Assembly: GCA_003569125.1 (NCBI GenBank) | Contig: BGOG01000003.1 | Coordinates: 49,315 to 113,314 of the forward strand | DNA: 64,000 nt | Reading direction: 5' to 3' | DNA from: Acidimicrobiaceae bacterium | Lineage (GTDB): Bacteria > Actinomycetota > Acidimicrobiia > Acidimicrobiales > Ilumatobacteraceae | In this document: piece after piece, positions 1 to 64,000 of the stretch | Layout: each line of letters begins with the position of its first letter | Position numbering within the stretch: the stretch's first letter is position 1 | Program-made: the position numbers and the translations under genes | The notes under the pieces: model-generated | Databases searched by the model: none | What the model was told of the DNA's origin: nothing | Seen by the model: the letters and a program-made list of their open reading frames with translations, nothing else

Positions 1-371
1 GCATGAGCAGAGACTTTGACCGCACGGGTTATTTTTCCGCGACCAAGAACCTTGATCATTTGACCTTTATGGGCGACACCACCCGATACGAGTGACGCCG
101 GGTCTACTTCGGCGACACCAAGAGAATCAACGGCGTCAAGATTGACGGCGTAATATTCGACCCGAAACGGGTTATTGAAACCTTTCAACTTTGGTACGCG
201 TTGCTTGAGTGGCATCTGTCCACCTTCAAAACCGCGAGCAACCGTGTTACGCGCGTATTGACCTTTGGTACCACGACCTGCAGTCTTGCCACCTTTGCCA
301 CCAGTACCACGACCGACGCGCTTCGGCTTCTTTCGTGCTCCGTGGCGTGGCCCAATTTCGTCAACGCGCAT
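1..371 (-). CDS. rplO: 50S ribosomal protein L15 (3' end cut by window edge)
   Basis: Own translation of the minus strand from ATG at 369-371: MRVDEIGPRHGARKKPKRVGRGTGGKGGKTAGRGTKGQYARNTVARGFEGGQMPLKQRVPKLKGF... These are classic L15 motifs. The gene lies downstream of rpmD, as in spc operons. Confidence 0.9.
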   Translation of the reverse strand, partial: MRVDEIGPRHGARKKPKRVGRGTGGKGGKTAGRGTKGQYARNTVARGFEGGQMPLKQRVPKLKGFNNPFRVEYYAVNLDAVDSLGVAEVDPASLVSGGVAHKGQMIKVLGRGKITRAVKVSAH

Positions 372-373
372 GA

Positions 374-670
374 TTATGCTCCTTTTTTGCTTACTTCAAT
401 GAGGTGAGGAACGCGCGCAATCATGCCGCGAATCTCTGGACGATCTGGCAATGTGTTGACATCGCCAATTTTACGAAGACCAAGAGCTCGCATTGTTGCT
501 TTTGTCTTTGGCATGATGCCAATTTGCGATCGCACTTGCTTGACGACAAACGTTGGGCCAGTGTGCGCCTTTCGCGTGGCTTTCACTGCTGCAACTTTTG
601 GTGCAGCAACTTTCTTTACGGCTGCTTTTTTTGCGACTTTTGGCGCCGCAGCTTTTTTGGTATCAGCCAT
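374..670 (-). CDS. rpmD: 50S ribosomal protein L30 with Lys/Ala/Pro-rich N-terminal extension
   Basis: 98-aa ORF. The C-terminal part FVVKQVRSQIGIMPKTKATMRALGLRKIGDVNTLPDRPEIRGMIARVPHLIEV is a typical L30 domain. The first ~35 aa are MADTKKAAAPKVAKKAAVKKVAAPKVAAVKA. Position is between rpsE and rplO. Confidence 0.9.
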   Translation of the reverse strand: MADTKKAAAPKVAKKAAVKKVAAPKVAAVKATRKAHTGPTFVVKQVRSQIGIMPKTKATMRALGLRKIGDVNTLPDRPEIRGMIARVPHLIEVSKKGA

Positions 671-672
671 GA

Positions 673-1329
673 TTATTTCGCTCCAAGACTTGAGATTGTT
701 TTCTTGCGCTCCGTGTAGGCACGCAACATTCCTTTTGGAACAAAATCTTCTGCTGGCAAACCACGACGCTTGGCAACTTCGTCTGGGCGTTGCAGACCTT
801 TGAGCCCGTTGATTGTTGCGCGAGCGACGTTGATCGCGTTCGACGAACCAAGGACCTTTGCAAGCACGTCTTTGATTCCGGCTTCTTCAAGAATGATTCT
901 GGCTGCACCACCGGCGATAACACCGGTACCAGGCGCGGCTGGCTTGAGCATTACGCGACCCGCGCCGTTAATGCCAATCGTTGCGTGAGTAATTGTTGTT
1001 CCGGCAAGAGCGACATGAAACAGATTTCGCTTGGCTTCTTCGGTGCCCTTTTGAATTGCCAGTGGCACTTCTTTTGCTTTTCCGTAGCCAAGACCAACGC
1101 GACCGTTGCGATCGCCAATCACGACGAGTGCGGTGAACGAGAATCGTCGACCACCCTTGACAACCTTGGCGACGCGATTGATGTGCACAACCCGTGACTC
1201 GCCGATTTCGCCAACTTTTGCTGGCGGACGCGGCTCGCGCTTTTCGCGGGGCTCACGACGATCGCGGCGTTCACGACGATCGGTGACTTCTGCACCTGGC
1301 ACTGCTGGAACTGGGGTGACGTTGCTCAT
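673..1329 (-). CDS. rpsE: 30S ribosomal protein S5
   Basis: 218 aa. [40 protein letters not shown] is the S5 signature. There is an Arg/Glu-rich N-terminal tail. Operon position fits. Confidence 0.95.
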
Positions 1330-1698
1330 TTAGAACTCCAAGCCTTCTTCTCGAGCAGCCTGCGCTGCTGCTGCGATACGACCGTGGTACAAAAATCCAC
1401 CGCGATCATAAACAACTTTCTTGATACCGATTTGTTTGGCGCGTTGCGCGACTGCTTTTCCGACTCGTGCGGCTGCTTCAACCGTCGAACCCGAACCTGC
1501 TTTTCGCAATTCGGCCTCAAGCGATGAAGCCGCGGCGATTGTTCGACCTGCGTCGTCATCGATCAACTGCGCCGACAAATGCTTGTTGCTTCGAAATACA
1601 GCCAAGCGTGGACGATCGGCGGTGCCATGAATCTTTTTGCGCACACGGCGTTGACGGCGCAACCGGCCGGTGTGTCGTTTTTCTGCTGCACTAGTCAT
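1330..1698 (-). CDS. rplR: 50S ribosomal protein L18
   Basis: [20 protein letters not shown]...[27 protein letters not shown]. Start set to the internal ATG at 1698, because the ORF-track start at 1770 would overlap rplF. Confidence 0.9.
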
Positions 1699-1726
1699 AA
1701 AAGTTGGGTCTCCAGTTTTCTTCTTG

Positions 1727-2269
1727 TTACTTCTTGCCGGTCTTGCCGGCCTTACGACGAACACGCTCATTCAAGTAGCGAACACCTTTGCCCTTGTAAG
1801 GCTCTGGCTTACGCATGCTGCGAATGTTCGCGGCAACTTGACCGACAACTTCTTTGTCATTGCCTTTGACGACAATTTTTGTCTGTGCTGTCACTTCGAA
1901 TGTGATGCCATCAGGGGCCGTGTAGACGATTGGATGCGAGAATCCGAGGGCGAGTTTCAACTTGTTTGGCCCTTGTGCTTCGGCACGGTAACCGACACCT
2001 TGAATATCAAGTTCTTTGGTGTAACCATCTGTCACACCGGTGATCATGTTCGACAACAAAGTACGGGTTAATCCGTGGCGTGATCGTGAATCGCGTTCAT
2101 CATTGACTCGCTCGACGACCAAATTGTTTTCTTCGCGTCGTGCAGATACCCCGACAGGAATTTCACGTTTGAGGGTGCCCTTTGGCCCCTTGATTGTGAC
2201 CGCTGCACCCGAGATCGAAACCTCGACACCGGTTGGCACTGCGATTGCAGATTTTCCTATGCGTGACAT
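1727..2269 (-). CDS. rplF: 50S ribosomal protein L6
   Basis: 180 aa. [31 protein letters not shown]...IQGVGYRAE...GKGVRY. Confidence 0.95.
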
Positions 2270-2294
2270 TTAATGGCTCCGTTCGACTCTTGAC

Positions 2295-2696
2295 TTACCA
2301 CACGAAACACATGACTTCGCCACCAACGTTGCGCTTACGCGCTTCGCGGTCGGTCATGAGTCCGTGACTTGTTGAAAGAACTGCTACACCCAGACCACCA
2401 AGAACGCGAGGTACCTCTGTTGCTCCGCGATACACGCGAAGACCAGGTGTCGAAATGCGCTTGATGCCAGAGATTGTTCGTTGACGATCTTCGCCATACT
2501 TCATGCTGATCTTGAGCAATTTGCCCGGACCTTGATCATCTTGAGTGATTGAGTAATCGGCGATGAAGCCTTCTCGCTTGAGAACCTCTGCGAGTGCAGA
2601 CTTTTGTTTGGATGCTGGCATCAGAACTTCATCTCGCATCGCAACGTTGCCATTGCGAATGCGTGTGAGCATGTCGGCGATCGGGTCAGTCATCAT
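2295..2696 (-). CDS. rpsH: 30S ribosomal protein S8
   Basis: 133 aa. [17 protein letters not shown]...GGEVMCFVW. Confidence 0.95.
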
Positions 2697-2702
2697 GACG
2701 GT

Positions 2703-2888
2703 CTACCAACTTGCCTTTGTGATACCAGGGATCTCACCAGCATGTGCAAGTTCGCGGAAGCACAAGCGACATAGTCCAAATTTTTGATAGACCGCACGCA
2801 CGCGACCACATCGTTGGCAACGTGTATAGCCACGTACCTTGAACTTGGGCTTTCTTGCTGCTTTGATCATGAGTGATTTTTTTGCCAT
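2703..2888 (-). CDS. rpsN: 30S ribosomal protein S14, short zinc-binding (type Z) form
   Basis: 61 aa with two CxxC pairs (CQRCGR...CRLCFRE). Lies between rplE and rpsH. Confidence 0.95.
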
Positions 2889-2924
2889 ATTGAGTAGCTC
2901 TCCGATGTTCCTGTGACTCTGCGA

Positions 2925-3533
2925 CTATTTCTTCTTGATTTTCTTGGCTTTGGTTACTGAAGTTGGTTCTTCGCCCTTGCGGAAAGGAAAACCAAAAGCG
3001 TCGAGCAATGCTTTGCCGGCGACATCGTCTTTGGCGGTGGTCACGATGGTGATATCCATGCCACGCGGAGCATCAACTTGTTCAACTCGAACTTCCATGA
3101 ACATCAGCTGCTCCGTAAGACCGAACGTGTAGTTGCCGTTTCCATCCCACGAACGACCTGACAAACCACGGAAGTCACGAATTCGAGGAATCGCAACCGA
3201 CAACAATCGATCGAAGAACTCCCACATTCGGTCGCCACGCATCGTGACTTTGCAACCGATTGGTTGATCTTCACGAAGTTTGAACGATGCGATCGCGATT
3301 CGCGACTTGGTGATCAACGGCTTTTGTCCCGAGATCGCAGTCAAGTCGGCGACTGCGCCATCAAGCAACGATGCTTGCTGCGTCGCGCGACCGACACCCA
3401 TGTTGATCACGATTTTTGAGATAGTTGGAACCTGCATTGGGTTCTTAAGTTCGAGCTGCTTCATCAAGTCGGCACGAACCGTATTTAAATAGTGCGCTTT
3501 CATGCGCGGTGTAGCAACTGTTTTAGTTGTCAT
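2925..3533 (-). CDS. rplE: 50S ribosomal protein L5
   Basis: 202 aa. [28 protein letters not shown]...[16 protein letters not shown]. Confidence 0.95.
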
Positions 3534-3835
3534 TAGATTTCTGCTCCGGTGCTTTTGGCAATACGAACTTTCTTGCCTTTTTTATCGACTTTGTAACCAA
3601 TTTTTGAGGGCTTGCCACCTTGATCGAACATCACATTTGATGCATGAATCGGCATCGGCTTGTCGATTATTTCACTCTTTGTGTTCTGCCCGCGTGCAAC
3701 CGAGTGGCGTTTGGCGACATTGACATTGTCGATAATTACTTTGCCCTTGGCAGGAAGCACGGCCGAGATGGTGCCCTTGGCGCCTTTGTCTTTGCCTGCG
3801 ATCACTATTACGTTGTCACCTTTTTTGAACTTCAT
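3533..3835 (-). CDS. rplX: 50S ribosomal protein L24
   Basis: Start moved to ATG 3835 ([24 protein letters not shown] motif). The ORF-track start at 3925 would overlap rplN. Confidence 0.9.
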
Positions 3836-3836
3836 G

Positions 3837-4205
3837 TCACAACACCTCCGGGGCGAGCGAAATAATTCGCATGAACTTTTTGTCGCGCAACTCTCGACCA
3901 ACCGGGCCGAAGATTCTCGTTCCACGTGGAGTGAGATCGTCTTTGATCAACACTGCTGCATTTTCGTCGAATTTGATGTAGCTACCGTCTGGACGACGCT
4001 TTTCTTTGGCCACGCGCACAACAACGCAACGCACGACTTCGCCCTTTTTAACGGCGGCGCCAGGGATTGCATCTTTTACCGTGCCAATGAATACGTCACC
4101 GATTGATGCATAACGACGGCGAGTACCGCCGAGCACCTTGATCACGAGTACTTCACGAGCGCCGCTGTTGTCGGCGACACGAAGTCGAGTTTCTTGTTGA
4201 ATCAC
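3837..4205 (-). CDS. rplN: 50S ribosomal protein L14
   Basis: 122 aa. [27 protein letters not shown]... Confidence 0.95.
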
Positions 4206-4495
4206 TTTGCACGCTCCAAGATTTCAATTACACGCCAACGCTTTAATTTCGACATTGGACGAGTCTCCATGATGCGAACGCGATCGCCAATTTGGGCGTC
4301 GTTCGTTTCGTCATGGGCATAAAATTTCTTCGTACGGGTGATGAACTTCTCGTACTTTTGATGACGAATGCGCTCGACTATCGCGATAACGATCGTCTTG
4401 TTCATCTTGTTAGACACGACGACGCCCTCTCGCGATTTGCGAAGGTTGCGCTCTGGTGTTGTTGAACTAGTTGTATCGCTCATAATTTTGCTCAC
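4202..4495 (-). CDS. rpsQ: 30S ribosomal protein S17
   Basis: 97 aa. [40 protein letters not shown]. 4-nt overlaps with both neighbours. Confidence 0.9.
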
Positions 4496-4710
4496 TTCCC
4501 TGCAGCTTCTGCAGCAATAATTTCGCGTTCGCGAATCAACATGCTGATTCGAGCGATTTGGCGACGCGCTTTCGTGATCGCAGCAGTGTCATCAAGTTGA
4601 CCAGTTGCATTACGAAAACGCAGATTAAGTGCTTCTTGCTTTGTCGCACGCAACTCTTCGACAAGTGTTGCGAGATCCATTTCGCGAAGTTCTGTCAATT
4701 CACGTGCCAT
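4492..4710 (-). CDS. rpmC: 50S ribosomal protein L29
   Basis: Start set to ATG 4710 ([32 protein letters not shown]). The longer ORF-track start would overlap rplP. Confidence 0.9.
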
Positions 4711-4711
4711 G

Positions 4712-5128
4712 TCAGATCGCCTCGTTTCGAGAAATGATGCGGGTTTTGATCGGCAACTTTTGCGCCGCACGACTCAAGGCCTGATGCGCGGTTGCTGCCG
4801 TTGGATACGACAACTCGAACAACACACGACCCGGCTTGACAACGGCTACCCACAACTCTGGGTTACCTTTGCCCGAACCCATGCGAGTTTCAGCCGGCTT
4901 TTTCGTCACTGACTTGTCGGGAAACACGTTGATCCATACTTTTCCGCCACGCTTGATGTGACGAGTCATGGCGATACGCGATGCTTCAATTTGACGAGCG
5001 GTGATCCAACCTGGTTCAAGAGCCTGAATGCCGTACTCGCCGAAAGCAAGTTCGTTGGCACCTTTTGAAATACCGGTCATGCGACCGCGATGTTGTTTGC
5101 GGTGTTTAACTTTGCGTGGTTCTAACAT
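4712..5128 (-). CDS. rplP: 50S ribosomal protein L16
   Basis: 138 aa. [19 protein letters not shown]...[10 protein letters not shown]. Confidence 0.95.
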
Positions 5129-5134
5129 AAATGA

Positions 5135-6016
5135 TTAGTCCTCTCGCTTGAAGTGAGGAGTTTCGTGGCCATCATGGCTTCGACGTTGAATATCTTCTTC
5201 TTCGTCGAGCAAGCGTTCGAACTCTGGATCTGCTTCTTTAACTAACGGAACCATCGCAACATCATCGATGTCTGCAGGCTTTGGTCCGGCTGAAGTAACA
5301 ACTTTTCGCGCGGCATCTGAGTGACCAGATGTCTCGCCGGCAGCCATAGCGGCTTCACGAGTGATGCGATCGTCGGTCTGAGATTTGTAAGGAAGAATCT
5401 CACCCTTATAAAGCCAAACTTTGATGCCGATTCGACCAGAAGTAGTTGCTGCTTCTCTGAACCCGTAGTCGATGTTGGCACGAAGTGTGTGTAGTGGAAC
5501 ACGACCTTCGCGATACCACTCGCGACGGCACATTTCTGCTCCACCGAGACGACCCGAACACTGAACACGAATACCTTGCACGCCCTGCTTCTGTGCGTTC
5601 TGCACGGCACGCTTCATCGCTCGACGAAAGGCGATTCGGTTCACGAGTTGATCGGCAACACCTTGAGCAACCAGCGCCGCATCAAGTTCTGCATCACGAA
5701 TTTCTGTGATGTTTAATTGCACTTTGTTGTTGCCGGTAAGTTTCGTTAATCCGGCTCGAAGCTCTTCGGCTTTTTGGCCCTTGCGACCGATTACGATTCC
5801 TGGGCGTGCAGTGTGCACGTCGATTCGAAGTTTGTCACGCGTGCGCTCAATTTCGATACGGCTGACAGCAGCATCGGATAGTTGCACCTTGAGGTAGTCG
5901 CGAATCTTCCAGTCTTCGGTGAGGTATGCCTTGTAGTCCTTCGTGCTGAACCACTTGCTCTTCCAGTCGGTGGTAACACCGAGGCGAAAGCCGTAAGGAT
6001 TAATCTTTTGGCCCAT
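5135..6016 (-). CDS. rpsC: 30S ribosomal protein S3
   Basis: 293 aa. [23 protein letters not shown]. Long acidic C-terminal tail. Confidence 0.95.
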
Positions 6017-6583
6017 TTAATTCTCCGTCGCTGTTTCGGTATTTGCATCAACTGGTGCATCTGCATTTGCATCTGCGTCTGGTGTTGCTGCTTTTGATTT
6101 TTGTGAACGAGCGCGACTTGCTTCAACGCGATCACGGCGGCGAGCAGATTCTGCCCCACCACGTGACTCGCTTTGTGTTTCGCGAATTGCAAGTGCTGCT
6201 TCGCTGAGTTTGTCGACCACGATCGTGATGTGACTGGTGCGCTTGAAAATTGCGGCCGAACTGCCTTTAGCGCGAGGACGGAAACGCTTCAGCGTTGGCC
6301 CACCGTCGGCGTAACAAGCCTTGATATAAAGCTCTTCGGCATTTTGTTCGAAGTTATTTGTTGCGTTGGCCACTGCCGATGCAAGCAACTTGCGCACGAT
6401 GTGTGCCGAGTCGCGATCTGTCAGGCGCAACAAGTTGTCGGCTGATTTAACATCCATGCCACGAACAAGATTTAAAACCACACGAACCTTTGATGGTGAC
6501 AATCGTGCGAAACGCGTTGAGGCGCGAAACCCACTCGAGACACCGGCAACTCGCGTTGCTTCGTTTAATTTTGGACCGGTCAT
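6017..6583 (-). CDS. rplV: 50S ribosomal protein L22 with charged C-terminal extension
   Basis: 188 aa. [26 protein letters not shown]...HITIVV, followed by ~60 aa rich in Arg/Ala/Asp. Confidence 0.9.
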
Positions 6584-6882
6584 GGCTTGCCTGCCGCTGC
6601 TGCAGCGGCTGCCGCGGCTTTTTCTTGACTCTGGTGAAACTTGAATGTTCGAGTTGGTGAGAACTCGCCGAGTTTGTGACCGACCATCGATTCACTGATG
6701 TAAACAGGAATGTGCTTGCGACCATCGTGAACTGCGAAAGTATGACCCAACATGTCTGGAATGATCGTGCTTCGACGCGACCAAGTCTTGATGACCTTGC
6801 GGTCGCCACTTGCGTTCATTGCATCCAACTTTTTGAGCAGGTGCTCATCCACGAACGGACCTTTTTTGAGACTACGTGACAT
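6580..6882 (-). CDS. rpsS: 30S ribosomal protein S19
   Basis: 100 aa. [18 protein letters not shown]...[12 protein letters not shown]-terminal tail is [14 protein letters not shown]. Confidence 0.95.
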
Positions 6883-6885
6883 TAT

Positions 6886-7722
6886 TTAACCTCGTGCCTT
6901 TCCGGATCGACGACGACGAACAATCATTTGTTGCGACGACTTGTTCTTGTTGCGGGTACGACGCTCTGGCTTACCCCAAGGAGAAACCGGCGGACGACCA
7001 CCGGATGTTTTTCCTTCGCCACCACCAAGTGGGTGGTCGACCGGGTTCATTACAACACCGCGCGATTGTGGGCGAACACCCTTCCAACGATTACGACCGG
7101 CTTTACCGATTTTGATCTGCTCGTGTTCTGAGTTTCCGATTTCGCCAACTGTGGCACGACAATCAATTGGCACACGACGCATTTCGCTGGATGGCATTCG
7201 CAAAGTTGCATACAAACCTTCTTTTGCAACCAACTGAACTGCCATTCCGGCTGAGCGAGCAATTTTGCCGCCTTGACCGGGACGCATTTCAATGTTGTGA
7301 ACGGTCGTACCGACTGGCATGAAACGAAGAGGCAACGCATTGCCCACAACTATGTCTGCCTTTGGTCCACTCTCTACGCGAGCACCGACTTCGAGACCCT
7401 TTGGCGCAAGAATGTAAGACTTCGTTCCGTCGTTGTAATGCAGCAACGCAATACGGCATGTGCGGTTCGGGTCGTATTCGATCGCTGCGACTTTTGCGCC
7501 ACACTCATCTTTGCCACGCTTAAAGTCGACCATTCGATATTGCTGTTTGTGTCCGCCACCTTGGTGACGAGAAGTGATTCGACCAGCAGAGTTGCGACCA
7601 CCGCGCGATGGCTTTGGTGAGAGCAACGACTTTTCTGGGATCGTCTTGGTAATTTCGCTGAAGTCAGAAACCGTCTGAAATCGACGGCCTGGGCTCGTCG
7701 GGCGGCGTTTACGAATTGGCAT
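6886..7722 (-). CDS. rplB: 50S ribosomal protein L2
   Basis: 278 aa. [26 protein letters not shown]. Confidence 0.95.
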
Positions 7723-7743
7723 CTTGAATCAGTCCTTACTTGA

Positions 7744-8034
7744 TCAGTTCTCAAACAACGGAATTTGACTTCCGGCTTCTAAAGTGACGATGGCGCGCTT
7801 TGATCCATCACGAACACCGATTCGGTTCGTGCCGCGAGTTATGCGACGCTTGCCTGGACGGTTGATTGTGTTCACGCGAGTTACCTTGACGCCCCAAATT
7901 GATTGCACTGCATCACGAATCTCGGGCTTTGTCGCGTCTTGGTGAACTTCGAATGTGTATGTTCCCTTGTCGATCAGCGAATAACTTTTCTCGCTGACAA
8001 CCGGTCGAAGAATAATGTCGCGTGGGTCTTTCAC
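7744..8034 (-). CDS. rplW: 50S ribosomal protein L23
   Basis: Start set to GTG 8032-8034, giving a GTGA overlap with the rplD stop. VKDPRDIILRPVVSEKSY... Confidence 0.85.
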   Translation of the reverse strand: MKDPRDIILRPVVSEKSYSLIDKGTYTFEVHQDATKPEIRDAVQSIWGVKVTRVNTINRPGKRRITRGTNRIGVRDGSKRAIVTLEAGSQIPLFEN

Positions 8035-8651
8035 TTTGCAGCCTCCATTGCCGGCAGGCTTGCTTTTGTAAATACGATCCAGTCGTTGCACAAAATGTCG
8101 TAGGCATTGAGTTCTGGTGTGCTGAGAACATGTACATCAGTGAGATTGCGGAAGCTCTTCCATGCGCTCTCGTCTTTGCGTTCGAGCACGATCATCACGC
8201 GACCCGACATGCCAAGCGCTGTTATCGCTGCCGATGCGGCTTTCGTGCTCGGTGCGGTGAATCCCCAATCTTCAACGACAACTACTTTGTTCTCGCTCAT
8301 GCGATCTGACAAAGCAGAGCGCAATGCAAGTTGAATCATTTTCTTCGGTGTGCGTTGAGAATATTTACGCGGCTTGGGCCCTAGAGCGACACCACCACCG
8401 CTGAAATGCGGGGCACGAATCGAACCTTGACGAGCGTTACCAGTTCCTTTTTGCTTGAACGGTTTTTTACCGCCACCGCGAACTTCAGAGCGAGTCTTCG
8501 TGCTCTGTGTACCAGAACGACGGTGAGCAAGTTGCGCAACGACCACTTGGTGCATCACCGGAATATTTGGTGTGATGCCAAACATCGAGTCAGCAACTTC
8601 AATTGACGCGGCTTTTTTGCCCGCAGCACTTTTCATTTCAATCTTTGCCAT
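8031..8651 (-). CDS. rplD: 50S ribosomal protein L4
   Basis: 206 aa. RGGGKKPFKQKGTGNARQGSIRAPHFSGGGVALGPKPRKY. Confidence 0.95.
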   Translation of the reverse strand: MAKIEMKSAAGKKAASIEVADSMFGITPNIPVMHQVVVAQLAHRRSGTQSTKTRSEVRGGGKKPFKQKGTGNARQGSIRAPHFSGGGVALGPKPRKYSQRTPKKMIQLALRSALSDRMSENKVVVVEDWGFTAPSTKAASAAITALGMSGRVMIVLERKDESAWKSFRNLTDVHVLSTPELNAYDILCNDWIVFTKASLPAMEAAK

Positions 8652-8653
8652 GG

Positions 8654-9313
8654 CTATTCCTTTACCCCAGCTTTGACAGCGTTACGGATGATTACTACGC
8701 CACCGTTTGGTCCAGGAACAGAACCTTTCACAAGCAACAAGTTTCGCTCAAGATCTGCTTGAACAACTTCAAGATTGAGAGTTGTAACTTGCTCGTGACC
8801 CATGTGGCCGGACATTCGCAAACCTTTGAATACTCGACCTGGAAATGTACAAGAACCGATTGAACCTGGTGTGCGATGGTGCTTATGGTTACCGTGACTC
8901 GCGCCTTGACCACTGAAGTTGTGACGCTTCATCGTTCCGGCGAAGCCCTTACCGCGACTTACCGCAGTGACATCGACTTTTTCGCCAACTACAAGCGTGT
9001 CGACTTTGATTTCTTGGCCAACTTCAAAACCATCTACAGAATCAAGACGCAACTCAATCAAACGACGACCAGCGGCGACATTGCGTGCGCCACTCTTCGG
9101 TGCGAAATGACCAGCTTCTGCTTTGGTGAGTTTTTTTGGATCTCGCTGCCCATATGTAACTTGCAGCGCGGTGTAACCATCGGTTGCGCCAGTTTTAACC
9201 TGAACAATTCGAGCCGGCTCAATTCTCAACACGGTGACGGGCACGACGCGTTGGTCGTCGCTCCACACTTGTGTCATGCCGACTTTCTCGCCGACGATCG
9301 CTTTTTGTGCCAT
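8654..9313 (-). CDS. rplC: 50S ribosomal protein L3
   Basis: Start set to ATG 9311-9313 (MAQKAIVGEKVGMTQVW). FAGTMKRHNFSGQGASHGNHKHHRTPGSIG. Confidence 0.9.
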   Translation of the reverse strand: MAQKAIVGEKVGMTQVWSDDQRVVPVTVLRIEPARIVQVKTGATDGYTALQVTYGQRDPKKLTKAEAGHFAPKSGARNVAAGRRLIELRLDSVDGFEVGQEIKVDTLVVGEKVDVTAVSRGKGFAGTMKRHNFSGQGASHGNHKHHRTPGSIGSCTFPGRVFKGLRMSGHMGHEQVTTLNLEVVQADLERNLLLVKGSVPGPNGGVVIIRNAVKAGVKE

Positions 9314-9556
9314 GAGGCCAAAACCTTTTCTCGAAATGTTTAATAAAATAATTCGTGTATTCGCACAAATGCTCCGCGCGGCCGAGGCCTGCGGAGCACT
9401 TTTATAGTTTTCGCTGTGAGGTACCCACAAATATCACGGGCGCACACAGACATCAATTTTTTGAATTGATCTCTCCGTTCGTGACTTTGTCAAGACAACG
9501 CCACTAACGAAGTTTCAACTCTATCCCCCGAAAATCCAGTCCCCAAACGGCAACCA

Positions 9557-9582
9557 GCAAAAATAGCCAGATTTTCTGGCTA
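9557..9582 (-). terminator. Candidate intrinsic terminator downstream of the protease gene
   Basis: On the minus strand, TAGCCAG-AAAAT-CTGGCTA forms a 7-bp stem (9564-9582). It is followed by TTTTTGC (9557-9563). It begins 39 nt after the protease stop. Not energy-scored. Confidence 0.4.
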
Positions 9583-9608
9583 GTTGACTAGACTGGCTAG
9601 TTGACTAG
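9576..9608. repeat. Tandem 16-nt direct repeat ctggctagttgactag x2
   Basis: Exact copies at 9576-9591 and 9593-9608, with a 1-nt spacer. Each contains the near-palindrome CTAGT-TG-ACTAG. Confidence 0.8.
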
Positions 9609-9620
9609 CCAATTTGCTAT

Positions 9621-10842
9621 CTAGTTGTTTCGGGCAGCCAATGTGGCTTCGAATGTCATCCTCTTGCCATCCCGCGAAATCTCAATTTTGACTTTCTGGC
9701 CAGGAACCGCATCGCGAATCGCCGCCACAAGGCCGGCTTGCCCATCAATTGGTTCGCCATCTACCGACAGAACAATGTCGTCGACGGCAATGCCGGCATT
9801 ATCGGCAGGTGATCCCGCTCGAACATCGGTAATTATTGCGCCTTGCCCACCGTCTTCACGACCAGTCAGGCCGACCCCGAGAAAACCCTCGCGTCGTTCG
9901 ACACCGTTTGCTTGGGCGCGAAGTTGCTCGATCACGATTAAGACTTCATCCACTGAAATCGAGAATCCGATGTTCGTCGCAGCCGACTCTGAGTCTCCGC
10001 GAGCCACAGCCGTATTAATGCCGACCACTTCACCTTGCAGGTTGACCAATGGCCCGCCTGAATTGCCTGAAGAAATCGCCGCATCGGTTTGAATCAAAGA
10101 GTTCAGAGGCGCCAGATTCTGTTTCAATCGTGCGCTTCATCGCCGAAACGATGCCTGACGTGACCGTCGGACCACCATCTAAAGCAAGTGCGTAGCCAAT
10201 CGCAATTACCGCATCACCGATTTTCACGCTGCCAGGTTTGGCAAAAGTTGCGGCAACCAAACCTGTTGCTTCTACTTTTATCAAGGCAAGATCGTTGCCG
10301 ACGTCAGTCGCCAATACCTTTGCAACGCGAGGTTCGGTTTCTCCGGCAAAACGCACGACGACCGAAGTCGCACCCTCGACAACATGTGCGTTCGTCAAAA
10401 TTTCACCAGTTGATGTGAGCACAACCCCTGTGCCAATCGCACGACCACTGCCGTCGGCTTCACCCAAATTTGAAACAACCGTAACAACGCTGTTGGCAAG
10501 TCGTGTTGCAACTAACAGAATCAATGAGTCGGCTGTTTTGGTGCTGCCAGATGCGACGACTGGTGCGGCAGTAACCTGCGTTACAGATCTGTCTGCATTT
10601 GATTCGAGTAAATTTGTTTCACTCTCGACATAAGCGCCAACGATGCCACCGATCAGACCAAACATGGCGGCGAAGACGGCGAGCCCGAAAATCGCACGAC
10701 CTCGTCGCGGACGACGAGAATTATCTTGCAACGATTGCTGGTGACCGTTGAACTGCGACAACGATGGTGGTGGCAACTTTGCCGAGCCCTGATCCTGGTG
10801 CTCTGGCAGCGGTGATGAATCAAATTGCGTGTAATCGCTCAT
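9621..10842 (-). CDS. htrA: HtrA/DegP-family membrane-anchored serine protease with PDZ domain (reading frame broken once)
   Basis: ORFs 10030-10842 and 9621-10127 together give an N-terminal TM segment and a trypsin-like domain with His (TNAHVV), Asp (DLALIKV) and Ser (GNSGGPL). A C-terminal PDZ follows ([18 protein letters not shown]). The frame change lies somewhere in 10095-10125. Confidence 0.85.
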
Positions 10843-10905
10843 GACTAGTTTCTATCGTTATTTAGATGCACATTTTTGCCCGTGATCCGAAGTCTTAAAA
10901 GATTC

Positions 10906-12054
10906 TTATGCAATTTTCGGCGGTACTGCCCAATCGACATCTCTGCCTTCAAGCCTTTTCGCTATTTTTTCGGCAAGAGTCGTAATAAATGGCAAATAAA
11001 CAGTCGAGCCAGGCACAACTTCACTTGGGCCAATCACGGGCCTTCCGTAAAGCTTTTTGCCCACACGCGATGGGTCTTCGTCGACAAAAAACTTGACATC
11101 AAGTTCTAGTTCGCCGAAAAGCCATAACGCATTGATTGATGTTCCGAATATCCCAAAAGACTTTGATTTCGCAAGCGAACTAGCGTGCTGTTTTACTTCG
11201 GTCAACCAACGAACTGACTGCCCGACCCAGGTGGTGTCCGGGTTTGCGCTGTTCACACCGTGCGAACCGTGCAAACTGGTCGCACTAGTCGCCGTTTTAA
11301 TTGGTTTGCAAACCGCCCAACACTCGCGAGTTTCAATTCGAGACTCAATGCGAACAACTTCAAAGCCCGCCTTTTCAAGAAATATTTTGAGGGTCAGCAC
11401 CGAAAAATGCGAACAGTGGTCGGCGATAAGCAACTTAAACGGGTCTTTCGAGCAATCCGGAACGGCGATAACAAGATGTCCGCTGTCGTTCAACATTGCA
11501 CCCAACGACTTCATTGTTTCAAATGGCGAAACGAGATGTTCAAGCGAGTGCGACATTGAGATCAAGTCGAATTTCAAGTTCTTGTCAAGTTCACCAACGA
11601 GAAGTTTTTTGAAATTTGGTATCTCTGAAAGTTTTTTCAACTCACGATCGTCCAGATCAAATCCAAAAAGATTGAAATCGCCTCGTAATTTCGCAAACGA
11701 CCATAACAATGTGCCGGCGCCACAACCAAAATCAAGAACTGCGCCGCCTTGTCTGGTTTTGCTCGTTTGAACCACTGAATCAACAAACAAATCACCACGA
11801 CCAGATGCGGCACCATCAATAAATACAGTTTGGTCGTTATCGCTGGTCTGATAATACGACGCGTAATCGCTGTAAATTTCGGATGCGGATTTCTGCCATT
11901 CATCTGTCACTTCGGCCTGCGGAAACCCGCAATCTTTGCAGACGGCGATGTTCAAGCCACGACGCCAAGGTTTGACATCTGAAGTGATGGTGCGAAAGTC
12001 AGAAAACGAGGGCTCTCGAATAAGGGTCGTGCCCTCACAATAAATGCACTTCAT
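10906..12054 (-). CDS. Zn-ribbon + class I SAM-dependent methyltransferase with extra C-terminal domain (sugar C-methyltransferase-like architecture)
   Basis: 382 aa. Has an N-terminal CxxC...CxxC (MKCIYCEG...VCKDCGF) and SAM motif VLDFGCGAGTLL, plus ~130 additional C-terminal residues. The architecture recalls TylCIII-type NDP-hexose C-methyltransferases (from memory, not searched). Confidence 0.7.
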   Translation of the reverse strand: MKCIYCEGTTLIREPSFSDFRTITSDVKPWRRGLNIAVCKDCGFPQAEVTDEWQKSASEIYSDYASYYQTSDNDQTVFIDGAASGRGDLFVDSVVQTSKTRQGGAVLDFGCGAGTLLWSFAKLRGDFNLFGFDLDDRELKKLSEIPNFKKLLVGELDKNLKFDLISMSHSLEHLVSPFETMKSLGAMLNDSGHLVIAVPDCSKDPFKLLIADHCSHFSVLTLKIFLEKAGFEVVRIESRIETRECWAVCKPIKTATSATSLHGSHGVNSANPDTTWVGQSVRWLTEVKQHASSLAKSKSFGIFGTSINALWLFGELELDVKFFVDEDPSRVGKKLYGRPVIGPSEVVPGSTVYLPFITTLAEKIAKRLEGRDVDWAVPPKIA

Positions 12055-12067
12055 TGATCTAAAACCC

Positions 12068-12091
12068 TAGATATAAAAGATAGATATAAAA
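12068..12091. repeat. Direct repeat tagatataaaa x2 in AT-rich spacer
   Basis: Copies at 12068-12078 and 12081-12091, inside the 92-nt rpsJ-to-methyltransferase spacer. Confidence 0.7.
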
Positions 12092-12146
12092 ACCAGATCT
12101 AAGAATTAAACGCAAATTATAAGCCTGCGGCGAATGTCTGAATTTT

Positions 12147-12461
12147 TTAGGAGTTTTGGATTTTGATTTCGATATCAACGCCAGCAGGAAGTTCTAAACG
12201 CTGAAGACTGTCGATGGTCTTTGCATTCGGATCAACAATGTCAATCAATCGTTTGTGAATTCGCATTTCGAAGTGTTCGCGCGAGTCTTTGTCGACGTGC
12301 GGACCACGAATAACCGTGAAACGATGTTTGTCGGTCGGTAATGGAATCGGTCCACGCACCGTCGCACTCGTGCGAGTCACCGTTTCGACGATTTTCTTTG
12401 CAGATTCGTCGATATTTTGGTGATCGAACGCCTTGAGACGGATGCGGATGCTTTGTGCCAT
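12147..12461 (-). CDS. rpsJ: 30S ribosomal protein S10
   Basis: 104 aa. [43 protein letters not shown]. Confidence 0.95.
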
Positions 12462-12486
12462 CAGGATGAACCGGTTCTAGAACGAT

Positions 12487-13671
12487 CTACTTGAGGATCT
12501 TCGTTACGCGACCGGCACCAACTGTGCGGCCACCTTCGCGAATTGCGAAGCGGAGACCTTCAACCATGGCGATTGCCTTGCCGAGTTCAACTGTCATTGT
12601 CACGTTGTCGCCAGGCATAACCATTTCGGTACCCTTTGGCAATTCAACGGTTCCGGTTACGTCGGTTGTTCGAAAGAAGAACTGTGGTCGGTAGTTGTTG
12701 AAGAAAGGCTTGTGGCGTCCGCCTTCTTCTTTCTTCAATACGTAGACCTGACCCTCGAAGTTTGTGTGTGGAGTAATTGAACCTGGTGCGCAAAGCACCT
12801 GGCCACGCTCGACTTCTTCTTTCTTAGTGCCGCGCAAAAGCGCACCAATGTTGTCGCCTGCTTGACCTTCATCAAGCAACTTACGGAACATTTCTACACC
12901 CGTACAAACTGTCTTTTGTGTGTCACGAAGTCCGACGATTTCGATTTCGTCACCTGTGTGAACTTTTCCTTGCTCAACTTTGCCGGTCACGACGGTTCCA
13001 CGACCAGTGATCGTGAACACGTCTTCAATTGGCATCAAGAATGGTTTGTCAAGTTCACGCTTTGGCTCTGGGATCGAAGCATCACATGCAGCCATGAGAT
13101 CCATGATCTTTTCTTGCCAAGCGGCATCGCCTTCAAGGGCTTTGAGCGCCGATACGCGAACGACCGGGCAATTCTTGCCATCGAACTCGTACGAGGTGAG
13201 CAAGTCACGAACTTCTTCTTCAACGAGTTGCAACATGTCTTCGTCATCAACTGAGTCTGACTTGTTGAGGGCGACAACGATGTATGGCACACCAACTTGA
13301 CGAGCAAGAAGAACGTGCTCACGAGTTTGTGGCATCGGGCCGTCGGTTGCGGCTACTACCAAGATTGCACCGTCTACCTGTGCGGCACCAGTGATCATGT
13401 TCTTGATGTAGTCGGCGTGACCTGGCATGTCGACGTGTGCGTAGTGACGCTTCTCGGTGTTGTACTCAATGTGAGCGATCGAGATGGTGATACCACGAGC
13501 TTTTTCTTCTGGTGCCTTGTCGATCTGGTCGAACGGTGTGTACTCAGCGAGACCTTTGCTTGCGAGCGTCTTTGAAATTGCTGCAGTAAGTGTTGTTTTG
13601 CCGTGGTCAATGTGGCCCATCGTTCCGATGTTTACGTGTGGCTTGACGCGCTCAAATTTCGCTTTACTCAT
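12487..13671 (-). CDS. tuf: Elongation factor Tu
   Basis: 394 aa. [34 protein letters not shown]. Confidence 0.97.
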
Positions 13672-13733
13672 TGTTCTTCTCCCTAATTAATTGTCGTTAT
13701 CTTTAGTTACTGCTGAAAATTTGGCTTGCTTGA

Positions 13734-15817
13734 CTATTCGCCACGCACGCGCTTGATGATTTCTATTGATATTGCTTCGGGCACTTGCTGATACGAATGA
13801 AACTGCATCGTATAAGTCGCACGCCCTTGTGTGCGAGAACGCAGATCTGTACTGTATCCGAACATTTCCGAAAGCGGAACCTGCGACTTGACGATTTGTG
13901 CATTGCCGTTTGCTTCCATGCCTTCAATGCGACCACGACGGCTTGAAAGATCGCCAATTACGTCACCCATGTAGTCCTCTGGAGTAACCACTTCGACGGC
14001 CATAATCGGCTCAAGAAGTACTGGTTTGGCAAGTTGGGCTGCCTTGCGAAACACCATCTGACCAGCAATTTTGAAAGCCATTTCACTTGAGTCAACGTCG
14101 TGATACTGACCGTCCATCAGTGAAACTTTTACGTCCACCGTTGGGTAGCCAGCAAGGACGCCGTTATCTAGTGCCGATTGAATACCTTGGTTTACTGGCT
14201 GAATATATTCACGTGGAATTCGACCACCGGTGATTTCATCTTCAAATTGATATCCGCCGCCTGGACCACTTGGCTCGATTGTTACTTTGACCACCGCGAA
14301 TTGACCAGAACCACCAGTTTGTTTGATGTGTCGGTATTCGATGTTCTCAATTTTCTTGGTAATCGTTTCGCGATATGCAACTTGAGGCTTACCAACAGTT
14401 GCATCTACGGCGAACTCGCGTTGCATTCGGTCTACAAGAATTTCAAGATGCAACTCACCCATTCCTGAAATTACTGTCTGGCCAGTTTCGATATCTGTAC
14501 GCACGCGGAAAGTTGGATCTTCGTCAGACAACGACTTGAGTGCCTTGCCGAGTTTGTCTTGATCGTTCTTGGTTTTTGGCTCGATCGCAACGTGGATAAC
14601 AGGCTCAGGGAAAATCATTCGCTCTAAAATGATCGGGTTTTCGCGATCGCAAAGAGTGTCGCCGGTTGTCACATCTTTGAAACCGAGACCTGCAACGATG
14701 TCTCCTGCCATTGCGAATTCGATGTCTTCGCGTTGGTTCGCATGCATCAACAACAATCGACCGACACGCTCACGCTTTTCTTTGACCGAGTTATAAACCT
14801 CGTCACCCTTAGTGATCGTGCCTGAATAAACACGGAAGTAAGTGAGGCGGCCAAACGGGTCGGCAACAATCTTGAACGCGAGCGCCGCAAATGGACCCTT
14901 TCGTTCGAGTCGCGAGTGATGTGCTCGTCGCCCTTGATGTTTGTGCCAGTTGCAGGCGGAATGTCAATCGGACATGGCATGTAGTCGACAACTGCGTCGA
15001 GCATTTGTTGCACACCTTTATTTTTGAAAGCTGAACCGCACAAAATTGGCACGAAACTGAAAGCCAAAGTTCCTTTACGAAGGCCCGCACGCAAGTCTTC
15101 TTCGCTGAGGTCGTCATTCGCCAAGAACTTCTCCATGAGTTGTTCGTCTTCGGACGCGACTAGGTCTAGTAATTCGGCGCGGTACTCTTTGGCCTTGTCG
15201 AGGTAATCGGCAGGTATTTCTTCTTCGTGATATTCAGAATCTTTTTCGTCACCATCCCAGACGATTGATTTCATTTTTACGATGTCAATCAAACCTTTGA
15301 AGTTGGCCTCGGCACCAAATGGCAATTGCAATACTGCTGGCACTGTGGCGAGACGATCTTTGATCATGTCGAGAGTGCGATAAAAGTTTGCGCCTGTGCG
15401 ATCCATTTTGTTGATGAAACACATTCGCGGAACTTTGTATTTGTTGGCTTGACGCCAAACGGTCTCGGTTTGTGGTTCAACACCGGCAACCGAGTCAAAA
15501 ACTGCAACCGCGCCGTCGAGCACGCGCAGTGAACGCTCTACTTCAATTGTGAAGTCAACGTGACCCGGAGTATCGATGATGTTGATGCGGTGTCCGCGCC
15601 AAACTGCAGTCGTCGCGGCAGAAGTAATTGTGATGCCGCGCTCTTGCTCTTGAACCATGAAGTCCATGACGGCGGCACCTTCGTGCACTTCACCTATTTT
15701 GTATGTCTTGCCGGTGTAGTAAAGAACTCGTTCAGTAGTTGTGGTTTTACCTGCATCGATGTGCGCCATGATGCCGATGTTCCGATATTTTTCAAGAGGA
15801 TATTCACGTGATGCCAT
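13734..15817 (-). CDS. fusA: Elongation factor G (reading frame broken once)
   Basis: ORFs 14747-15817 ([12 protein letters not shown]...) and 13734-14756. They join as ...[31 protein letters not shown]... if the ttt run at 14899-14901 is one base short. Confidence 0.95.
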
Positions 15818-15847
15818 TGGGGGTTACCTAAAAAGTCTTGCTCGGTT

Positions 15848-16318
15848 TTACCAGCGGTAGTGAGCGAACGCTTTGTTCGACTCCGCCATTTTTTGCATAT
15901 CTTCGCGCTTCTTCATTGATGCACCAAGCCCATTGGACGCGTCCATCAATTCGCTGGCGAGACATTCGGCCATCGTCTTCTCGCGACGACTGCGCGCATT
16001 TTCGACAATCCAACGAATCGCCAAAGTTGTTGCACGACGAGGTCGCACTTCGACGGGCACTTGGTAAGTTGCACCACCAACGCGGCGACTGCGAACTTCT
16101 AGCGGTGGCTTGACATTGTCGACGGCGCGCTTGACCGCGGTGAGCGGCTCTGCACCCATTTTTGCCTCCATGACTTTCATTGCGTCATAGACAATCGATT
16201 CGGCGATGCTTTTTTTGCCGTGCAACATAACTTTGTTGACGATCTGAGTCACAAGTGAAGAGCGATAAACAGGATCTGCTGCGAACTCGCGTCGGGTTAC
16301 TGGACCTTTACGTGGCAT
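15848..16318 (-). CDS. rpsG: 30S ribosomal protein S7
   Basis: Start set to ATG 16318 ([25 protein letters not shown]). The longer ORF-track start would overlap rpsL. Confidence 0.95.
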
Positions 16319-16328
16319 AAATAAACCT

Positions 16329-16700
16329 TTACTTGCTCTTCTTCGCGCCATAACGGCTACGAGATTGCTTGCGGTCTTTGACTCCGGCGGCATCAAGCGC
16401 GCCACGAATAACTTTGTAACGAACACCTGGCAAGTCGCGAACACGACCGCCACGCACAAGCACGATTGAGTGCTCTTGCAAGTTGTGTCCTTCGCCAGGG
16501 ATGTAGGCGGTAATTTCTACACCGCTAGTCAGACGCACACGCGCAACTTTGCGCAATGCCGAGTTCGGCTTTTTTGGAGTAGTTGTAAAAACGCGCGTGC
16601 ATACTCCGCGACGCTGAGGAGAACCCTTGAGTGCCGGAGTCTTGGTCTTTGAAGACTTCGAACTACGACCCTGACGGATCAACTGTTGAATTGTGGGCAC
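16329..16700 (-). CDS. rpsL: 30S ribosomal protein S12
   Basis: 123 aa. [12 protein letters not shown]...[16 protein letters not shown]...[19 protein letters not shown]. Confidence 0.97.
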
Positions 16701-16939
16701 GCAAACGACCTTTTTTGAATTGCTGTTACGGAAAACTACCTATTCGAAACCACCCGCAAACGGGACAGTGAATACTACGGTTCAATCGCGCGTCTCGGCA
16801 ACCTGCCCGTAATCGTTTTTAGGGTGATGCCACAACGAAGTATTGACCGCCCAACGGAATCCGCTTCAAGACCGGGTCTAGTTTCGCCAGCGCCTTCAGC
16901 GGCTCTGGGAAGAAAGAGCAATACCCAGTTTCGCGAATC

Positions 16940-17491
16940 TTAAACCCACAGTCCTCGGCTGAATAATTTTTTTATGTCGCGCATCGAGATCAATTCGGCA
17001 TCCACATCCATCGGGCAATTCGAAACAATTCGTCGTGTCAGCGGGTTATGGGTGTTGTGTTCAATCACGACCAGGCAACCCTGTTGCTTTAGGTTCGCAC
17101 GCAAGTTTTCAAGAATCTCAACGCGGGCGCTAGCCGTAATGTGGTGCAGTACGGTCGACATGAAAATTATGTCGAACTTTTCGGTCGTATTTAACGCTGA
17201 ATCAATGATCTTGACCTGTTGGAACTTGGCCAAAACCAACTGTAGTGAAACTTCTGAAACATCGGTTGCAAATATATTTGAACCAGAAAACTGTTCGAGT
17301 AAATACGGCAACGACAGACCCACACCACAACCAAAGTCAAGAATATTTAGACCAGTGCCACTTCGCGCCGTGCGACTTTTTAGCAGACGAACTTTGTATT
17401 CGGCTTGGTATTCATCGCTGGTACGTGTCAGCGCAAGGCTGTTGCGCAACGACTCGTGATAGTTCTCGGCAAACTTGTCGAACTCTGCCAT
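16940..17491 (-). CDS. Small class I SAM-dependent methyltransferase
   Basis: 183 aa. SAM motif I is NILDFGCGVGLSL, followed by IIFMSTVLHH and GCLVVIEHN. It begins 23 nt downstream of the rpoC stop. Confidence 0.75.
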   Translation of the reverse strand: MAEFDKFAENYHESLRNSLALTRTSDEYQAEYKVRLLKSRTARSGTGLNILDFGCGVGLSLPYLLEQFSGSNIFATDVSEVSLQLVLAKFQQVKIIDSALNTTEKFDIIFMSTVLHHITASARVEILENLRANLKQQGCLVVIEHNTHNPLTRRIVSNCPMDVDAELISMRDIKKLFSRGLWV

Positions 17492-17514
17492 GTGAGAAGA
17501 ACCTTAATTCTTTT

Positions 17515-21594
<4,080 letters not shown>

Positions 21595-21601
21595 TTAATC
21601 A

Positions 21602-24600
21602 TTAGTAAGCCTTCTCGCGTCGTCGCTCGCGTTCACGGTCGTCTGCATCAGAACCGCGTTCGTTGCGGCTGATGTCGATGCCAAGCTCGCGCACTGCAGT
21701 GAACACTTCTTCGTCGAGATCTGTGAGCTCAACTTGCTTGCCCTCATGCGAGATAACTTCTACGTCGAGACAAAGTGCTTGCATTTCTTTCATCAACACT
21801 TTGAAACTCTCCGGAATACCAGGCTCCGGAATGTTGTCGCCCTTGACAATTGCTTCGTAAACGCGAACTCGTCCGAGTACGTCGTCGCTCTTGATCGTCA
21901 AAAGTTCTTGCAAGCAATATGCGGCGCCGTAGGCCTCGAGTGCCCACACTTCCATTTCTCCGAAACGCTGTCCACCGAATTGTGCTTTTCCGCCCAATGG
22001 TTGTTGCGTGATCATCGAGTATGGACCAGTTGATCGCGCGTGAATCTTGTCGTCAACCAAGTGGTTGAGTTTCAAGATGTACATATAGCCAACTGTGATT
22101 GGGTTGTCGTAGGCGTCACCGGTGCGGCCGTTGCGAAGAACCGTCTTGCCGTCGTCGCCGATCATTCGCTTGCCGTCTACCGACTCTGGGTTCAAGTTTC
22201 GCAGAATCGATTGAATCGTCGGATGTGAACCGGCTTGATCGTCTTCATCCCAATGTGCACCGTCGAAAACCGGTGTTGCCACAAAAGTCGCCGGCGGTGT
22301 CGACGGACGAGTTTTTGATTCTGTACCACGAACCGGGTTCGCACCGACGGTCTTATTGTTCTTTTCGTCGAACCAACCCCATCTGGCGCAATAACCCAAG
22401 TGGGCTTCAAGAACCTGACCGATGTTCATTCGGCTCGGCACACCAAGTGGATTCAAAATAATGTCGACCGGTGTTCCGTCTTCGAGATATGGCATGTCTT
22501 CAACAGGCAGAATCTTTGAGATAACACCCTTGTTGCCGTGACGACCAGCGAGTTTGTCACCGACGCTGATCTTTCGCTTTTGTGCAACGTGAATTTTGAC
22601 GATTTGATTGACGCCTGGTGGCAATTCGTCACCCGGCAAGTCGTCACCTTCTGCGGCACGCTTGAGAACTTTGACGTCGATTACTTTGCCGCCTTCTCCG
22701 TGCGGAACCTTGAGTGATGTATCGCGAACTTCCTTCGACTTTTCGCCGAAGATCGCGCGCAACAAACGCTCTTCTGGCGTCAGTTCGGTTTCACCTTTGG
22801 GTGTTACTTTGCCAACGAGCACATCGCCTGGCCCAACTTCGGCACCAACACGAATGATTCCGCGATCGTCGAGGTCGGCGAGAATTTCTTCGGACAAGTT
22901 CGGAATGTCACGGCTGATTTCTTCTGCGCCAAGTTTTGTATCGCGCGCATCAACTTCGTATTCGTGAATGTGAATCGAAGTAAGCACATCTTCTTTGACC
23001 AAACGCTCCGACAAGATGATTGCGTCTTCGAAGTTGTAGCCCTCCCATGGCATCAGCGCTACGAGCAGGTTTTTGCCGAGTGCGAGTTCGCCCTCGTCGG
23101 TGCTCGGGCCGTCGGCAAGCAGGTCGCCTTTTGAAATTTTTTGTCCTTCTTTGACGCGAATCACTTGGTTGATGCAAGTGTCTTGGTTTGAACGCAAGAA
23201 CTTAGACAACTTGTGTTCGTGTTCGCGCTTCGGCAAGTTCTCGTATTTGACGACGATCGTCGCACCGGTGATCGACTCGACGACACCATCGTCTTTTGCC
23301 AAAATCAAATCGGCTCCGTCTCGTGCGGCACGAGCTTCAACACCAGTACCGATATACGGTGCTTCGGCGCGAATCAATGGCACGGCTTGACGCTGCATGT
23401 TTGCACCCATCAACGCACGGTTCGCGTCGTCGTGCTCAAGGAATGGAATCAATGCGGTTGCAATCGAAACGATTTGCTTCGGTGAAACGTCGATGAAGTC
23501 AACTTCGTCCGGCGTTACGAGACCGATGTCGGTTGTTGCGCCGAAGAAACTTTCTGCTTCGAGCATCTTCTTGAGGTCTTCCAAACTTGCTGCCTGTGGC
23601 GAACGACGAACCAGAACGCGATCGTCGCGAAAGCGACCGTCTGGCAAAATTGGTGTGTTGGCCTGCGCAACGACATAATTTTCTTCTTCGTCGGCAGCCA
23701 TATATTTAATTTCGTTGGTTACGAAACCACCCTTGACTCGGCGGTACGGAGTTTCGATGAAACCAAACGGATTAATTCGCGCGTAAGTCGACAACGCACC
23801 GATCAGACCAATGTTCGGGCCTTCTGGTGTCTCGATGGGGCACATTCGACCGTAGTGAGAAAAGTGAACGTCTCGCACTTCGAAACCTGCACGCTCACGG
23901 CTGAGTCCGCCTGGTCCGAGAGCCGAAAGTCGGCGACGGTGGGTCAAACCCGATAGTGGATTGACTTGGTCCATGAACTGTGACAACTGGGAGGTTCCGA
24001 AGAACTCTTTGATTGCGGCAACGACCGGCCGCACATTGATCAAGGTCTGCGGCGAAATCGCCTCAGAATCTTGGGTCGTCATGCGCTCACGAACAACACG
24101 CTCCATTCGCGACAAACCAATTCGAACTTGGTTCTGAATCAATTCGCCAACTGAACGAATACGACGGTTGGCAAAGTGGTCTTGGTCGTCAAGCCGGTAA
24201 CCAGGCTCTTGTTTGACCAAGTGCAACATATAAGAAATGGTCGCCAAAACTTCGCAACGGCTCAACACATCCTGGTCTTCTGCAGGAAGGTCAAGTTGAC
24301 CTAGTTCGGTGCCCGTCTTGAGACCAAACATTTCTTGAATCTTCTTTACTTCTCCACCAAGTTTGCGGTTCAGTTTGTAGCGACCAACTCGTGACAAGTT
24401 GTAACGCACACCAAAGAACGCCTGTTCAAAATAAACTCGAGCCGCTTCAACGTTCTGCGGCTCGCTTGGGCGTGCACGCTTGTAAATTTCGAGCAACGCT
24501 TCTTCGCGAGTCGGCGCGATCAACTTCTCGCGGCGCCACTGATCTTCAAGAAAGTCGAAATAATTGACGAAACGATCAATGAAACCTGGCGCATTTAATT

Positions 24601-25237
24601 CGTCGTAACCCAGCGCACGAATGATTGTGAACACACCCATGCGACGCTTACGGGCCACGCGAGTACCTGCTGTTACTTCTTTGCCCGGCTTGTGCTCGAC
24701 ATCGAACTCGAGCCACTCACCACGGCTCGGGTGAATCGTGCCCTTGACGAGTTGATACTTCGACAAGTTACGCAAACGAAAACGCTCGCCTGGTTCAAAA
24801 ATTACGCCAGGTGAACGAACCAACTGAGAAACAACAACGCGCTCGGTGCCGTTGATGATGAACGTTCCCTTGTCGGTCATCTTCGGAAAATCACCAATGA
24901 AAACTGTCTGCTCTTTTATTTCGCCCGTCGGACGGTTCAAAAATTTGGCTTTAACGAACTTTGGCACAGAATAAGTCATGTCACGATCGCGACACTCTGC
25001 TTCTGTAAACTTCGGCTTCGGGTTTAGATCTGCATCATCCGGATCAAAAGTAAGTTCAAGCTGGAGATCGTCACTCACACCCTTGACTGGCGAAATATCT
25101 TCAAACACTTCTCGCAAACCTTCGGTAAGAAACCACTCGAAGCTTTCGCGTTGTACGCCGATTAAATTCGGGATTTCCATTGCATCAGATAGTGTTGCGA
25201 ACGAATAACGTTCGCGTGCATCAGCACGAAGGGCCAC
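21602..25237 (-). CDS. rpoB: RNA polymerase beta subunit
   Basis: Single 1211-aa ORF with a GTG start. Typical RpoB blocks are present ([29 protein letters not shown]). Confidence 0.97.
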
Positions 25238-25446
25238 GAGTGTACTCCTAGGTTAAGAACTTGGCAAGCAGGGAATTTGCAATGAATTACCCTCTGAAAA
25301 ACTTTTTGAGTTAGTCAGGGGGCGAAGCACGGCGATTTACGAGCCTATCTGTGTTAGGGATCAGAAAACATAGCCAACAGCGATGTTTTGTCTCCAATCA
25401 CAAATTTTGGTGATTTTCACCAAACTCGCAAATTAGGACCATGGTC

Positions 25447-25468
25447 GGCGTCCGGGAACCCGGACGCC
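25447..25468 (-). terminator. GC-rich hairpin between rplL and rpoB (candidate attenuator)
   Basis: ggcgtccggg-aa-cccggacgcc is a 10-bp perfect inverted repeat 12 nt after the rplL stop. No clear U-tract follows on the minus strand, so only partial termination is plausible. Confidence 0.35.
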
Positions 25469-25479
25469 TCGACCACGAA

Positions 25480-25860
25480 TTAAGCGAGTTCGACGGTTGC
25501 GCCGGCCTCTTCGAGCTTGGCCTTCGCCTTTGCGGCGTCGTCCTTGCTTGCCTTTTCTAGAACAGGCTTTGGTGCACCGTCAACAAGGTCTTTGGCTTCT
25601 TTGAGACCCAGTGAAGTGAGTTCGCGAACAGCCTTAATCACGGCAATCTTCTGAGCGCCGCCATCTTTCAAGATGACCGTGAACTCGTCTTTCTCGGCCG
25701 CTGCGTCACCGGCAGGTGCTGCTCCGCCTGCTGCTGCAACCGCCACTGGGGCTGCTGCTGAAACGCCGAACTTGGTTTCGAACGCATCAAGAAGGTCTTT
25801 GAGCTCAAGAACCGTGAGTTCTGAGATTCCGTCAAGGATCTGATCTTTTGTAAGTGCCAT
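25480..25860 (-). CDS. rplL: 50S ribosomal protein L7/L12
   Basis: 126 aa. [33 protein letters not shown]...[11 protein letters not shown]. Confidence 0.95.
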
Positions 25861-25928
25861 GTCTTTTTTCTCCTGTTTTGTTTGTTTCGTTATTAGTTTC
25901 GTTAATTATTTTTTAATTTCTTAAACCG

Positions 25929-26455
25929 TTATGCCGCTTCGCGTTGTTCGATGAGTGCCTTGATTCCGTAGGCGGCTTTTCGTGGCAATGCAGCAAGCAA
26001 GTTTGCTGTCTTTGACATTGGTGCTTTGAGCAAGCCAGCGAATTGTGCCAACATCACATCGCGCGGCGGCAAGTCGGCCAACGCTCGAAGTTCTTTTGCG
26101 TTGACGGCTTTACCTGCAACGACTCCACCCATTAAGACCAACGCTGGGTTTTCTTGGCGTGATCACGCAAAACTTTTGCTACGGCAGATGGGTCGCCTTT
26201 GACAAATGTGATCGCCGCTGGGCCCTTGAGGAATGCTTCGAGTTCGGCGACACCAGCTTCTCGCGCAGCAAATCGTGCAAGCGTGTTTTTGTAAACTTTG
26301 TATTCTGCGTTATGTGGATGCAACTTGCGTCGCAACGCGGCGAGCGATCCAACAGTCATACCCCGATATTCGGTGATGATCGCCGAATTTGCAGCCGCAA
26401 GTTTCTCGCGTACCTCTGCGACTACCGCGACCTTTTCAGCACTTGGATTTGCCAT
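25929..26455 (-). CDS. rplJ: 50S ribosomal protein L10 (reading frame broken once)
   Basis: ORFs 26132-26455 and 25929-26141. They join as ...VLRDHAKKNPALVLMGGVVAGK... if the tttt run at 26149-26152 is one base short. Confidence 0.9.
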
Positions 26456-26801
26456 GATTTATAAACTTTCTGATTAGTTAACGCTCGGGTGCTCAACGCA
26501 GTGCGGAACAACCCGGTCGACTCGCGCCAAACCAGATTCATTCACCTCGTTTGGCGAACCATTGCTAGTTCATTATCTTTTCGGTGACCATGTCGCGACT
26601 CTCGCCTCGACTAATCAATCAATCAGACCAAATTTCTGCGGTGGGCAACCTTTGCATTTCTGCTTAAGTTGCTATTACTAAACTTCTAATTCAAAACTAA
26701 TTGCGATTTCACGATATCGGCAAAAAACCCGCCTTACCAACTAGTCGCGACATTAGTTGCGACACTAGCCCCGACATTAGACCCGGTCAATCGCTATTCA
26801 A
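26456..26801 (-). promoter_or_regulatory. Long untranslated spacer upstream of rplJ (candidate promoter and L10-type leader)
   Basis: 346 nt without a convincing ORF. It contains an 8-bp stem cgccaaac/gtttggcg (26525-26556) and a 12-13-nt periodic CGACAYTAG array (26747-26780). L10 autoregulatory leaders are known elsewhere, but the structure is not verified here. Confidence 0.35.
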
Positions 26802-27531
26802 TTATTCACCAGCAACTAGTGCTGGGTCGATCTTTACACCAGGTCCCATTGTCGATGACATCGAAATCTTCTTGATGTATCGGCCTTTGGCGGCTGCTGG
26901 GCGGGTGCGGTTGAGTTCGTCAAGCACTGCTGTCACGTTGAGTGTCAACGCCGCAACTTCGAAACTCACTTTGCCCACTGGAATATGCACATTGCCATAT
27001 CGGTCGGTGCGGTATTCGACTTTTCCGCCCTTGAACTCGCCGACCGCGCGAGCAACATCTTGAGTCACTGTGCCCGTCTTTGGGTTTGGCATCAAACCGC
27101 GTGGCCCAAGTGCGCGACCGAGCTTGCCGACCAACGGCATCATGTCTGGTGTTGCAATCACGATGTCAAACTCCATTTTGCCATTTTCAATGTCTGCGGC
27201 GAGATCATCGCTACCAACAATGTCGGCACCTGCATCACGAGCTTGTTTGGCGGCATCGCCCGCTGCGAAAACTGCGATCCGAACTGTTTTGCCGGTGCCC
27301 GATGGCATCGAAACGGTGCCACGAACGCTCTGGTCTGTTTTACGTGGATCAACACCCAGGCGCACAGCCAGTTCAATCGTTTCATCAAACTTCGCCTTGG
27401 CTAGCGACTTAACTTTGGCTACTGCATCTGCTGGTGAGTGCAATGTTTCGCGATCGTATGAAGCCACCCGCGTTGCGATAGTTCTTACCGTGATTCTTGT
27501 CTATATTTTTCGCTGTCTTTTTTTCTGGCAT
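26802..27531 (-). CDS. rplA: 50S ribosomal protein L1 (reading frame broken once near the 5' end)
   Basis: ORF 26802-27467 begins mid-protein (ASYDRETLHSPADAVAKVK...). The upstream frame carries GGAGG-N4-ATG (27529-27531) and MPEKKTAKNIDKNHGKNYRNA. The joined reading GKNYRNAVASYDRETLHSP aligns with the usual L1 N-terminus if the ccc run at 27467-27469 is one base too long. Confidence 0.9.
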
Positions 27532-27655
27532 AAAGCCTCCCTCGTGTTTAATCCGATCAGATGAGGTTCTTCTGAATCAGGATTTTGTTTTTATGTTTAT
27601 TAATTCTTTTACTAGTCGACTATTTCTATCAGCCCCATCTATTAGCCAACTACGG

Positions 27656-28068
27656 TCAGGCCATTGAACGGGCTGTTCCGCGAACTTGTTGTTTGGCTGC
27701 CTCGAGGTCATTTGCATTTAAGTCTGGCATCTTGATTTTGGCAACTTCTTCAACATCTTTTTCAGTTACCGAACCACAAACTTCTTTGCCAGGGTTCTTC
27801 GATGCTTTTTCAAGACCAGCTTTTTGACGCAACAAAACCGGCGTCGGTGGCGTCTTGAGAATAAACGAGAACGAACGATCTTCGAAAATTGTGATTTCAA
27901 CTGGCACAACGGTGCCACTCTGTGATTCGGTTGCAGCGTTGTACTGCTTAACGAACTCCATGATTTGAATACCGTGAGGTCCGAGCGCTGTACCAACGGG
28001 TGGCGCAGGTGTTGCCTGCCCGCAGGAATCTGAATCTTGACGATCGCTTTAATATCTTTTTTTGCCAT
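27656..28068 (-). CDS. rplK: 50S ribosomal protein L11 (reading frame broken once)
   Basis: [17 protein letters not shown] (from 28068) continues as [27 protein letters not shown]... in the frame of ORF 27656-27961. A base is missing near 28013-28020. Confidence 0.9.
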
Positions 28069-28096
28069 GATGAATTTCTTTCTTGTGAGTTTCTAG

Positions 28097-28771
28097 TTAA
28101 AGCTTCGCGACTTGGCTGAAATCCATTTCGACGAGAGTTTCTCGACCGAAGATGTTGACGAGCACTTTGAGTTTCATGTGGTCTGCGTTGATTTCTGCAA
28201 CTTGACCCGAGAAGTCGGCGAACGGACCCTCTTTAACGCGAACGCCTTCACCGATTTCGTAGTCAAGTTTCGGCGCCTTGCGCTTCGGTGCTTCTTTGCC
28301 GTCACCTTTTGCCGACAAGAATGTTTCAACTTCTTTGCGTGACAACGGTGCAGGGGTCTTGCCTTTTGGCTCTGTCCTACGAAACCAGTTACGCCAGGTG
28401 TGTTGCGAATACAAAACCAGGTTTCATCATCCATTTCGCAACGCACAAGCAAATATCCAGGGAAAACTTTTTTCTGAACTGTTTGTTTGCGACCTTGCTT
28501 GAATTCAACGACGTCTTCCATCGGGATAACGATTTCATAAATGCGATCGGCAAGGTTGTAAGAAGCAATTCGTGCTTTGAGATTTGCATCAACCTTTTTT
28601 TTCGTAACCAGACTGCGAGTGAACGACATACCATTTGCCAGGTCGCAACCACGGGCGTTCGACTTCGCTATCGTCAACATCATCGCCATCTTGCGTCAGG
28701 TCAAAAGTTGCGTCGACGACCTGCGGGGTTTCGTCGTCGGTAGCAAGTTGAGTTGTTGTGTCGTCAGTCAT
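28097..28771 (-). CDS. nusG: Transcription antitermination factor NusG (reading frame broken twice)
   Basis: There are three frame segments: 28589-28771 (...KWYVVHSQSGYEKK), 28174-28689 (VDANLKARI...FPGYLLVRCEM...TPGVTGFVG) and 28097-28414 (KOW: EIGEGVRVKEGPFADFSGQV). Breaks are at the T8 run 28595-28602 and near 28371-28380. Confidence 0.9.
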
Positions 28772-28782
28772 TTCTTGGGTGC

Positions 28783-29089
28783 CTAATCTTTATAAAGCCA
28801 GCCTGAAAGTATGCCAAATGCGGCGTCTAATCCACCCACAAAAGCGGTAACAATTACAACCGGTGACCAGCACAATTATTGAATAACGGCGTACTTCAGG
28901 CCATTTCGGCCAAGCAACCTTGCGCATCTCGTCGCGGACTTCACGAATGTATTGAACAGGCCCGACGCGCTCTTTGACTGACTTTGTCGAAACCGTCGGT
29001 CGGGCTTGGCGAATTGGAGCACCCTGCTCGTTGACTTCGCCCATTTTTTGCATCGAGCGTTTTTGTTGACGGTTTAAATCCATTGACAT
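28783..29089 (-). CDS. secE: Preprotein translocase subunit SecE (probable frame break before the TM helix)
   Basis: ...IREVRDEMRKVAWPKWPEVRRYSIIVLVT. The listed frame then gives an unlikely Cys/Arg-rich end. The alternative frame gives a hydrophobic helix VVIVTAFVGGLDAAFGILSGWLYKD* ending at 28783. The break is at ccgg 28860-28863. Confidence 0.8.
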
Positions 29090-29201
29090 AGCGACTATTT
29101 ACCCTATCGGCGATTTAACGCCCAGATTGAGAGCTGCTAGTTAACCAAAAGCCCGCACTCCAGCGCGAGCTGGCTGGACGCAATAACTAAGCCTGCATTT
29201 G

Positions 29202-29274
29202 CAGGGCAGGAGGGATTTGAACCCCCGACCATCGGTTTTGGAGACCGGCGCTCTACCAACTGAGCTACTGCCCT
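29202..29274 (-). tRNA. tRNA-Trp (anticodon CCA)
   Basis: Minus-strand read: AGGGCAGTAGCTCAGTTGGTAGAGCGCCGGTCTCCAAAACCGATGGTCGGGGGTTCAAATCCCTCCTGCCCTG. It folds as a cloverleaf with a 7-bp acceptor stem and a CT-CCA-AA loop. No encoded CCA. The position upstream of secE is classic. Confidence 0.9.
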
Positions 29275-29336
29275 AAATTGCACTTGATTTACGCTCATCA
29301 CGATAGCCCAGCGCCTGCCGAGCGCACCAATGGCTT

Positions 29337-30560
29337 TTAATCAATCCAGTCTTGGTTGTCGCGCAAGAATTGTGCGCCATATTTAGACCAAATCTCGCCG
29401 TGAAAAATCTCTCGATCTGGTCCGATGATTTCTGAATACTTTTCCCAAAACTTTTGCTGAAGTTCATCATCAATTGCTTCGCTGATCCATTTACCTTCGA
29501 GTCGATCAAGCATCTCGAGCATTAGATCTCTAATTTCAGATGGTGTGTTGCTCTTGACCGACACTCCAGCCTTGGTGAATTGCGATGTTTCACCAAATCT
29601 GGCAACGCCACGCTCGCCCATCTCAGTGAGATTCAGGCGTTTGCCCGTTGCTGTGTCAATCATTGTTTTTGCAATACCCAAATCGCATGCGCGAGACGAG
29701 TAGTACATAAAAAATGGCGAATAGTTGACGTAGGCGTTTGGCCGACGAAACATCGCAGGAATCGCGTAGAAACCTAAACCGTCAGAAACATTAAATTCAC
29801 AGTGCGCACCGAGAAAGAGATCCATAAATTCACTCCGAACTTTTGAGTTCGCATAGTCGATCACACGTGGATTGCCCGAGATAAGAGGTTTTGAAACTAC
29901 TGATCCCATGCGCAACACAAATAGACCGCGATCTGCGAGCGCCTCGGCACCTGCCACGTAGTCATTTACGTCGCAGTTTCGAAAGTCGTGATATGACATA
30001 TCTTTTTCAGGAAATGCTTTTTTCGTGTAAGCCGAATCTCGTACGATAAAACAAACGAAACGATCGGTCGGCTTTATGCCTAACTTTGCAAGACCTGCAT
30101 GGCCTTGTTTGATTTGCGTTGCCGTGAATTTAAGGCGCGGAGGGTAGACGTCTAACAAATTGTGAACATCTAAACATGTCGCAGTTGTTTTATTGATCTG
30201 GTGAGCGGCTGCGCCGGGGATCAAATTATTGAATCGAAACACCGACACCATCAACCAATTTGGCCAGATATTTAAAACTTGCTTCCACATTTTGTGGAGA
30301 ACTCGATTGGCGATCGGCTCAGGTGCAAACCAAATGTCGATCGATCGTTTTGGCCGCGAGGCCACACCGGCTTCTTGTTCAAGAAGCCAAAGTTCAGTCT
30401 CAAGAGCGAAATGACCAATTCGATCGCTGCGCATCACGCCAATTCGAACCAAAAAAAACGGCCGAATCAGGCGAATCAACACGACAAAGAAGAGCGCGAA
30501 CGGCGTCGAGAGCGCTATCCGAATTAGTCGGCTGAGTCGGTTATACGTGTTGGACTTCAA
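29337..30560 (-). CDS. Membrane-anchored putative glycosyltransferase, paralogue 1 of 3 (uncharacterised family)
   Basis: N-terminal TM helix. Shares conserved blocks with the next two genes (e.g. FVLRMGS...VIDYANS...FMDLFLGAHCEFNVS). From memory it resembles the 'TIGR04372 family putative glycosyltransferase'. The start is uncertain (TTG 30560 or 30608). Confidence 0.55.
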   Translation of the reverse strand: MKSNTYNRLSRLIRIALSTPFALFFVVLIRLIRPFFLVRIGVMRSDRIGHFALETELWLLEQEAGVASRPKRSIDIWFAPEPIANRVLHKMWKQVLNIWPNWLMVSVFRFNNLIPGAAAHQINKTTATCLDVHNLLDVYPPRLKFTATQIKQGHAGLAKLGIKPTDRFVCFIVRDSAYTKKAFPEKDMSYHDFRNCDVNDYVAGAEALADRGLFVLRMGSVVSKPLISGNPRVIDYANSKVRSEFMDLFLGAHCEFNVSDGLGFYAIPAMFRRPNAYVNYSPFFMYYSSRACDLGIAKTMIDTATGKRLNLTEMGERGVARFGETSQFTKAGVSVKSNTPSEIRDLMLEMLDRLEGKWISEAIDDELQQKFWEKYSEIIGPDREIFHGEIWSKYGAQFLRDNQDWID

Positions 30561-30564
30561 AGTT

Positions 30565-31764
30565 TTAAGCCGTCCAGTGAGGATTATTGCGAAGAAACTC
30601 TGTACCAATTAATGGCTTATGGTCATTCACGCGACTCTTAATCCCTGAAGGCGAAAGTTGGTCATATAACGACCAAAACTTTTGCTGCAACAACTTTGCC
30701 TCATTCGTCGTCTGCCAGGTGCCATTTTTGCGCGCAAGCAGTTCTTGGGTCGCCAGGGTAATTTCTTGTGGAGTGTTTTCGATGAGAGTCAAGCCTGCAC
30801 GTTGATATTCATAACTGCTTGTGCAAGAACCGAGCGCATTTTTTGATGCCACAATTTCGCTGAACGACATAAACCTTGCTTCGTCTTTGATCCAATACTG
30901 TTTGGGGATTATTAAATCATTTGGTCCATACTTGCCGAAGTTGGCGATCGGAATATAATTTGTCAAAACTCTTGGCACACGAAAAATCTCCGGGATTGAA
31001 TCGAGCCCCAAAACTGTCGAAATAAAAATTTCGCAGTTGGCAGAAAGATACACATCTAGAAAATCGGTCCTCATGCCATTTGATGCGTAGTCGATTACCC
31101 CCGGCGTGTCCAACACAAATGGTCGCTCAACTTTTGCGCCCATTCTGAAAACAAGATAACCACTAGAAACTAACCACTCGGCAACGTTTCGAAAATTACT
31201 GATGTCGTTATTGCGGTAGTCATCATGCACGATGTCACGATTCTCGAACTGGTCTCGCTTATAAGACGAGTCACGAACTGCCAAACAGACAAACTTCTGA
31301 CCTGGCGTATGTCGAACAGAATCAAGAAAATCTTCACCTTGTTTTGATTCTGAATTCAAAAATTGGATATGAGGTTGCATCTTGGGGTACAAGCCGTAGG
31401 CATCGCGATCGTGATGCGAAATTGAAAATTTAGACCCGCCAGGAAGCCTTCGTGAAATTGCATCGGCATATCTGGTTATTGGTGAATTTGAAATCTTGAT
31501 TACGCGTGACCACATCGTGTCTAATTGATTGTTGGCAACCGCATGATCCGGGTTTCGATACCAAATGTCCACTACTTTTTGAGAGTCGCCATGAATTTTC
31601 GCATCTTTCTCGCACAAGTGGATTTCTACATTCGATGCATAGTGTCCGATTTCGTGACTCGGTAGCCGACCCAATTTATAGTTACGAAACGGAGACACGA
31701 AACGAATTGCAATCGCAACGACCAATCCCGCAATTATCTGAAACGACTTGAATAGATATTTCAT
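30565..31764 (-). CDS. Membrane-anchored putative glycosyltransferase, paralogue 2 of 3
   Basis: Start set to ATG 31762-31764 (MKYLFKSFQIIAGLVV), forming an ATGA overlap with the upstream stop. Shared blocks: LVFRMGA...VIDYASN...FLDVYLSANCEIFIS. Confidence 0.55.
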   Translation of the reverse strand: MKYLFKSFQIIAGLVVAIAIRFVSPFRNYKLGRLPSHEIGHYASNVEIHLCEKDAKIHGDSQKVVDIWYRNPDHAVANNQLDTMWSRVIKISNSPITRYADAISRRLPGGSKFSISHHDRDAYGLYPKMQPHIQFLNSESKQGEDFLDSVRHTPGQKFVCLAVRDSSYKRDQFENRDIVHDDYRNNDISNFRNVAEWLVSSGYLVFRMGAKVERPFVLDTPGVIDYASNGMRTDFLDVYLSANCEIFISTVLGLDSIPEIFRVPRVLTNYIPIANFGKYGPNDLIIPKQYWIKDEARFMSFSEIVASKNALGSCTSSYEYQRAGLTLIENTPQEITLATQELLARKNGTWQTTNEAKLLQQKFWSLYDQLSPSGIKSRVNDHKPLIGTEFLRNNPHWTA

Positions 31765-33290
31765 GCTTGGGCGAAGAGTCGATGGTTGTCGAGAAAACTC
31801 TGCGAAATCGGAAGCCCACCAACGGCACCTTCGTTCAGTCGAATGTTCTGTGCTTTGGCTTGATGATCGGTCATATCCCAATTATTTTTCTCGAATCTAG
31901 AAAACATTTCAACAGCCGCATCAACCAAATCTTGCGGTGAGTTATCGATGATTTCAAAATCAATGTTTTCATGAACTGTTGATTCACACCACGGAATCGG
32001 GGTTTGCAATGTATGTTGCAATGACATCGGCAACTGTTGACTTTTGAGTTTGTAGAGTTTCGGCACCATAAATGATCTCTCAAAAAACGAACAGTGCCCA
32101 TACGAGGAATAGTTCGTTCTGATTACGGGCGTGCCAAAGCACATCGGCACCTCTGAACCCCCAGAGTTCGTGGCGATCGAAAACTTTGCTTTGGCCCACA
32201 AGAAGACATCCATCCAGTCGACGCGCTCTACTGCGTGCGCATAGTCGACGACATTCTTCATTTCTGGTAGCGGTGTCATCAGCGGGCTGCCCATTCGAAT
32301 CACCCATCCGCCACGATTTACGATCTCGTTGATCATCGGAAAATAGGTCGAAATCTCGGCATTTTGCAGGCGGGCGTGTGCTCGATGGTCGCCTTCTCGC
32401 ACATGAATAACGACGAACCACGCATCGGACGCCAGCCCCCACCGTTTGAGAATCGACATACCTCGTGCCTCAATAGAGTCGGAAAGTTTGACAACCGGCT
32501 CGCGATGTTCTTTGCTCCATGCTTGGTTGGCAATATCGATTGCCGACCACTGATCAACGATTTTTGTCCTAAGTCGATATATCGGCACATGATCGACTAT
32601 CGAATTAAATTTTTGCGTGAATTTCTCGATTAGTTTTATGTCGCTTTGGATGTTCAAAATTTTGGGTAGAAAAAGTTTGAGAAGCGAACTGTTGGACGAA
32701 TATTGCGAATCATAAAGCAGAATTCTTCGTTCGTCTGAGAGCAGATTCAGTTCTCTGAGTTTTATCACCGCGTCAAGCAAAGAGATATGACCAAGTGGTC
32801 CAGTCCAACCGTTGCCAAGAAAGCGCAGTCGCGCTTCGTCTACCGACTGCTCTCGGGCTAGTTGCTGCATCAACTGATCTGCTTCGGTTGAAACCGCGAG
32901 ATATTTCTTCCATTCACCCCGAAGAAAGTGTGTCTGCGCGTGCGCCTGTTTCAACTCAAGCGATTTTGGAAACAGTTCTGCACCTTGACGATGTTTTTCC
33001 AGGGCTTCGGCGGTCTTATTGTCTCTAATCAGGGCTCTTATCGAGTTCAAAATATCTTCAACTTTGCTCGCCGCCAAAGACTCTGATTCGTCTGCTTCGA
33101 TAGTCCGACCGACACTGCTCACGAAGTTATTTGAAATCTTGGTCAGTTTTTTCCAAAATCGTCGATCTTGAAAACTAAATCGCGAAACAAACTTCAGCAA
33201 AGCCCGTAGTTTTGAAAACTTTTTAAGAAACGCGAGAAGGTTGCCATGACGCAATTGAAACAACTGCCGTCTTATTTTTTTAATCAACAT
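31761..33290 (-). CDS. Putative glycosyltransferase, paralogue 3 of 3, with extra helical N-terminal region
   Basis: Start set to ATG 33288-33290. The C-terminal half carries the shared blocks WVIRMGS...VVDYAHA...WMDVFLWAKAKFSIA. The N-terminal ~230 aa are helical and repeat-like. Confidence 0.5.
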   Translation of the reverse strand: MLIKKIRRQLFQLRHGNLLAFLKKFSKLRALLKFVSRFSFQDRRFWKKLTKISNNFVSSVGRTIEADESESLAASKVEDILNSIRALIRDNKTAEALEKHRQGAELFPKSLELKQAHAQTHFLRGEWKKYLAVSTEADQLMQQLAREQSVDEARLRFLGNGWTGPLGHISLLDAVIKLRELNLLSDERRILLYDSQYSSNSSLLKLFLPKILNIQSDIKLIEKFTQKFNSIVDHVPIYRLRTKIVDQWSAIDIANQAWSKEHREPVVKLSDSIEARGMSILKRWGLASDAWFVVIHVREGDHRAHARLQNAEISTYFPMINEIVNRGGWVIRMGSPLMTPLPEMKNVVDYAHAVERVDWMDVFLWAKAKFSIATNSGGSEVPMCFGTPVIRTNYSSYGHCSFFERSFMVPKLYKLKSQQLPMSLQHTLQTPIPWCESTVHENIDFEIIDNSPQDLVDAAVEMFSRFEKNNWDMTDHQAKAQNIRLNEGAVGGLPISQSFLDNHRLFAQA

Positions 33291-33969
33291 TTGCGATCTC
33301 TTGGGCGCGTTGATAACTCTCTGGAGTACCAATATCGATATAAGTCTTGTCGGTTTCGACGACGTAGATGCGTTTAAATAGTTTTGGTATCACCTGATTG
33401 CTGAAATCATGTTCGGTGGTAACGCTTGCTACCAATTCGCTAGACAAAACATACAGCGCCGCGTTGGCCAGGTTGCCATGATTCTCGGGTGACTTCTCAT
33501 ACATTTTTTCTAAAATATTCTGATCGTCCAGTTCAAGAATCCCACAGGTTTGCGGCGTATCGGTACGAAAAGCAAGCATCGTCATCAAACAATTTTTCGG
33601 CCGTTGAATGTGATGCTCAATTAGTTGAGATAGATCAACTTCTGAATAGTTGTCGGCGTGAATGAACATTCCGTCTTTGCCTTGAAAGAAATTTCGGTTC
33701 GCAACCAGTGTTCCGGCCGTGCCCAGAAGTTCTGGTTCGAAAACCGTTTCGACTTTTTCACGATATGCCGCACTGGCAATATGGTCTTCGACCAACTCAT
33801 GTTTGTAATGAAGATTTACAAGAATTCTTTCAACGCCAGCTTGTAGTAACGATTCGACCCAAATATCTAAGAGTGGTTTGCCTTTGATTGGTACCAAACA
33901 TTTTGGAACCGTGTCGGTTAATGGCCTAAGGCGAGTTCCGAGTCCAGCGGCGAGAAGAACCGCTCTCAC
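33280..33969 (-). CDS. Sugar-1-phosphate nucleotidyltransferase
   Basis: 229 aa with a GTG start. LLAAGLGTRLRPLTDTVPKCLVPIKGKPLL is the NTP-transferase G-loop. The size fits HddC/GmhD-type short nucleotidyltransferases. Confidence 0.8.
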   Translation of the reverse strand: MRAVLLAAGLGTRLRPLTDTVPKCLVPIKGKPLLDIWVESLLQAGVERILVNLHYKHELVEDHIASAAYREKVETVFEPELLGTAGTLVANRNFFQGKDGMFIHADNYSEVDLSQLIEHHIQRPKNCLMTMLAFRTDTPQTCGILELDDQNILEKMYEKSPENHGNLANAALYVLSSELVASVTTEHDFSNQVIPKLFKRIYVVETDKTYIDIGTPESYQRAQEIANVD

Positions 33970-35395
33970 TCCGCCAACTCGTGCAGAAGTTCGTTTTGGT
34001 TATTGGCGTGTTGCCAACTCGTCCAACTTGAATTGCCGCTGCCAGCGAGCCGAGCAACCCTGACTCCCACATGTTTGCGCCAACCGTCATCGCCAGCGAA
34101 GTCGCGACCAGCATGCAGTCGCCAGCACCAGCAACATCGTGCGGCGCCGAATTGAGAGCAGGTATCTGATCGGTCTCCCAGTCTTTGCCCCACCGACCGT
34201 GCAACAAAACGCCTTGTTCGCCGAGTTTTAAAGTGACACTTTTTGCCTCGGCGCTCAAACAAACCAACTGTGCAATGACGACGAGTCCGTCTTCGGTATT
34301 TCGCAACGCCAATCTGGCTTCGCGTTCGGTTGGGGTTATCAAGTCTGCGTTTTTGAATCTTGAGATGTCGCCAATTTGCGATGAAGATTGACTGTCGGCG
34401 ACTATTCGCATCTTGCTTTTAGTCGCGATCTCGACGAGTTGATCGACAACGTTCTGATGCAGACATCCATAATTAAAGTCCGAAAAAATCAGCAGATCAG
34501 CATTGGCGCAGGCTTTTTTGACACTCGCCACGAGATTTTTTTGGATCGGCTCATCCACCGAGCGTTGCACCAGATGACTGACGCGCAACAAGGTCTTACC
34601 GCGACTGCGAAAGCGCTGTTTGAGGGTTGTAGGTCTCGCATCGTCGACTATCAGTTCGTGCTCGACATTGAATTTGCTTAGTTCTTCGCGACAAAACTGG
34701 GCGGATTCATCATTGCCGACGACCGAGAAATATTTGACTTTCGCACCCAGCGAGGCAGCGTGGGCCGCGACGATCGCTGCTCCACCAATAAATTTTTTGC
34801 TCGAAATCGGTGTTACAACGATCGTTGGGTCTTCTTCTGACATTCCGAGTGGATCACAAGATATGTATTCGTCAACGATCGTGTCGCCGATCACCACCAC
34901 TTGCATATTTTTCATTTTTGAGAGTAACAGCAACAACGATTTCGTCGTTACTCCACGACGGGCCATAAAGTCGCCCGGCAAAGTGATCGTCTTTGGCTCT
35001 TGAATTGCCATCTCACGGCGAAGCAAATCGAGCGAAGTAAACACCACATCACCCGAACTGAACAACAGTTTTCCGCCGTAACTATCGACGGCTTCCTGCT
35101 CTGGGTTGTCTTTGGTTTTGTGCTCTTTGCCCTTGACGACTCGTGCTGGTTTAATTCGGCGAATTGCATCATTTACTGAATCGTCAATCAAGAAGGCTTC
35201 ATCGACTATCGCGTGCATCTTGACGGCCTCTAAACGAAACTCTTGCGGTACGTGTGCAGAAACACCGGCAACGCGATCACTCAAAACACCGACGACGAGC
35301 CTTTCGCCACTGTCTTTGGCGAATTTAAGCAGGCGCAAATGTCCAGGATGAAGAACATTGAAAGTGCCCGAAACAAAAACTGTGCCGTTCTTCAT
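33926..35395 (-). CDS. Bifunctional cytidylyltransferase-fold / PfkB sugar kinase protein (HldE-like domains in reversed order)
   Basis: The N-terminal part has GTFNVLHPGH (HxGH nucleotidyltransferase motif). The C-terminal part has VVVIGDTIVDEY... and DVAGAGD (PfkB kinase). The true stop may be 33966 if the tttt run at 33994-33997 is one base short. That reading gives ...TKNELLHELAE* and a GTGA overlap with the next gene. Confidence 0.8.
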   Translation of the reverse strand: MKNGTVFVSGTFNVLHPGHLRLLKFAKDSGERLVVGVLSDRVAGVSAHVPQEFRLEAVKMHAIVDEAFLIDDSVNDAIRRIKPARVVKGKEHKTKDNPEQEAVDSYGGKLLFSSGDVVFTSLDLLRREMAIQEPKTITLPGDFMARRGVTTKSLLLLLSKMKNMQVVVIGDTIVDEYISCDPLGMSEEDPTIVVTPISSKKFIGGAAIVAAHAASLGAKVKYFSVVGNDESAQFCREELSKFNVEHELIVDDARPTTLKQRFRSRGKTLLRVSHLVQRSVDEPIQKNLVASVKKACANADLLIFSDFNYGCLHQNVVDQLVEIATKSKMRIVADSQSSSQIGDISRFKNADLITPTEREARLALRNTEDGLVVIAQLVCLSAEAKSVTLKLGEQGVLLHGRWGKDWETDQIPALNSAPHDVAGAGDCMLVATSLAMTVGANMWESGLLGSLAAAIQVGRVGNTPITKTNFCTSWRSESGSSRRWTRNSP

Positions 35396-36254
35396 GACCT
35401 GGTAATTTTCTCCATTATTTGATGAACAGATTGCAAAGACGACGTCGGCTCGATCGACGAGAACACACTTGATTCTAGCGACGAATGGGCGATTGCATTA
35501 TCGCCGGCATCTTGTGCCAATTGACGAATCACATTAGATATCGGCGACTTGGCGTATTCTGCAATCACACAGGCCAAATCAAAAAAGAAATCTCATCTAC
35601 CGCCGAGAATTGAACGACCGGTTCACATTCGGTTACCAGCACGCGCTCGATCACATCGACCGCGGTGCCAACTGTGATTGGACTCAGTGCCATATCAGTA
35701 AATGCCGCAATTTTTTCGTTGGCTGAAAGTTTGTTGAACCAGTCAATGATTAATTCACTATGTTCAGAAATAACTTTTGCGAATCGCACGATCTTCACTG
35801 ATTCACCAAGCGAAAGCAGTTCTGTCTCGGCTTGCGCTTTCTGGCGGCCATATTCAGTCGTCGGGCTATGGGTCGACCTGATCTTTGTCAGCTCGGTCGA
35901 GCCATCAAAGACTCGGTTGCTCGAGATCAGAATAATTCTCGCAGAATTGGCAGAAAGAAGTTCTTTGGCAATCGCGACTTGCGCGTCAACATTGACCAAC
36001 GATGTCGTTTCTGGATTCATCCGACATGCTCGTATCGAACTCACTCCGGCTGACAAAACTACTGCGTCGAAGTCTCCGGCATCACTAATAGTTTTTACCG
36101 AATCTGAGATATTTTCTAAATTAAGCGCAAGCGTCGAGTCATTGTGTGCAGATGACTGACGAGAAGTGATGACCACATCGTGACCATTTCGAATCAAAGT
36201 CTTTTTCAGATCTGACCCAATGACTCCGGTGCCACCGACGATTAGCACTCTCAC
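35392..36254 (-). CDS. NAD(P)-dependent SDR epimerase/reductase (reading frame broken once)
   Basis: GTG start at 36252-36254 (GTGA overlap). VLIVGGTGVIGSDL is a Rossmann motif. ORFs 35565-36278 and 35392-35577 join as ...DEISFFDLACVIAEYAK... if the A6 run at 35581-35586 is one base short. Confidence 0.75.
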
Positions 36255-37123
36255 TTGATGTCCTCGATCGAGCACCATTCGGTATCACTGTCCGAGAATG
36301 GACCACTCTGCACTTCGATGAACACGGCCGAATCTGTGACGGTTCGAATCGTGCGAAAGACGCGAGCCGGAACTCTTATTGAACTTTGCGACGAAGGCTG
36401 ATCGGCACGTCGCTCGACATGGTGCACAATGTCGCCGAGAGTGCCGCCATGGTGCAAAGTGATTTCTAAGGCTCCACGCATCATGTGATATGAAACCGAC
36501 GAATCGTTATTCTGGCGCAACGGACCCGTGCTTATGGGCACCGCATGAATCATCAACATTTCTTGAATCACCTGTGACTGACTGTGATGCATGCAGAGTC
36601 GCGCTGTTTGCTGGCCGTTTGCGACGCTAAATGCACCAAGAAACGAGATCAACGCTTCTGTTGCTTCGACCGTCTCGGACTTCGCGAAAAATACCCGTGG
36701 ATTAACTTTCTTCAAATCGAAGTCTTTTACAAACTGCTGTTCAAGTTTTTCTAAACTGCCACGGTTAGTTCGTTCAACCTGCCCAATGATTTGATTCATT
36801 GCACTCGATATTGAGTTATCAATATTCTTATGCCACAAAGTCTCAATCGATGCCCATGCGAAGGGCAAGTTGGGCGCTCCCACATTTTCAACCGAACAAC
36901 AGATGTAATCAGTTTTTGGCAGGTCGGTGCTTGTTCGCAAACTAAAACGATCCACTTGCGAAACTTGAGTGATCGACTGTTTCTTCAGCCAGTTCTCGAG
37001 TTGGGTTTGTGAGCAATCCTCATCGACTTTTGGCAACGCCACCAGGTGCTCAGACGAGCCACTTTTGGCAACGACATGCTCGACCAAAATACGGCCAGAT
37101 TTATCGGTTGTTAAAACAAACAT
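36251..37123 (-). CDS. Two-domain protein: unknown N-terminal domain + WbuC-like cupin C-terminal domain
   Basis: 290 aa. From memory, the C-terminal ~130 aa (ARLCMHHSQSQVIQEMLMIH...SYHMMRGALEITLHH...FIEVQSGPF) resemble WbuC-family cupins of O-antigen clusters. I do not recognise the N-terminal ~150 aa. Confidence 0.45.
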   Translation of the reverse strand: MFVLTTDKSGRILVEHVVAKSGSSEHLVALPKVDEDCSQTQLENWLKKQSITQVSQVDRFSLRTSTDLPKTDYICCSVENVGAPNLPFAWASIETLWHKNIDNSISSAMNQIIGQVERTNRGSLEKLEQQFVKDFDLKKVNPRVFFAKSETVEATEALISFLGAFSVANGQQTARLCMHHSQSQVIQEMLMIHAVPISTGPLRQNNDSSVSYHMMRGALEITLHHGGTLGDIVHHVERRADQPSSQSSIRVPARVFRTIRTVTDSAVFIEVQSGPFSDSDTEWCSIEDIK

Positions 37124-37126
37124 TGA

Positions 37127-37792
37127 CTACTCAAAGTATATGAATTCGTAGTCGCCCGTATAACCAGTCTTTTCAAACATCCACAGCCACTCATCCAAAT
37201 CGAAGAACGTTTCACAGGTCAACGCCCAACACTGCAAATTAAATTGCTCAAGTTCATTTCTATAACTCTCCGAAGTCACATAATGAGACTTGCCAATGCG
37301 CTGAATCTCACGCAAACAATTCTCTAAATCAAATGCTCGTAAATTGTGTAGCAGTGTCAACGAAATCACCAGATCGAACTCTTTGTCTTTCCATTTGAAT
37401 TCACCTCGTGCGTCGTGAATTTGCACGTGCGGCTTGACAAGATCGGTCGTATGACTCAAACCGTGTTCTGAAATATCGGTGCCAACTACTTGCAGTTCTG
37501 GCTCAAGCAACAACAGTTCATGCAACAAAAAACCTTTACCGCATCCCAGATCTAAAATCTTTGAACCTGGTTTCAAGTTGTAGGTGTCAATCAAACTTTG
37601 GGCAACGGGTGTCCAATATCCCGCGCGATAGGCATAGCCGCCGTATCCATAGCGACGATCGCCATCCCAATAATCCGCACCGTATTGCTTGGCTTTGAGC
37701 ATGCAATGAACTTTGTCGTCGTTCATTCGCGCAAGATAATCGCGCTTCGTCGACTTGTGAAGGGGTGTTACGAATTCGCGCCAAACTCCCAT
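37127..37792 (-). CDS. Class I SAM-dependent methyltransferase
   Basis: 221 aa. SAM motif I is KILDLGCGKGFLLHEL, followed by DLVISLTLLHNL. Confidence 0.75.
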   Translation of the reverse strand: MGVWREFVTPLHKSTKRDYLARMNDDKVHCMLKAKQYGADYWDGDRRYGYGGYAYRAGYWTPVAQSLIDTYNLKPGSKILDLGCGKGFLLHELLLLEPELQVVGTDISEHGLSHTTDLVKPHVQIHDARGEFKWKDKEFDLVISLTLLHNLRAFDLENCLREIQRIGKSHYVTSESYRNELEQFNLQCWALTCETFFDLDEWLWMFEKTGYTGDYEFIYFE

Positions 37793-37795
37793 TGA

Positions 37796-38197
37796 TTAAA
37801 CTTCAACTTTTGAAATGCAGTGGTCAAGAGTCGTCTTAACCAACAGACATTGCTCGACCGAATCGATATCTGATGGCTTCGTAATCGACATTCCTTCGAC
37901 CGCAAAATGTAGAGATTTTCCCGATTTAAGAGCGCGTGAATAAACAGAACTTCGCTGTTTTGATTGCGTTGGCAGTTGATAGAGACTATAAAACACGACT
38001 CCGTCGACGCTATCTAGATCGTCTAATACTGACTCTAAAATCATCGATGAGTCAGGCATTGCATACTCTGTTGCCGCAAGCAACAGTTCAAAACCTTTTT
38101 TATTGCAATAGTCACGCAAAATAATATTTTGCACATGCTGTGGCGCTCTCTCGCCCATAAACGGGCGAGCAAAAATGTAGCCCCGTAATTTTTTCAT
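37796..38197 (-). CDS. Small conserved hypothetical protein of carbohydrate clusters
   Basis: 133 aa and soluble. MKKLRGYIFARPFMGERAPQHVQNIILRDYC... From memory it resembles the 'sporadic carbohydrate cluster protein, LIC12192 family'. There is no catalytic motif I can name. Confidence 0.4.
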   Translation of the reverse strand: MKKLRGYIFARPFMGERAPQHVQNIILRDYCNKKGFELLLAATEYAMPDSSMILESVLDDLDSVDGVVFYSLYQLPTQSKQRSSVYSRALKSGKSLHFAVEGMSITKPSDIDSVEQCLLVKTTLDHCISKVEV

Positions 38198-38990
38198 GAG
38201 ATTTTTGGAAGTTCGTATGACATGCCACGCCGAGATGCAGGACGCAATGTAATCGGCTCAAAAAATTCTCCAGGCTTCTTGTCGCCATACGGCGTGAACA
38301 CTCCCTTGAATCGGCAATTCATCGACCAGCGAGTTTCAGTTTCTTCGTTTAGACGATTGCCATGTGGAAGCGACTGATCAAAAACCAATACCTGACCACT
38401 TTTGACTTCGAGCCATTTGACCTCGGTTTTGATTGAGTCGAAAATAGATTCGCTGCTACTTCCACCACGCTTGCTGAACTCATCTGAAAATTTTGCAGAC
38501 TCGATTGGAGGCAAAAGGTACATCGCCTTCGTCCCGAAACAATCAACTAAAGGCAACCAAACCACGACTTCAAACGGTGAGTCTCCCGACCACGTGTCTG
38601 CGTGTACCGGCAACAATGAACTCGTGTCGTTCGGCATTTGAATGCTCAAGTTGATGCGTTGCTGCATTGCGAGTTCATTGCCGACGATTGCTTCTAATAA
38701 GGTTTCGCTAATCGAAAGTACATCAACCGAAATTCTGCGAGTGCGTTCAGACCTTGAATGACTTTTAATCTGAAGTCATTAAGTTTTGATGGTTCGACAA
38801 GATTATGAATTTCATTCAAAAACTTTTCGCTGTCAGCTGGTTGCTCAATGCCCAGGGCACCTGCCGCGACACTGGCTGCATTCTGCTGAATCCATTTATA
38901 CGCTTCGTTGTCGGCGTTTGGTCTGATTATGTAACCAAATTTCAAATATTCGTCGGCAATCGCGAGATCTTCATCTGAGGTGAATACCAC
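38194..38990 (-). CDS. PhyH-like 2OG-Fe(II) oxygenase (reading frame broken once)
   Basis: ORFs 38694-39050 and 38194-38667. Candidate HxD...H triad: LPVHADTW and LPHGN. The frames join as ...RLAKPYLEAIVGNELAMQQRINL... if one base is added at 38696-38700. The start is probably GTG 38988-38990, just after the transketolase stop. Confidence 0.6.
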
Positions 38991-38992
38991 AA

Positions 38993-39919
38993 CTAGCCTC
39001 GAATCTTTTTCATCATCGCACCTACCAAGGTATCCGACGTGATTCCCCAATGCTTCAACAGCGAATTTTGACTGCCATACTCAGTTGCAAATTTGTCAGG
39101 TATGCCTACTCGGGCAATCTTTGGCAATAACTCTGGACGAAGGTCACTGCATGTTTCGAGTAGTGCCGAACCAAGACCGCCGTTAATGATGTGCTCTTCA
39201 ACTGTGACAACTGCTTTCACATTTTCGATCGCAGAAATCACACCAGCGGCGTCAAACGGTTTGATCGTATGCATGTGGACCACACCGACATCAACACCGT
39301 CACGTTTCAACAAGTCTGAGGTCTCCAACGCAAGTTGCGTCATCACACCAGTCGTAACGAACATGCCGTCAGTGCCGCTTCGCATCAAAATTGATTTGCC
39401 TAGTTCAAAACCATTTTTTTCTTCACTTACAATCTTGTCTCCACCTTTGCCGAGACGAATATAAATCGGGTGCGGCCACTCAAGAGTCGACATCATTAAT
39501 CGGTTCATTTCATCGGCGTCGCAAGGTGCGACCACTGCCATATTCGGCAGTGCCCGCATAATTGCAATATCTTCGATAGCCAAATGTGTCGGCCCGAGTG
39601 GTGCATAAACTCCACCGCCACCATTGGCGATAAGGCGAACCGGTAAATCATGGATACAAAGATCTACCGCAACTTGTTCGTAACAACGCCGAGTAAGAAA
39701 AGTCGCAATGGTATTGACATACGGAACAAAACCTTCCATTGCCAGACCCGCCGCCATGCCGACGATGTATTGCTCACTGACACCTTCCATAAAAAATCTT
39801 TGCGGAAATTCGGTTTTCATTTTGTCGAGCACACCGGGCCCGAGATCAGAGCCGACGAAGACAACCCGTTCGTCGAGTTTGGCTAGTTTGTAGACACAAT
39901 CAAGTGCAGTTTTACGCAT
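38993..39919 (-). CDS. Transketolase, C-terminal (Pyr/C-terminal domain) subunit
   Basis: 308 aa. RFFMEGVSEQYIVGMAAGLAMEGFVPYVNTIATF...TVEEH. Typical of split transketolases. Confidence 0.85.
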   Translation of the reverse strand: MRKTALDCVYKLAKLDERVVFVGSDLGPGVLDKMKTEFPQRFFMEGVSEQYIVGMAAGLAMEGFVPYVNTIATFLTRRCYEQVAVDLCIHDLPVRLIANGGGGVYAPLGPTHLAIEDIAIMRALPNMAVVAPCDADEMNRLMMSTLEWPHPIYIRLGKGGDKIVSEEKNGFELGKSILMRSGTDGMFVTTGVMTQLALETSDLLKRDGVDVGVVHMHTIKPFDAAGVISAIENVKAVVTVEEHIINGGLGSALLETCSDLRPELLPKIARVGIPDKFATEYGSQNSLLKHWGITSDTLVGAMMKKIRG

Positions 39920-39964
39920 TTGCGATCACCATTTTCAAAGTTGCATTGTCGTGCAAGAGTTTCA

Positions 39965-40768
39965 TCAGAGGCAGTCGTACATCTGTTGAATATCGGTCTC
40001 GGTCATTCCAGATTTGTGATGCCACTCGGGGTTTCCCTCAGCAAACGGAAAACCCTTTCCTTTGATCGTGTGGCAAATTATCGCCGATGGCGCGTTGTTC
40101 GAAAATGGCAGTTTTTTAAGAATTGCTTCGAGGGCCGCGACATCGTGACCGTCAACTTCGTGTGTGACAAAACCAAAACTCTTGAACTTGTCGACAAGCG
40201 GTTCGAGATCCAATACTTCAGAGGTCTTGCCATAACTCTGCAACTTGTTGTAATCAACCATCACGGTCAGATTTGACAGTTTGTGTTTCGATGCTGCCAT
40301 GCCCGCCTCCCAATTGGAGCCCTCATTTATTTCGCCATCACCCGTTAAAACGAAAACTCGGCTGTTGCGTTTTTGCAAGCGCATCGCAAGTGCGAGCCCA
40401 ACTGCGATCGGTACGCCATGACCGAGCGCACCAGTTGACGCTTCAACTCCTGGCACTTTGCCACGCTCAGGGTGGCCACCAAGTCGTGATGTTGGCCGAC
40501 AAAAACTCTCGAGTTCACTGATCGGAAAAAACCCTTTATCGGCCAAAATCGCATAAAGAGCGAGACAGCCGTGACCTTTACTCAATACGAAACGATCTCG
40601 GTCAGTCGATTCTGGATGTTTCGGATCATATTTGAGCACCGAGTCGTATAGCACTCGCAAAATTTCGATCATCGACATTGACGACCCGAGATGACCCCGC
40701 CCGCCGCCACGCATCGCGTCAATGACATATCTGCGCAATAATTTTGATCGGTCATCCATCTGCATCAC
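39965..40768 (-). CDS. Transketolase, N-terminal (ThDP-binding) subunit
   Basis: 267 aa. GGHLGSSMSMIEILRVLY, LSKGHGCLALYAIL, GDGEINEGSNWEA. Confidence 0.85.
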   Translation of the reverse strand: MMQMDDRSKLLRRYVIDAMRGGGRGHLGSSMSMIEILRVLYDSVLKYDPKHPESTDRDRFVLSKGHGCLALYAILADKGFFPISELESFCRPTSRLGGHPERGKVPGVEASTGALGHGVPIAVGLALAMRLQKRNSRVFVLTGDGEINEGSNWEAGMAASKHKLSNLTVMVDYNKLQSYGKTSEVLDLEPLVDKFKSFGFVTHEVDGHDVAALEAILKKLPFSNNAPSAIICHTIKGKGFPFAEGNPEWHHKSGMTETDIQQMYDCL

Positions 40769-42392
40769 AAAACTGTCCGATCGGCATTCTTCAACATCAA
40801 CTTTGCTTTCTCTAATTGCTTCAACTGTGCACCACGAATATCAGATTGCATTCTACTCTGCGCATTCAAACGGTTCTTTATCTTGTCGGTTCTGTATTCA
40901 TTCAACAGAATCAACGCCCATCTAATTGCGTACAACGGGTAGAGAGCATTTAATCTCAGACCGAAATTTGGATCTTCAGCGAACAGTTTTTTGGCCTCGC
41001 TGATCCAATATTGCTGTGCATTTTCGTCCAGCGACATTCCCGGATGCAGGCAAACATCCGCGGTCAATTTGACGGGATCATCCCATCCAAAATATTCAAA
41101 ATCAAAAAACACAAGATCATTTTGTGGTGTTGCGATTGCATTATGCAGGCCAAAATCAGAGGGGCTCAAGGTCCAAAATTTCGAATCAAGAATTGCTTCG
41201 TAGTCATCAGCCATTGAACGGCGAGTGCGATCGATGGTTCTCGCCAAAGCCGATGCAAGATCGTTGTCAATGAACTCGCGCAAAGCAGAATCTTCGACCG
41301 ACTTGAGCGCGACAAGGCGATTGTTAATCTGAATTTCAATCAATGCCGGATTCAAACACGCTTCTGTCGCCTGCCCAAAAATACTTCGGGGTTCAATCGC
41401 CCGACTGGCGCGATGAAGTTTTTGGATAAAACCCACGGCCTGATCAAGATGGGTTTGTATTTGTGGATCGGCTGGTGAACCGTCTATCCACTCGATTAGC
41501 GACCAGTTGAGTTCTGAGTCAGTTTGCACCGGTTTGGGAACCCGTAATTTATTTTGCTGAAGAAATTGCAACGCCTGCCACTCAGCGTTGCGCCGCAAGC
41601 GATTATCAACTGCCAAGTCGGGGTAGACCTTGAGCGCGATTGAACCCTGATTAGTTTCAACTCGAAAAATTTTACTGTTGCCCCGGCCTTCAACACGTTG
41701 TGCGGATGAGCAATTCAACTCTGGGCAAACACTTTTCGCGCCGGCCAAGATGACGCTTGAATCAATCTCACCGAACAGTTCGTCACCAACTTCACGCCAA
41801 GACTGCATCGGTAGCATCTCCGGATTTGTCGTGGTCACCGAACCAAACAGAATCTTTCTTGTTTTTTTCGGAAATGATTTGTCGCTCAAAACTTCATCTA
41901 GGTCATCAATGAATACATCAAGTTGAAGTTCGACAATTTTATTAATTTTCTCTTCACGAGTTTCTGCATAAAAACATTCTGCAATTTAATTCTTGAGTCA
42001 GAGTCTCCAACAAGTTTTTGGTTGATCAGCCATGCTGTGGCGGCATCACGAAGAGGCGTACGAGATTCGTCGAAGTGACCGAGTTGCGTTTTGTGGCTGA
42101 CTATGAAAATTTGGTTGCCACTGGTCAACGCCCGCAACACGAACTCGTATACACCCGGATACATAGACGCAAGATCGATGAACTTGCCATACACCAAACC
42201 CTGAACTTTTTGCCAGGCGATGTCACCTTCGGGCTGTCCGAGTAGTTCAAGTTTTAAATCACGCTTCGTTTGCGTCTTGTTCAGCGCGTTTAGAGTCTTG
42301 CTTTCGTATCCGAGAATTCGTGCAACTTCTGGAAACGCTTGGTCGTAATTAGCAATCGTGTTATCAAAATCGAGGCCGATCCTCAATATCAC
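40765..42392 (-). CDS. Probable fusion of a HAD-superfamily phosphatase domain and an APH/choline-kinase-fold kinase domain (reading frame broken once)
   Basis: ORF 41898-42392 has HAD motif I (LDFDNTI) but lacks motif IV. Adding one base at the A5 run 41970-41974 gives ...NVFYAETREEKINKIVELQLDVFIDDLDEVLSDKSFPKK... That reading restores a FIDD motif and runs without a stop into ORF 40765-41889. That ORF starts only at an in-frame TTG and carries kinase motifs SDFGLHNAI and FFDFEYFGWDD. Confidence 0.6.
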
Positions 42393-43372
42393 GCCAACTT
42401 TTCGGATTGAATTCGCTTGATGTTGAAATATTTGTCGTCGGTCAACGAGTTTGGCAACAAGCCACCCTCAAGTGCATTCTTCATGTCGACAATTGCATCT
42501 CTAATCGTGTGCTGTGGCACGAAACCAAGGGTTTTAGAAATCTTTTGGGATGAAATATGGTACGAGCGGTTGTCGTCAGATGGTGACGTCACAAGCTCAA
42601 CATCATCACCCATTACATCACGCACCGAAAGTGCGAGTTCTTCGACGCTTTGATTTTCGTAACCTGCATTGAATATTTCACCGGCGATCAACTCTTTCGG
42701 CGCGTTCAGCAACACGACATACGCTTCGACCATGTCGGCGATATGAATATTCGGTCGAAGTTGCTGACCACCAAATACGGTAATTTTTCGCTTGTGAAAA
42801 GCCAGATTTGAAAGAATATTGACAACCACGTCAAGTCGTTGCCGACGAGAGTATCCGCAAACCGTGGCTGGGCGAATTGTCACGGTCGTGAATTCTGGTG
42901 ACTGATATTCGTTGATAATTTTTTCACAGTCGGCTTTGAACTTCGAATAATCGGTCAACGGCTCGAGCGACATATCTTCCGAAACGTTCGGCTCACTTTT
43001 CACGCCATAAACGGACGACGATGACGCATATATGAAGCGACTGACGCCACTTGCTTTGCTGATCTCAACCAATGGCCTAAAGGCATCAAGATTTATCGAA
43101 CGACCGAGTTCAGGGTCTAAGTCAACACTTGGGTCATTCGAAATACATGCCAAGTGAATTACAACATCATGTCCGGGAATTTCGGCTTTCAATAATTTCT
43201 GATCTCGAATATCGCCCTTGACCATTTTTAGATTTGGGTGAGAGTCAATTACATCGTCGCCGAACCACATCAAATCAATCACCGTCACCGAGTGACCATC
43301 TTTGAGCAATCGTGGCACCAACATTGAGCCCACATATCCGGCGCCGCCGGTGATAAATATTTTATTTGTCAT
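42389..43372 (-). CDS. NAD-dependent sugar epimerase/dehydratase (extended SDR)
   Basis: Start set to ATG 43370-43372 (MTNKIFITGGAGYVGS). The YxxxK motif is present (YSKFK). Confidence 0.85.
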   Translation of the reverse strand: MTNKIFITGGAGYVGSMLVPRLLKDGHSVTVIDLMWFGDDVIDSHPNLKMVKGDIRDQKLLKAEIPGHDVVIHLACISNDPSVDLDPELGRSINLDAFRPLVEISKASGVSRFIYASSSSVYGVKSEPNVSEDMSLEPLTDYSKFKADCEKIINEYQSPEFTTVTIRPATVCGYSRRQRLDVVVNILSNLAFHKRKITVFGGQQLRPNIHIADMVEAYVVLLNAPKELIAGEIFNAGYENQSVEELALSVRDVMGDDVELVTSPSDDNRSYHISSQKISKTLGFVPQHTIRDAIVDMKNALEGGLLPNSLTDDKYFNIKRIQSEKLA

Positions 43373-44354
43373 TGCTACCAAGATACTTGAACCAGTCTTG
43401 TGTCGCCGTCGCAATCGTCGCTGGTGTCCAGACGGGTGCCGACTTCCAATAATCAATATTCGCCAACACATTGTCGACACCCTGCTTGATATCGACTTTT
43501 GGCTGCCATTTCAAATCTCGGCGAATCTTCGTGATGTCGGCGTATGTGCAGTCTGGCTCACCAGGACGTTTGGGAATATAGGTGACCTCACCACCAAGAA
43601 GTTCGACCAGTCGATTCACGGAGACTGTTTCACCGCTACCCACATTAAAAATTTCTGCGCATGCCGAACTTTGTGCCGCGGTCAAAAAAGCGTTGGCGAC
43701 ATCAGTTACATACGTGAAATCTCTCGTTTGCGTACCATCGCCAACAACGGTGAATGGTTTGTTCGCTAATTTTTGTGCAAGAAAAACGCCTAATACGGCT
43801 CCATAGGTGCCAGAAGTTCGTGATCGCGGACCGTAGACATTGAATAATCTCAACGCGATGGCTGGCAAGTTATACAACTGCGCCCAGTGCATCACCAACT
43901 CTTCACCAAGTCGTTTTGTGAGTGCATACGGATATTGCGGCGAAATGTCGGCTGCTTCTGATGTCGGATATTTTTCTGGAATCCCATAACACGACGACGA
44001 AGCAGCATAAACGAATCGCTTCACACCGGCATTTTTCGCCGCTTCCAAAACATTGAACGTGCCGTCGACATTGGCTTGAAAATAATCCGTGGGTCGTTGA
44101 ATACTCGGCACGATGTCGGCAAGCGCGCCAAGGTGAAACACCCAATCGACATCTTGAAAAAGTTTTTGCCAACTACCCGACTTTGCAAAATCAGCTTCGA
44201 CCAAATCGACTTGACCGGCAACATGTGCGAGATTTTCGGGGCGACCAGTCGAGTAATTGTCGATTACGCGAACTGAAATGTTTTCGGCGAGTAAAGCATC
44301 TACCAGGTGGCTACCGATGAAGCCTGCGCCACCAGTAACTATTGCTGTCGTCAC
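43362..44354 (-). CDS. NAD-dependent nucleotide-sugar epimerase/dehydratase (extended SDR)
   Basis: 330 aa. IVTGGAGFIGSHLVDALL, YALTK (YxxxK), GDGTQTRDFTYVTDV. Confidence 0.85.
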   Translation of the reverse strand: MTTAIVTGGAGFIGSHLVDALLAENISVRVIDNYSTGRPENLAHVAGQVDLVEADFAKSGSWQKLFQDVDWVFHLGALADIVPSIQRPTDYFQANVDGTFNVLEAAKNAGVKRFVYAASSSCYGIPEKYPTSEAADISPQYPYALTKRLGEELVMHWAQLYNLPAIALRLFNVYGPRSRTSGTYGAVLGVFLAQKLANKPFTVVGDGTQTRDFTYVTDVANAFLTAAQSSACAEIFNVGSGETVSVNRLVELLGGEVTYIPKRPGEPDCTYADITKIRRDLKWQPKVDIKQGVDNVLANIDYWKSAPVWTPATIATATQDWFKYLGSNDK

Positions 44355-44370
44355 GATATTTCTCGACTGT

Positions 44371-44940
44371 CTACTTGGCGCTATTGGCGCTATCGCAAAG
44401 CCACTGCATGATCATGTGGCCGATAATTAGTTGCAAATCTTCGGCGATCTGCATGTCGTTAATTGCGAAATGCAACGGATGTTTCGCGATGTCTTTGCAT
44501 TTGCCACCAGAAAATCCAAGAATTGCAAAAGTTTCCATACCGAGTTTGTTGCCCATCTCTAGGGCGCGAACTATGTTCGGCGAATTACCGCTACCCGAAA
44601 ACACGAGCAACACGTCACCAGAGTTTGCTTTTACACGAAGTTGTTCGGCGTAAACCTCTTCGTATCCGATGTCGTTGGCAAGACATGTCAGAACTGCCGG
44701 GTTTGCCGCGAGAGATTCGATCCGCAAACCGATACCACGAGTTAGACCTGCTCCATAAATGAAGTCATTGGCCAGGTGAATCGCGTTTCCGGCGCTACCG
44801 CCGTTGCCGCAGAGATAAATCGTCTTCTTCGTATCCCACGCCTGTTTGAAGGCCGCTGCAAGATCAGGAACCTTGTTGATTGCCGGAAGCGTAAGCGCAC
44901 CAGCGAGTCGTGCCGAATAGTCAGTGATGTGTTGTTGCAT
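44371..44940 (-). CDS. gmhA: SIS-domain phosphoheptose isomerase
   Basis: 189 aa. IYLCGNGGSAGNAIHLANDF, VLLVFSGSGNSPNIV and a C-terminal IGHMIMQWLC resemble GmhA. Confidence 0.8.
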   Translation of the reverse strand: MQQHITDYSARLAGALTLPAINKVPDLAAAFKQAWDTKKTIYLCGNGGSAGNAIHLANDFIYGAGLTRGIGLRIESLAANPAVLTCLANDIGYEEVYAEQLRVKANSGDVLLVFSGSGNSPNIVRALEMGNKLGMETFAILGFSGGKCKDIAKHPLHFAINDMQIAEDLQLIIGHMIMQWLCDSANSAK

Positions 44941-44974
44941 GATCGTTACCCGTTCAAAATTAAGTTATTTGATC

Positions 44975-46195
44975 TTACTCTAAGATCGCCGACACCCTAG
45001 ATGCGATCGCGTCACCAATCGCCAAAGATGCGGTCGCCGCAGGAGACGGAGCATTGCAAACGTGCACCACTCGACCGATTTGCCTAATTTCAAAGTCATC
45101 CAACAAACTTCCTGCACGACTACAGGCTTGAGCTCGAACACCGGCACCAGTGGGTTGCAGATCATCCACAGTGATTTCTGGCACAAGTTTTTGCAGCGCG
45201 CTGACAAAAGCACGTTTGCTGAATGATCGGTGATATTCGCCAAGACCCGTGCGCCAGTATTTGAGGGCGATTTTTCTGAAACCTGGCCATGCCAAAGTTT
45301 CTGCGAATTCACGGATCGAAATATCGGTCTTGCGGTAACCCTCACGGGCAAAAGCCAAAACTGCATTCGGGCCGCATTCAATGGTGCCATCGACACGTCT
45401 CGTGAAGTGCACACCCAAAAATGGAAAATTCGGATCGGGAACAGGATAAATCAAATTACGAACAAGATGCTTTGCTGATTCTTTCAATTCAAAATATTCA
45501 CCACGAAATGGGATGATTCGCAGATCAAGTTCTGGTTGGGTCTGCATCGCAAGCCGATCAGAATGCAATCCTCCACATGTTATTAACGCTCGTGTCGTGA
45601 ATTGCTGATGCGCCGTTGAAACCAAAACCGTATTTGATGATTCTTTGATTTCTATTACTTCACTGTTCATCAGAACTTGCCCGCCGAAGTTTTGAATCCG
45701 CTCGGCAAGACGTTTTACGACCACGCCGTAGTCAACGATGCCCGTTTGTGGAACGAATAAGCCATCGATGCCGGTGCAATGCGGCTCAATTTCAATTATT
45801 TCTGTTTTGCTTAGCCGACGAATGCCGGCCAATCCATTTTGTTCACCACGCTGCCGAAGCATTTCAAGTTGTGAACGCTCTTGCTCTGATAATGCGACGA
45901 CGATCTTTCCACAAATTTCGTGGGCAATATCATGCTCGCGACAAAATTGAAGCAGTTTCGCGTAGCCCTCAATGCAGTTTTTTGCCTTCAGCGAACCGGG
46001 TTTGTAGTAGAGACCAGAGTGAATTACTCCACTGTTATGACCTGTTTGGTGCGCACCAAGTGACGTTTCTTTTTCTAGAACAACTAATTTTAAGTTTGGA
46101 TCGGCCGTGAGCAACGAGTTTGCAGTTGCGAGTCCGACGATTCCACCACCAACAATTACGACATCAAGTCGAGAATCTCGCGTCGCTTCGGTCAT
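44975..46195 (-). CDS. lhgO: FAD-dependent L-2-hydroxyglutarate oxidase-like enzyme
   Basis: 406 aa. From memory it is collinear with E. coli LhgO: VVIVGGGIVGLA, HQTGHNSGVIHSGLYYKPGSLKA, IPFRGEYFEL, IYPVPDPNFPFLGVHFTR, NAPSPAATASL. Confidence 0.8.
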   Translation of the reverse strand: MTEATRDSRLDVVIVGGGIVGLATANSLLTADPNLKLVVLEKETSLGAHQTGHNSGVIHSGLYYKPGSLKAKNCIEGYAKLLQFCREHDIAHEICGKIVVALSEQERSQLEMLRQRGEQNGLAGIRRLSKTEIIEIEPHCTGIDGLFVPQTGIVDYGVVVKRLAERIQNFGGQVLMNSEVIEIKESSNTVLVSTAHQQFTTRALITCGGLHSDRLAMQTQPELDLRIIPFRGEYFELKESAKHLVRNLIYPVPDPNFPFLGVHFTRRVDGTIECGPNAVLAFAREGYRKTDISIREFAETLAWPGFRKIALKYWRTGLGEYHRSFSKRAFVSALQKLVPEITVDDLQPTGAGVRAQACSRAGSLLDDFEIRQIGRVVHVCNAPSPAATASLAIGDAIASRVSAILE

Positions 46196-46212
46196 TTCTT
46201 AGTGCTGCTCGT

Positions 46213-47971
46213 TTAACCACTTCGTCGAAAAGTGCCCTGTTCGGTCAAACGCGAATCTTCAATTCGATACAGGCGATCGCAATATTCAACCGTGCTGAGT
46301 CGGTGAGCGACGATGATCACCGTTTTAGAACCTTGTAACGCCTGCACTGCCTGCATCACGCCGTGTTCGGTTGGCGTATCTAGAGAACTGGTTGCTTCGT
46401 CGAGAACCAAGACACTTGGGTTGTGATATAGCGCTCGTGCGATTCCGATTCGTTGTCGTTGTCCGCCAGAAAGTCGAACCCCACGCTCGCCCACGACCGT
46501 GCCGAGTTTCTCTGGCAACGACGACACGAACTCTTCAAGTTGTGCAAGGCGGATTGCGGCGACGACTGCTTGCTCATCAATATTCTCGTCGCCGAGACCA
46601 AACGCCACATTACGACGCAAAGTGTCGTCGGTCAGATAAATAGTTTGCGGCACGTAGCCGATTTGGTTTTGCCAATTTCTCAGGTTGTCTTGGATGTCAT
46701 CACCGTCAACTAATACGGTGCCCGATGTCGGCGCGAAGAGCCCAAGAATTACGTCGACGAGCGTACTCTTACCAGCACCACTTGGCCCAACGAATCCAAC
46801 TGCCTCACCACGACGCACGACTAACGAAACGTCTTGCAGAGAGGGTCTGACCGCAGTCGGGTATTGAAAGCCAAGATTCTTAAGTTCTAGTTGGTCTTTT
46901 GAACGGTATGACGGTCTTATTTTCCGGCGTATCGGGCGCATCGAGTTTGAAGTCTTCGTAAACGGAACTAATAATTGCGCGACTAAAAATTAGCGTCTGC
47001 AGAGAACCAAGCAGACGATTGATCGACGGCATGACTCGAAATGCTGCTGCCGCAAACAAGCCGAGCGTCGGAATTATCTCGGTGAATGATTGTTTTTGCA
47101 GAACCATACTGATGACCAGTGCGCTCAACCCGGTGATCGTGAGGATCTCCATCCAAACTCGTGGCACGCTCTGCAGCACCGTGTAAACACGACTAATTCG
47201 CAAACTTTCGTTGAGATGTTTTTCGTGCTGTGCAAGAAATTCGCTTTCGCGACCAAGGATCTTGACGTCTTTTGCACCTCCTAGGCCTTGCTGAAGATGT
47301 TGCAGAATCATTCCGTCATGGGTATTTTTCTCGTCACCCCATTTATCGATTCGCTTTTTTGTTAATTTTTGAAATGTCAATGCCCCCGCGCCAAAAGTAA
47401 CAATCGTGATCAAAGTACCGACCGGTTCAATCACGATCAAAAGTGTGAACAAGGCGATTGCGACCAGCCCGTCGGTGAGAAGAACCAGTGTCGGATCAAT
47501 TCCGCCTGACACGACGACATTCGCATTGCGCGAATTTCGCATCAATGTCGACGAGTTGTGTTGCAAGTGAAACATATATGGTTGCCGCAAATAAATCGTA
47601 AATAGCCGCTGCGATAGTCGCCCCGATAGAGATGCGCTGAAACCTTTTTGAATCCACGAACTCCAGAGCAGAAAAATACTTCGCACGATGTATACGACGA
47701 CCATCAGCACCATCACAAAAATGATCAGATCTTCACGAGTCGGCGAACCTAACCAGTCGCTCAGCCACTTGTACTTTGATTCGTAATTATCTTGGGTAAG
47801 AATCGCCACGACCGGCACGACGATTCCGAGGCTTAAAGTTTCAAGAACCATGCCAACCAGAATGAGAAAGATGATTCCGATTAGGGTCCTACGCTCTGTC
47901 GCAGTCAGCAATCGCCACACAACAAACGAGTTGCGCGACTTTGAATCTGCTTGGTTCATACGATCTTTCAC
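46213..47971 (-). CDS. ABC exporter, fused TMD-NBD half-transporter (MsbA/PglK type; reading frame broken once)
   Basis: ORF 46880-47971 is a 6-TM exporter domain. ORF 46213-46941 is the NBD, with Walker A GPSGAGKST, signature LSGGQRQR and Walker B VLVLDEATS. They join as ...VIPFKDQLELKNLGFQYP if the tttt run at 46897-46900 is one base too long. Confidence 0.85.
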
Positions 47972-47998
47972 CTTACTCGCAACTTATTTTTCAATTTG

Positions 47999-48072
47999 TA
48001 GCGACGATCGGACTCGAACCGATGACCTTCCGATTATGAGCCGGATGCTCTAACCAACTGAGCTACGTCGCC
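47999..48072 (-). tRNA. tRNA with CAT anticodon (elongator Met, or Ile2 if lysidine-modified)
   Basis: Minus-strand read: GGCGACGTAGCTCAGTTGGTTAGAGCATCCGGCTCATAATCGGAAGGTCATCGGTTCGAGTCCGATCGTCGCTA. It lacks initiator features. No encoded CCA. Confidence 0.85.
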
Positions 48073-48083
48073 TTGTATTACCG

Positions 48084-48156
48084 AGCCCTCTGTGGGAATC
48101 GAACCCACCACCTCTTCCTTACCATGGAAGTGCTCTACCGAATGAGCTAAGAGGGC
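48084..48156 (-). tRNA. tRNA-Thr (anticodon GGT)
   Basis: Minus-strand read: GCCCTCTTAGCTCATTCGGTAGAGCACTTCCATGGTAAGGAAGAGGTGGTGGGTTCGATTCCCACAGAGGGCT. Confidence 0.9.
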
Positions 48157-48240
48157 GAACAACTGCTCGGATTCACCCTCACAGATTTCGCCTTCAATAT
48201 AGCGGGAAGTGACGATGCCTCGAAAGATAGTGTTTTAATA

Positions 48241-48762
48241 ATGTCAACATTGACGATTCGTGAAGCCAAGAGCGAAGATGCTCAGGCGATTCAAGCGATT
48301 TACAACCACGAAGTCGAAAATGAAACGTCAACAATGGATCTTGTACCGCGCACACTTGAAATTCAGCGCGAGTGGATAGCCGCACGCAGTGGTGCATTCT
48401 GCGCAATCGTCGCAGTTGACTCGGCTGGCACGGTTTTAGGTTTCGGTGCACTCAGTGAATACAAAGACCGAACTGGTTATCGCTCGACCGTAGAAAATTC
48501 TGTTTATGTTCGCCGAGATGTCGCGCGCCGCGGCATCGGACGCCAAATACTCACGCATCTAGTTGACGTCGCGACAGTTTCTGGGTTTCACACCGTCATT
48601 GCGAGAATTGAGTCAACGAGCGTCGCATCTCGAAACTTGCACGAAGCCTGCGGTTTCAAACTTGTTGGCATTGAGCAGCAAGTCGCCCGAAAATTCGGCA
48701 AGTGGCTAGATATTGCGGTGATGCAAATTATCTTGCAAGAAAACCCGCAAGCATTGAAGTAG
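48241..48762 (+). CDS. GNAT N-acetyltransferase (phosphinothricin/methionine-sulfoximine acetyltransferase-like)
   Basis: 173 aa. The acetyl-CoA motif is VRRDVARRGIGRQIL. Overall pattern resembles PAT-type GNATs (from memory). Confidence 0.75.
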   Translation: MSTLTIREAKSEDAQAIQAIYNHEVENETSTMDLVPRTLEIQREWIAARSGAFCAIVAVDSAGTVLGFGALSEYKDRTGYRSTVENSVYVRRDVARRGIGRQILTHLVDVATVSGFHTVIARIESTSVASRNLHEACGFKLVGIEQQVARKFGKWLDIAVMQIILQENPQALK

Positions 48763-48774
48763 CCGACAAAATAA

Positions 48775-49604
48775 CTAGTTTCTGAACACCCAACGCGAGG
48801 CAAAGCGACGGGCCCATGTGCGAATAAACATTTAAGGCGTCCTTTCTCAGAGTCAAGTCTCGTCACAATATTTGGATGCTTGGCGCGCATCCTCAAATTG
48901 AAGTCGTACATCATTTCAAACTGCTGATTTGAAAGTTCACGTCCCCAAGAATTGCTGTTGACTCGAAATGCAGAGAGCACCTTTCCCAGCGCGAGACCGT
49001 TTCCGACTTCTAACAGACTCACCCACATATCCAGGTCAATCGCAAATGCACCATGAAAGCAGCCGGCTTTTAGAAATGACTGTTTTCTAAAAGTCACGGC
49101 CATCGGTTGCCCAATTGGATTGCCCCCACTTCGAACGATTTGGGGCAAAAGATCACTCAGCGAATATTTTCGATTAGGAAAATCACTCCTGATTGGATCC
49201 CACATATATTTGCCACTCGCCGTGACTAAGTCTCGCGTATGAAAGCAAAACGAACAATCAGAGTTATCGCCATTGGTTAAGGCGGCTACTTCACTCGCCA
49301 AACAGCCTTCATAGATGATGTCGTCCTGACAAAGCAGTTTTATTAGATCGCCCCGAGCAATAGCAACAGCGTGGTTCCAATTTGATTCTGAGCCGACTCT
49401 TTGCAAACGATCAATTTTCGTTATCCGCTCATCTTTGAAACTTTCAATAATTTTCACCGTGTCGTCGGTTGACCCATCGTCAGAAACAACTATTTCAAAA
49501 TCTAGATAAGTCTGATTCAGAACGCTTTTTATCGTCTCCGCAATGAACTCTGCGCCGTTGTAGGTCGGTATACAAACAGAGATAACTGGAGTTTTTATCG
49601 GCAT
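48775..49604 (-). CDS. Family 2 glycosyltransferase, tandem paralogue A (reading frame broken near the 3' end)
   Basis: ISVCIPTYNGAEFIAETIKSVLNQTY.DFEIVVSDDGSTDDT. Paralogue B has aaaa where A has aaa (48826-48828). Restoring that base gives ...KCFIRTWARRFASRWVFRN* ending at 48775. Otherwise the gene reads into the convergent GNAT. Confidence 0.85.
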
Positions 49605-49705
49605 AACTATTGTTTACCTGTTGTCAAAATTTTGGAATTCCTGAAGTCTAACTAATCTACGGACTCGACTTAGGCGGGCAATGGTCTCGACCGAAAAACA
49701 AGTAA

Positions 49706-50545
49706 CTAGTTTCTGAACACCCAACGCGATGCAAAGCGACGGGCGAATGTTCGAATAAAACATTTCAAGCGTCCTTTCTCAGAGTCAAGTCTCGTCACAA
49801 TATTTGGATGTTTGGCGCGCATTTTTAGATTGAAGTCATACATCATTCTGAATTGCTTTTTTGATAACTCAATCCCCCATGAATCGCCGTTGACTCGAAA
49901 CGCTGACAGCACTTCTCCCAAAGCAAGGCCGTTACCGTTTTCTAAGAGTTTCACCCACATATCTAGGTCGATTACAAATTCGCCAATAAATGGACTTGAT
50001 TTTTCGAATGATTCCGACCTGAAGGTGACGGCCATCGGTTGCCCGATTGGGTTTCCGCCACTTCGGACGATACGTGGAAGCAACTCACTGATCGAATACT
50101 TCCCTGCACGAAAGGAGCTCTTAATCGGATCCCACACGTGTCTGCCATTTTCGGTAATTAGATTTCTCGTGTGAAAACAAAATGAACAATCGGCATTAGA
50201 CGGCTCACTCAAAGCCTTGACTTCTTTTTCCAAACAGCCCGAAAAAATTACATCATCTTGACACAACAGTTTTATTAAGCCCGCGCTAGCGAGCCGAACC
50301 GCGTTGTTCCAGTTATCGGCAGGTGACACTGGCTGGAGGCAATCGATTTTTGTAATACGAGGGTCGTTAAAATTTTTAATAATTTGTACGGTGTCGTCGG
50401 TTGAACCATTATCCGAAATGACAATTTCAAAATCTTGAAACGTCTGATTTAGAACGCTTTTGATGGTCTCGCTAATGTGTTTTGAACCGTTATGCGTCGG
50501 GATACAAATAGAAATAACCGGATCTTTATTTGACATTGACTTCAC
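49706..50545 (-). CDS. Family 2 glycosyltransferase, tandem paralogue B
   Basis: 279 aa. ISICIPTHNGSKHISETIKSVLNQTFQDFEIVISDNGSTDDT. Collinear with paralogue A. Confidence 0.85.
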   Translation of the reverse strand: MKSMSNKDPVISICIPTHNGSKHISETIKSVLNQTFQDFEIVISDNGSTDDTVQIIKNFNDPRITKIDCLQPVSPADNWNNAVRLASAGLIKLLCQDDVIFSGCLEKEVKALSEPSNADCSFCFHTRNLITENGRHVWDPIKSSFRAGKYSISELLPRIVRSGGNPIGQPMAVTFRSESFEKSSPFIGEFVIDLDMWVKLLENGNGLALGEVLSAFRVNGDSWGIELSKKQFRMMYDFNLKMRAKHPNIVTRLDSEKGRLKCFIRTFARRFASRWVFRN

Positions 50546-50595
50546 CCTCTTGATTTTGACATTGAAAGCAACATTGAAGCTGCAGATCTAACAAA

Positions 50596-50681
50596 TGGTG
50601 GGCCGGGAAGGATTTGAACCTTCGTAGGCGTAAACCGGCAGATTTACAGTCTGCTCCCTTTGGCCGCTCGGGCACCGACCC
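50596..50681 (-). tRNA. tRNA-Tyr (anticodon GTA), long variable arm, CCA encoded
   Basis: Minus-strand read: GGGTCGGTGCCCGAGCGGCCAAAGGGAGCAGACTGTAAATCTGCCGGTTTACGCCTACGAAGGTTCAAATCCTTCCCGGCCCACCA. Closely parallels E. coli tRNA-Tyr. Confidence 0.9.
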
Positions 50682-50731
50682 CACATCATTTGACACCGAC
50701 GCTACCCTACCTCTTTAGGTATCGTTTCCCC

Positions 50732-51219
50732 ATGCCAAGTTTCGACATCGTTTCCGAAGTTGACCGCCAAGAATTACGAAACGCAATTGACCAGGCGCAA
50801 CGAGAACTCGCGAATCGCTACGACTTCAAAGACACTAATTCTGAAATTGAACAGAAAGATCTGATACTCACCCTGCGCACTTCGAGCGAAGACCGTCTTC
50901 GAGCGCTCAAAGTTTACTTGAAGAACGCTTTGTCAAGCGAAATATTTCTTTGAAAAGTTTGGACTGGGGAAAAATCGAACAAGCCACGGGAGAAAGTGTC
51001 CGCCAAGTCGTGACGATCAAAGTTGGCGTACCCGCCGACAAAGCCCGTGAAATCAATAAGTTGATCAAAGAGAAAGCGCCGAAGGGTGTGGGCGGTCAAA
51101 CCCAAGGCGACCAACTTCGCGTCACAGCAAAAAAACGAGACGATTTACAAGAAACAATGGCGATGCTGCGTGGTGCCAATTTAGACTTGCCATTGCAATT
51201 TATAAATTTTCGCGACTAA
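50732..51219 (+). CDS. yajQ: YajQ-family nucleotide-binding protein (reading frame broken once)
   Basis: [33 protein letters not shown]... and ...[37 protein letters not shown]. The two ORFs join as ...[24 protein letters not shown] if the ttt run at 50913-50915 is one base short. Start set to ATG 50732, because the longer ORF overlaps tRNA-Tyr. Confidence 0.85.
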
Positions 51220-53168
51220 TCTTCAGTTGGTGACTCGGTCGCGCGGCGTTGCAGTTCACTGACCACAGATGCGTCTGCAAGGGTCGTCGTATCTCCGATG
51301 TTGCGGCCCTCGGCGACATCGCGCAACAACCGTCGCATGATTTTTCCGCTGCGAGTTTTTGGTAAGTCAGGCGTAAAAAAAATCATCTTGGGTTTAGCGA
51401 TCGGGCCGATCTCTTTGGCGACATGTTCACGAAGAACTTGTTCGTCAACTTCAAGACCACCACGCAGAGTTACATAAGCGATAATCGCTTGACCCGTCAT
51501 TGCATCATTTGCGCCGACGACTGCCGCCTCGGCAACACTCGGGTGTGAAACCAGTGCAGACTCGACTTCGGTTGTTGAAATTCGATGTCCCGAAACATTC
51601 ATCACATCATCGACACGACCAAGCAACCATAGATAACCGTCACTGTCTAGCTTGGCGCCGTCACCCGCAAAATATCGGCCAGGAAACTTGCTCCAGTAAG
51701 TTTCTCGATATCGCTGTTGATCTTTCCAAATGCCGCGCAACATGCCCGGCCAAGGAGTTGTCAAAGTCAAATATCCACCACCAGACATCACACGGTTACC
51801 TTGTTCGTCGACAAGTTCGGCTCCGATACCCGGCAACGGAAACGTCGCCGAACCAGGTTTCGTGACCGTCACACCTGGCAACGGCGTAATCATCATCCCG
51901 CCAGTTTCGGTTTGCCACCAAGTATCGATAATCGGACATCGCGAACCGCCAATATTTTCGTTGTACCAAATCCAGGCTTCAGGATTTATCGGCTCACCAA
52001 CCGTGCCGATTAATCGCAGTGAGTTCAAATTATGCTTGGCTGGTTCTTGTGCACCCCACTTCATGTAGGTGCGAATTGCAGTCGGCGCGGTGTAAAAAAT
52101 AGTTGCTTTATATTTTTCGATAATTTGCCAAATGCGATCGTTGGCCGGAAAATTTGGCACTCCTTCATACATAATTTGTGTCGCGCAATTCGCAAGAGGA
52201 CCGTAGACGATGTAACTGTGACCTGTAACCCAACCGACATCGGCCGTGCACCAAAAAATATCGGTCTCGGGTTTGTGATCAAAGACGTATTTGAATGTTG
52301 TCGTGACATGTGCCAAATAGCCAGCGGTTGTATGCATGATGCCTTTTGGCTTGCCGGTCGTGCCAGAGGTGTATAGCAAGAAAAGTAAATGTTCGGCTTC
52401 CATTGGTTCGGCCGCACAAACTGCATCGGCCGTCGACATTGCTTCGTGATACCAGACATCTCGTCCCGGGGTCATTGAAATTTCGTTATTACCGCGCTTG
52501 ACGACAACTACGTGTTTGATTGTCGTTGTTGTTTTCAATGCCTCGTCGGCTTGAGATTTAAGTGGAAACACTTCTCCGCGCCGCCAACCACCGTCCGCGG
52601 TGATCAAGAGTTTTGCTTCGGCATCATTAATTCGATCAGACAAGGCCTGCGCGGAGAACCCGCCAAAAACAACGCTATGTGCCGCGCCGATTCGAGCACA
52701 CGCCAGCATTGCCACTGCAGCCTCAGGAATCATCGGTAGATAAATATTCACCCGATCACCTTTTTCGACACCGAGACTTTTTAAAACATTGGCGAATTTT
52801 TGCACTTCATCCAATAGTTGTGCATACGTAATCGTGCGTGAATCGCCAGGCTCACCTTCCCAAAAGAATGCAACTTTGTCGCCTCGACCCGCGATCACAT
52901 GTCGGTCAAGACAGTTATGGGAAACGTTCAGTGTTCCGTCGCTGAACCACTCGGAGTATGGAAGATCCCACTCAAGAGTTTTCGTAAAAGGTCGTGACCA
53001 TGTGAGTAGCTCTCTGGCGTGACGAGCCCAGTATTCGGAGAAATCTCGCTCGCCTTCTTGATACAAACTCTGGTCGGAGATAATTGCCGAAGATTTAAAT
53101 TCAGCCGACGGCGGAAACTTTCGTTGCTCATAGGAAAGTGCGTCAATTGCGCTAGATTCTTGGTTCAT
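51216..53168 (-). CDS. acs: Acetyl-CoA synthetase
   Basis: 650 aa. [60 protein letters not shown]. Confidence 0.95.
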
Positions 53169-53219
53169 GTTCAGTGCCTTTTACTATGCGGTATCTGCTC
53201 GACAATAATCTCACACTAG

Positions 53220-54043
53220 ATGAAACCACCACAAATCACCGTCGCGATGCCTGTCTACAACGGTGAAGGCTACGTGCACTTGGCGATTCAGTCGGTTCTC
53301 AACCAAACATATCCTGATTTTGAATTGCTTATCGTTGACAACTGTTCAACTGATCAAACTTTAGAAGTTGTCAGGACGTTTTCGGACCAGCGAATCCGTC
53401 TGCATATCAACCCGACCAATCTAGGAATGGTCGGCAATTGGAATAAGTCAATTGAATTGGCGACCGGCGAATACATTAAATTTTTGAGCCACGATGATCT
53501 TTTGGACTCCACTTGTTTAGAAGAACAAATAATGGATTCTTCCAACATGAACAAGAAAATATTGGCATTGTGACCTGCAAGAAAAGAGTTATTAACGAAA
53601 GTGGTAACAAAGTGATGCCGGGGCTTGGCTTGCGTGGACAAAGCAGATTGATTTCTGGACATATCGCAACACGAAAATCAATCAGATCTGGCCGAAACAT
53701 TATTGGCGAGCCCTCTGTTGTACTTGTAAAAACAAGTGCCCTAAAAGCAGTGGGACAATTTGAACTGCCTGAATTCACCCCTGACATAAAGATGTGGTTC
53801 AAAATTTTGCAACAATACGATTTATATTTTATTGACAAAACTCTGGCGAGTTATCGTATTTCTGGGCAGTCGACAAGTTCGTCTGTTGCAAAGACGCAAG
53901 GATCACAGTTTGTTCTGCTTATCGAAGAAATTATGAAAACTGACTCGACAATTTCAGGTAAGGTGACCGCGAGAATTGGGTCGTTTCGAAGTCACCTCAA
54001 TTCTCATCTTCGCAGAATCATCACACGAATTTCATCTAACTAA
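53220..54043 (+). CDS. Family 2 glycosyltransferase (reading frame broken once)
   Basis: ITVAMPVYNGEGYVHLAIQSVLNQTYPDFELLIVDNCSTD...FLSHDD. ORFs 53220-53573 and 53513-54043 join near 53527-53532 (...CLEEQINGFFQHEQENIGIVTC...). Confidence 0.8.
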
Positions 54044-54944
54044 TTAGTGACCAAGTAACGACTTCAGGCCTGTTTCTAGATCAATCAGTGGGTCATAGTT
54101 AGGCAATTTTTTTAGACCTTCTATTGGCGCGTAGATCTCTCGCTTGCGGTCACGTAAAGCATCAAATGTGCAACACATTGGTTTACCCGATAATTGCTCA
54201 ATTTTCGCGACCAACTTACGAACCGAAATGTTTTCGGTGGGTGGTATTTGAACTCGCCAAACTTCCTTAGACACAATTGACTGATGATCCTGGATGACTT
54301 GAAAAATGCCGCGAGCTGTATCTGTGACGTGCATCAACGACATGTTCTGGCGCCCGCTTCCAAGGCTCAAATTATCGGTCGACCCAACATGCGAAACGAG
54401 TAAATCTATTAACTTTCGTCTGACGTCGTTTGGGCCATATGTGTCACCAATTGTGATATCGGCAACTTTCAATAATTCAGATTCGGCATAAAAATCAAGG
54501 ACTTTCAAAAAAGACTCTTTTGTCGCACCGTACAGAGACAACGGAGAATAATCTCTGCTTTCAAAGCGTTGAAACAGTGTTGAAATATTTATCACGGTTG
54601 AACTCGGCTTTGCGCGAGAAAGCGCGTCAATCAACCGCGCAGGGAAATGAATATTTGACTCAAATAATTTGAAACATCCTCTGCCGAGTGAAGATTTGAA
54701 TAGTGCGCCGCTAGATGAACGACAACGACTGGTCCGTCAATTTTGTAAAAAATTCTATAAATTCGTTTACAGTTGCGTTGCTGTCAACTGAAGCAATTTC
54801 ATCTGCATGAAGATTTGATGGTGCAGCGGTGACGCTTCGACAAATAGCAACGATCGAGTGATTTGATTTTCTGATCTCTTCGACGACATGTCGTCCTAAA
54901 AACCCTGAAGCACCGGTCATCACGACTGTCAGGTCTGAACTCAT
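54044..54944 (-). CDS. NAD-dependent epimerase/dehydratase-family SDR (reading frame broken twice)
   Basis: The N-terminal segment has VVMTGASGFLGRHVV (54711-54944). A middle segment appears only in a third frame (IDGPVVVVHLAAHYSNLHSAEDVSNYL). The C-terminal segment is 54044-54634 (YGATK = YxxxK). Breaks are at the tttt run 54741-54744 and near 54657-54663. Confidence 0.7.
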
Positions 54945-54993
54945 TTCAACTAGTCTAAATGCCCTTGCACCAACTGGTCAGAAAGATTCAAAT

Positions 54994-55890
54994 TTGATGG
55001 AACGTAAAATTTCTGATACCAATCTGCAATTCGGAGTAACCGACTGGTTGCTGTCGCTTGGAATGGCGCTCACGTGGGGATCATCTTTCTTGCTCATTGA
55101 CATCATCATTCGATTCGCACCAGCTACTTTTGTTCCCTTTGGGCGCTCGTTTTTCGGTATGGTCGCATTGTTCTTCGTACCTGGCTCACGAAACAAAATT
55201 GCACCCGAACATCGGCGCAAAATATGGGTTCTTGGTTTGATTTGGATGGCGTTGCCGTTTTTCTTATTTCCGATTGCTGAGCGCACCGTCGCCAGCAGTA
55301 TCGCTGGAATGATGAACGGCGCACTACCAATCGTGGTCATCGTTGTAACTTCTTTTTGGATCAGAACCAAACCGTCTGGTCAACGCCTGATCGCCGTGCT
55401 TGTCGGGTTTCTCGGCATCGTGCTGATTGCCGTGCCATCAATCAATGATGGCTCGTCGGCCGATATCAAGGGTATTTTTTATCTTCTGGCTGCATTGATT
55501 TGCTATGCCGTCGCGCTGAACATGGCAAGACCGCTTCAGGCGATTTATTCGCCAGCAACTTTGATGCTGAGAGTTGTATCGATCTCAACCTTGCTATCTG
55601 CACCCCTCGGGCTGTTCGCACTGCGATCGACAACATTCACTGTGTCGTTGTTCGCGGCGACAGTTGTGTTGGGTGCACTGGGTTCGGGAATTGCATTTTT
55701 GCTGTTCGGCACACTTTTGAAACGTACCGGCACGGTTCGCGCAATGATTCCAACTTATTTTACGCCGATCGTTGGTACCTTTCTCGGCGTACTGTTTAAT
55801 GACGAAAAAGTACTGGCGCTTTCGCTAGTCGGAATGTTGATCGTCATTTTCGGGGCTTGGCTGACAAGCCGACCTGAAAAAACTACTTAG
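54994..55890 (+). CDS. EamA/DMT-family transporter
   Basis: 298 aa with about 10 predicted TM helices in two similar halves. Typical EamA-like composition. Confidence 0.7.
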   Translation: MMERKISDTNLQFGVTDWLLSLGMALTWGSSFLLIDIIIRFAPATFVPFGRSFFGMVALFFVPGSRNKIAPEHRRKIWVLGLIWMALPFFLFPIAERTVASSIAGMMNGALPIVVIVVTSFWIRTKPSGQRLIAVLVGFLGIVLIAVPSINDGSSADIKGIFYLLAALICYAVALNMARPLQAIYSPATLMLRVVSISTLLSAPLGLFALRSTTFTVSLFAATVVLGALGSGIAFLLFGTLLKRTGTVRAMIPTYFTPIVGTFLGVLFNDEKVLALSLVGMLIVIFGAWLTSRPEKTT

Positions 55891-57295
55891 CGATATATTT
55901 ACACTTCACAACAATCGGCGCATCGACCCAAATATCGGTTTTTTGGGAAATAATAATTATTTCATCAGATGACATCGTCTCACAATTTTCTCGTGCGATT
56001 TTTAACGCTGGGCGCCAAAGATCTCTTTCTTCATAACGCCCGTTGCCGACCAGCGGCAGCTTTACGTCAAGTGGATCTCGGAAGTTTTGTTTGGTGAGCA
56101 GCCCGAAAACTAGTAGCAAAAATATTACACAGATCGAAAAAACGCCATGTAAATTAAAAGTCGTTTTAAAAGAACGCGGTAGCAACAAAAAGACGGCCAG
56201 CCAATAGCAGCACACAGGAACAAAAAGCAATTGACGCGTCTGAACTACACCCCCGATCAAATAAATTTGCAACACTTCGACGGCTACAAAAATTATGCCC
56301 AGACGCAGCATGATTTTGGGTATCGGCGAATCCGGGCTCTTGCGCCGCAAAAGCAACACACTGACCAATGGCACGACAAAAAAAATAGCCGTCAAGACGA
56401 CAATGTGCGTCAAATTACTGAACGCATCTTCGGTCAAGATCCATTCGGAGGCAAACCGTTCAGGAGCCATCTGAGTCAAAAGATATTTCACCGACCCCGG
56501 TACGCCACGAACAATGTTGGAAATATCAAACGGCGGCACACCACGAACCCTGTTTCCGCCTGCTTCTTCAATCCATCCAAAGGTTTGCGATGTCTGCGCA
56601 AGTTCTTGAGTCCAATCGCCGAGATAGCGATACTGCGGCTCTTGACGCACTTGGACATACAACGAGAACAACAATCCGATAAAAAGACTTGAAGCGAAAA
56701 ATTGAATTTTTTTGCGAGAGACTTGATCACGCCAATAGTCAAAAATAATTAAAACCAATAACACAGCAGTCACCGGGTTAGATGCGGCAGTGAAAAAAGC
56801 AAGAATTGAAAGACCGATTGTCGATGATTTTGACGAACCGTAAGCACTGCAGCAAACCACGGCCGTCAGTGCGATAAACATCGGCCAAAACGAATTCCAT
56901 ACGACACCTTGCATCCCGAGCCCTGGAAGCGGCACAAGTATCAACAAAAGCCCTGCAAGTGTCGCAATCGAATATCTATTGGTTGCACGAAAGATGACCG
57001 AGAAAATTATCAATGAATAAATTGCCCACAGCAAAGTCGCCATTGAAAGTAAAATTATCGGCAAATACTCGAGAGGAAACTTAATTGCCAGAGAGATAAA
57101 AATACGTGGCAGAAGAATTCCATACGACCAATCGTTCAGGCTTAAAAAGAAATTTTGTGAGAGCGCACTTCCAACTGCTATTCGTTCTTCGTTATTCAGC
57201 ATCCGGTGTGCTCCCCATCCACGACCGACGAGCAGAACTAGGTACGCGACAAAATTTGACCAAAAAATAAAGCGAAACTTATTTTTTGATGACAA
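55883..57295 (-). CDS. Large polytopic membrane protein, unknown family (possibly a GT-C-type glycosyltransferase or polymerase)
   Basis: 470 aa with at least 10 hydrophobic segments, one central soluble loop and a C-terminal soluble domain. No motif I can name. The functional guess rests only on topology and neighbours. Confidence 0.4.
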   Translation of the reverse strand: MSSKNKFRFIFWSNFVAYLVLLVGRGWGAHRMLNNEERIAVGSALSQNFFLSLNDWSYGILLPRIFISLAIKFPLEYLPIILLSMATLLWAIYSLIIFSVIFRATNRYSIATLAGLLLILVPLPGLGMQGVVWNSFWPMFIALTAVVCCSAYGSSKSSTIGLSILAFFTAASNPVTAVLLVLIIFDYWRDQVSRKKIQFFASSLFIGLLFSLYVQVRQEPQYRYLGDWTQELAQTSQTFGWIEEAGGNRVRGVPPFDISNIVRGVPGSVKYLLTQMAPERFASEWILTEDAFSNLTHIVVLTAIFFVVPLVSVLLLRRKSPDSPIPKIMLRLGIIFVAVEVLQIYLIGGVVQTRQLLFVPVCCYWLAVFLLLPRSFKTTFNLHGVFSICVIFLLLVFGLLTKQNFRDPLDVKLPLVGNGRYEERDLWRPALKIARENCETMSSDEIIIISQKTDIWVDAPIVVKCKYIAK

Positions 57296-57365
57296 GTCTT
57301 GAATTAGATTATTTATTTTGATAATCCAATTCTAATCAACTGGTTTTCTGCGAAAAAGTAAGTCT

Positions 57366-58430
57366 TTATTTCAGCCACTCAAGAACACTGAAACTTCCCA
57401 GTCCGTCGCGATCGCATAAAGATTCAGACTCGCTGATTCGACTACGCATCAACAATGCTTGCAAATCTGGCTTTGCAGCACGCTCCTGCCAATAATTTCT
57501 ACCTTCATTTACCAAAGTATTCATGCCACGCTCGACGAGCCAATCTGCTTGTCGAGAAATGCTGGTTGGCTCAGTGACCATCGATAGTTGGTCAATCATC
57601 ACGTGACTCGTAATGTCTTGCTCGCCGGGTTGAGTTAGATAGTGGCGGCCAAGTTCATGCTGACGATATGTTCTGAGCCAATCACGCCATGGTTTAGTAG
57701 AAGCAATTTCAGATGTCATGCAATAATCGAAAATAATCAGCGAACCGTGTTCTAGTAGTTGCAACCCTGAAGCCAGCCATTTTTGTGCCTGTTGTTGCAA
57801 TGGCAGGCGTGTGCCATGTGGCGGATTTTGCGGCAACCATGCCGGAAGATCATCAACTGCTTGCAAGACTTCCAAAAACTTGCCGTCACGCTCGACGACA
57901 AATGCTTCTTGCCATTGGTTATCGAATACGAACAATCTGAACGGCAGGTTGTCGAGCAATTCGTTGGCAATAATCATGCCCACAAACGGTTCGCTCGGCA
58001 TTTGATCTTGAGAGATCACATCTGTTGGATGCAAACTGCGCTGCGCCAAACTGGTTTCAACGGCAACATAAGAAACAGCCGCGCGACATTTGAGGTCTGC
58101 TTTGAGCACGCTTCGAGCAAGCGTGCCTGGGCCAGCGCCGACTTCGACAATCGTAAATTTTTCTGGGCGGCCCAATTCGTGCCACCTTGAGTCGATGGCT
58201 TGGGCGATAACTGCCCCGAATAATGGTCCGACTTCTGGGCTGGTTATGAAATCGCCTCGCCGACCTGCTTGCCCGACTGTGTTGTAAAAGCCGTTTTCTG
58301 AGTAGAGCGACAGCTCCATGAATTTTTCAAACGAAATTGTGTTATTTACCGCTGCCGTTATAGCAGCAGAAATTTGTTTAGCGGCTGATGGCACCGGCGA
58401 TTTCGGCGAGGTCAGCGAAATGCAAACCAA
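57366..58430 (-). CDS. MidA/NDUFAF7-like SAM-dependent methyltransferase (DUF185)
   Basis: ISFEKFMELSLYSENGFYN...GDFITSPEVGPLFGAVIAQAI...TIVEVGAGPGTLARSVL matches the MidA/NDUFAF7 N-terminal pattern. The start is uncertain (TTG 58430 or GTG 58394). Either way it overlaps the nuoN 3' end. Confidence 0.75.
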   Translation of the reverse strand: MVCISLTSPKSPVPSAAKQISAAITAAVNNTISFEKFMELSLYSENGFYNTVGQAGRRGDFITSPEVGPLFGAVIAQAIDSRWHELGRPEKFTIVEVGAGPGTLARSVLKADLKCRAAVSYVAVETSLAQRSLHPTDVISQDQMPSEPFVGMIIANELLDNLPFRLFVFDNQWQEAFVVERDGKFLEVLQAVDDLPAWLPQNPPHGTRLPLQQQAQKWLASGLQLLEHGSLIIFDYCMTSEIASTKPWRDWLRTYRQHELGRHYLTQPGEQDITSHVMIDQLSMVTEPTSISRQADWLVERGMNTLVNEGRNYWQERAAKPDLQALLMRSRISESESLCDRDGLGSFSVLEWLK

Positions 58431-59913
58431 CCGCAGGTAGTACTCCGAAAATCAAAGTTGCAGTACTTGTGATTGCCAATGCGATGGCTAACGAACCTGG
58501 CGTCTTAATTGGTGTCGTGTCGCCATCTGGAACTGGTCGCATCCAAATTTCGCGCATCACGTTGCCGTAATAACCAAAAGCGATCACCGAGTTGACTGCG
58601 CCGACAAGTGCCAAGGTGTAACCCCACGAAGACTGTGACTGCAAAAGCGACTGAAATGCCACAAATTTTGCGATCCACCCACCAAGAGGTGGGATACCCG
58701 CGAGTGAAGCCATGAATAAAGTCATCAAAACCCCGAGCGTAGGGGCGTACGAAAATAATCCTCCAAAACTTGAGATCTCACCGCTTCGTGTTTTGCGCGA
58801 CACAGACAAAATCACGGCGAAAACGCCGAGGTTTGTCGCAGCGTAGATGATCATGTAAAGCACGACTGACCGCAACGCGGAATCACCCGAGTTTGGCATT
58901 CCGGCAACAGCCAGTGGCATCAACACGAAGCCGCCTTGGCTAATCGACGAGTAAGCGATCATTCGAACGATGTTGTGTTGCTTTAGCGCAAGCACATTGC
59001 CGACAGTCATTGTGAGTGCAGATAGCACCCAGATAAATGGTTGCCAGACATCTTGTGCCATCGGAAACGCCGTGTAGATCAAAACGACTAACGCCACGAA
59101 ACCAGCGGCTTTTGATGCAACTGACAAAAACGCCGTAACTGGTGTTGGCGCACCTTCGTATGTGTCAGGCGCCCAAGTGTGAAATGGAACTGCTGAAACT
59201 TTGAATGCAAAACCGACTACAACGAAAACTACTGCCAACGCGTGAACGGCTGAAAATTCTCCGTCAACTGTGATTTTTGAGCCGATGTCAACCAACAGAG
59301 TTGAATTAGTTGTGCCGTAAAGCAGTGACATGCCATAGAGCATCACAGCGGATGCGAAAACACCGAGCATGAAATACTTGACACCAGCCTCATTGCTTTT
59401 CTCATCTCGCTTGCGCCATGCGGCCAGCATGTACGCAGGTATTGAAAGAAACTCAAGTGCGACGAAAATACTCACCAGATCGCGAGATGAAGTCATCATT
59501 AACATTCCGAGCAAACTTGTAAGAAGCAAGAACCAGTATTCTCCGCGCCAATACTCTCCTTGCTCAACATGCGAACTTGACAACAGAACTACTACGTATC
59601 CAGAGAGCAGAAATACGCCCTTCATCACGAGACTGAAGTTGTCGACGACATATCTTCCGTCAAACATTGAACGAACTTGGACGTCCGACAAAGCAAGCGT
59701 AAGAACTGGAAGCATCGCCGCGAGCAACGTAAAAGACGAGATGACAGACAACAGCCATTTTTTACGATCGTCAATGAACAGATCCAAAATCAACACGAGG
59801 CAAAGCCCGCCAGCGAGGACCAACTCGGGTGCGAGACCGTGATAGTCAACAGTCGGCGCAACCCACTGCGCAGCAAGGACGTTCAGATTTTGCAACTCAG
59901 CCCCCGAAAGCAC
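58378..59913 (-). CDS. nuoN: NADH-quinone oxidoreductase subunit N
   Basis: 511 aa antiporter-like subunit following nuoM. FKVSAVPFHTWAPDTYEGAPTPVTAFL. Confidence 0.9.
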   Translation of the reverse strand: MLSGAELQNLNVLAAQWVAPTVDYHGLAPELVLAGGLCLVLILDLFIDDRKKWLLSVISSFTLLAAMLPVLTLALSDVQVRSMFDGRYVVDNFSLVMKGVFLLSGYVVVLLSSSHVEQGEYWRGEYWFLLLTSLLGMLMMTSSRDLVSIFVALEFLSIPAYMLAAWRKRDEKSNEAGVKYFMLGVFASAVMLYGMSLLYGTTNSTLLVDIGSKITVDGEFSAVHALAVVFVVVGFAFKVSAVPFHTWAPDTYEGAPTPVTAFLSVASKAAGFVALVVLIYTAFPMAQDVWQPFIWVLSALTMTVGNVLALKQHNIVRMIAYSSISQGGFVLMPLAVAGMPNSGDSALRSVVLYMIIYAATNLGVFAVILSVSRKTRSGEISSFGGLFSYAPTLGVLMTLFMASLAGIPPLGGWIAKFVAFQSLLQSQSSWGYTLALVGAVNSVIAFGYYGNVMREIWMRPVPDGDTTPIKTPGSLAIALAITSTATLIFGVLPAVGLHFADLAEIAGAISR

Positions 59914-61437
59914 TCAGGGTTACTTGCACCGCTGGGTCGAGCACTTTGAACAACAGATTTGGCACGATACCCAACACGAGAATCGCAATTAATAGTGGTG
60001 TCCACGCAACCCACTCGTAAATGGTCACGTCATGAAGTTCGTCGTGACTTGCGTGAGCGTCGTGCGCAGAATTTTTCGGCGTGCCGAATGCGATGCGCTG
60101 ATATAGCCACAACAAATATGCCGCAGCCAGAACGGTTCCGAGTGCTGCGATCACCATGAACACTCGAAACACTGTTTCGTTCAATCCAGCGGCTGGGCTA
60201 TAAGCCGAAAGAATTGCGGGGAACTCGCCCCAGAAGCCGGCCAAACCGGGCAGGCCGAGTGATGCCATCGCACAAAACCCGAATATCCAGCCGAGATGCG
60301 GCATCTGCGTCAGCATTCCGCCAAGTTTTGAAATTTCAAGTGTGTGATAGCGCTCTTTGACGCTGCCAGCGACGAAGAACAACATTCCGGTTATCAACCC
60401 GTGAGCGACCATGCCGAACATTGCCGCGTTGACACCGAAACTTGTCAAAGTTGAAATACCGAGCATCACGAAGCCCATGTGAGCAACGGATGAAAATGCG
60501 ATCAATCGCTTCATGTCTGTTTGCGCGAGACAGCCGAGTGCACCATAGATGATTCCGATGACGGCCAGCCACCGATATATGGCGCCCACTCGCGTGCTGC
60601 GATCGGCAAAATCGGTAACGCGATTCGTACAAAACCGTATGTGCCCAATTTGAGCAAAATCGCCGCAAGGATAACCGAACCCTGCGTCGGTGCTTGAGTG
60701 TGTGCGTCAGGCAACCAAGTGTGAAACGGAAACATCGGTACTTTGACTGCAAAGCCGACGAACATTCCGGCAAAAATCCAGATCTGAATATTTTTACCGA
60801 TGCTGCCGCCGTTTTCAATTAGATACGGAATGCTGAAACTCTCTGCACCTGTTTTGAAAAACAACGCCAAGAACGCAACGAGCATCAGCGCCGAACCGAA
60901 CATTGTGTAGAGGAAGAACTTGATTGATGCATACTGGCGTTGTTCGCCACCCCACACACCGATCATGAAAAACATCGGAAGTAGCACCAGTTCGAAAAAT
61001 ACAAAGAACAAAATCAAATCTTGGGCGATGAATGTTCCGGCCATACCAGTTTGCAAGACGAGCAATAACGCGAAGAACGCCTTTGGCTTGCCGGGGCTCG
61101 GCACATGGTCGAGTGAATAAATCACGACCAGCAAAGTGATGACCATGCTCAATAAATAAAGCGGAAGACTGATGCCGTCAACGCCAATAAAGTACGAACT
61201 CTTGATTACTGAAATCCATTTCTCATCGGCGACGAATTGCATTTTGTCCGCCTGACTGAGATCAAATTTAAAAGCCGTATAGATACCCACTGCAAGCGTC
61301 GCGATCGACGTGACAAGTGCGACGAGTTTGACGGATTGGTCTTGGGCTTTTGGCATGAGCATCATCAATACGACGCCGACCATTGGCAGGAATGTGCCGA
61401 CACTCAGCAACCAGTTGTTCTCCTGCAACATGTTCAT
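59897..61437 (-). CDS. nuoM: NADH-quinone oxidoreductase subunit M (reading frame broken once)
   Basis: ORFs 60511-61437 (FAVKVPMFPFHTWLPDAHTQAPT) and 59897-60589 (LAQTDMKRLIAFSSVAHMGFV). The frame change lies near 60572-60585. Confidence 0.9.
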
Positions 61438-61463
61438 ATCTTTATTCTCCCTTTTTCAACTAA

Positions 61464-63665
61464 TTACGTATTGATAATGACCAGGACGAGTGCGGCGATT
61501 GCGGCTGCGCTGAACAATAAAGCCCCATATTGACTAACTTTGCCCGATTGAGTTGGTTGAGTCGCCGTGCCGATTGATTTTGTAAGAGTCGCCGAGTTGT
61601 TTACAGTGCCATCAACAATCCGTTGATCGATATTTTGGTAAACCCAACCCGAGAGTTTTCTGGTTGAGTTTGCGAAGCCATGCAAAATTCCGTCCAAAAT
61701 ATTTTGATTGAACCAATATGCGGCGTTTGCAATCGGATAAGCAATGCTGCGGACAATCACCTTCTCGTAGAGGACATCCAAATAGTACTTGTTGACCAAA
61801 AACTTATGACCAAGACCCAAAATCTTGACTCGTTGAGTGAGTCCTACGAGTCGAGGGTCACGTTTTGTAAACAATCTGGTGCTGATCAACCACGAAATTG
61901 CGATACCCATGAAAACAATCAACAACGAGAGCGATGCCTTAGACCACGTAAACGGTGCATGATGCAGTTCGGGCGCGAACTCGCTGTGACGGGGCTCGAC
62001 CCAAAGTTTCATTCGTTCCCAACTCTCGCCAAAGGGCGTGGCGTTGAGAAATCCAGAGCCGAGTGCAAGAACCGACAAAATCATCAACGGAACCGTGATT
62101 AACAAACCCGACTCATGTGGCCCGTGCGCTTCGTGCGAGTCATGATCTGCGTGGGCATCGTGAGCTGCATGTGCGTCATGATCTGCGTGCGAATCGTGCA
62201 AATTTTCGCCGGCTGATGCACCGCGCGGCTCGCCAAAGAAAGTCAAGTAAGTTGCGCGCGTCATATACGCAGCCGTCATAAACGCACCAACTAGTCCGAT
62301 GATCATGAAGTTGGTGTAGCCGTTATGGCCAACATTGTCGATTATCTCGTCTTTCGAAAAGAAACCAGAAAACGGAAACACCCCGCACAATGCGAGAGTT
62401 GAGATGATCCAAGTGACAAATGTGATCGGCATAACTTTGCGTAAGCCACCCATGTCGCGTTTCATGTCGAATGAATGATGCGATGCGCTGTGGCTGATTG
62501 AGCCCGCGCCCAAAAATAAACACGCTTTGAAAAAGGCGTGCGTAAAAATATGAAACACCGCGGGCATCCAGGCTCCGGCGCCGAGACCGAGCATCATGTA
62601 GCCGAGTTGCGAAACCGTCGAATACGCGAGAACACGCTTGATGTCGTTTTGCACGAACGCAAGCGCCGCCGAAATCACAATCGTGATCGCACCGATGATC
62701 ATGATCAGATTGCCGCCACTGCCAAGAATGTCTAATCCGACGAAAAATACCGGATACAAACGAGCGACTAAATAAACTCCGGCTACGACCATCGTCGACG
62801 AATGCAACAGCGAACTAACCGGAGTTGGGCCAGCCATTGCGTCAGGCAACCAGGTGTGCAACGGAAACTGACCACTCTTGCCGATGCATGCGATGAATAA
62901 CGCAACAGCGGCAATCGTGATCACAGTGCTATTGGGTTCGCCCGAAAGCGCCCAAGCGGAAATTCCGCGAATCGAGAAACCAGAAACACCGAGATGCTCT
63001 TGCGTCCAATCGTTGGCCGAGAAGTAAAGCATCGCTATACCGACTAGCAAACCGGCGTCGCCCGTGCGAACCGTGAAGAAAGCCTTCAAGGCTGCCCGTG
63101 AGTTTGCGTCGTCTTCCCACCAGTGACCGATCAACATGAAACTACACAAGCCCATGATTTCCCAACCGAGCAGGAACAACATCATGTTGTCGGCCAAAAC
63201 CATCGCCAACATTCCGCCAGAAAATAATGTCAGCGCCGCAAAGAAATGCGTGTATCGACGATCACCGCGAAGATATTCGAGTGAATAAATCTGGACGAGA
63301 GTCGAGATGAAGGCAACGACTATCAGCACGAGTACCGAAAGTCCGTCGATGTGTTGGCCGATACCGAAATTGAAGCCACCACTTTGCCACCACGACCACG
63401 ACTTAATAACTGGTTCGACGAACTGCTCTTCTGATGCACTATTCGTGCGTTGAATCCATTGATACCCGGCACCAGCGGCCAACACGAGAGATGAAAGCAT
63501 CGACAGCACACCGAGTTCGCTGCCCTTCATCGGTAGGCGCTTGCCAATCAAGATGATCAATGCAAACGCAATTGCCGGCACAACCGGTATCAGCCATGCG
63601 TGTTCGAGAAACCAACCAGAGGCAAGTGGCGCGAGAACTTCAGACTCGGAGGCAAACAAGTTCAT
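61464..63665 (-). CDS. nuoL: NADH-quinone oxidoreductase subunit L, with His/Asp-rich insertion
   Basis: 733 aa. GKSGQFPLHTWLPDAMAGPTPVSSLLHSSTMV. Contains the insertion NLHDSHADHDAHAAHDAHADHDSHEAHGPHESG. Confidence 0.9.
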   Translation of the reverse strand: MNLFASESEVLAPLASGWFLEHAWLIPVVPAIAFALIILIGKRLPMKGSELGVLSMLSSLVLAAGAGYQWIQRTNSASEEQFVEPVIKSWSWWQSGGFNFGIGQHIDGLSVLVLIVVAFISTLVQIYSLEYLRGDRRYTHFFAALTLFSGGMLAMVLADNMMLFLLGWEIMGLCSFMLIGHWWEDDANSRAALKAFFTVRTGDAGLLVGIAMLYFSANDWTQEHLGVSGFSIRGISAWALSGEPNSTVITIAAVALFIACIGKSGQFPLHTWLPDAMAGPTPVSSLLHSSTMVVAGVYLVARLYPVFFVGLDILGSGGNLIMIIGAITIVISAALAFVQNDIKRVLAYSTVSQLGYMMLGLGAGAWMPAVFHIFTHAFFKACLFLGAGSISHSASHHSFDMKRDMGGLRKVMPITFVTWIISTLALCGVFPFSGFFSKDEIIDNVGHNGYTNFMIIGLVGAFMTAAYMTRATYLTFFGEPRGASAGENLHDSHADHDAHAAHDAHADHDSHEAHGPHESGLLITVPLMILSVLALGSGFLNATPFGESWERMKLWVEPRHSEFAPELHHAPFTWSKASLSLLIVFMGIAISWLISTRLFTKRDPRLVGLTQRVKILGLGHKFLVNKYYLDVLYEKVIVRSIAYPIANAAYWFNQNILDGILHGFANSTRKLSGWVYQNIDQRIVDGTVNNSATLTKSIGTATQPTQSGKVSQYGALLFSAAAIAALVLVIINT

Positions 63666-63961
63666 CCGCGCATCTCCGAAAGGTCGTCGAGAGAAATTGT
63701 TTTCTTGTTGCGGTAGACGAGTAGAACTAAACCGAGACCGACCCCGACTTCGGCTGCAGCCACCGCAATTATGTACAAAGCAAAAACATGACCATCGGTT
63801 GACCCACTACGCAAAGCGAAAGTCAGCAAGTTGATGTTCACCGAATTTAAAATCAATTCGATTGACATCAGCATCAGGACTGCATTTTTACGCGCAACCA
63901 CGCCGTATACACCGATGCAGAACAACACTGCAGCCAAAAATAAGAACTGATTTACAAACAT
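63662..63961 (-). CDS. nuoK: NADH-quinone oxidoreductase subunit K
   Basis: Start set to ATG 63959-63961 (MFVNQFLFLAAVLFCIGVYGVVARKNAVLMLMSIELILNS...). About 99 aa with three TM helices. Confidence 0.9.
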   Translation of the reverse strand: MFVNQFLFLAAVLFCIGVYGVVARKNAVLMLMSIELILNSVNINLLTFALRSGSTDGHVFALYIIAVAAAEVGVGLGLVLLVYRNKKTISLDDLSEMRG

Positions 63962-63965
63962 TTTG

Positions 63966-64000
63966 TCAGTCCTTTCTTGCCAAGACGATCGCACCGACAA
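63966..64000 (-). CDS. nuoJ: 3' end of NADH-quinone oxidoreductase subunit J (only ~10 codons in window)
   Basis: The frame reads ...VGAIVLARKD*, with a stop at 63966-63968 just upstream of nuoK. The call rests mainly on operon order. Confidence 0.4.
   Translation of the reverse strand, partial: VGAIVLARKD

Follow-up and report, generated by a model that had tools for sequence, protein, structure and literature searches.

The DNA between tRNA-Trp and the tRNA-Met/tRNA-Thr pair in the 64-kb stretch analysed here (the window) is filled with glycan-related genes, and this raises the question of how the segment came to lie there and what sugar it makes. Comparison with related loci indicates that it is probably a long-lived glycotype allele of a tRNA-bounded replacement hot spot in freshwater acIV-type Acidimicrobiia, and a heptose-type glycan is proposed as its product. 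Judged from protein matches, which bear the names Ilumatobacteraceae and Acidimicrobiaceae, the source organism is a freshwater acIV-type member of the Acidimicrobiia; glycosyltransferase GT2 of Table 1 is 100% identical to P0121, 'EMGBS4_04110 [Acidimicrobiaceae bacterium]'.

After repair of five single-base frameshifts, 18 minus-strand genes fill the interval (Table 1). Gene boundaries were set by mapping the intact orthologues of the relative L087 onto the window with tblastn. An earlier, sequence-only reading had also filled the interval with minus-strand genes but counted 16-17 of them. Its tRNA-Trp, tRNA-Met, and tRNA-Thr coordinates were exact, and its ATGA/GTGA overlaps (31761-31764, 33966-33969, 36251-36254, and 40765-40768) and 11-nt overlap (43362-43372) are real, but it put the gaps below 50 nt, and after repair some true gaps reach about 80 nt, the maximum. 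Almost every gene of the window is on the minus strand, so co-directionality is not peculiar to this interval. Co-transcription of the 18 genes is predicted from gene packing alone, and a promoter and terminator scan gave results at chance level only. The five broken genes encode the ABC exporter (intact in L001 and L002), the HAD-APH protein (repaired by tblastn, and called as a single gene in L087, L091, L094, and L178), the 2OG oxygenase, the RmlD-like reductase, and the HldE-like protein. Because every gene is intact in the 99.0% identical short-read contig L178, and because homopolymers adjoin all three indels examined, the indels are judged to be assembly errors. The genes secE, nusG, rplK, and rpoC are also broken in the window and intact in L178. 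The absence of rpmG from the interval, noted earlier, extends to the 64 kb (tblastn with L33 sequences; E > 0.1), and the identical L33 query recovers rpmG in 83 related loci as a positive control. Loss of rpmG as a consequence of the island was rejected, since the empty slot of relative L101 likewise lacks it.

Table 1. Features of the glycan locus and its borders, in window coordinates; where a frameshift is listed, the length is that of the intact protein.
Feature	Position	Strand	Length	Basis	Frameshift
tRNA-Trp (CCA), downstream slot border	29201..29274	-		ARAGORN	
GT1, TIGR04372-family glycosyltransferase	29337..30482	-	~381 aa	NCBIfam 197 bits, cut-off 45; coordinates from tblastn with L087 GT1 (93% aa identity)	
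GT2, TIGR04372-family glycosyltransferase	30565..31764	-	399 aa	NCBIfam 210 bits	
GT3, TIGR04372-family glycosyltransferase	31761..33200	-	~479 aa	NCBIfam 160 bits	
Sugar-1-phosphate nucleotidyltransferase	33280..33969	-	229 aa	Pfam NTP_transferase 2.4e-35; NCBIfam HddC, ManC, MurU all under equivalog cut-offs	
HldE-like bifunctional protein	33966..35395	-	476 aa	Pfam CTP_transf_like + PfkB	near 33986
RmlD-like SDR reductase	35392..36254	-	287 aa	Pfam RmlD_sub_bind; TIGR01214 80 bits, cut-off 224	near 35583
Cupin protein: C-terminal WbuC-like cupin, uncharacterised N-terminal half	36251..37123	-	290 aa	TIGR04366 34.6 bits, cut-off 42	
SAM-dependent methyltransferase	37127..37792	-	221 aa	Pfam Methyltransf_31/25/11	
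LIC12192-family 'sporadic carbohydrate cluster' protein	37796..38197	-	133 aa	TIGR04323 144 bits, cut-off 55	
Sporadic-carbohydrate-cluster 2OG-Fe(II) oxygenase	38194..38990	-	265 aa	TIGR04324: window fragments 227 and 59 bits, intact L087 orthologue 320 bits, cut-off 150	near 38700
Split transketolase, C-terminal (pyrimidine-binding) subunit	38993..39919	-	308 aa	Pfam Transket_pyr + Transketolase_C	
Split transketolase, N-terminal (ThDP-binding) subunit	39965..40768	-	267 aa	Pfam Transketolase_N 4.9e-51	
HAD-like segment + APH-family kinase, single gene	40765..42392	-	535-542 aa	Pfam APH	~41920-41985
SDR homologous to PDB 6vo6/6vo8	42389..43372	-	327 aa	phmmer vs PDB	
Extended SDR, UDP-hexose/HexNAc 4-epimerase or UDP-GlcA decarboxylase type	43362..44354	-	330 aa	Pfam Epimerase 2.9e-64; best PDB matches 6dnt, 7ys8, 6wj9	
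GmhA-like SIS-domain sugar-phosphate isomerase	44371..44940	-	189 aa	Pfam SIS_2	
L-2-hydroxyglutarate oxidase (LhgO)	44975..46195	-	406 aa	NF008726 equivalog 554 bits, cut-off 299	
PglK/MsbA-type fused ABC exporter	46192..47959	-	588 aa	Pfam ABC_tran; NCBIfam PglK, MsbA, HepA best but below cut-off	~46898; compensating indel pair 46227 + 46198
tRNA-Met (CAT) + tRNA-Thr (GGT), upstream slot border	47998..48156 (47998-48072 and 48083-48156)	-		ARAGORN	
Two tandem GT2-family glycosyltransferase paralogues	48588..50545	-		Pfam Glycos_transf_2	
tRNA-Tyr (GTA)	50596..50681	-		ARAGORN	

A recently acquired mobile island, integrated at a tRNA gene by a site-specific recombinase, is highly improbable. 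It would fit the position between tRNA genes and a GC content 3.3 points under that of the ribosomal flank, and the predicted structure of the LIC12192-family protein (AF2, pLDDT 84) is similar in fold to the catalytic domain of serine recombinases (3guv, E = 1e-4, TM 0.64). However, no operon gene has an integrase or transposase family match in Pfam or NCBIfam, and no tRNA-fragment direct repeat of at least 15 nt was found, in agreement with the sequence-only reading. The AT-richness seen by eye holds against the ribosomal flank (47.0% vs 50.3% GC) but not against the opposite flank (47.5%). The island is native in tetranucleotide usage: its correlations with the two flanks are r = 0.93 and 0.956, compared with 0.909 between the flanks themselves. 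Its occurrence on both sides of a split at about 70% identity dates the operon to that split or earlier. The LIC12192-family protein lacks a DNA-binding domain, has an invariant Phe (Phe13) in place of the expected nucleophilic Ser, and is fused to methyltransferases in other lineages. With no integrase, no repeats, native composition, and an old operon, recent arrival by a recombinase is effectively refuted.

The 18-gene operon appears from its distribution to be a long-lived allele. The same genes, in the same order and between the same tRNAs, are found at nucleotide identities of 99.0% (L178), 95.6% (L181), 84.5% (L087-L090), 77.6% (L091), and 67-76% (L094-L097). Operon and flank have diverged congruently, as in L181, where their identities are 95.6% and 95.4%, respectively. 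No variation of the operon was seen within the window's own species (9 partial contigs), and the tRNA-Trp border is kept in all relatives (ARAGORN and Python/aragorn table). The sequence-only reading had held that shared genes, site, and composition in related genomes would mark the segment as core, and this is partly what was found. An ordinary core cell-envelope operon of the genus, vertically inherited and with incidental tRNA borders, would share its genes, order, and borders in this way, diverge with its flanks, be indistinguishable from them in composition, and lack mobility genes. It is nevertheless an unlikely explanation. In lineages at no greater distance than L087 (flank 83.5-85% vs 89.5%), the slot is occupied by 7 genes, by a version ending in GmhA, or by another set of glycosyltransferases, and sister lineages exchange content at 97-98.5% flank identity. 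In addition, the operon-positive loci L087-L097 came from a search with an operon gene, and therefore their number is uninformative on prevalence.

The distribution of slot contents marks the interval between tRNA-Met and tRNA-Trp as a replacement hot spot. Among 22 SecE-anchored metagenome loci holding both tRNAs, the shortest slot is about 95 nt and the longest 6.9 kb, compared with 18.7 kb here. The versions are an empty slot of about 95 nt, the ABC gene only, ABC plus GmhA, a 7-gene set (as in L110), and the 18.7-kb operon. Three loci with downstream flanks 97.4-97.7% identical (L101, L102, and L103) have, respectively, an empty slot, ABC only, and ABC plus GmhA, and the ABC alleles of the last two are merely 66-79% identical. 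Between L107 and L108, identity is 98.5% up to a point about 70 nt upstream of tRNA-Trp, beyond which the two are unrelated; the gene beside this tRNA encodes an NTP-transferase in L107 and a glycosyltransferase in L108. L100 keeps Epi2-Cj1427L...HldEL-NTP around a centre of two DegT aminotransferases and E1alpha/E1beta. Comparison of the interval among relatives, which had been proposed earlier, thus finds near-identical flanks (97-98.5%) enclosing different contents; the strain-variable glycotype island of the sequence-only reading stands as a flexible glycan locus in the family, but not as variation of the 18-gene operon itself. The conserved tRNA-Tyr/Thr/Met and tRNA-Trp-secE-nusG-rplKA flanks may serve as homology arms, and whole cassettes or sub-modules would be swapped by homologous recombination. 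Exchange without an integrase is favored because the breakpoints at the tRNAs are clean and divergent cassettes lie between near-identical flanks.

Replacement flexible islands of aquatic bacteria have reportedly been described by Rodriguez-Valera and Lopez-Perez. In the related order Actinomarinales ('Ca. Actinomarinales'), the glycotype flexible genomic island fGI1 uses tRNAs as hot spots (Lopez-Perez et al. 2020, PMC7771536). Like the present slot, fGI1 belongs to the class Acidimicrobiia, occupies a conserved position, and holds envelope-glycan genes, with several tRNAs inside or at its borders and a nuo cluster nearby; in both, content varies among close relatives and replacement needs no integrase. 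In contrast to the 0.1-19 kb slot described here, fGI1 is 43-79 kb long; the present slot has no partial-tRNA direct repeats and only a marginal GC drop, and its allele persists over species- to genus-level divergence. The likeness is not a claim of positional homology. A tRNA-using variable glycan island is therefore an already known kind of locus, while the sugar made here is uncharacterised, as the sequence-only reading had said.

Five independent features of the operon suggest that its product is a sugar derived from heptose: the GmhA-like isomerase, the HldE-like protein, the 6vo6-homologous SDR, the three TIGR04372 transferases (one with a GT9-like model), and LhgO. Pfam and NCBIfam bear out what was read earlier from the translations, a mixture of enzymes for heptose-type activation with functionally uncharacterised families (TIGR04323, TIGR04324, and TIGR04372). 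The GmhA-like gene is the most conserved of the slot (88-98% aa identity across lineages) and is kept in the minimal 2.4-kb version. The SDR matches 6vo6 with E = 9e-37, residues 1-300 of both being aligned, and the next match is at 2.4e-25. We take 6vo6 and 6vo8 to be C. jejuni Cj1427, an alpha-ketoglutarate-coupled GDP-heptose C4-dehydrogenase. In the ping-pong mechanism of Cj1427, alpha-ketoglutarate is reduced to L-2-hydroxyglutarate (PMC10680097, PMC7949155), which LhgO could recycle. LhgO passed its equivalog cut-off, and the exact protein is found in six metagenome contigs. LhgO and the Cj1427-like gene do not always go together: L110 has the former without the latter, and in L132 an LhgO homologue is located elsewhere.

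A non-heptose product is possible though rather doubtful. The SIS isomerase, PfkB/APH kinases, split transketolase, and SDRs would then have a different phosphosugar as substrate, for example a ketose-derived hexose, octose, or branched sugar, and the heptose-like matches would be family-level similarity only. All of the heptose-pathway NCBIfam equivalog cut-offs were missed: GmhA (TIGR00441) with 98 bits vs 209, the HldE kinase domain (TIGR02198) with 200 vs 345, HddC with 94 vs 300, and HldD with 130 vs 275; TIGR02199 gave 55 vs 181. The HldE-like domain order is reversed, with the cytidylyltransferase-like domain N-terminal and the PfkB kinase C-terminal, and the TIGRFAM cassette that forms the central module is uncharacterised. 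L100 has the ThDP pair E1alpha/beta in place of the split transketolase, directly after the C4-dehydrogenase, a hint that C-C bond chemistry may take place on a 4-keto sugar. On the other hand, the best characterised relatives of five independent genes are heptose enzymes: GmhA, the two domains of HldE, Cj1427, and the GT9 fold.

The proposed heptose route resembles two known pathways. The ADP-heptose pathway of the LPS inner core (GmhA, HldE, GmhB, HldD, WaaC/WaaF) shares the GmhA-like and HldE-like domains and a glycosyltransferase whose model resembles GT9 WaaC/WaaF/TibC, but the present operon reverses the HldE-like domains and lacks an HldD equivalog and a GT9 Pfam match. The host is an actinobacterium and is not known to have LPS. 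Capsular heptose modification in C. jejuni proceeds through GmhA/HddA/GmhB/HddC and then Cj1427 (MlghA), Cj1430, and Cj1428 (PMC10680097, PMC7949155). The GmhA-like isomerase, nucleotidyltransferase, Cj1427-like SDR (best PDB match), cupin, RmlD-like reductase, and methyltransferase correspond to this pathway, as does the logical order of 4-oxidation, epimerisation, reduction, and O-methylation. In contrast to C. jejuni, the operon lacks the GHMP kinase HddA but has PfkB and APH kinases, its exporter belongs to the PglK/MsbA-type half transporters rather than to KpsMT, and LhgO, the split transketolase, the 2OG oxygenase, and LIC12192 have no counterpart there.

In the proposed route, the GmhA-like isomerase would convert sedoheptulose-7-phosphate to a heptose phosphate, and NDP-heptose would be made by the HldE-like kinase/nucleotidyltransferase, by the HAD-APH kinase with the NTP-transferase, or by both. 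The N-terminal HAD assignment has as its sole basis a DxDxT motif (DFDNT) read in the sequence. The Cj1427-like SDR would oxidise C4 with alpha-ketoglutarate as hydride sink, and LhgO would re-oxidise the resulting L-2-hydroxyglutarate. The 4-keto sugar may be tailored by the cupin, the RmlD-like reductase, the 2OG oxygenase, and LIC12192 with its partner methyltransferase, and possibly also by the split transketolase. The methyltransferase is named as a putative partner from its adjacency to LIC12192 and from fusion of the two elsewhere; fusion P0246 has 48% identity to the window LIC12192 and 52% to the methyltransferase (full length, in the C-terminal half of P0246). Three membrane-anchored GT-B transferases with a GT9-like predicted fold would build a short glycan, and the ABC protein would flip or export it. 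The operon has no priming transferase or polymerase gene; the acceptor or lipid carrier step must have its genes elsewhere.

The central module corresponds by profile matches to the uncharacterised TIGRFAM "sporadic carbohydrate cluster." TIGR04323, TIGR04324, and TIGR04372 are families named without a function; their definition drew on O-antigen loci of Leptospira, among others, and no mention of them was found in the literature searched. All three score above curated cut-offs here, and the TIGR04323 and TIGR04324 genes are adjacent with a 4-nt overlap. This analysis observed these families in abundant freshwater Actinomycetota together with LhgO, a split transketolase, and a heptose frame, and it also observed the LIC12192-methyltransferase fusion. 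The cupin protein has no match in Pfam and none by sequence in PDB.

Glycosyltransferase and tailoring genes diverge much faster than precursor-enzyme genes. GT3 is the fastest, with 50% aa identity in L094 compared with 84-91% for the precursor enzymes. GT2 has a hydrophobic N-terminal helix and a predicted GT-B fold (AF2, pLDDT 88.6). Its model is closest in PDB to the GT9 heptosyltransferases TibC, WaaC, and WaaF (E ~1e-5), although identity is 10-15%, TM is 0.33-0.51, and the GT-B fold is common; at the sequence level, the TIGR04372 proteins have no GT9 match in Pfam.

The tRNA-Thr to tRNA-Tyr interval is a further glycan-gene slot, beyond the segment covered by the sequence-only reading. 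In L101, L103, L106, L122, and L125 the spacing of these tRNAs is too small for any intervening gene. In the window the slot holds the two tandem GT2-family paralogues, which have 71% aa identity (BLASTP) and direct repeats spaced 932 nt.

The interval between tRNA-Met and tRNA-Trp holds 18 genes, five of which are interrupted by assembly errors. The sequence-only reading described this slot as filled with 16-17 minus-strand genes. Minus-strand ORFs do occupy it throughout, several of them apparently truncated or overlapping, and the 4-nt and 11-nt gene overlaps quoted in that reading are all present, but mapping the intact orthologues of L087, a metagenome contig from a relative, onto the window gives a count of 18. 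The minus-strand orientation is common to almost the entire window, beyond the slot. Single-base frameshifts interrupt the genes for the ABC exporter, the HAD-APH fusion, the 2OG oxygenase, the RmlD-like reductase, and the HldE-like protein. Every gene is intact in L178, a short-read contig that is 99.0% identical to the window (21.2 kb aligned, 13 gaps). Four essential genes, secE, nusG, rplK, and rpoC, are also broken in the window and intact in L178. The frameshifts are therefore assembly errors, and real pseudogenes are ruled out. Homopolymers adjoin all three of the indels inspected. The indel rate is approximately one single base per 1.6 kb relative to the 99% identical contig, and since essential genes are affected, the window is an error-prone assembly, probably of long-read type. 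ORF-based readings of it require frame repair.

Features of the window and of related metagenome contigs (L numbers)
Sequence	Feature	Position	Strand	Remark
Window	tRNA-Trp	29201-29274	minus	ARAGORN
Window	tRNA-Met	47998-48072	minus	ARAGORN
Window	tRNA-Thr	48083-48156	minus	ARAGORN
Window	tRNA-Tyr	50596-50681	minus	ARAGORN
Window	LIC12192 protein	37796-38197	minus	
Window	6vo6-like SDR	42389-43372	minus	
Window	Indels, secE	28835-28860		against L178
Window	Indels, nusG	28100-28771		against L178
Window	Indels, rplK	27656-28068		against L178
Window	Indels, rpoC	19755-19801		against L178
Window	Further indel sites	46898, 41920-41985, 38700, 35583, 33986		against 99% identical contig
Window	Two tandem GT2-family paralogues	48588-50545		tRNA-Tyr to tRNA-Thr gap
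Window	Low-GC stretch	53000-58000		GC 0.43-0.48
Window	Fragmentary epimerase ORF	54044-54634		C-terminal part only; in low-GC stretch
Window	EamA	54994-55890	plus	only clear plus-strand gene of window
Window	470-aa ORF	55883-57295		no family match
L100	Alternative central module	1852-6129		
L120	rpmG	47-208		directly upstream of tRNA-Trp
L132	LhgO homologue	~2369		59% identity; downstream of nusG
L117	HipB-like/HipA toxin-antitoxin pair	2195-3708		tRNA-Trp to secE
L181	326-343-aa protein	12680-13657		tRNA-Trp to secE
L110	326-343-aa protein	7268-8299		tRNA-Trp to secE
L111	326-343-aa protein	504-1535		tRNA-Trp to secE
L116	326-343-aa protein	1247-2278		tRNA-Trp to secE
L094	326-343-aa protein	19214-20245		tRNA-Trp to secE
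L091	326-343-aa protein	19482-20096		tRNA-Trp to secE
L100	326-343-aa protein	8449-9487		tRNA-Trp to secE
L100	TIGR04372-like gene	~11850		beyond nusG
L109	TIGR04372-like gene	~3510		beyond nusG
L110	TIGR04372-like gene	~11680		beyond nusG
L111	TIGR04372-like gene	~3925		beyond nusG
L112	TIGR04372-like gene	~3240		beyond nusG

The 18-gene operon is a single slot allele that is widespread and old. A search with the LIC12192 protein gave 323 matches, and the best 120 of these are 74-99% identical, with named sources that are Ilumatobacteraceae, Acidimicrobiaceae, or Actinobacteria MAGs. The second of the three TIGR04372 glycosyltransferases (GT2) is 100% identical to 'EMGBS4_04110 [Acidimicrobiaceae bacterium]'. 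These matches indicate that the window comes from freshwater acIV-type Acidimicrobiia. Contigs with LIC12192 homologues carry the complete, collinear operon from tRNA-Thr/Met to tRNA-Trp at nucleotide identities to the window of 99.0% (L178), 95.6% (L181), 84.5% (L087-L090), 77.6% (L091), and 67-76% (L094-L097). Divergence of L181 is equal in the operon (95.6%) and in the secE-rpoB flank (95.4%). The window's own species is represented by partial contigs (L178-L180 and L001-L006, 98.4-99.6%), which are all collinear and show no difference in gene content; the six short ones have 98.4-99.3% identity over ABC-LhgO-GmhA. The operon lies at the same chromosomal position in these relatives, and the borders of the slot, tRNA-Thr/Met on one side and tRNA-Trp-secE-nusG on the other, are conserved in L087-L097, L178, L181, and 22 loci anchored on SecE. 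The sequence-only reading proposed a strain-variable island, to be abandoned if relatives carried the same genes at the same site with the same composition; by that standard the operon behaves as conserved in the lineage, while the slot around it is flexible, and the reading is supported in part. Across L091 and L094, GmhA, both SDRs, the transketolase subunits, the 2OG oxygenase, the methyltransferase, and the HldE-like protein retain 84-98% amino acid identity, while the glycosyltransferases, cupin, RmlD-like reductase, HAD-APH protein, and nucleotidyltransferase drop to 45-75%. Such rates would be expected if precursor supply changes more slowly than glycan linkage and decoration.

Comparison of the tRNA-Trp to tRNA-Met interval at near-strain distance is decisive in showing that the slot is flexible. 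Because the operon-positive loci had been found through an operon gene, an unbiased sample was made by searching metagenome contigs with the repaired SecE query; aragorn and tblastn served to annotate the resulting 80 loci. On contigs that include both tRNAs, the slot ranges from ~95 nt to 6.9 kb: empty in L101 (~95 nt), ABC only in L102, L114, L156, and L172-L174 (~1.8 kb), ABC and GmhA in L103, L122, and L125-L127 (~2.4 kb), ABC and one other gene in L106, L129, L134, and L175 (~2.9-3.9 kb), and ABC-LhgO-GmhA-Epi2-HldEL-NTP in L110 (~6.9 kb; Epi2 is the 4-epimerase/decarboxylase-type SDR, HldEL the HldE-like protein, and NTP the nucleotidyltransferase). At least three other slot states occur in lineages with 83.5-85% identity to the window across the secE-nusG flank, a distance comparable to that of operon-bearing L087 (89.5%). 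The sister lineages L101, L102, and L103 have downstream flanks 97.4-97.7% identical, yet their slots are respectively empty, ABC-only, and ABC with GmhA, and the ABC alleles of L102 and L103 are merely 66-79% identical. Similarly, L107 and L108 share 98.5% identity starting ~70 nt before tRNA-Trp, and upstream of that point the two contigs are unrelated. The breakpoints lie directly after tRNA-Met and just before tRNA-Trp. Replacement also occurs within an allele. In L100 two DegT/DnrJ/EryC1 aminotransferases and an E1alpha/E1beta ThDP pair replace the block from HAD-APH through transketolase, 2OG oxygenase, LIC12192, methyltransferase, and cupin to the reductase, and the frame of Epi2 and the 6vo6-like SDR on one side and HldEL-NTP on the other is kept.

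The composition of the operon is native, and signs of an integrating element are absent from it. The impression that the segment is more AT-rich than its surroundings holds against the ribosomal/rpoBC flank (47.0% versus 50.3% GC) but not against the other flank (47.5%). In tetranucleotide usage the correlation between island and flanks is r = 0.93 and 0.956, compared to 0.909 between the flanks, so relative to the 64 kb used as reference the AT-richness reflects the GC-richer ribosomal genes and not foreign origin. As the sequence-only reading noted, integrases, transposases, and tRNA-fragment repeats are not seen: the slot genes have no Pfam or NCBIfam match to an integrase, transposase, or recombinase, and a blastn-short search of the window with its four tRNAs found no partial-tRNA direct repeat at a cassette end, only 14-18 nt tRNA-tRNA and chance-level matches. 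The two hallmarks of an additive, tRNA-targeted island (the fGI1 mode of Actinomarinales, or integrase-type islands) are thus both lacking here. The 2OG oxygenase had no tblastn match in 72,556 plasmids. Counts of promoters and terminators in the operon equal the shuffled expectation and are thus uninformative.

The gene rpmG, reported missing from the slot, is not detectable anywhere in the 64-kb window with a query that finds it in 83 other loci. Among relatives retrieved with RplA (≤73% identity among the matches listed), rpmG normally lies within a Met-Trp interval of 0.26-6.5 kb, and none has island genes. Every relative with a SecE identity of ≤70% has it immediately before tRNA-Trp. Among close relatives this is seen only in L120 (SecE 82%); L119, L122, and L123 have no rpmG there, so its location is itself variable in the family.

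The operon encodes enzymes of exposed cell-envelope polysaccharide synthesis, and Pfam and NCBIfam profiles bear out the described mixture of heptose-type activation enzymes with uncharacterised families and an uncharacterised product. The order of transcription is a PglK/MsbA-type ABC exporter, LhgO, a GmhA-like SIS isomerase, the 4-epimerase/decarboxylase-type SDR, the 6vo6-like SDR, a HAD-like/APH kinase fusion, the N and then the C subunit of a split transketolase, a TIGR04324 2OG oxygenase, the TIGR04323 LIC12192 protein, a SAM methyltransferase, a WbuC-like cupin protein, an RmlD-like reductase, a cytidylyltransferase-PfkB protein, an NTP-transferase, and the three TIGR04372 glycosyltransferases. 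The TIGR04323 (144 bits, cut-off 55) and TIGR04324 proteins (227 bits for the window fragment and 320 for the intact orthologue, cut-off 150) belong to the sporadic carbohydrate cluster families, and their genes are adjacent with a 4-nt overlap. The three TIGR04372 paralogues score 197, 210, and 160 bits (cut-off 45). LhgO is the only protein to pass an equivalog test (NF008726, 554 bits against 299, positions 2-388 of 389), and all tests for the heptose pathway are missed. The GmhA-like protein scores 98 bits against 209 for TIGR00441, although its best matches are all GmhA/DiaA-type SIS proteins. The cytidylyltransferase-PfkB protein is HldE-like with its domains reversed relative to the kinase-then-transferase order of HldE, and falls below NF008454 (173 against 521), TIGR02198 (200 against 345), and TIGR02199 (55 against 181). 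In PDB, sequence searches found no match for either a TIGR04372 glycosyltransferase or the WbuC-like protein. The literature searched contained no mention of TIGR04372, TIGR04323, TIGR04324, LIC12192, or 'sporadic carbohydrate cluster', and nothing relevant on transketolase in heptose O-antigen clusters.

The 6vo6-like SDR and LhgO could be linked through alpha-ketoglutarate. The best solved relative of the SDR is 6vo6/6vo8 (6vo6: E = 9e-37, residues 1-300), and its YSKFK aligns to YGIDK of 6vo6 at the YxxxK motif. Full-length homology and this motif make it Cj1427-type by way of 6vo6, which is taken to be Cj1427 of C. jejuni (GDP-heptose C4-dehydrogenase, MlghA type). Alpha-ketoglutarate re-oxidises the NADH that Cj1427 binds tightly, and L-2-hydroxyglutarate is formed (PMC10680097). 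With a bona fide LhgO in the operon, L-2-hydroxyglutarate from the Cj1427-like dehydrogenase could be recycled to alpha-ketoglutarate; the presence of LhgO is circumstantial evidence. An LhgO homologue is also found downstream of nusG in L132, and L110 keeps LhgO without a Cj1427-like gene, so LhgO is not strictly tied to the dehydrogenase. The chemistry resembles that of the C. jejuni heptose-modification pathway, whose equivalogs are not matched. An unlikely proposal is that the product is a heptose-derived sugar, higher-carbon or branched, of a kind not yet described. The Cj1427-type dehydrogenase would form a 4-keto NDP-heptose as alpha-ketoglutarate is reduced, and LhgO would complete a redox shuttle between alpha-ketoglutarate and L-2-hydroxyglutarate that is reserved for glycan synthesis. 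The split transketolase, or the E1alpha/beta pair in the L100 allele, would then use ThDP to form a C-C bond on the keto-sugar, and the LIC12192 domain, with its resolvase-like fold, would serve the sugar methyltransferase as an obligate partner domain of a new type.

Structure prediction provides leads for two of the uncharacterised families. The AlphaFold (AF2) model of GT2 (pLDDT 88.6) has a two-domain GT-B-like fold, placing the TIGR04372 family among glycosyltransferase folds by prediction. At E ≤ 1e-3 it matches PDB structures 35 times, with GT9 enzymes at the top; the best are the GT9 heptosyltransferases TibC, a Veillonella GT9, WaaC, and WaaF (E ~1e-5, TM 0.33-0.51). TIGR04372 proteins may thus be GT9-like transferases. 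The LIC12192 model (pLDDT 84) resembles a serine recombinase catalytic domain (3guv, E = 1e-4, TM 0.64), raising the possibility of an active recombinase that mobilises the cassette. This is ruled out, since an invariant Phe takes the expected position of the serine nucleophile and the protein has no DNA-binding domain; the gene overlap with an operon neighbour and the methyltransferase fusions also count against it. The nucleophile position comes from a by-eye comparison to the gamma-delta resolvase N-terminal motif, in which the arginine of the motif is retained. An exhaustive search gave 582 LIC12192 family representatives, some of them fusions. One fusion, P0246, joins the domain to an orthologue of the methyltransferase encoded next to it in the window. 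Its two parts are 48% and 52% identical to the corresponding window genes, and this Rosetta-stone fusion suggests that the two proteins act together. In other lineages, as seen across P0241, P0246, and P0309, LIC12192 is either duplicated in tandem (P0241) or fused to methyltransferases.

The locus extends the glycotype-island concept to another lineage and does not overturn current views. The acIV Acidimicrobiia belong to the abundant bacterioplankton of fresh waters, and their envelope chemistry is not known to have been described. That of aquatic Acidimicrobiia is called unknown (PMC7771536). The locus is of the same kind as the Actinomarinales glycotype island fGI1, and islands similar to fGI1 also occur in Nanopelagicales (Lopez-Perez et al., PMC7771536). 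Unlike fGI1 it is smaller, lacks tRNA-fragment repeats, and has one allele that persists over large divergence. The contents of this compact, tRNA-framed hot spot can be read from short metagenome contigs, so that it offers a practical marker of glycotype diversity, and probably of phage-receptor diversity, in lakes. Three modest functional leads also result: LIC12192 as a methyltransferase partner, TIGR04372 as GT9-like, and LhgO as an enzyme that may recycle the co-product of a Cj1427-type dehydrogenase.

Neighbouring gaps are also variable. The gap between tRNA-Thr and tRNA-Tyr, outside the region first described, is a further variable glycan slot. The window has two GT2-family paralogues there (71% amino acid identity, 932-nt repeat spacing), while in L101, L103, L106, L122, and L125 the tRNAs are too close for any intervening gene. 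Between tRNA-Trp and secE, depending on the locus, there is a conserved 326-343-aa protein, an Lcl_C-domain secreted protein (L110), a HipBA pair, or a GT2 gene (L128). The 326-343-aa protein, which occurs in many relatives, matches no Pfam or NCBIfam family but contains the P-loop-like motif GLWGSGKQL; it is present in L181, only 4.4% diverged, and absent from the window, L178, and L087. In several relatives a TIGR04372-like gene, 28-31% identical to GT1/GT2, lies 2.0-2.1 kb beyond the start of nusG, where the window has none. This position is taken to be just past rplK-rplA, which would place glycan genes inside the ribosomal-protein gene string. The low-GC stretch of the window lies just before nuoLMN.
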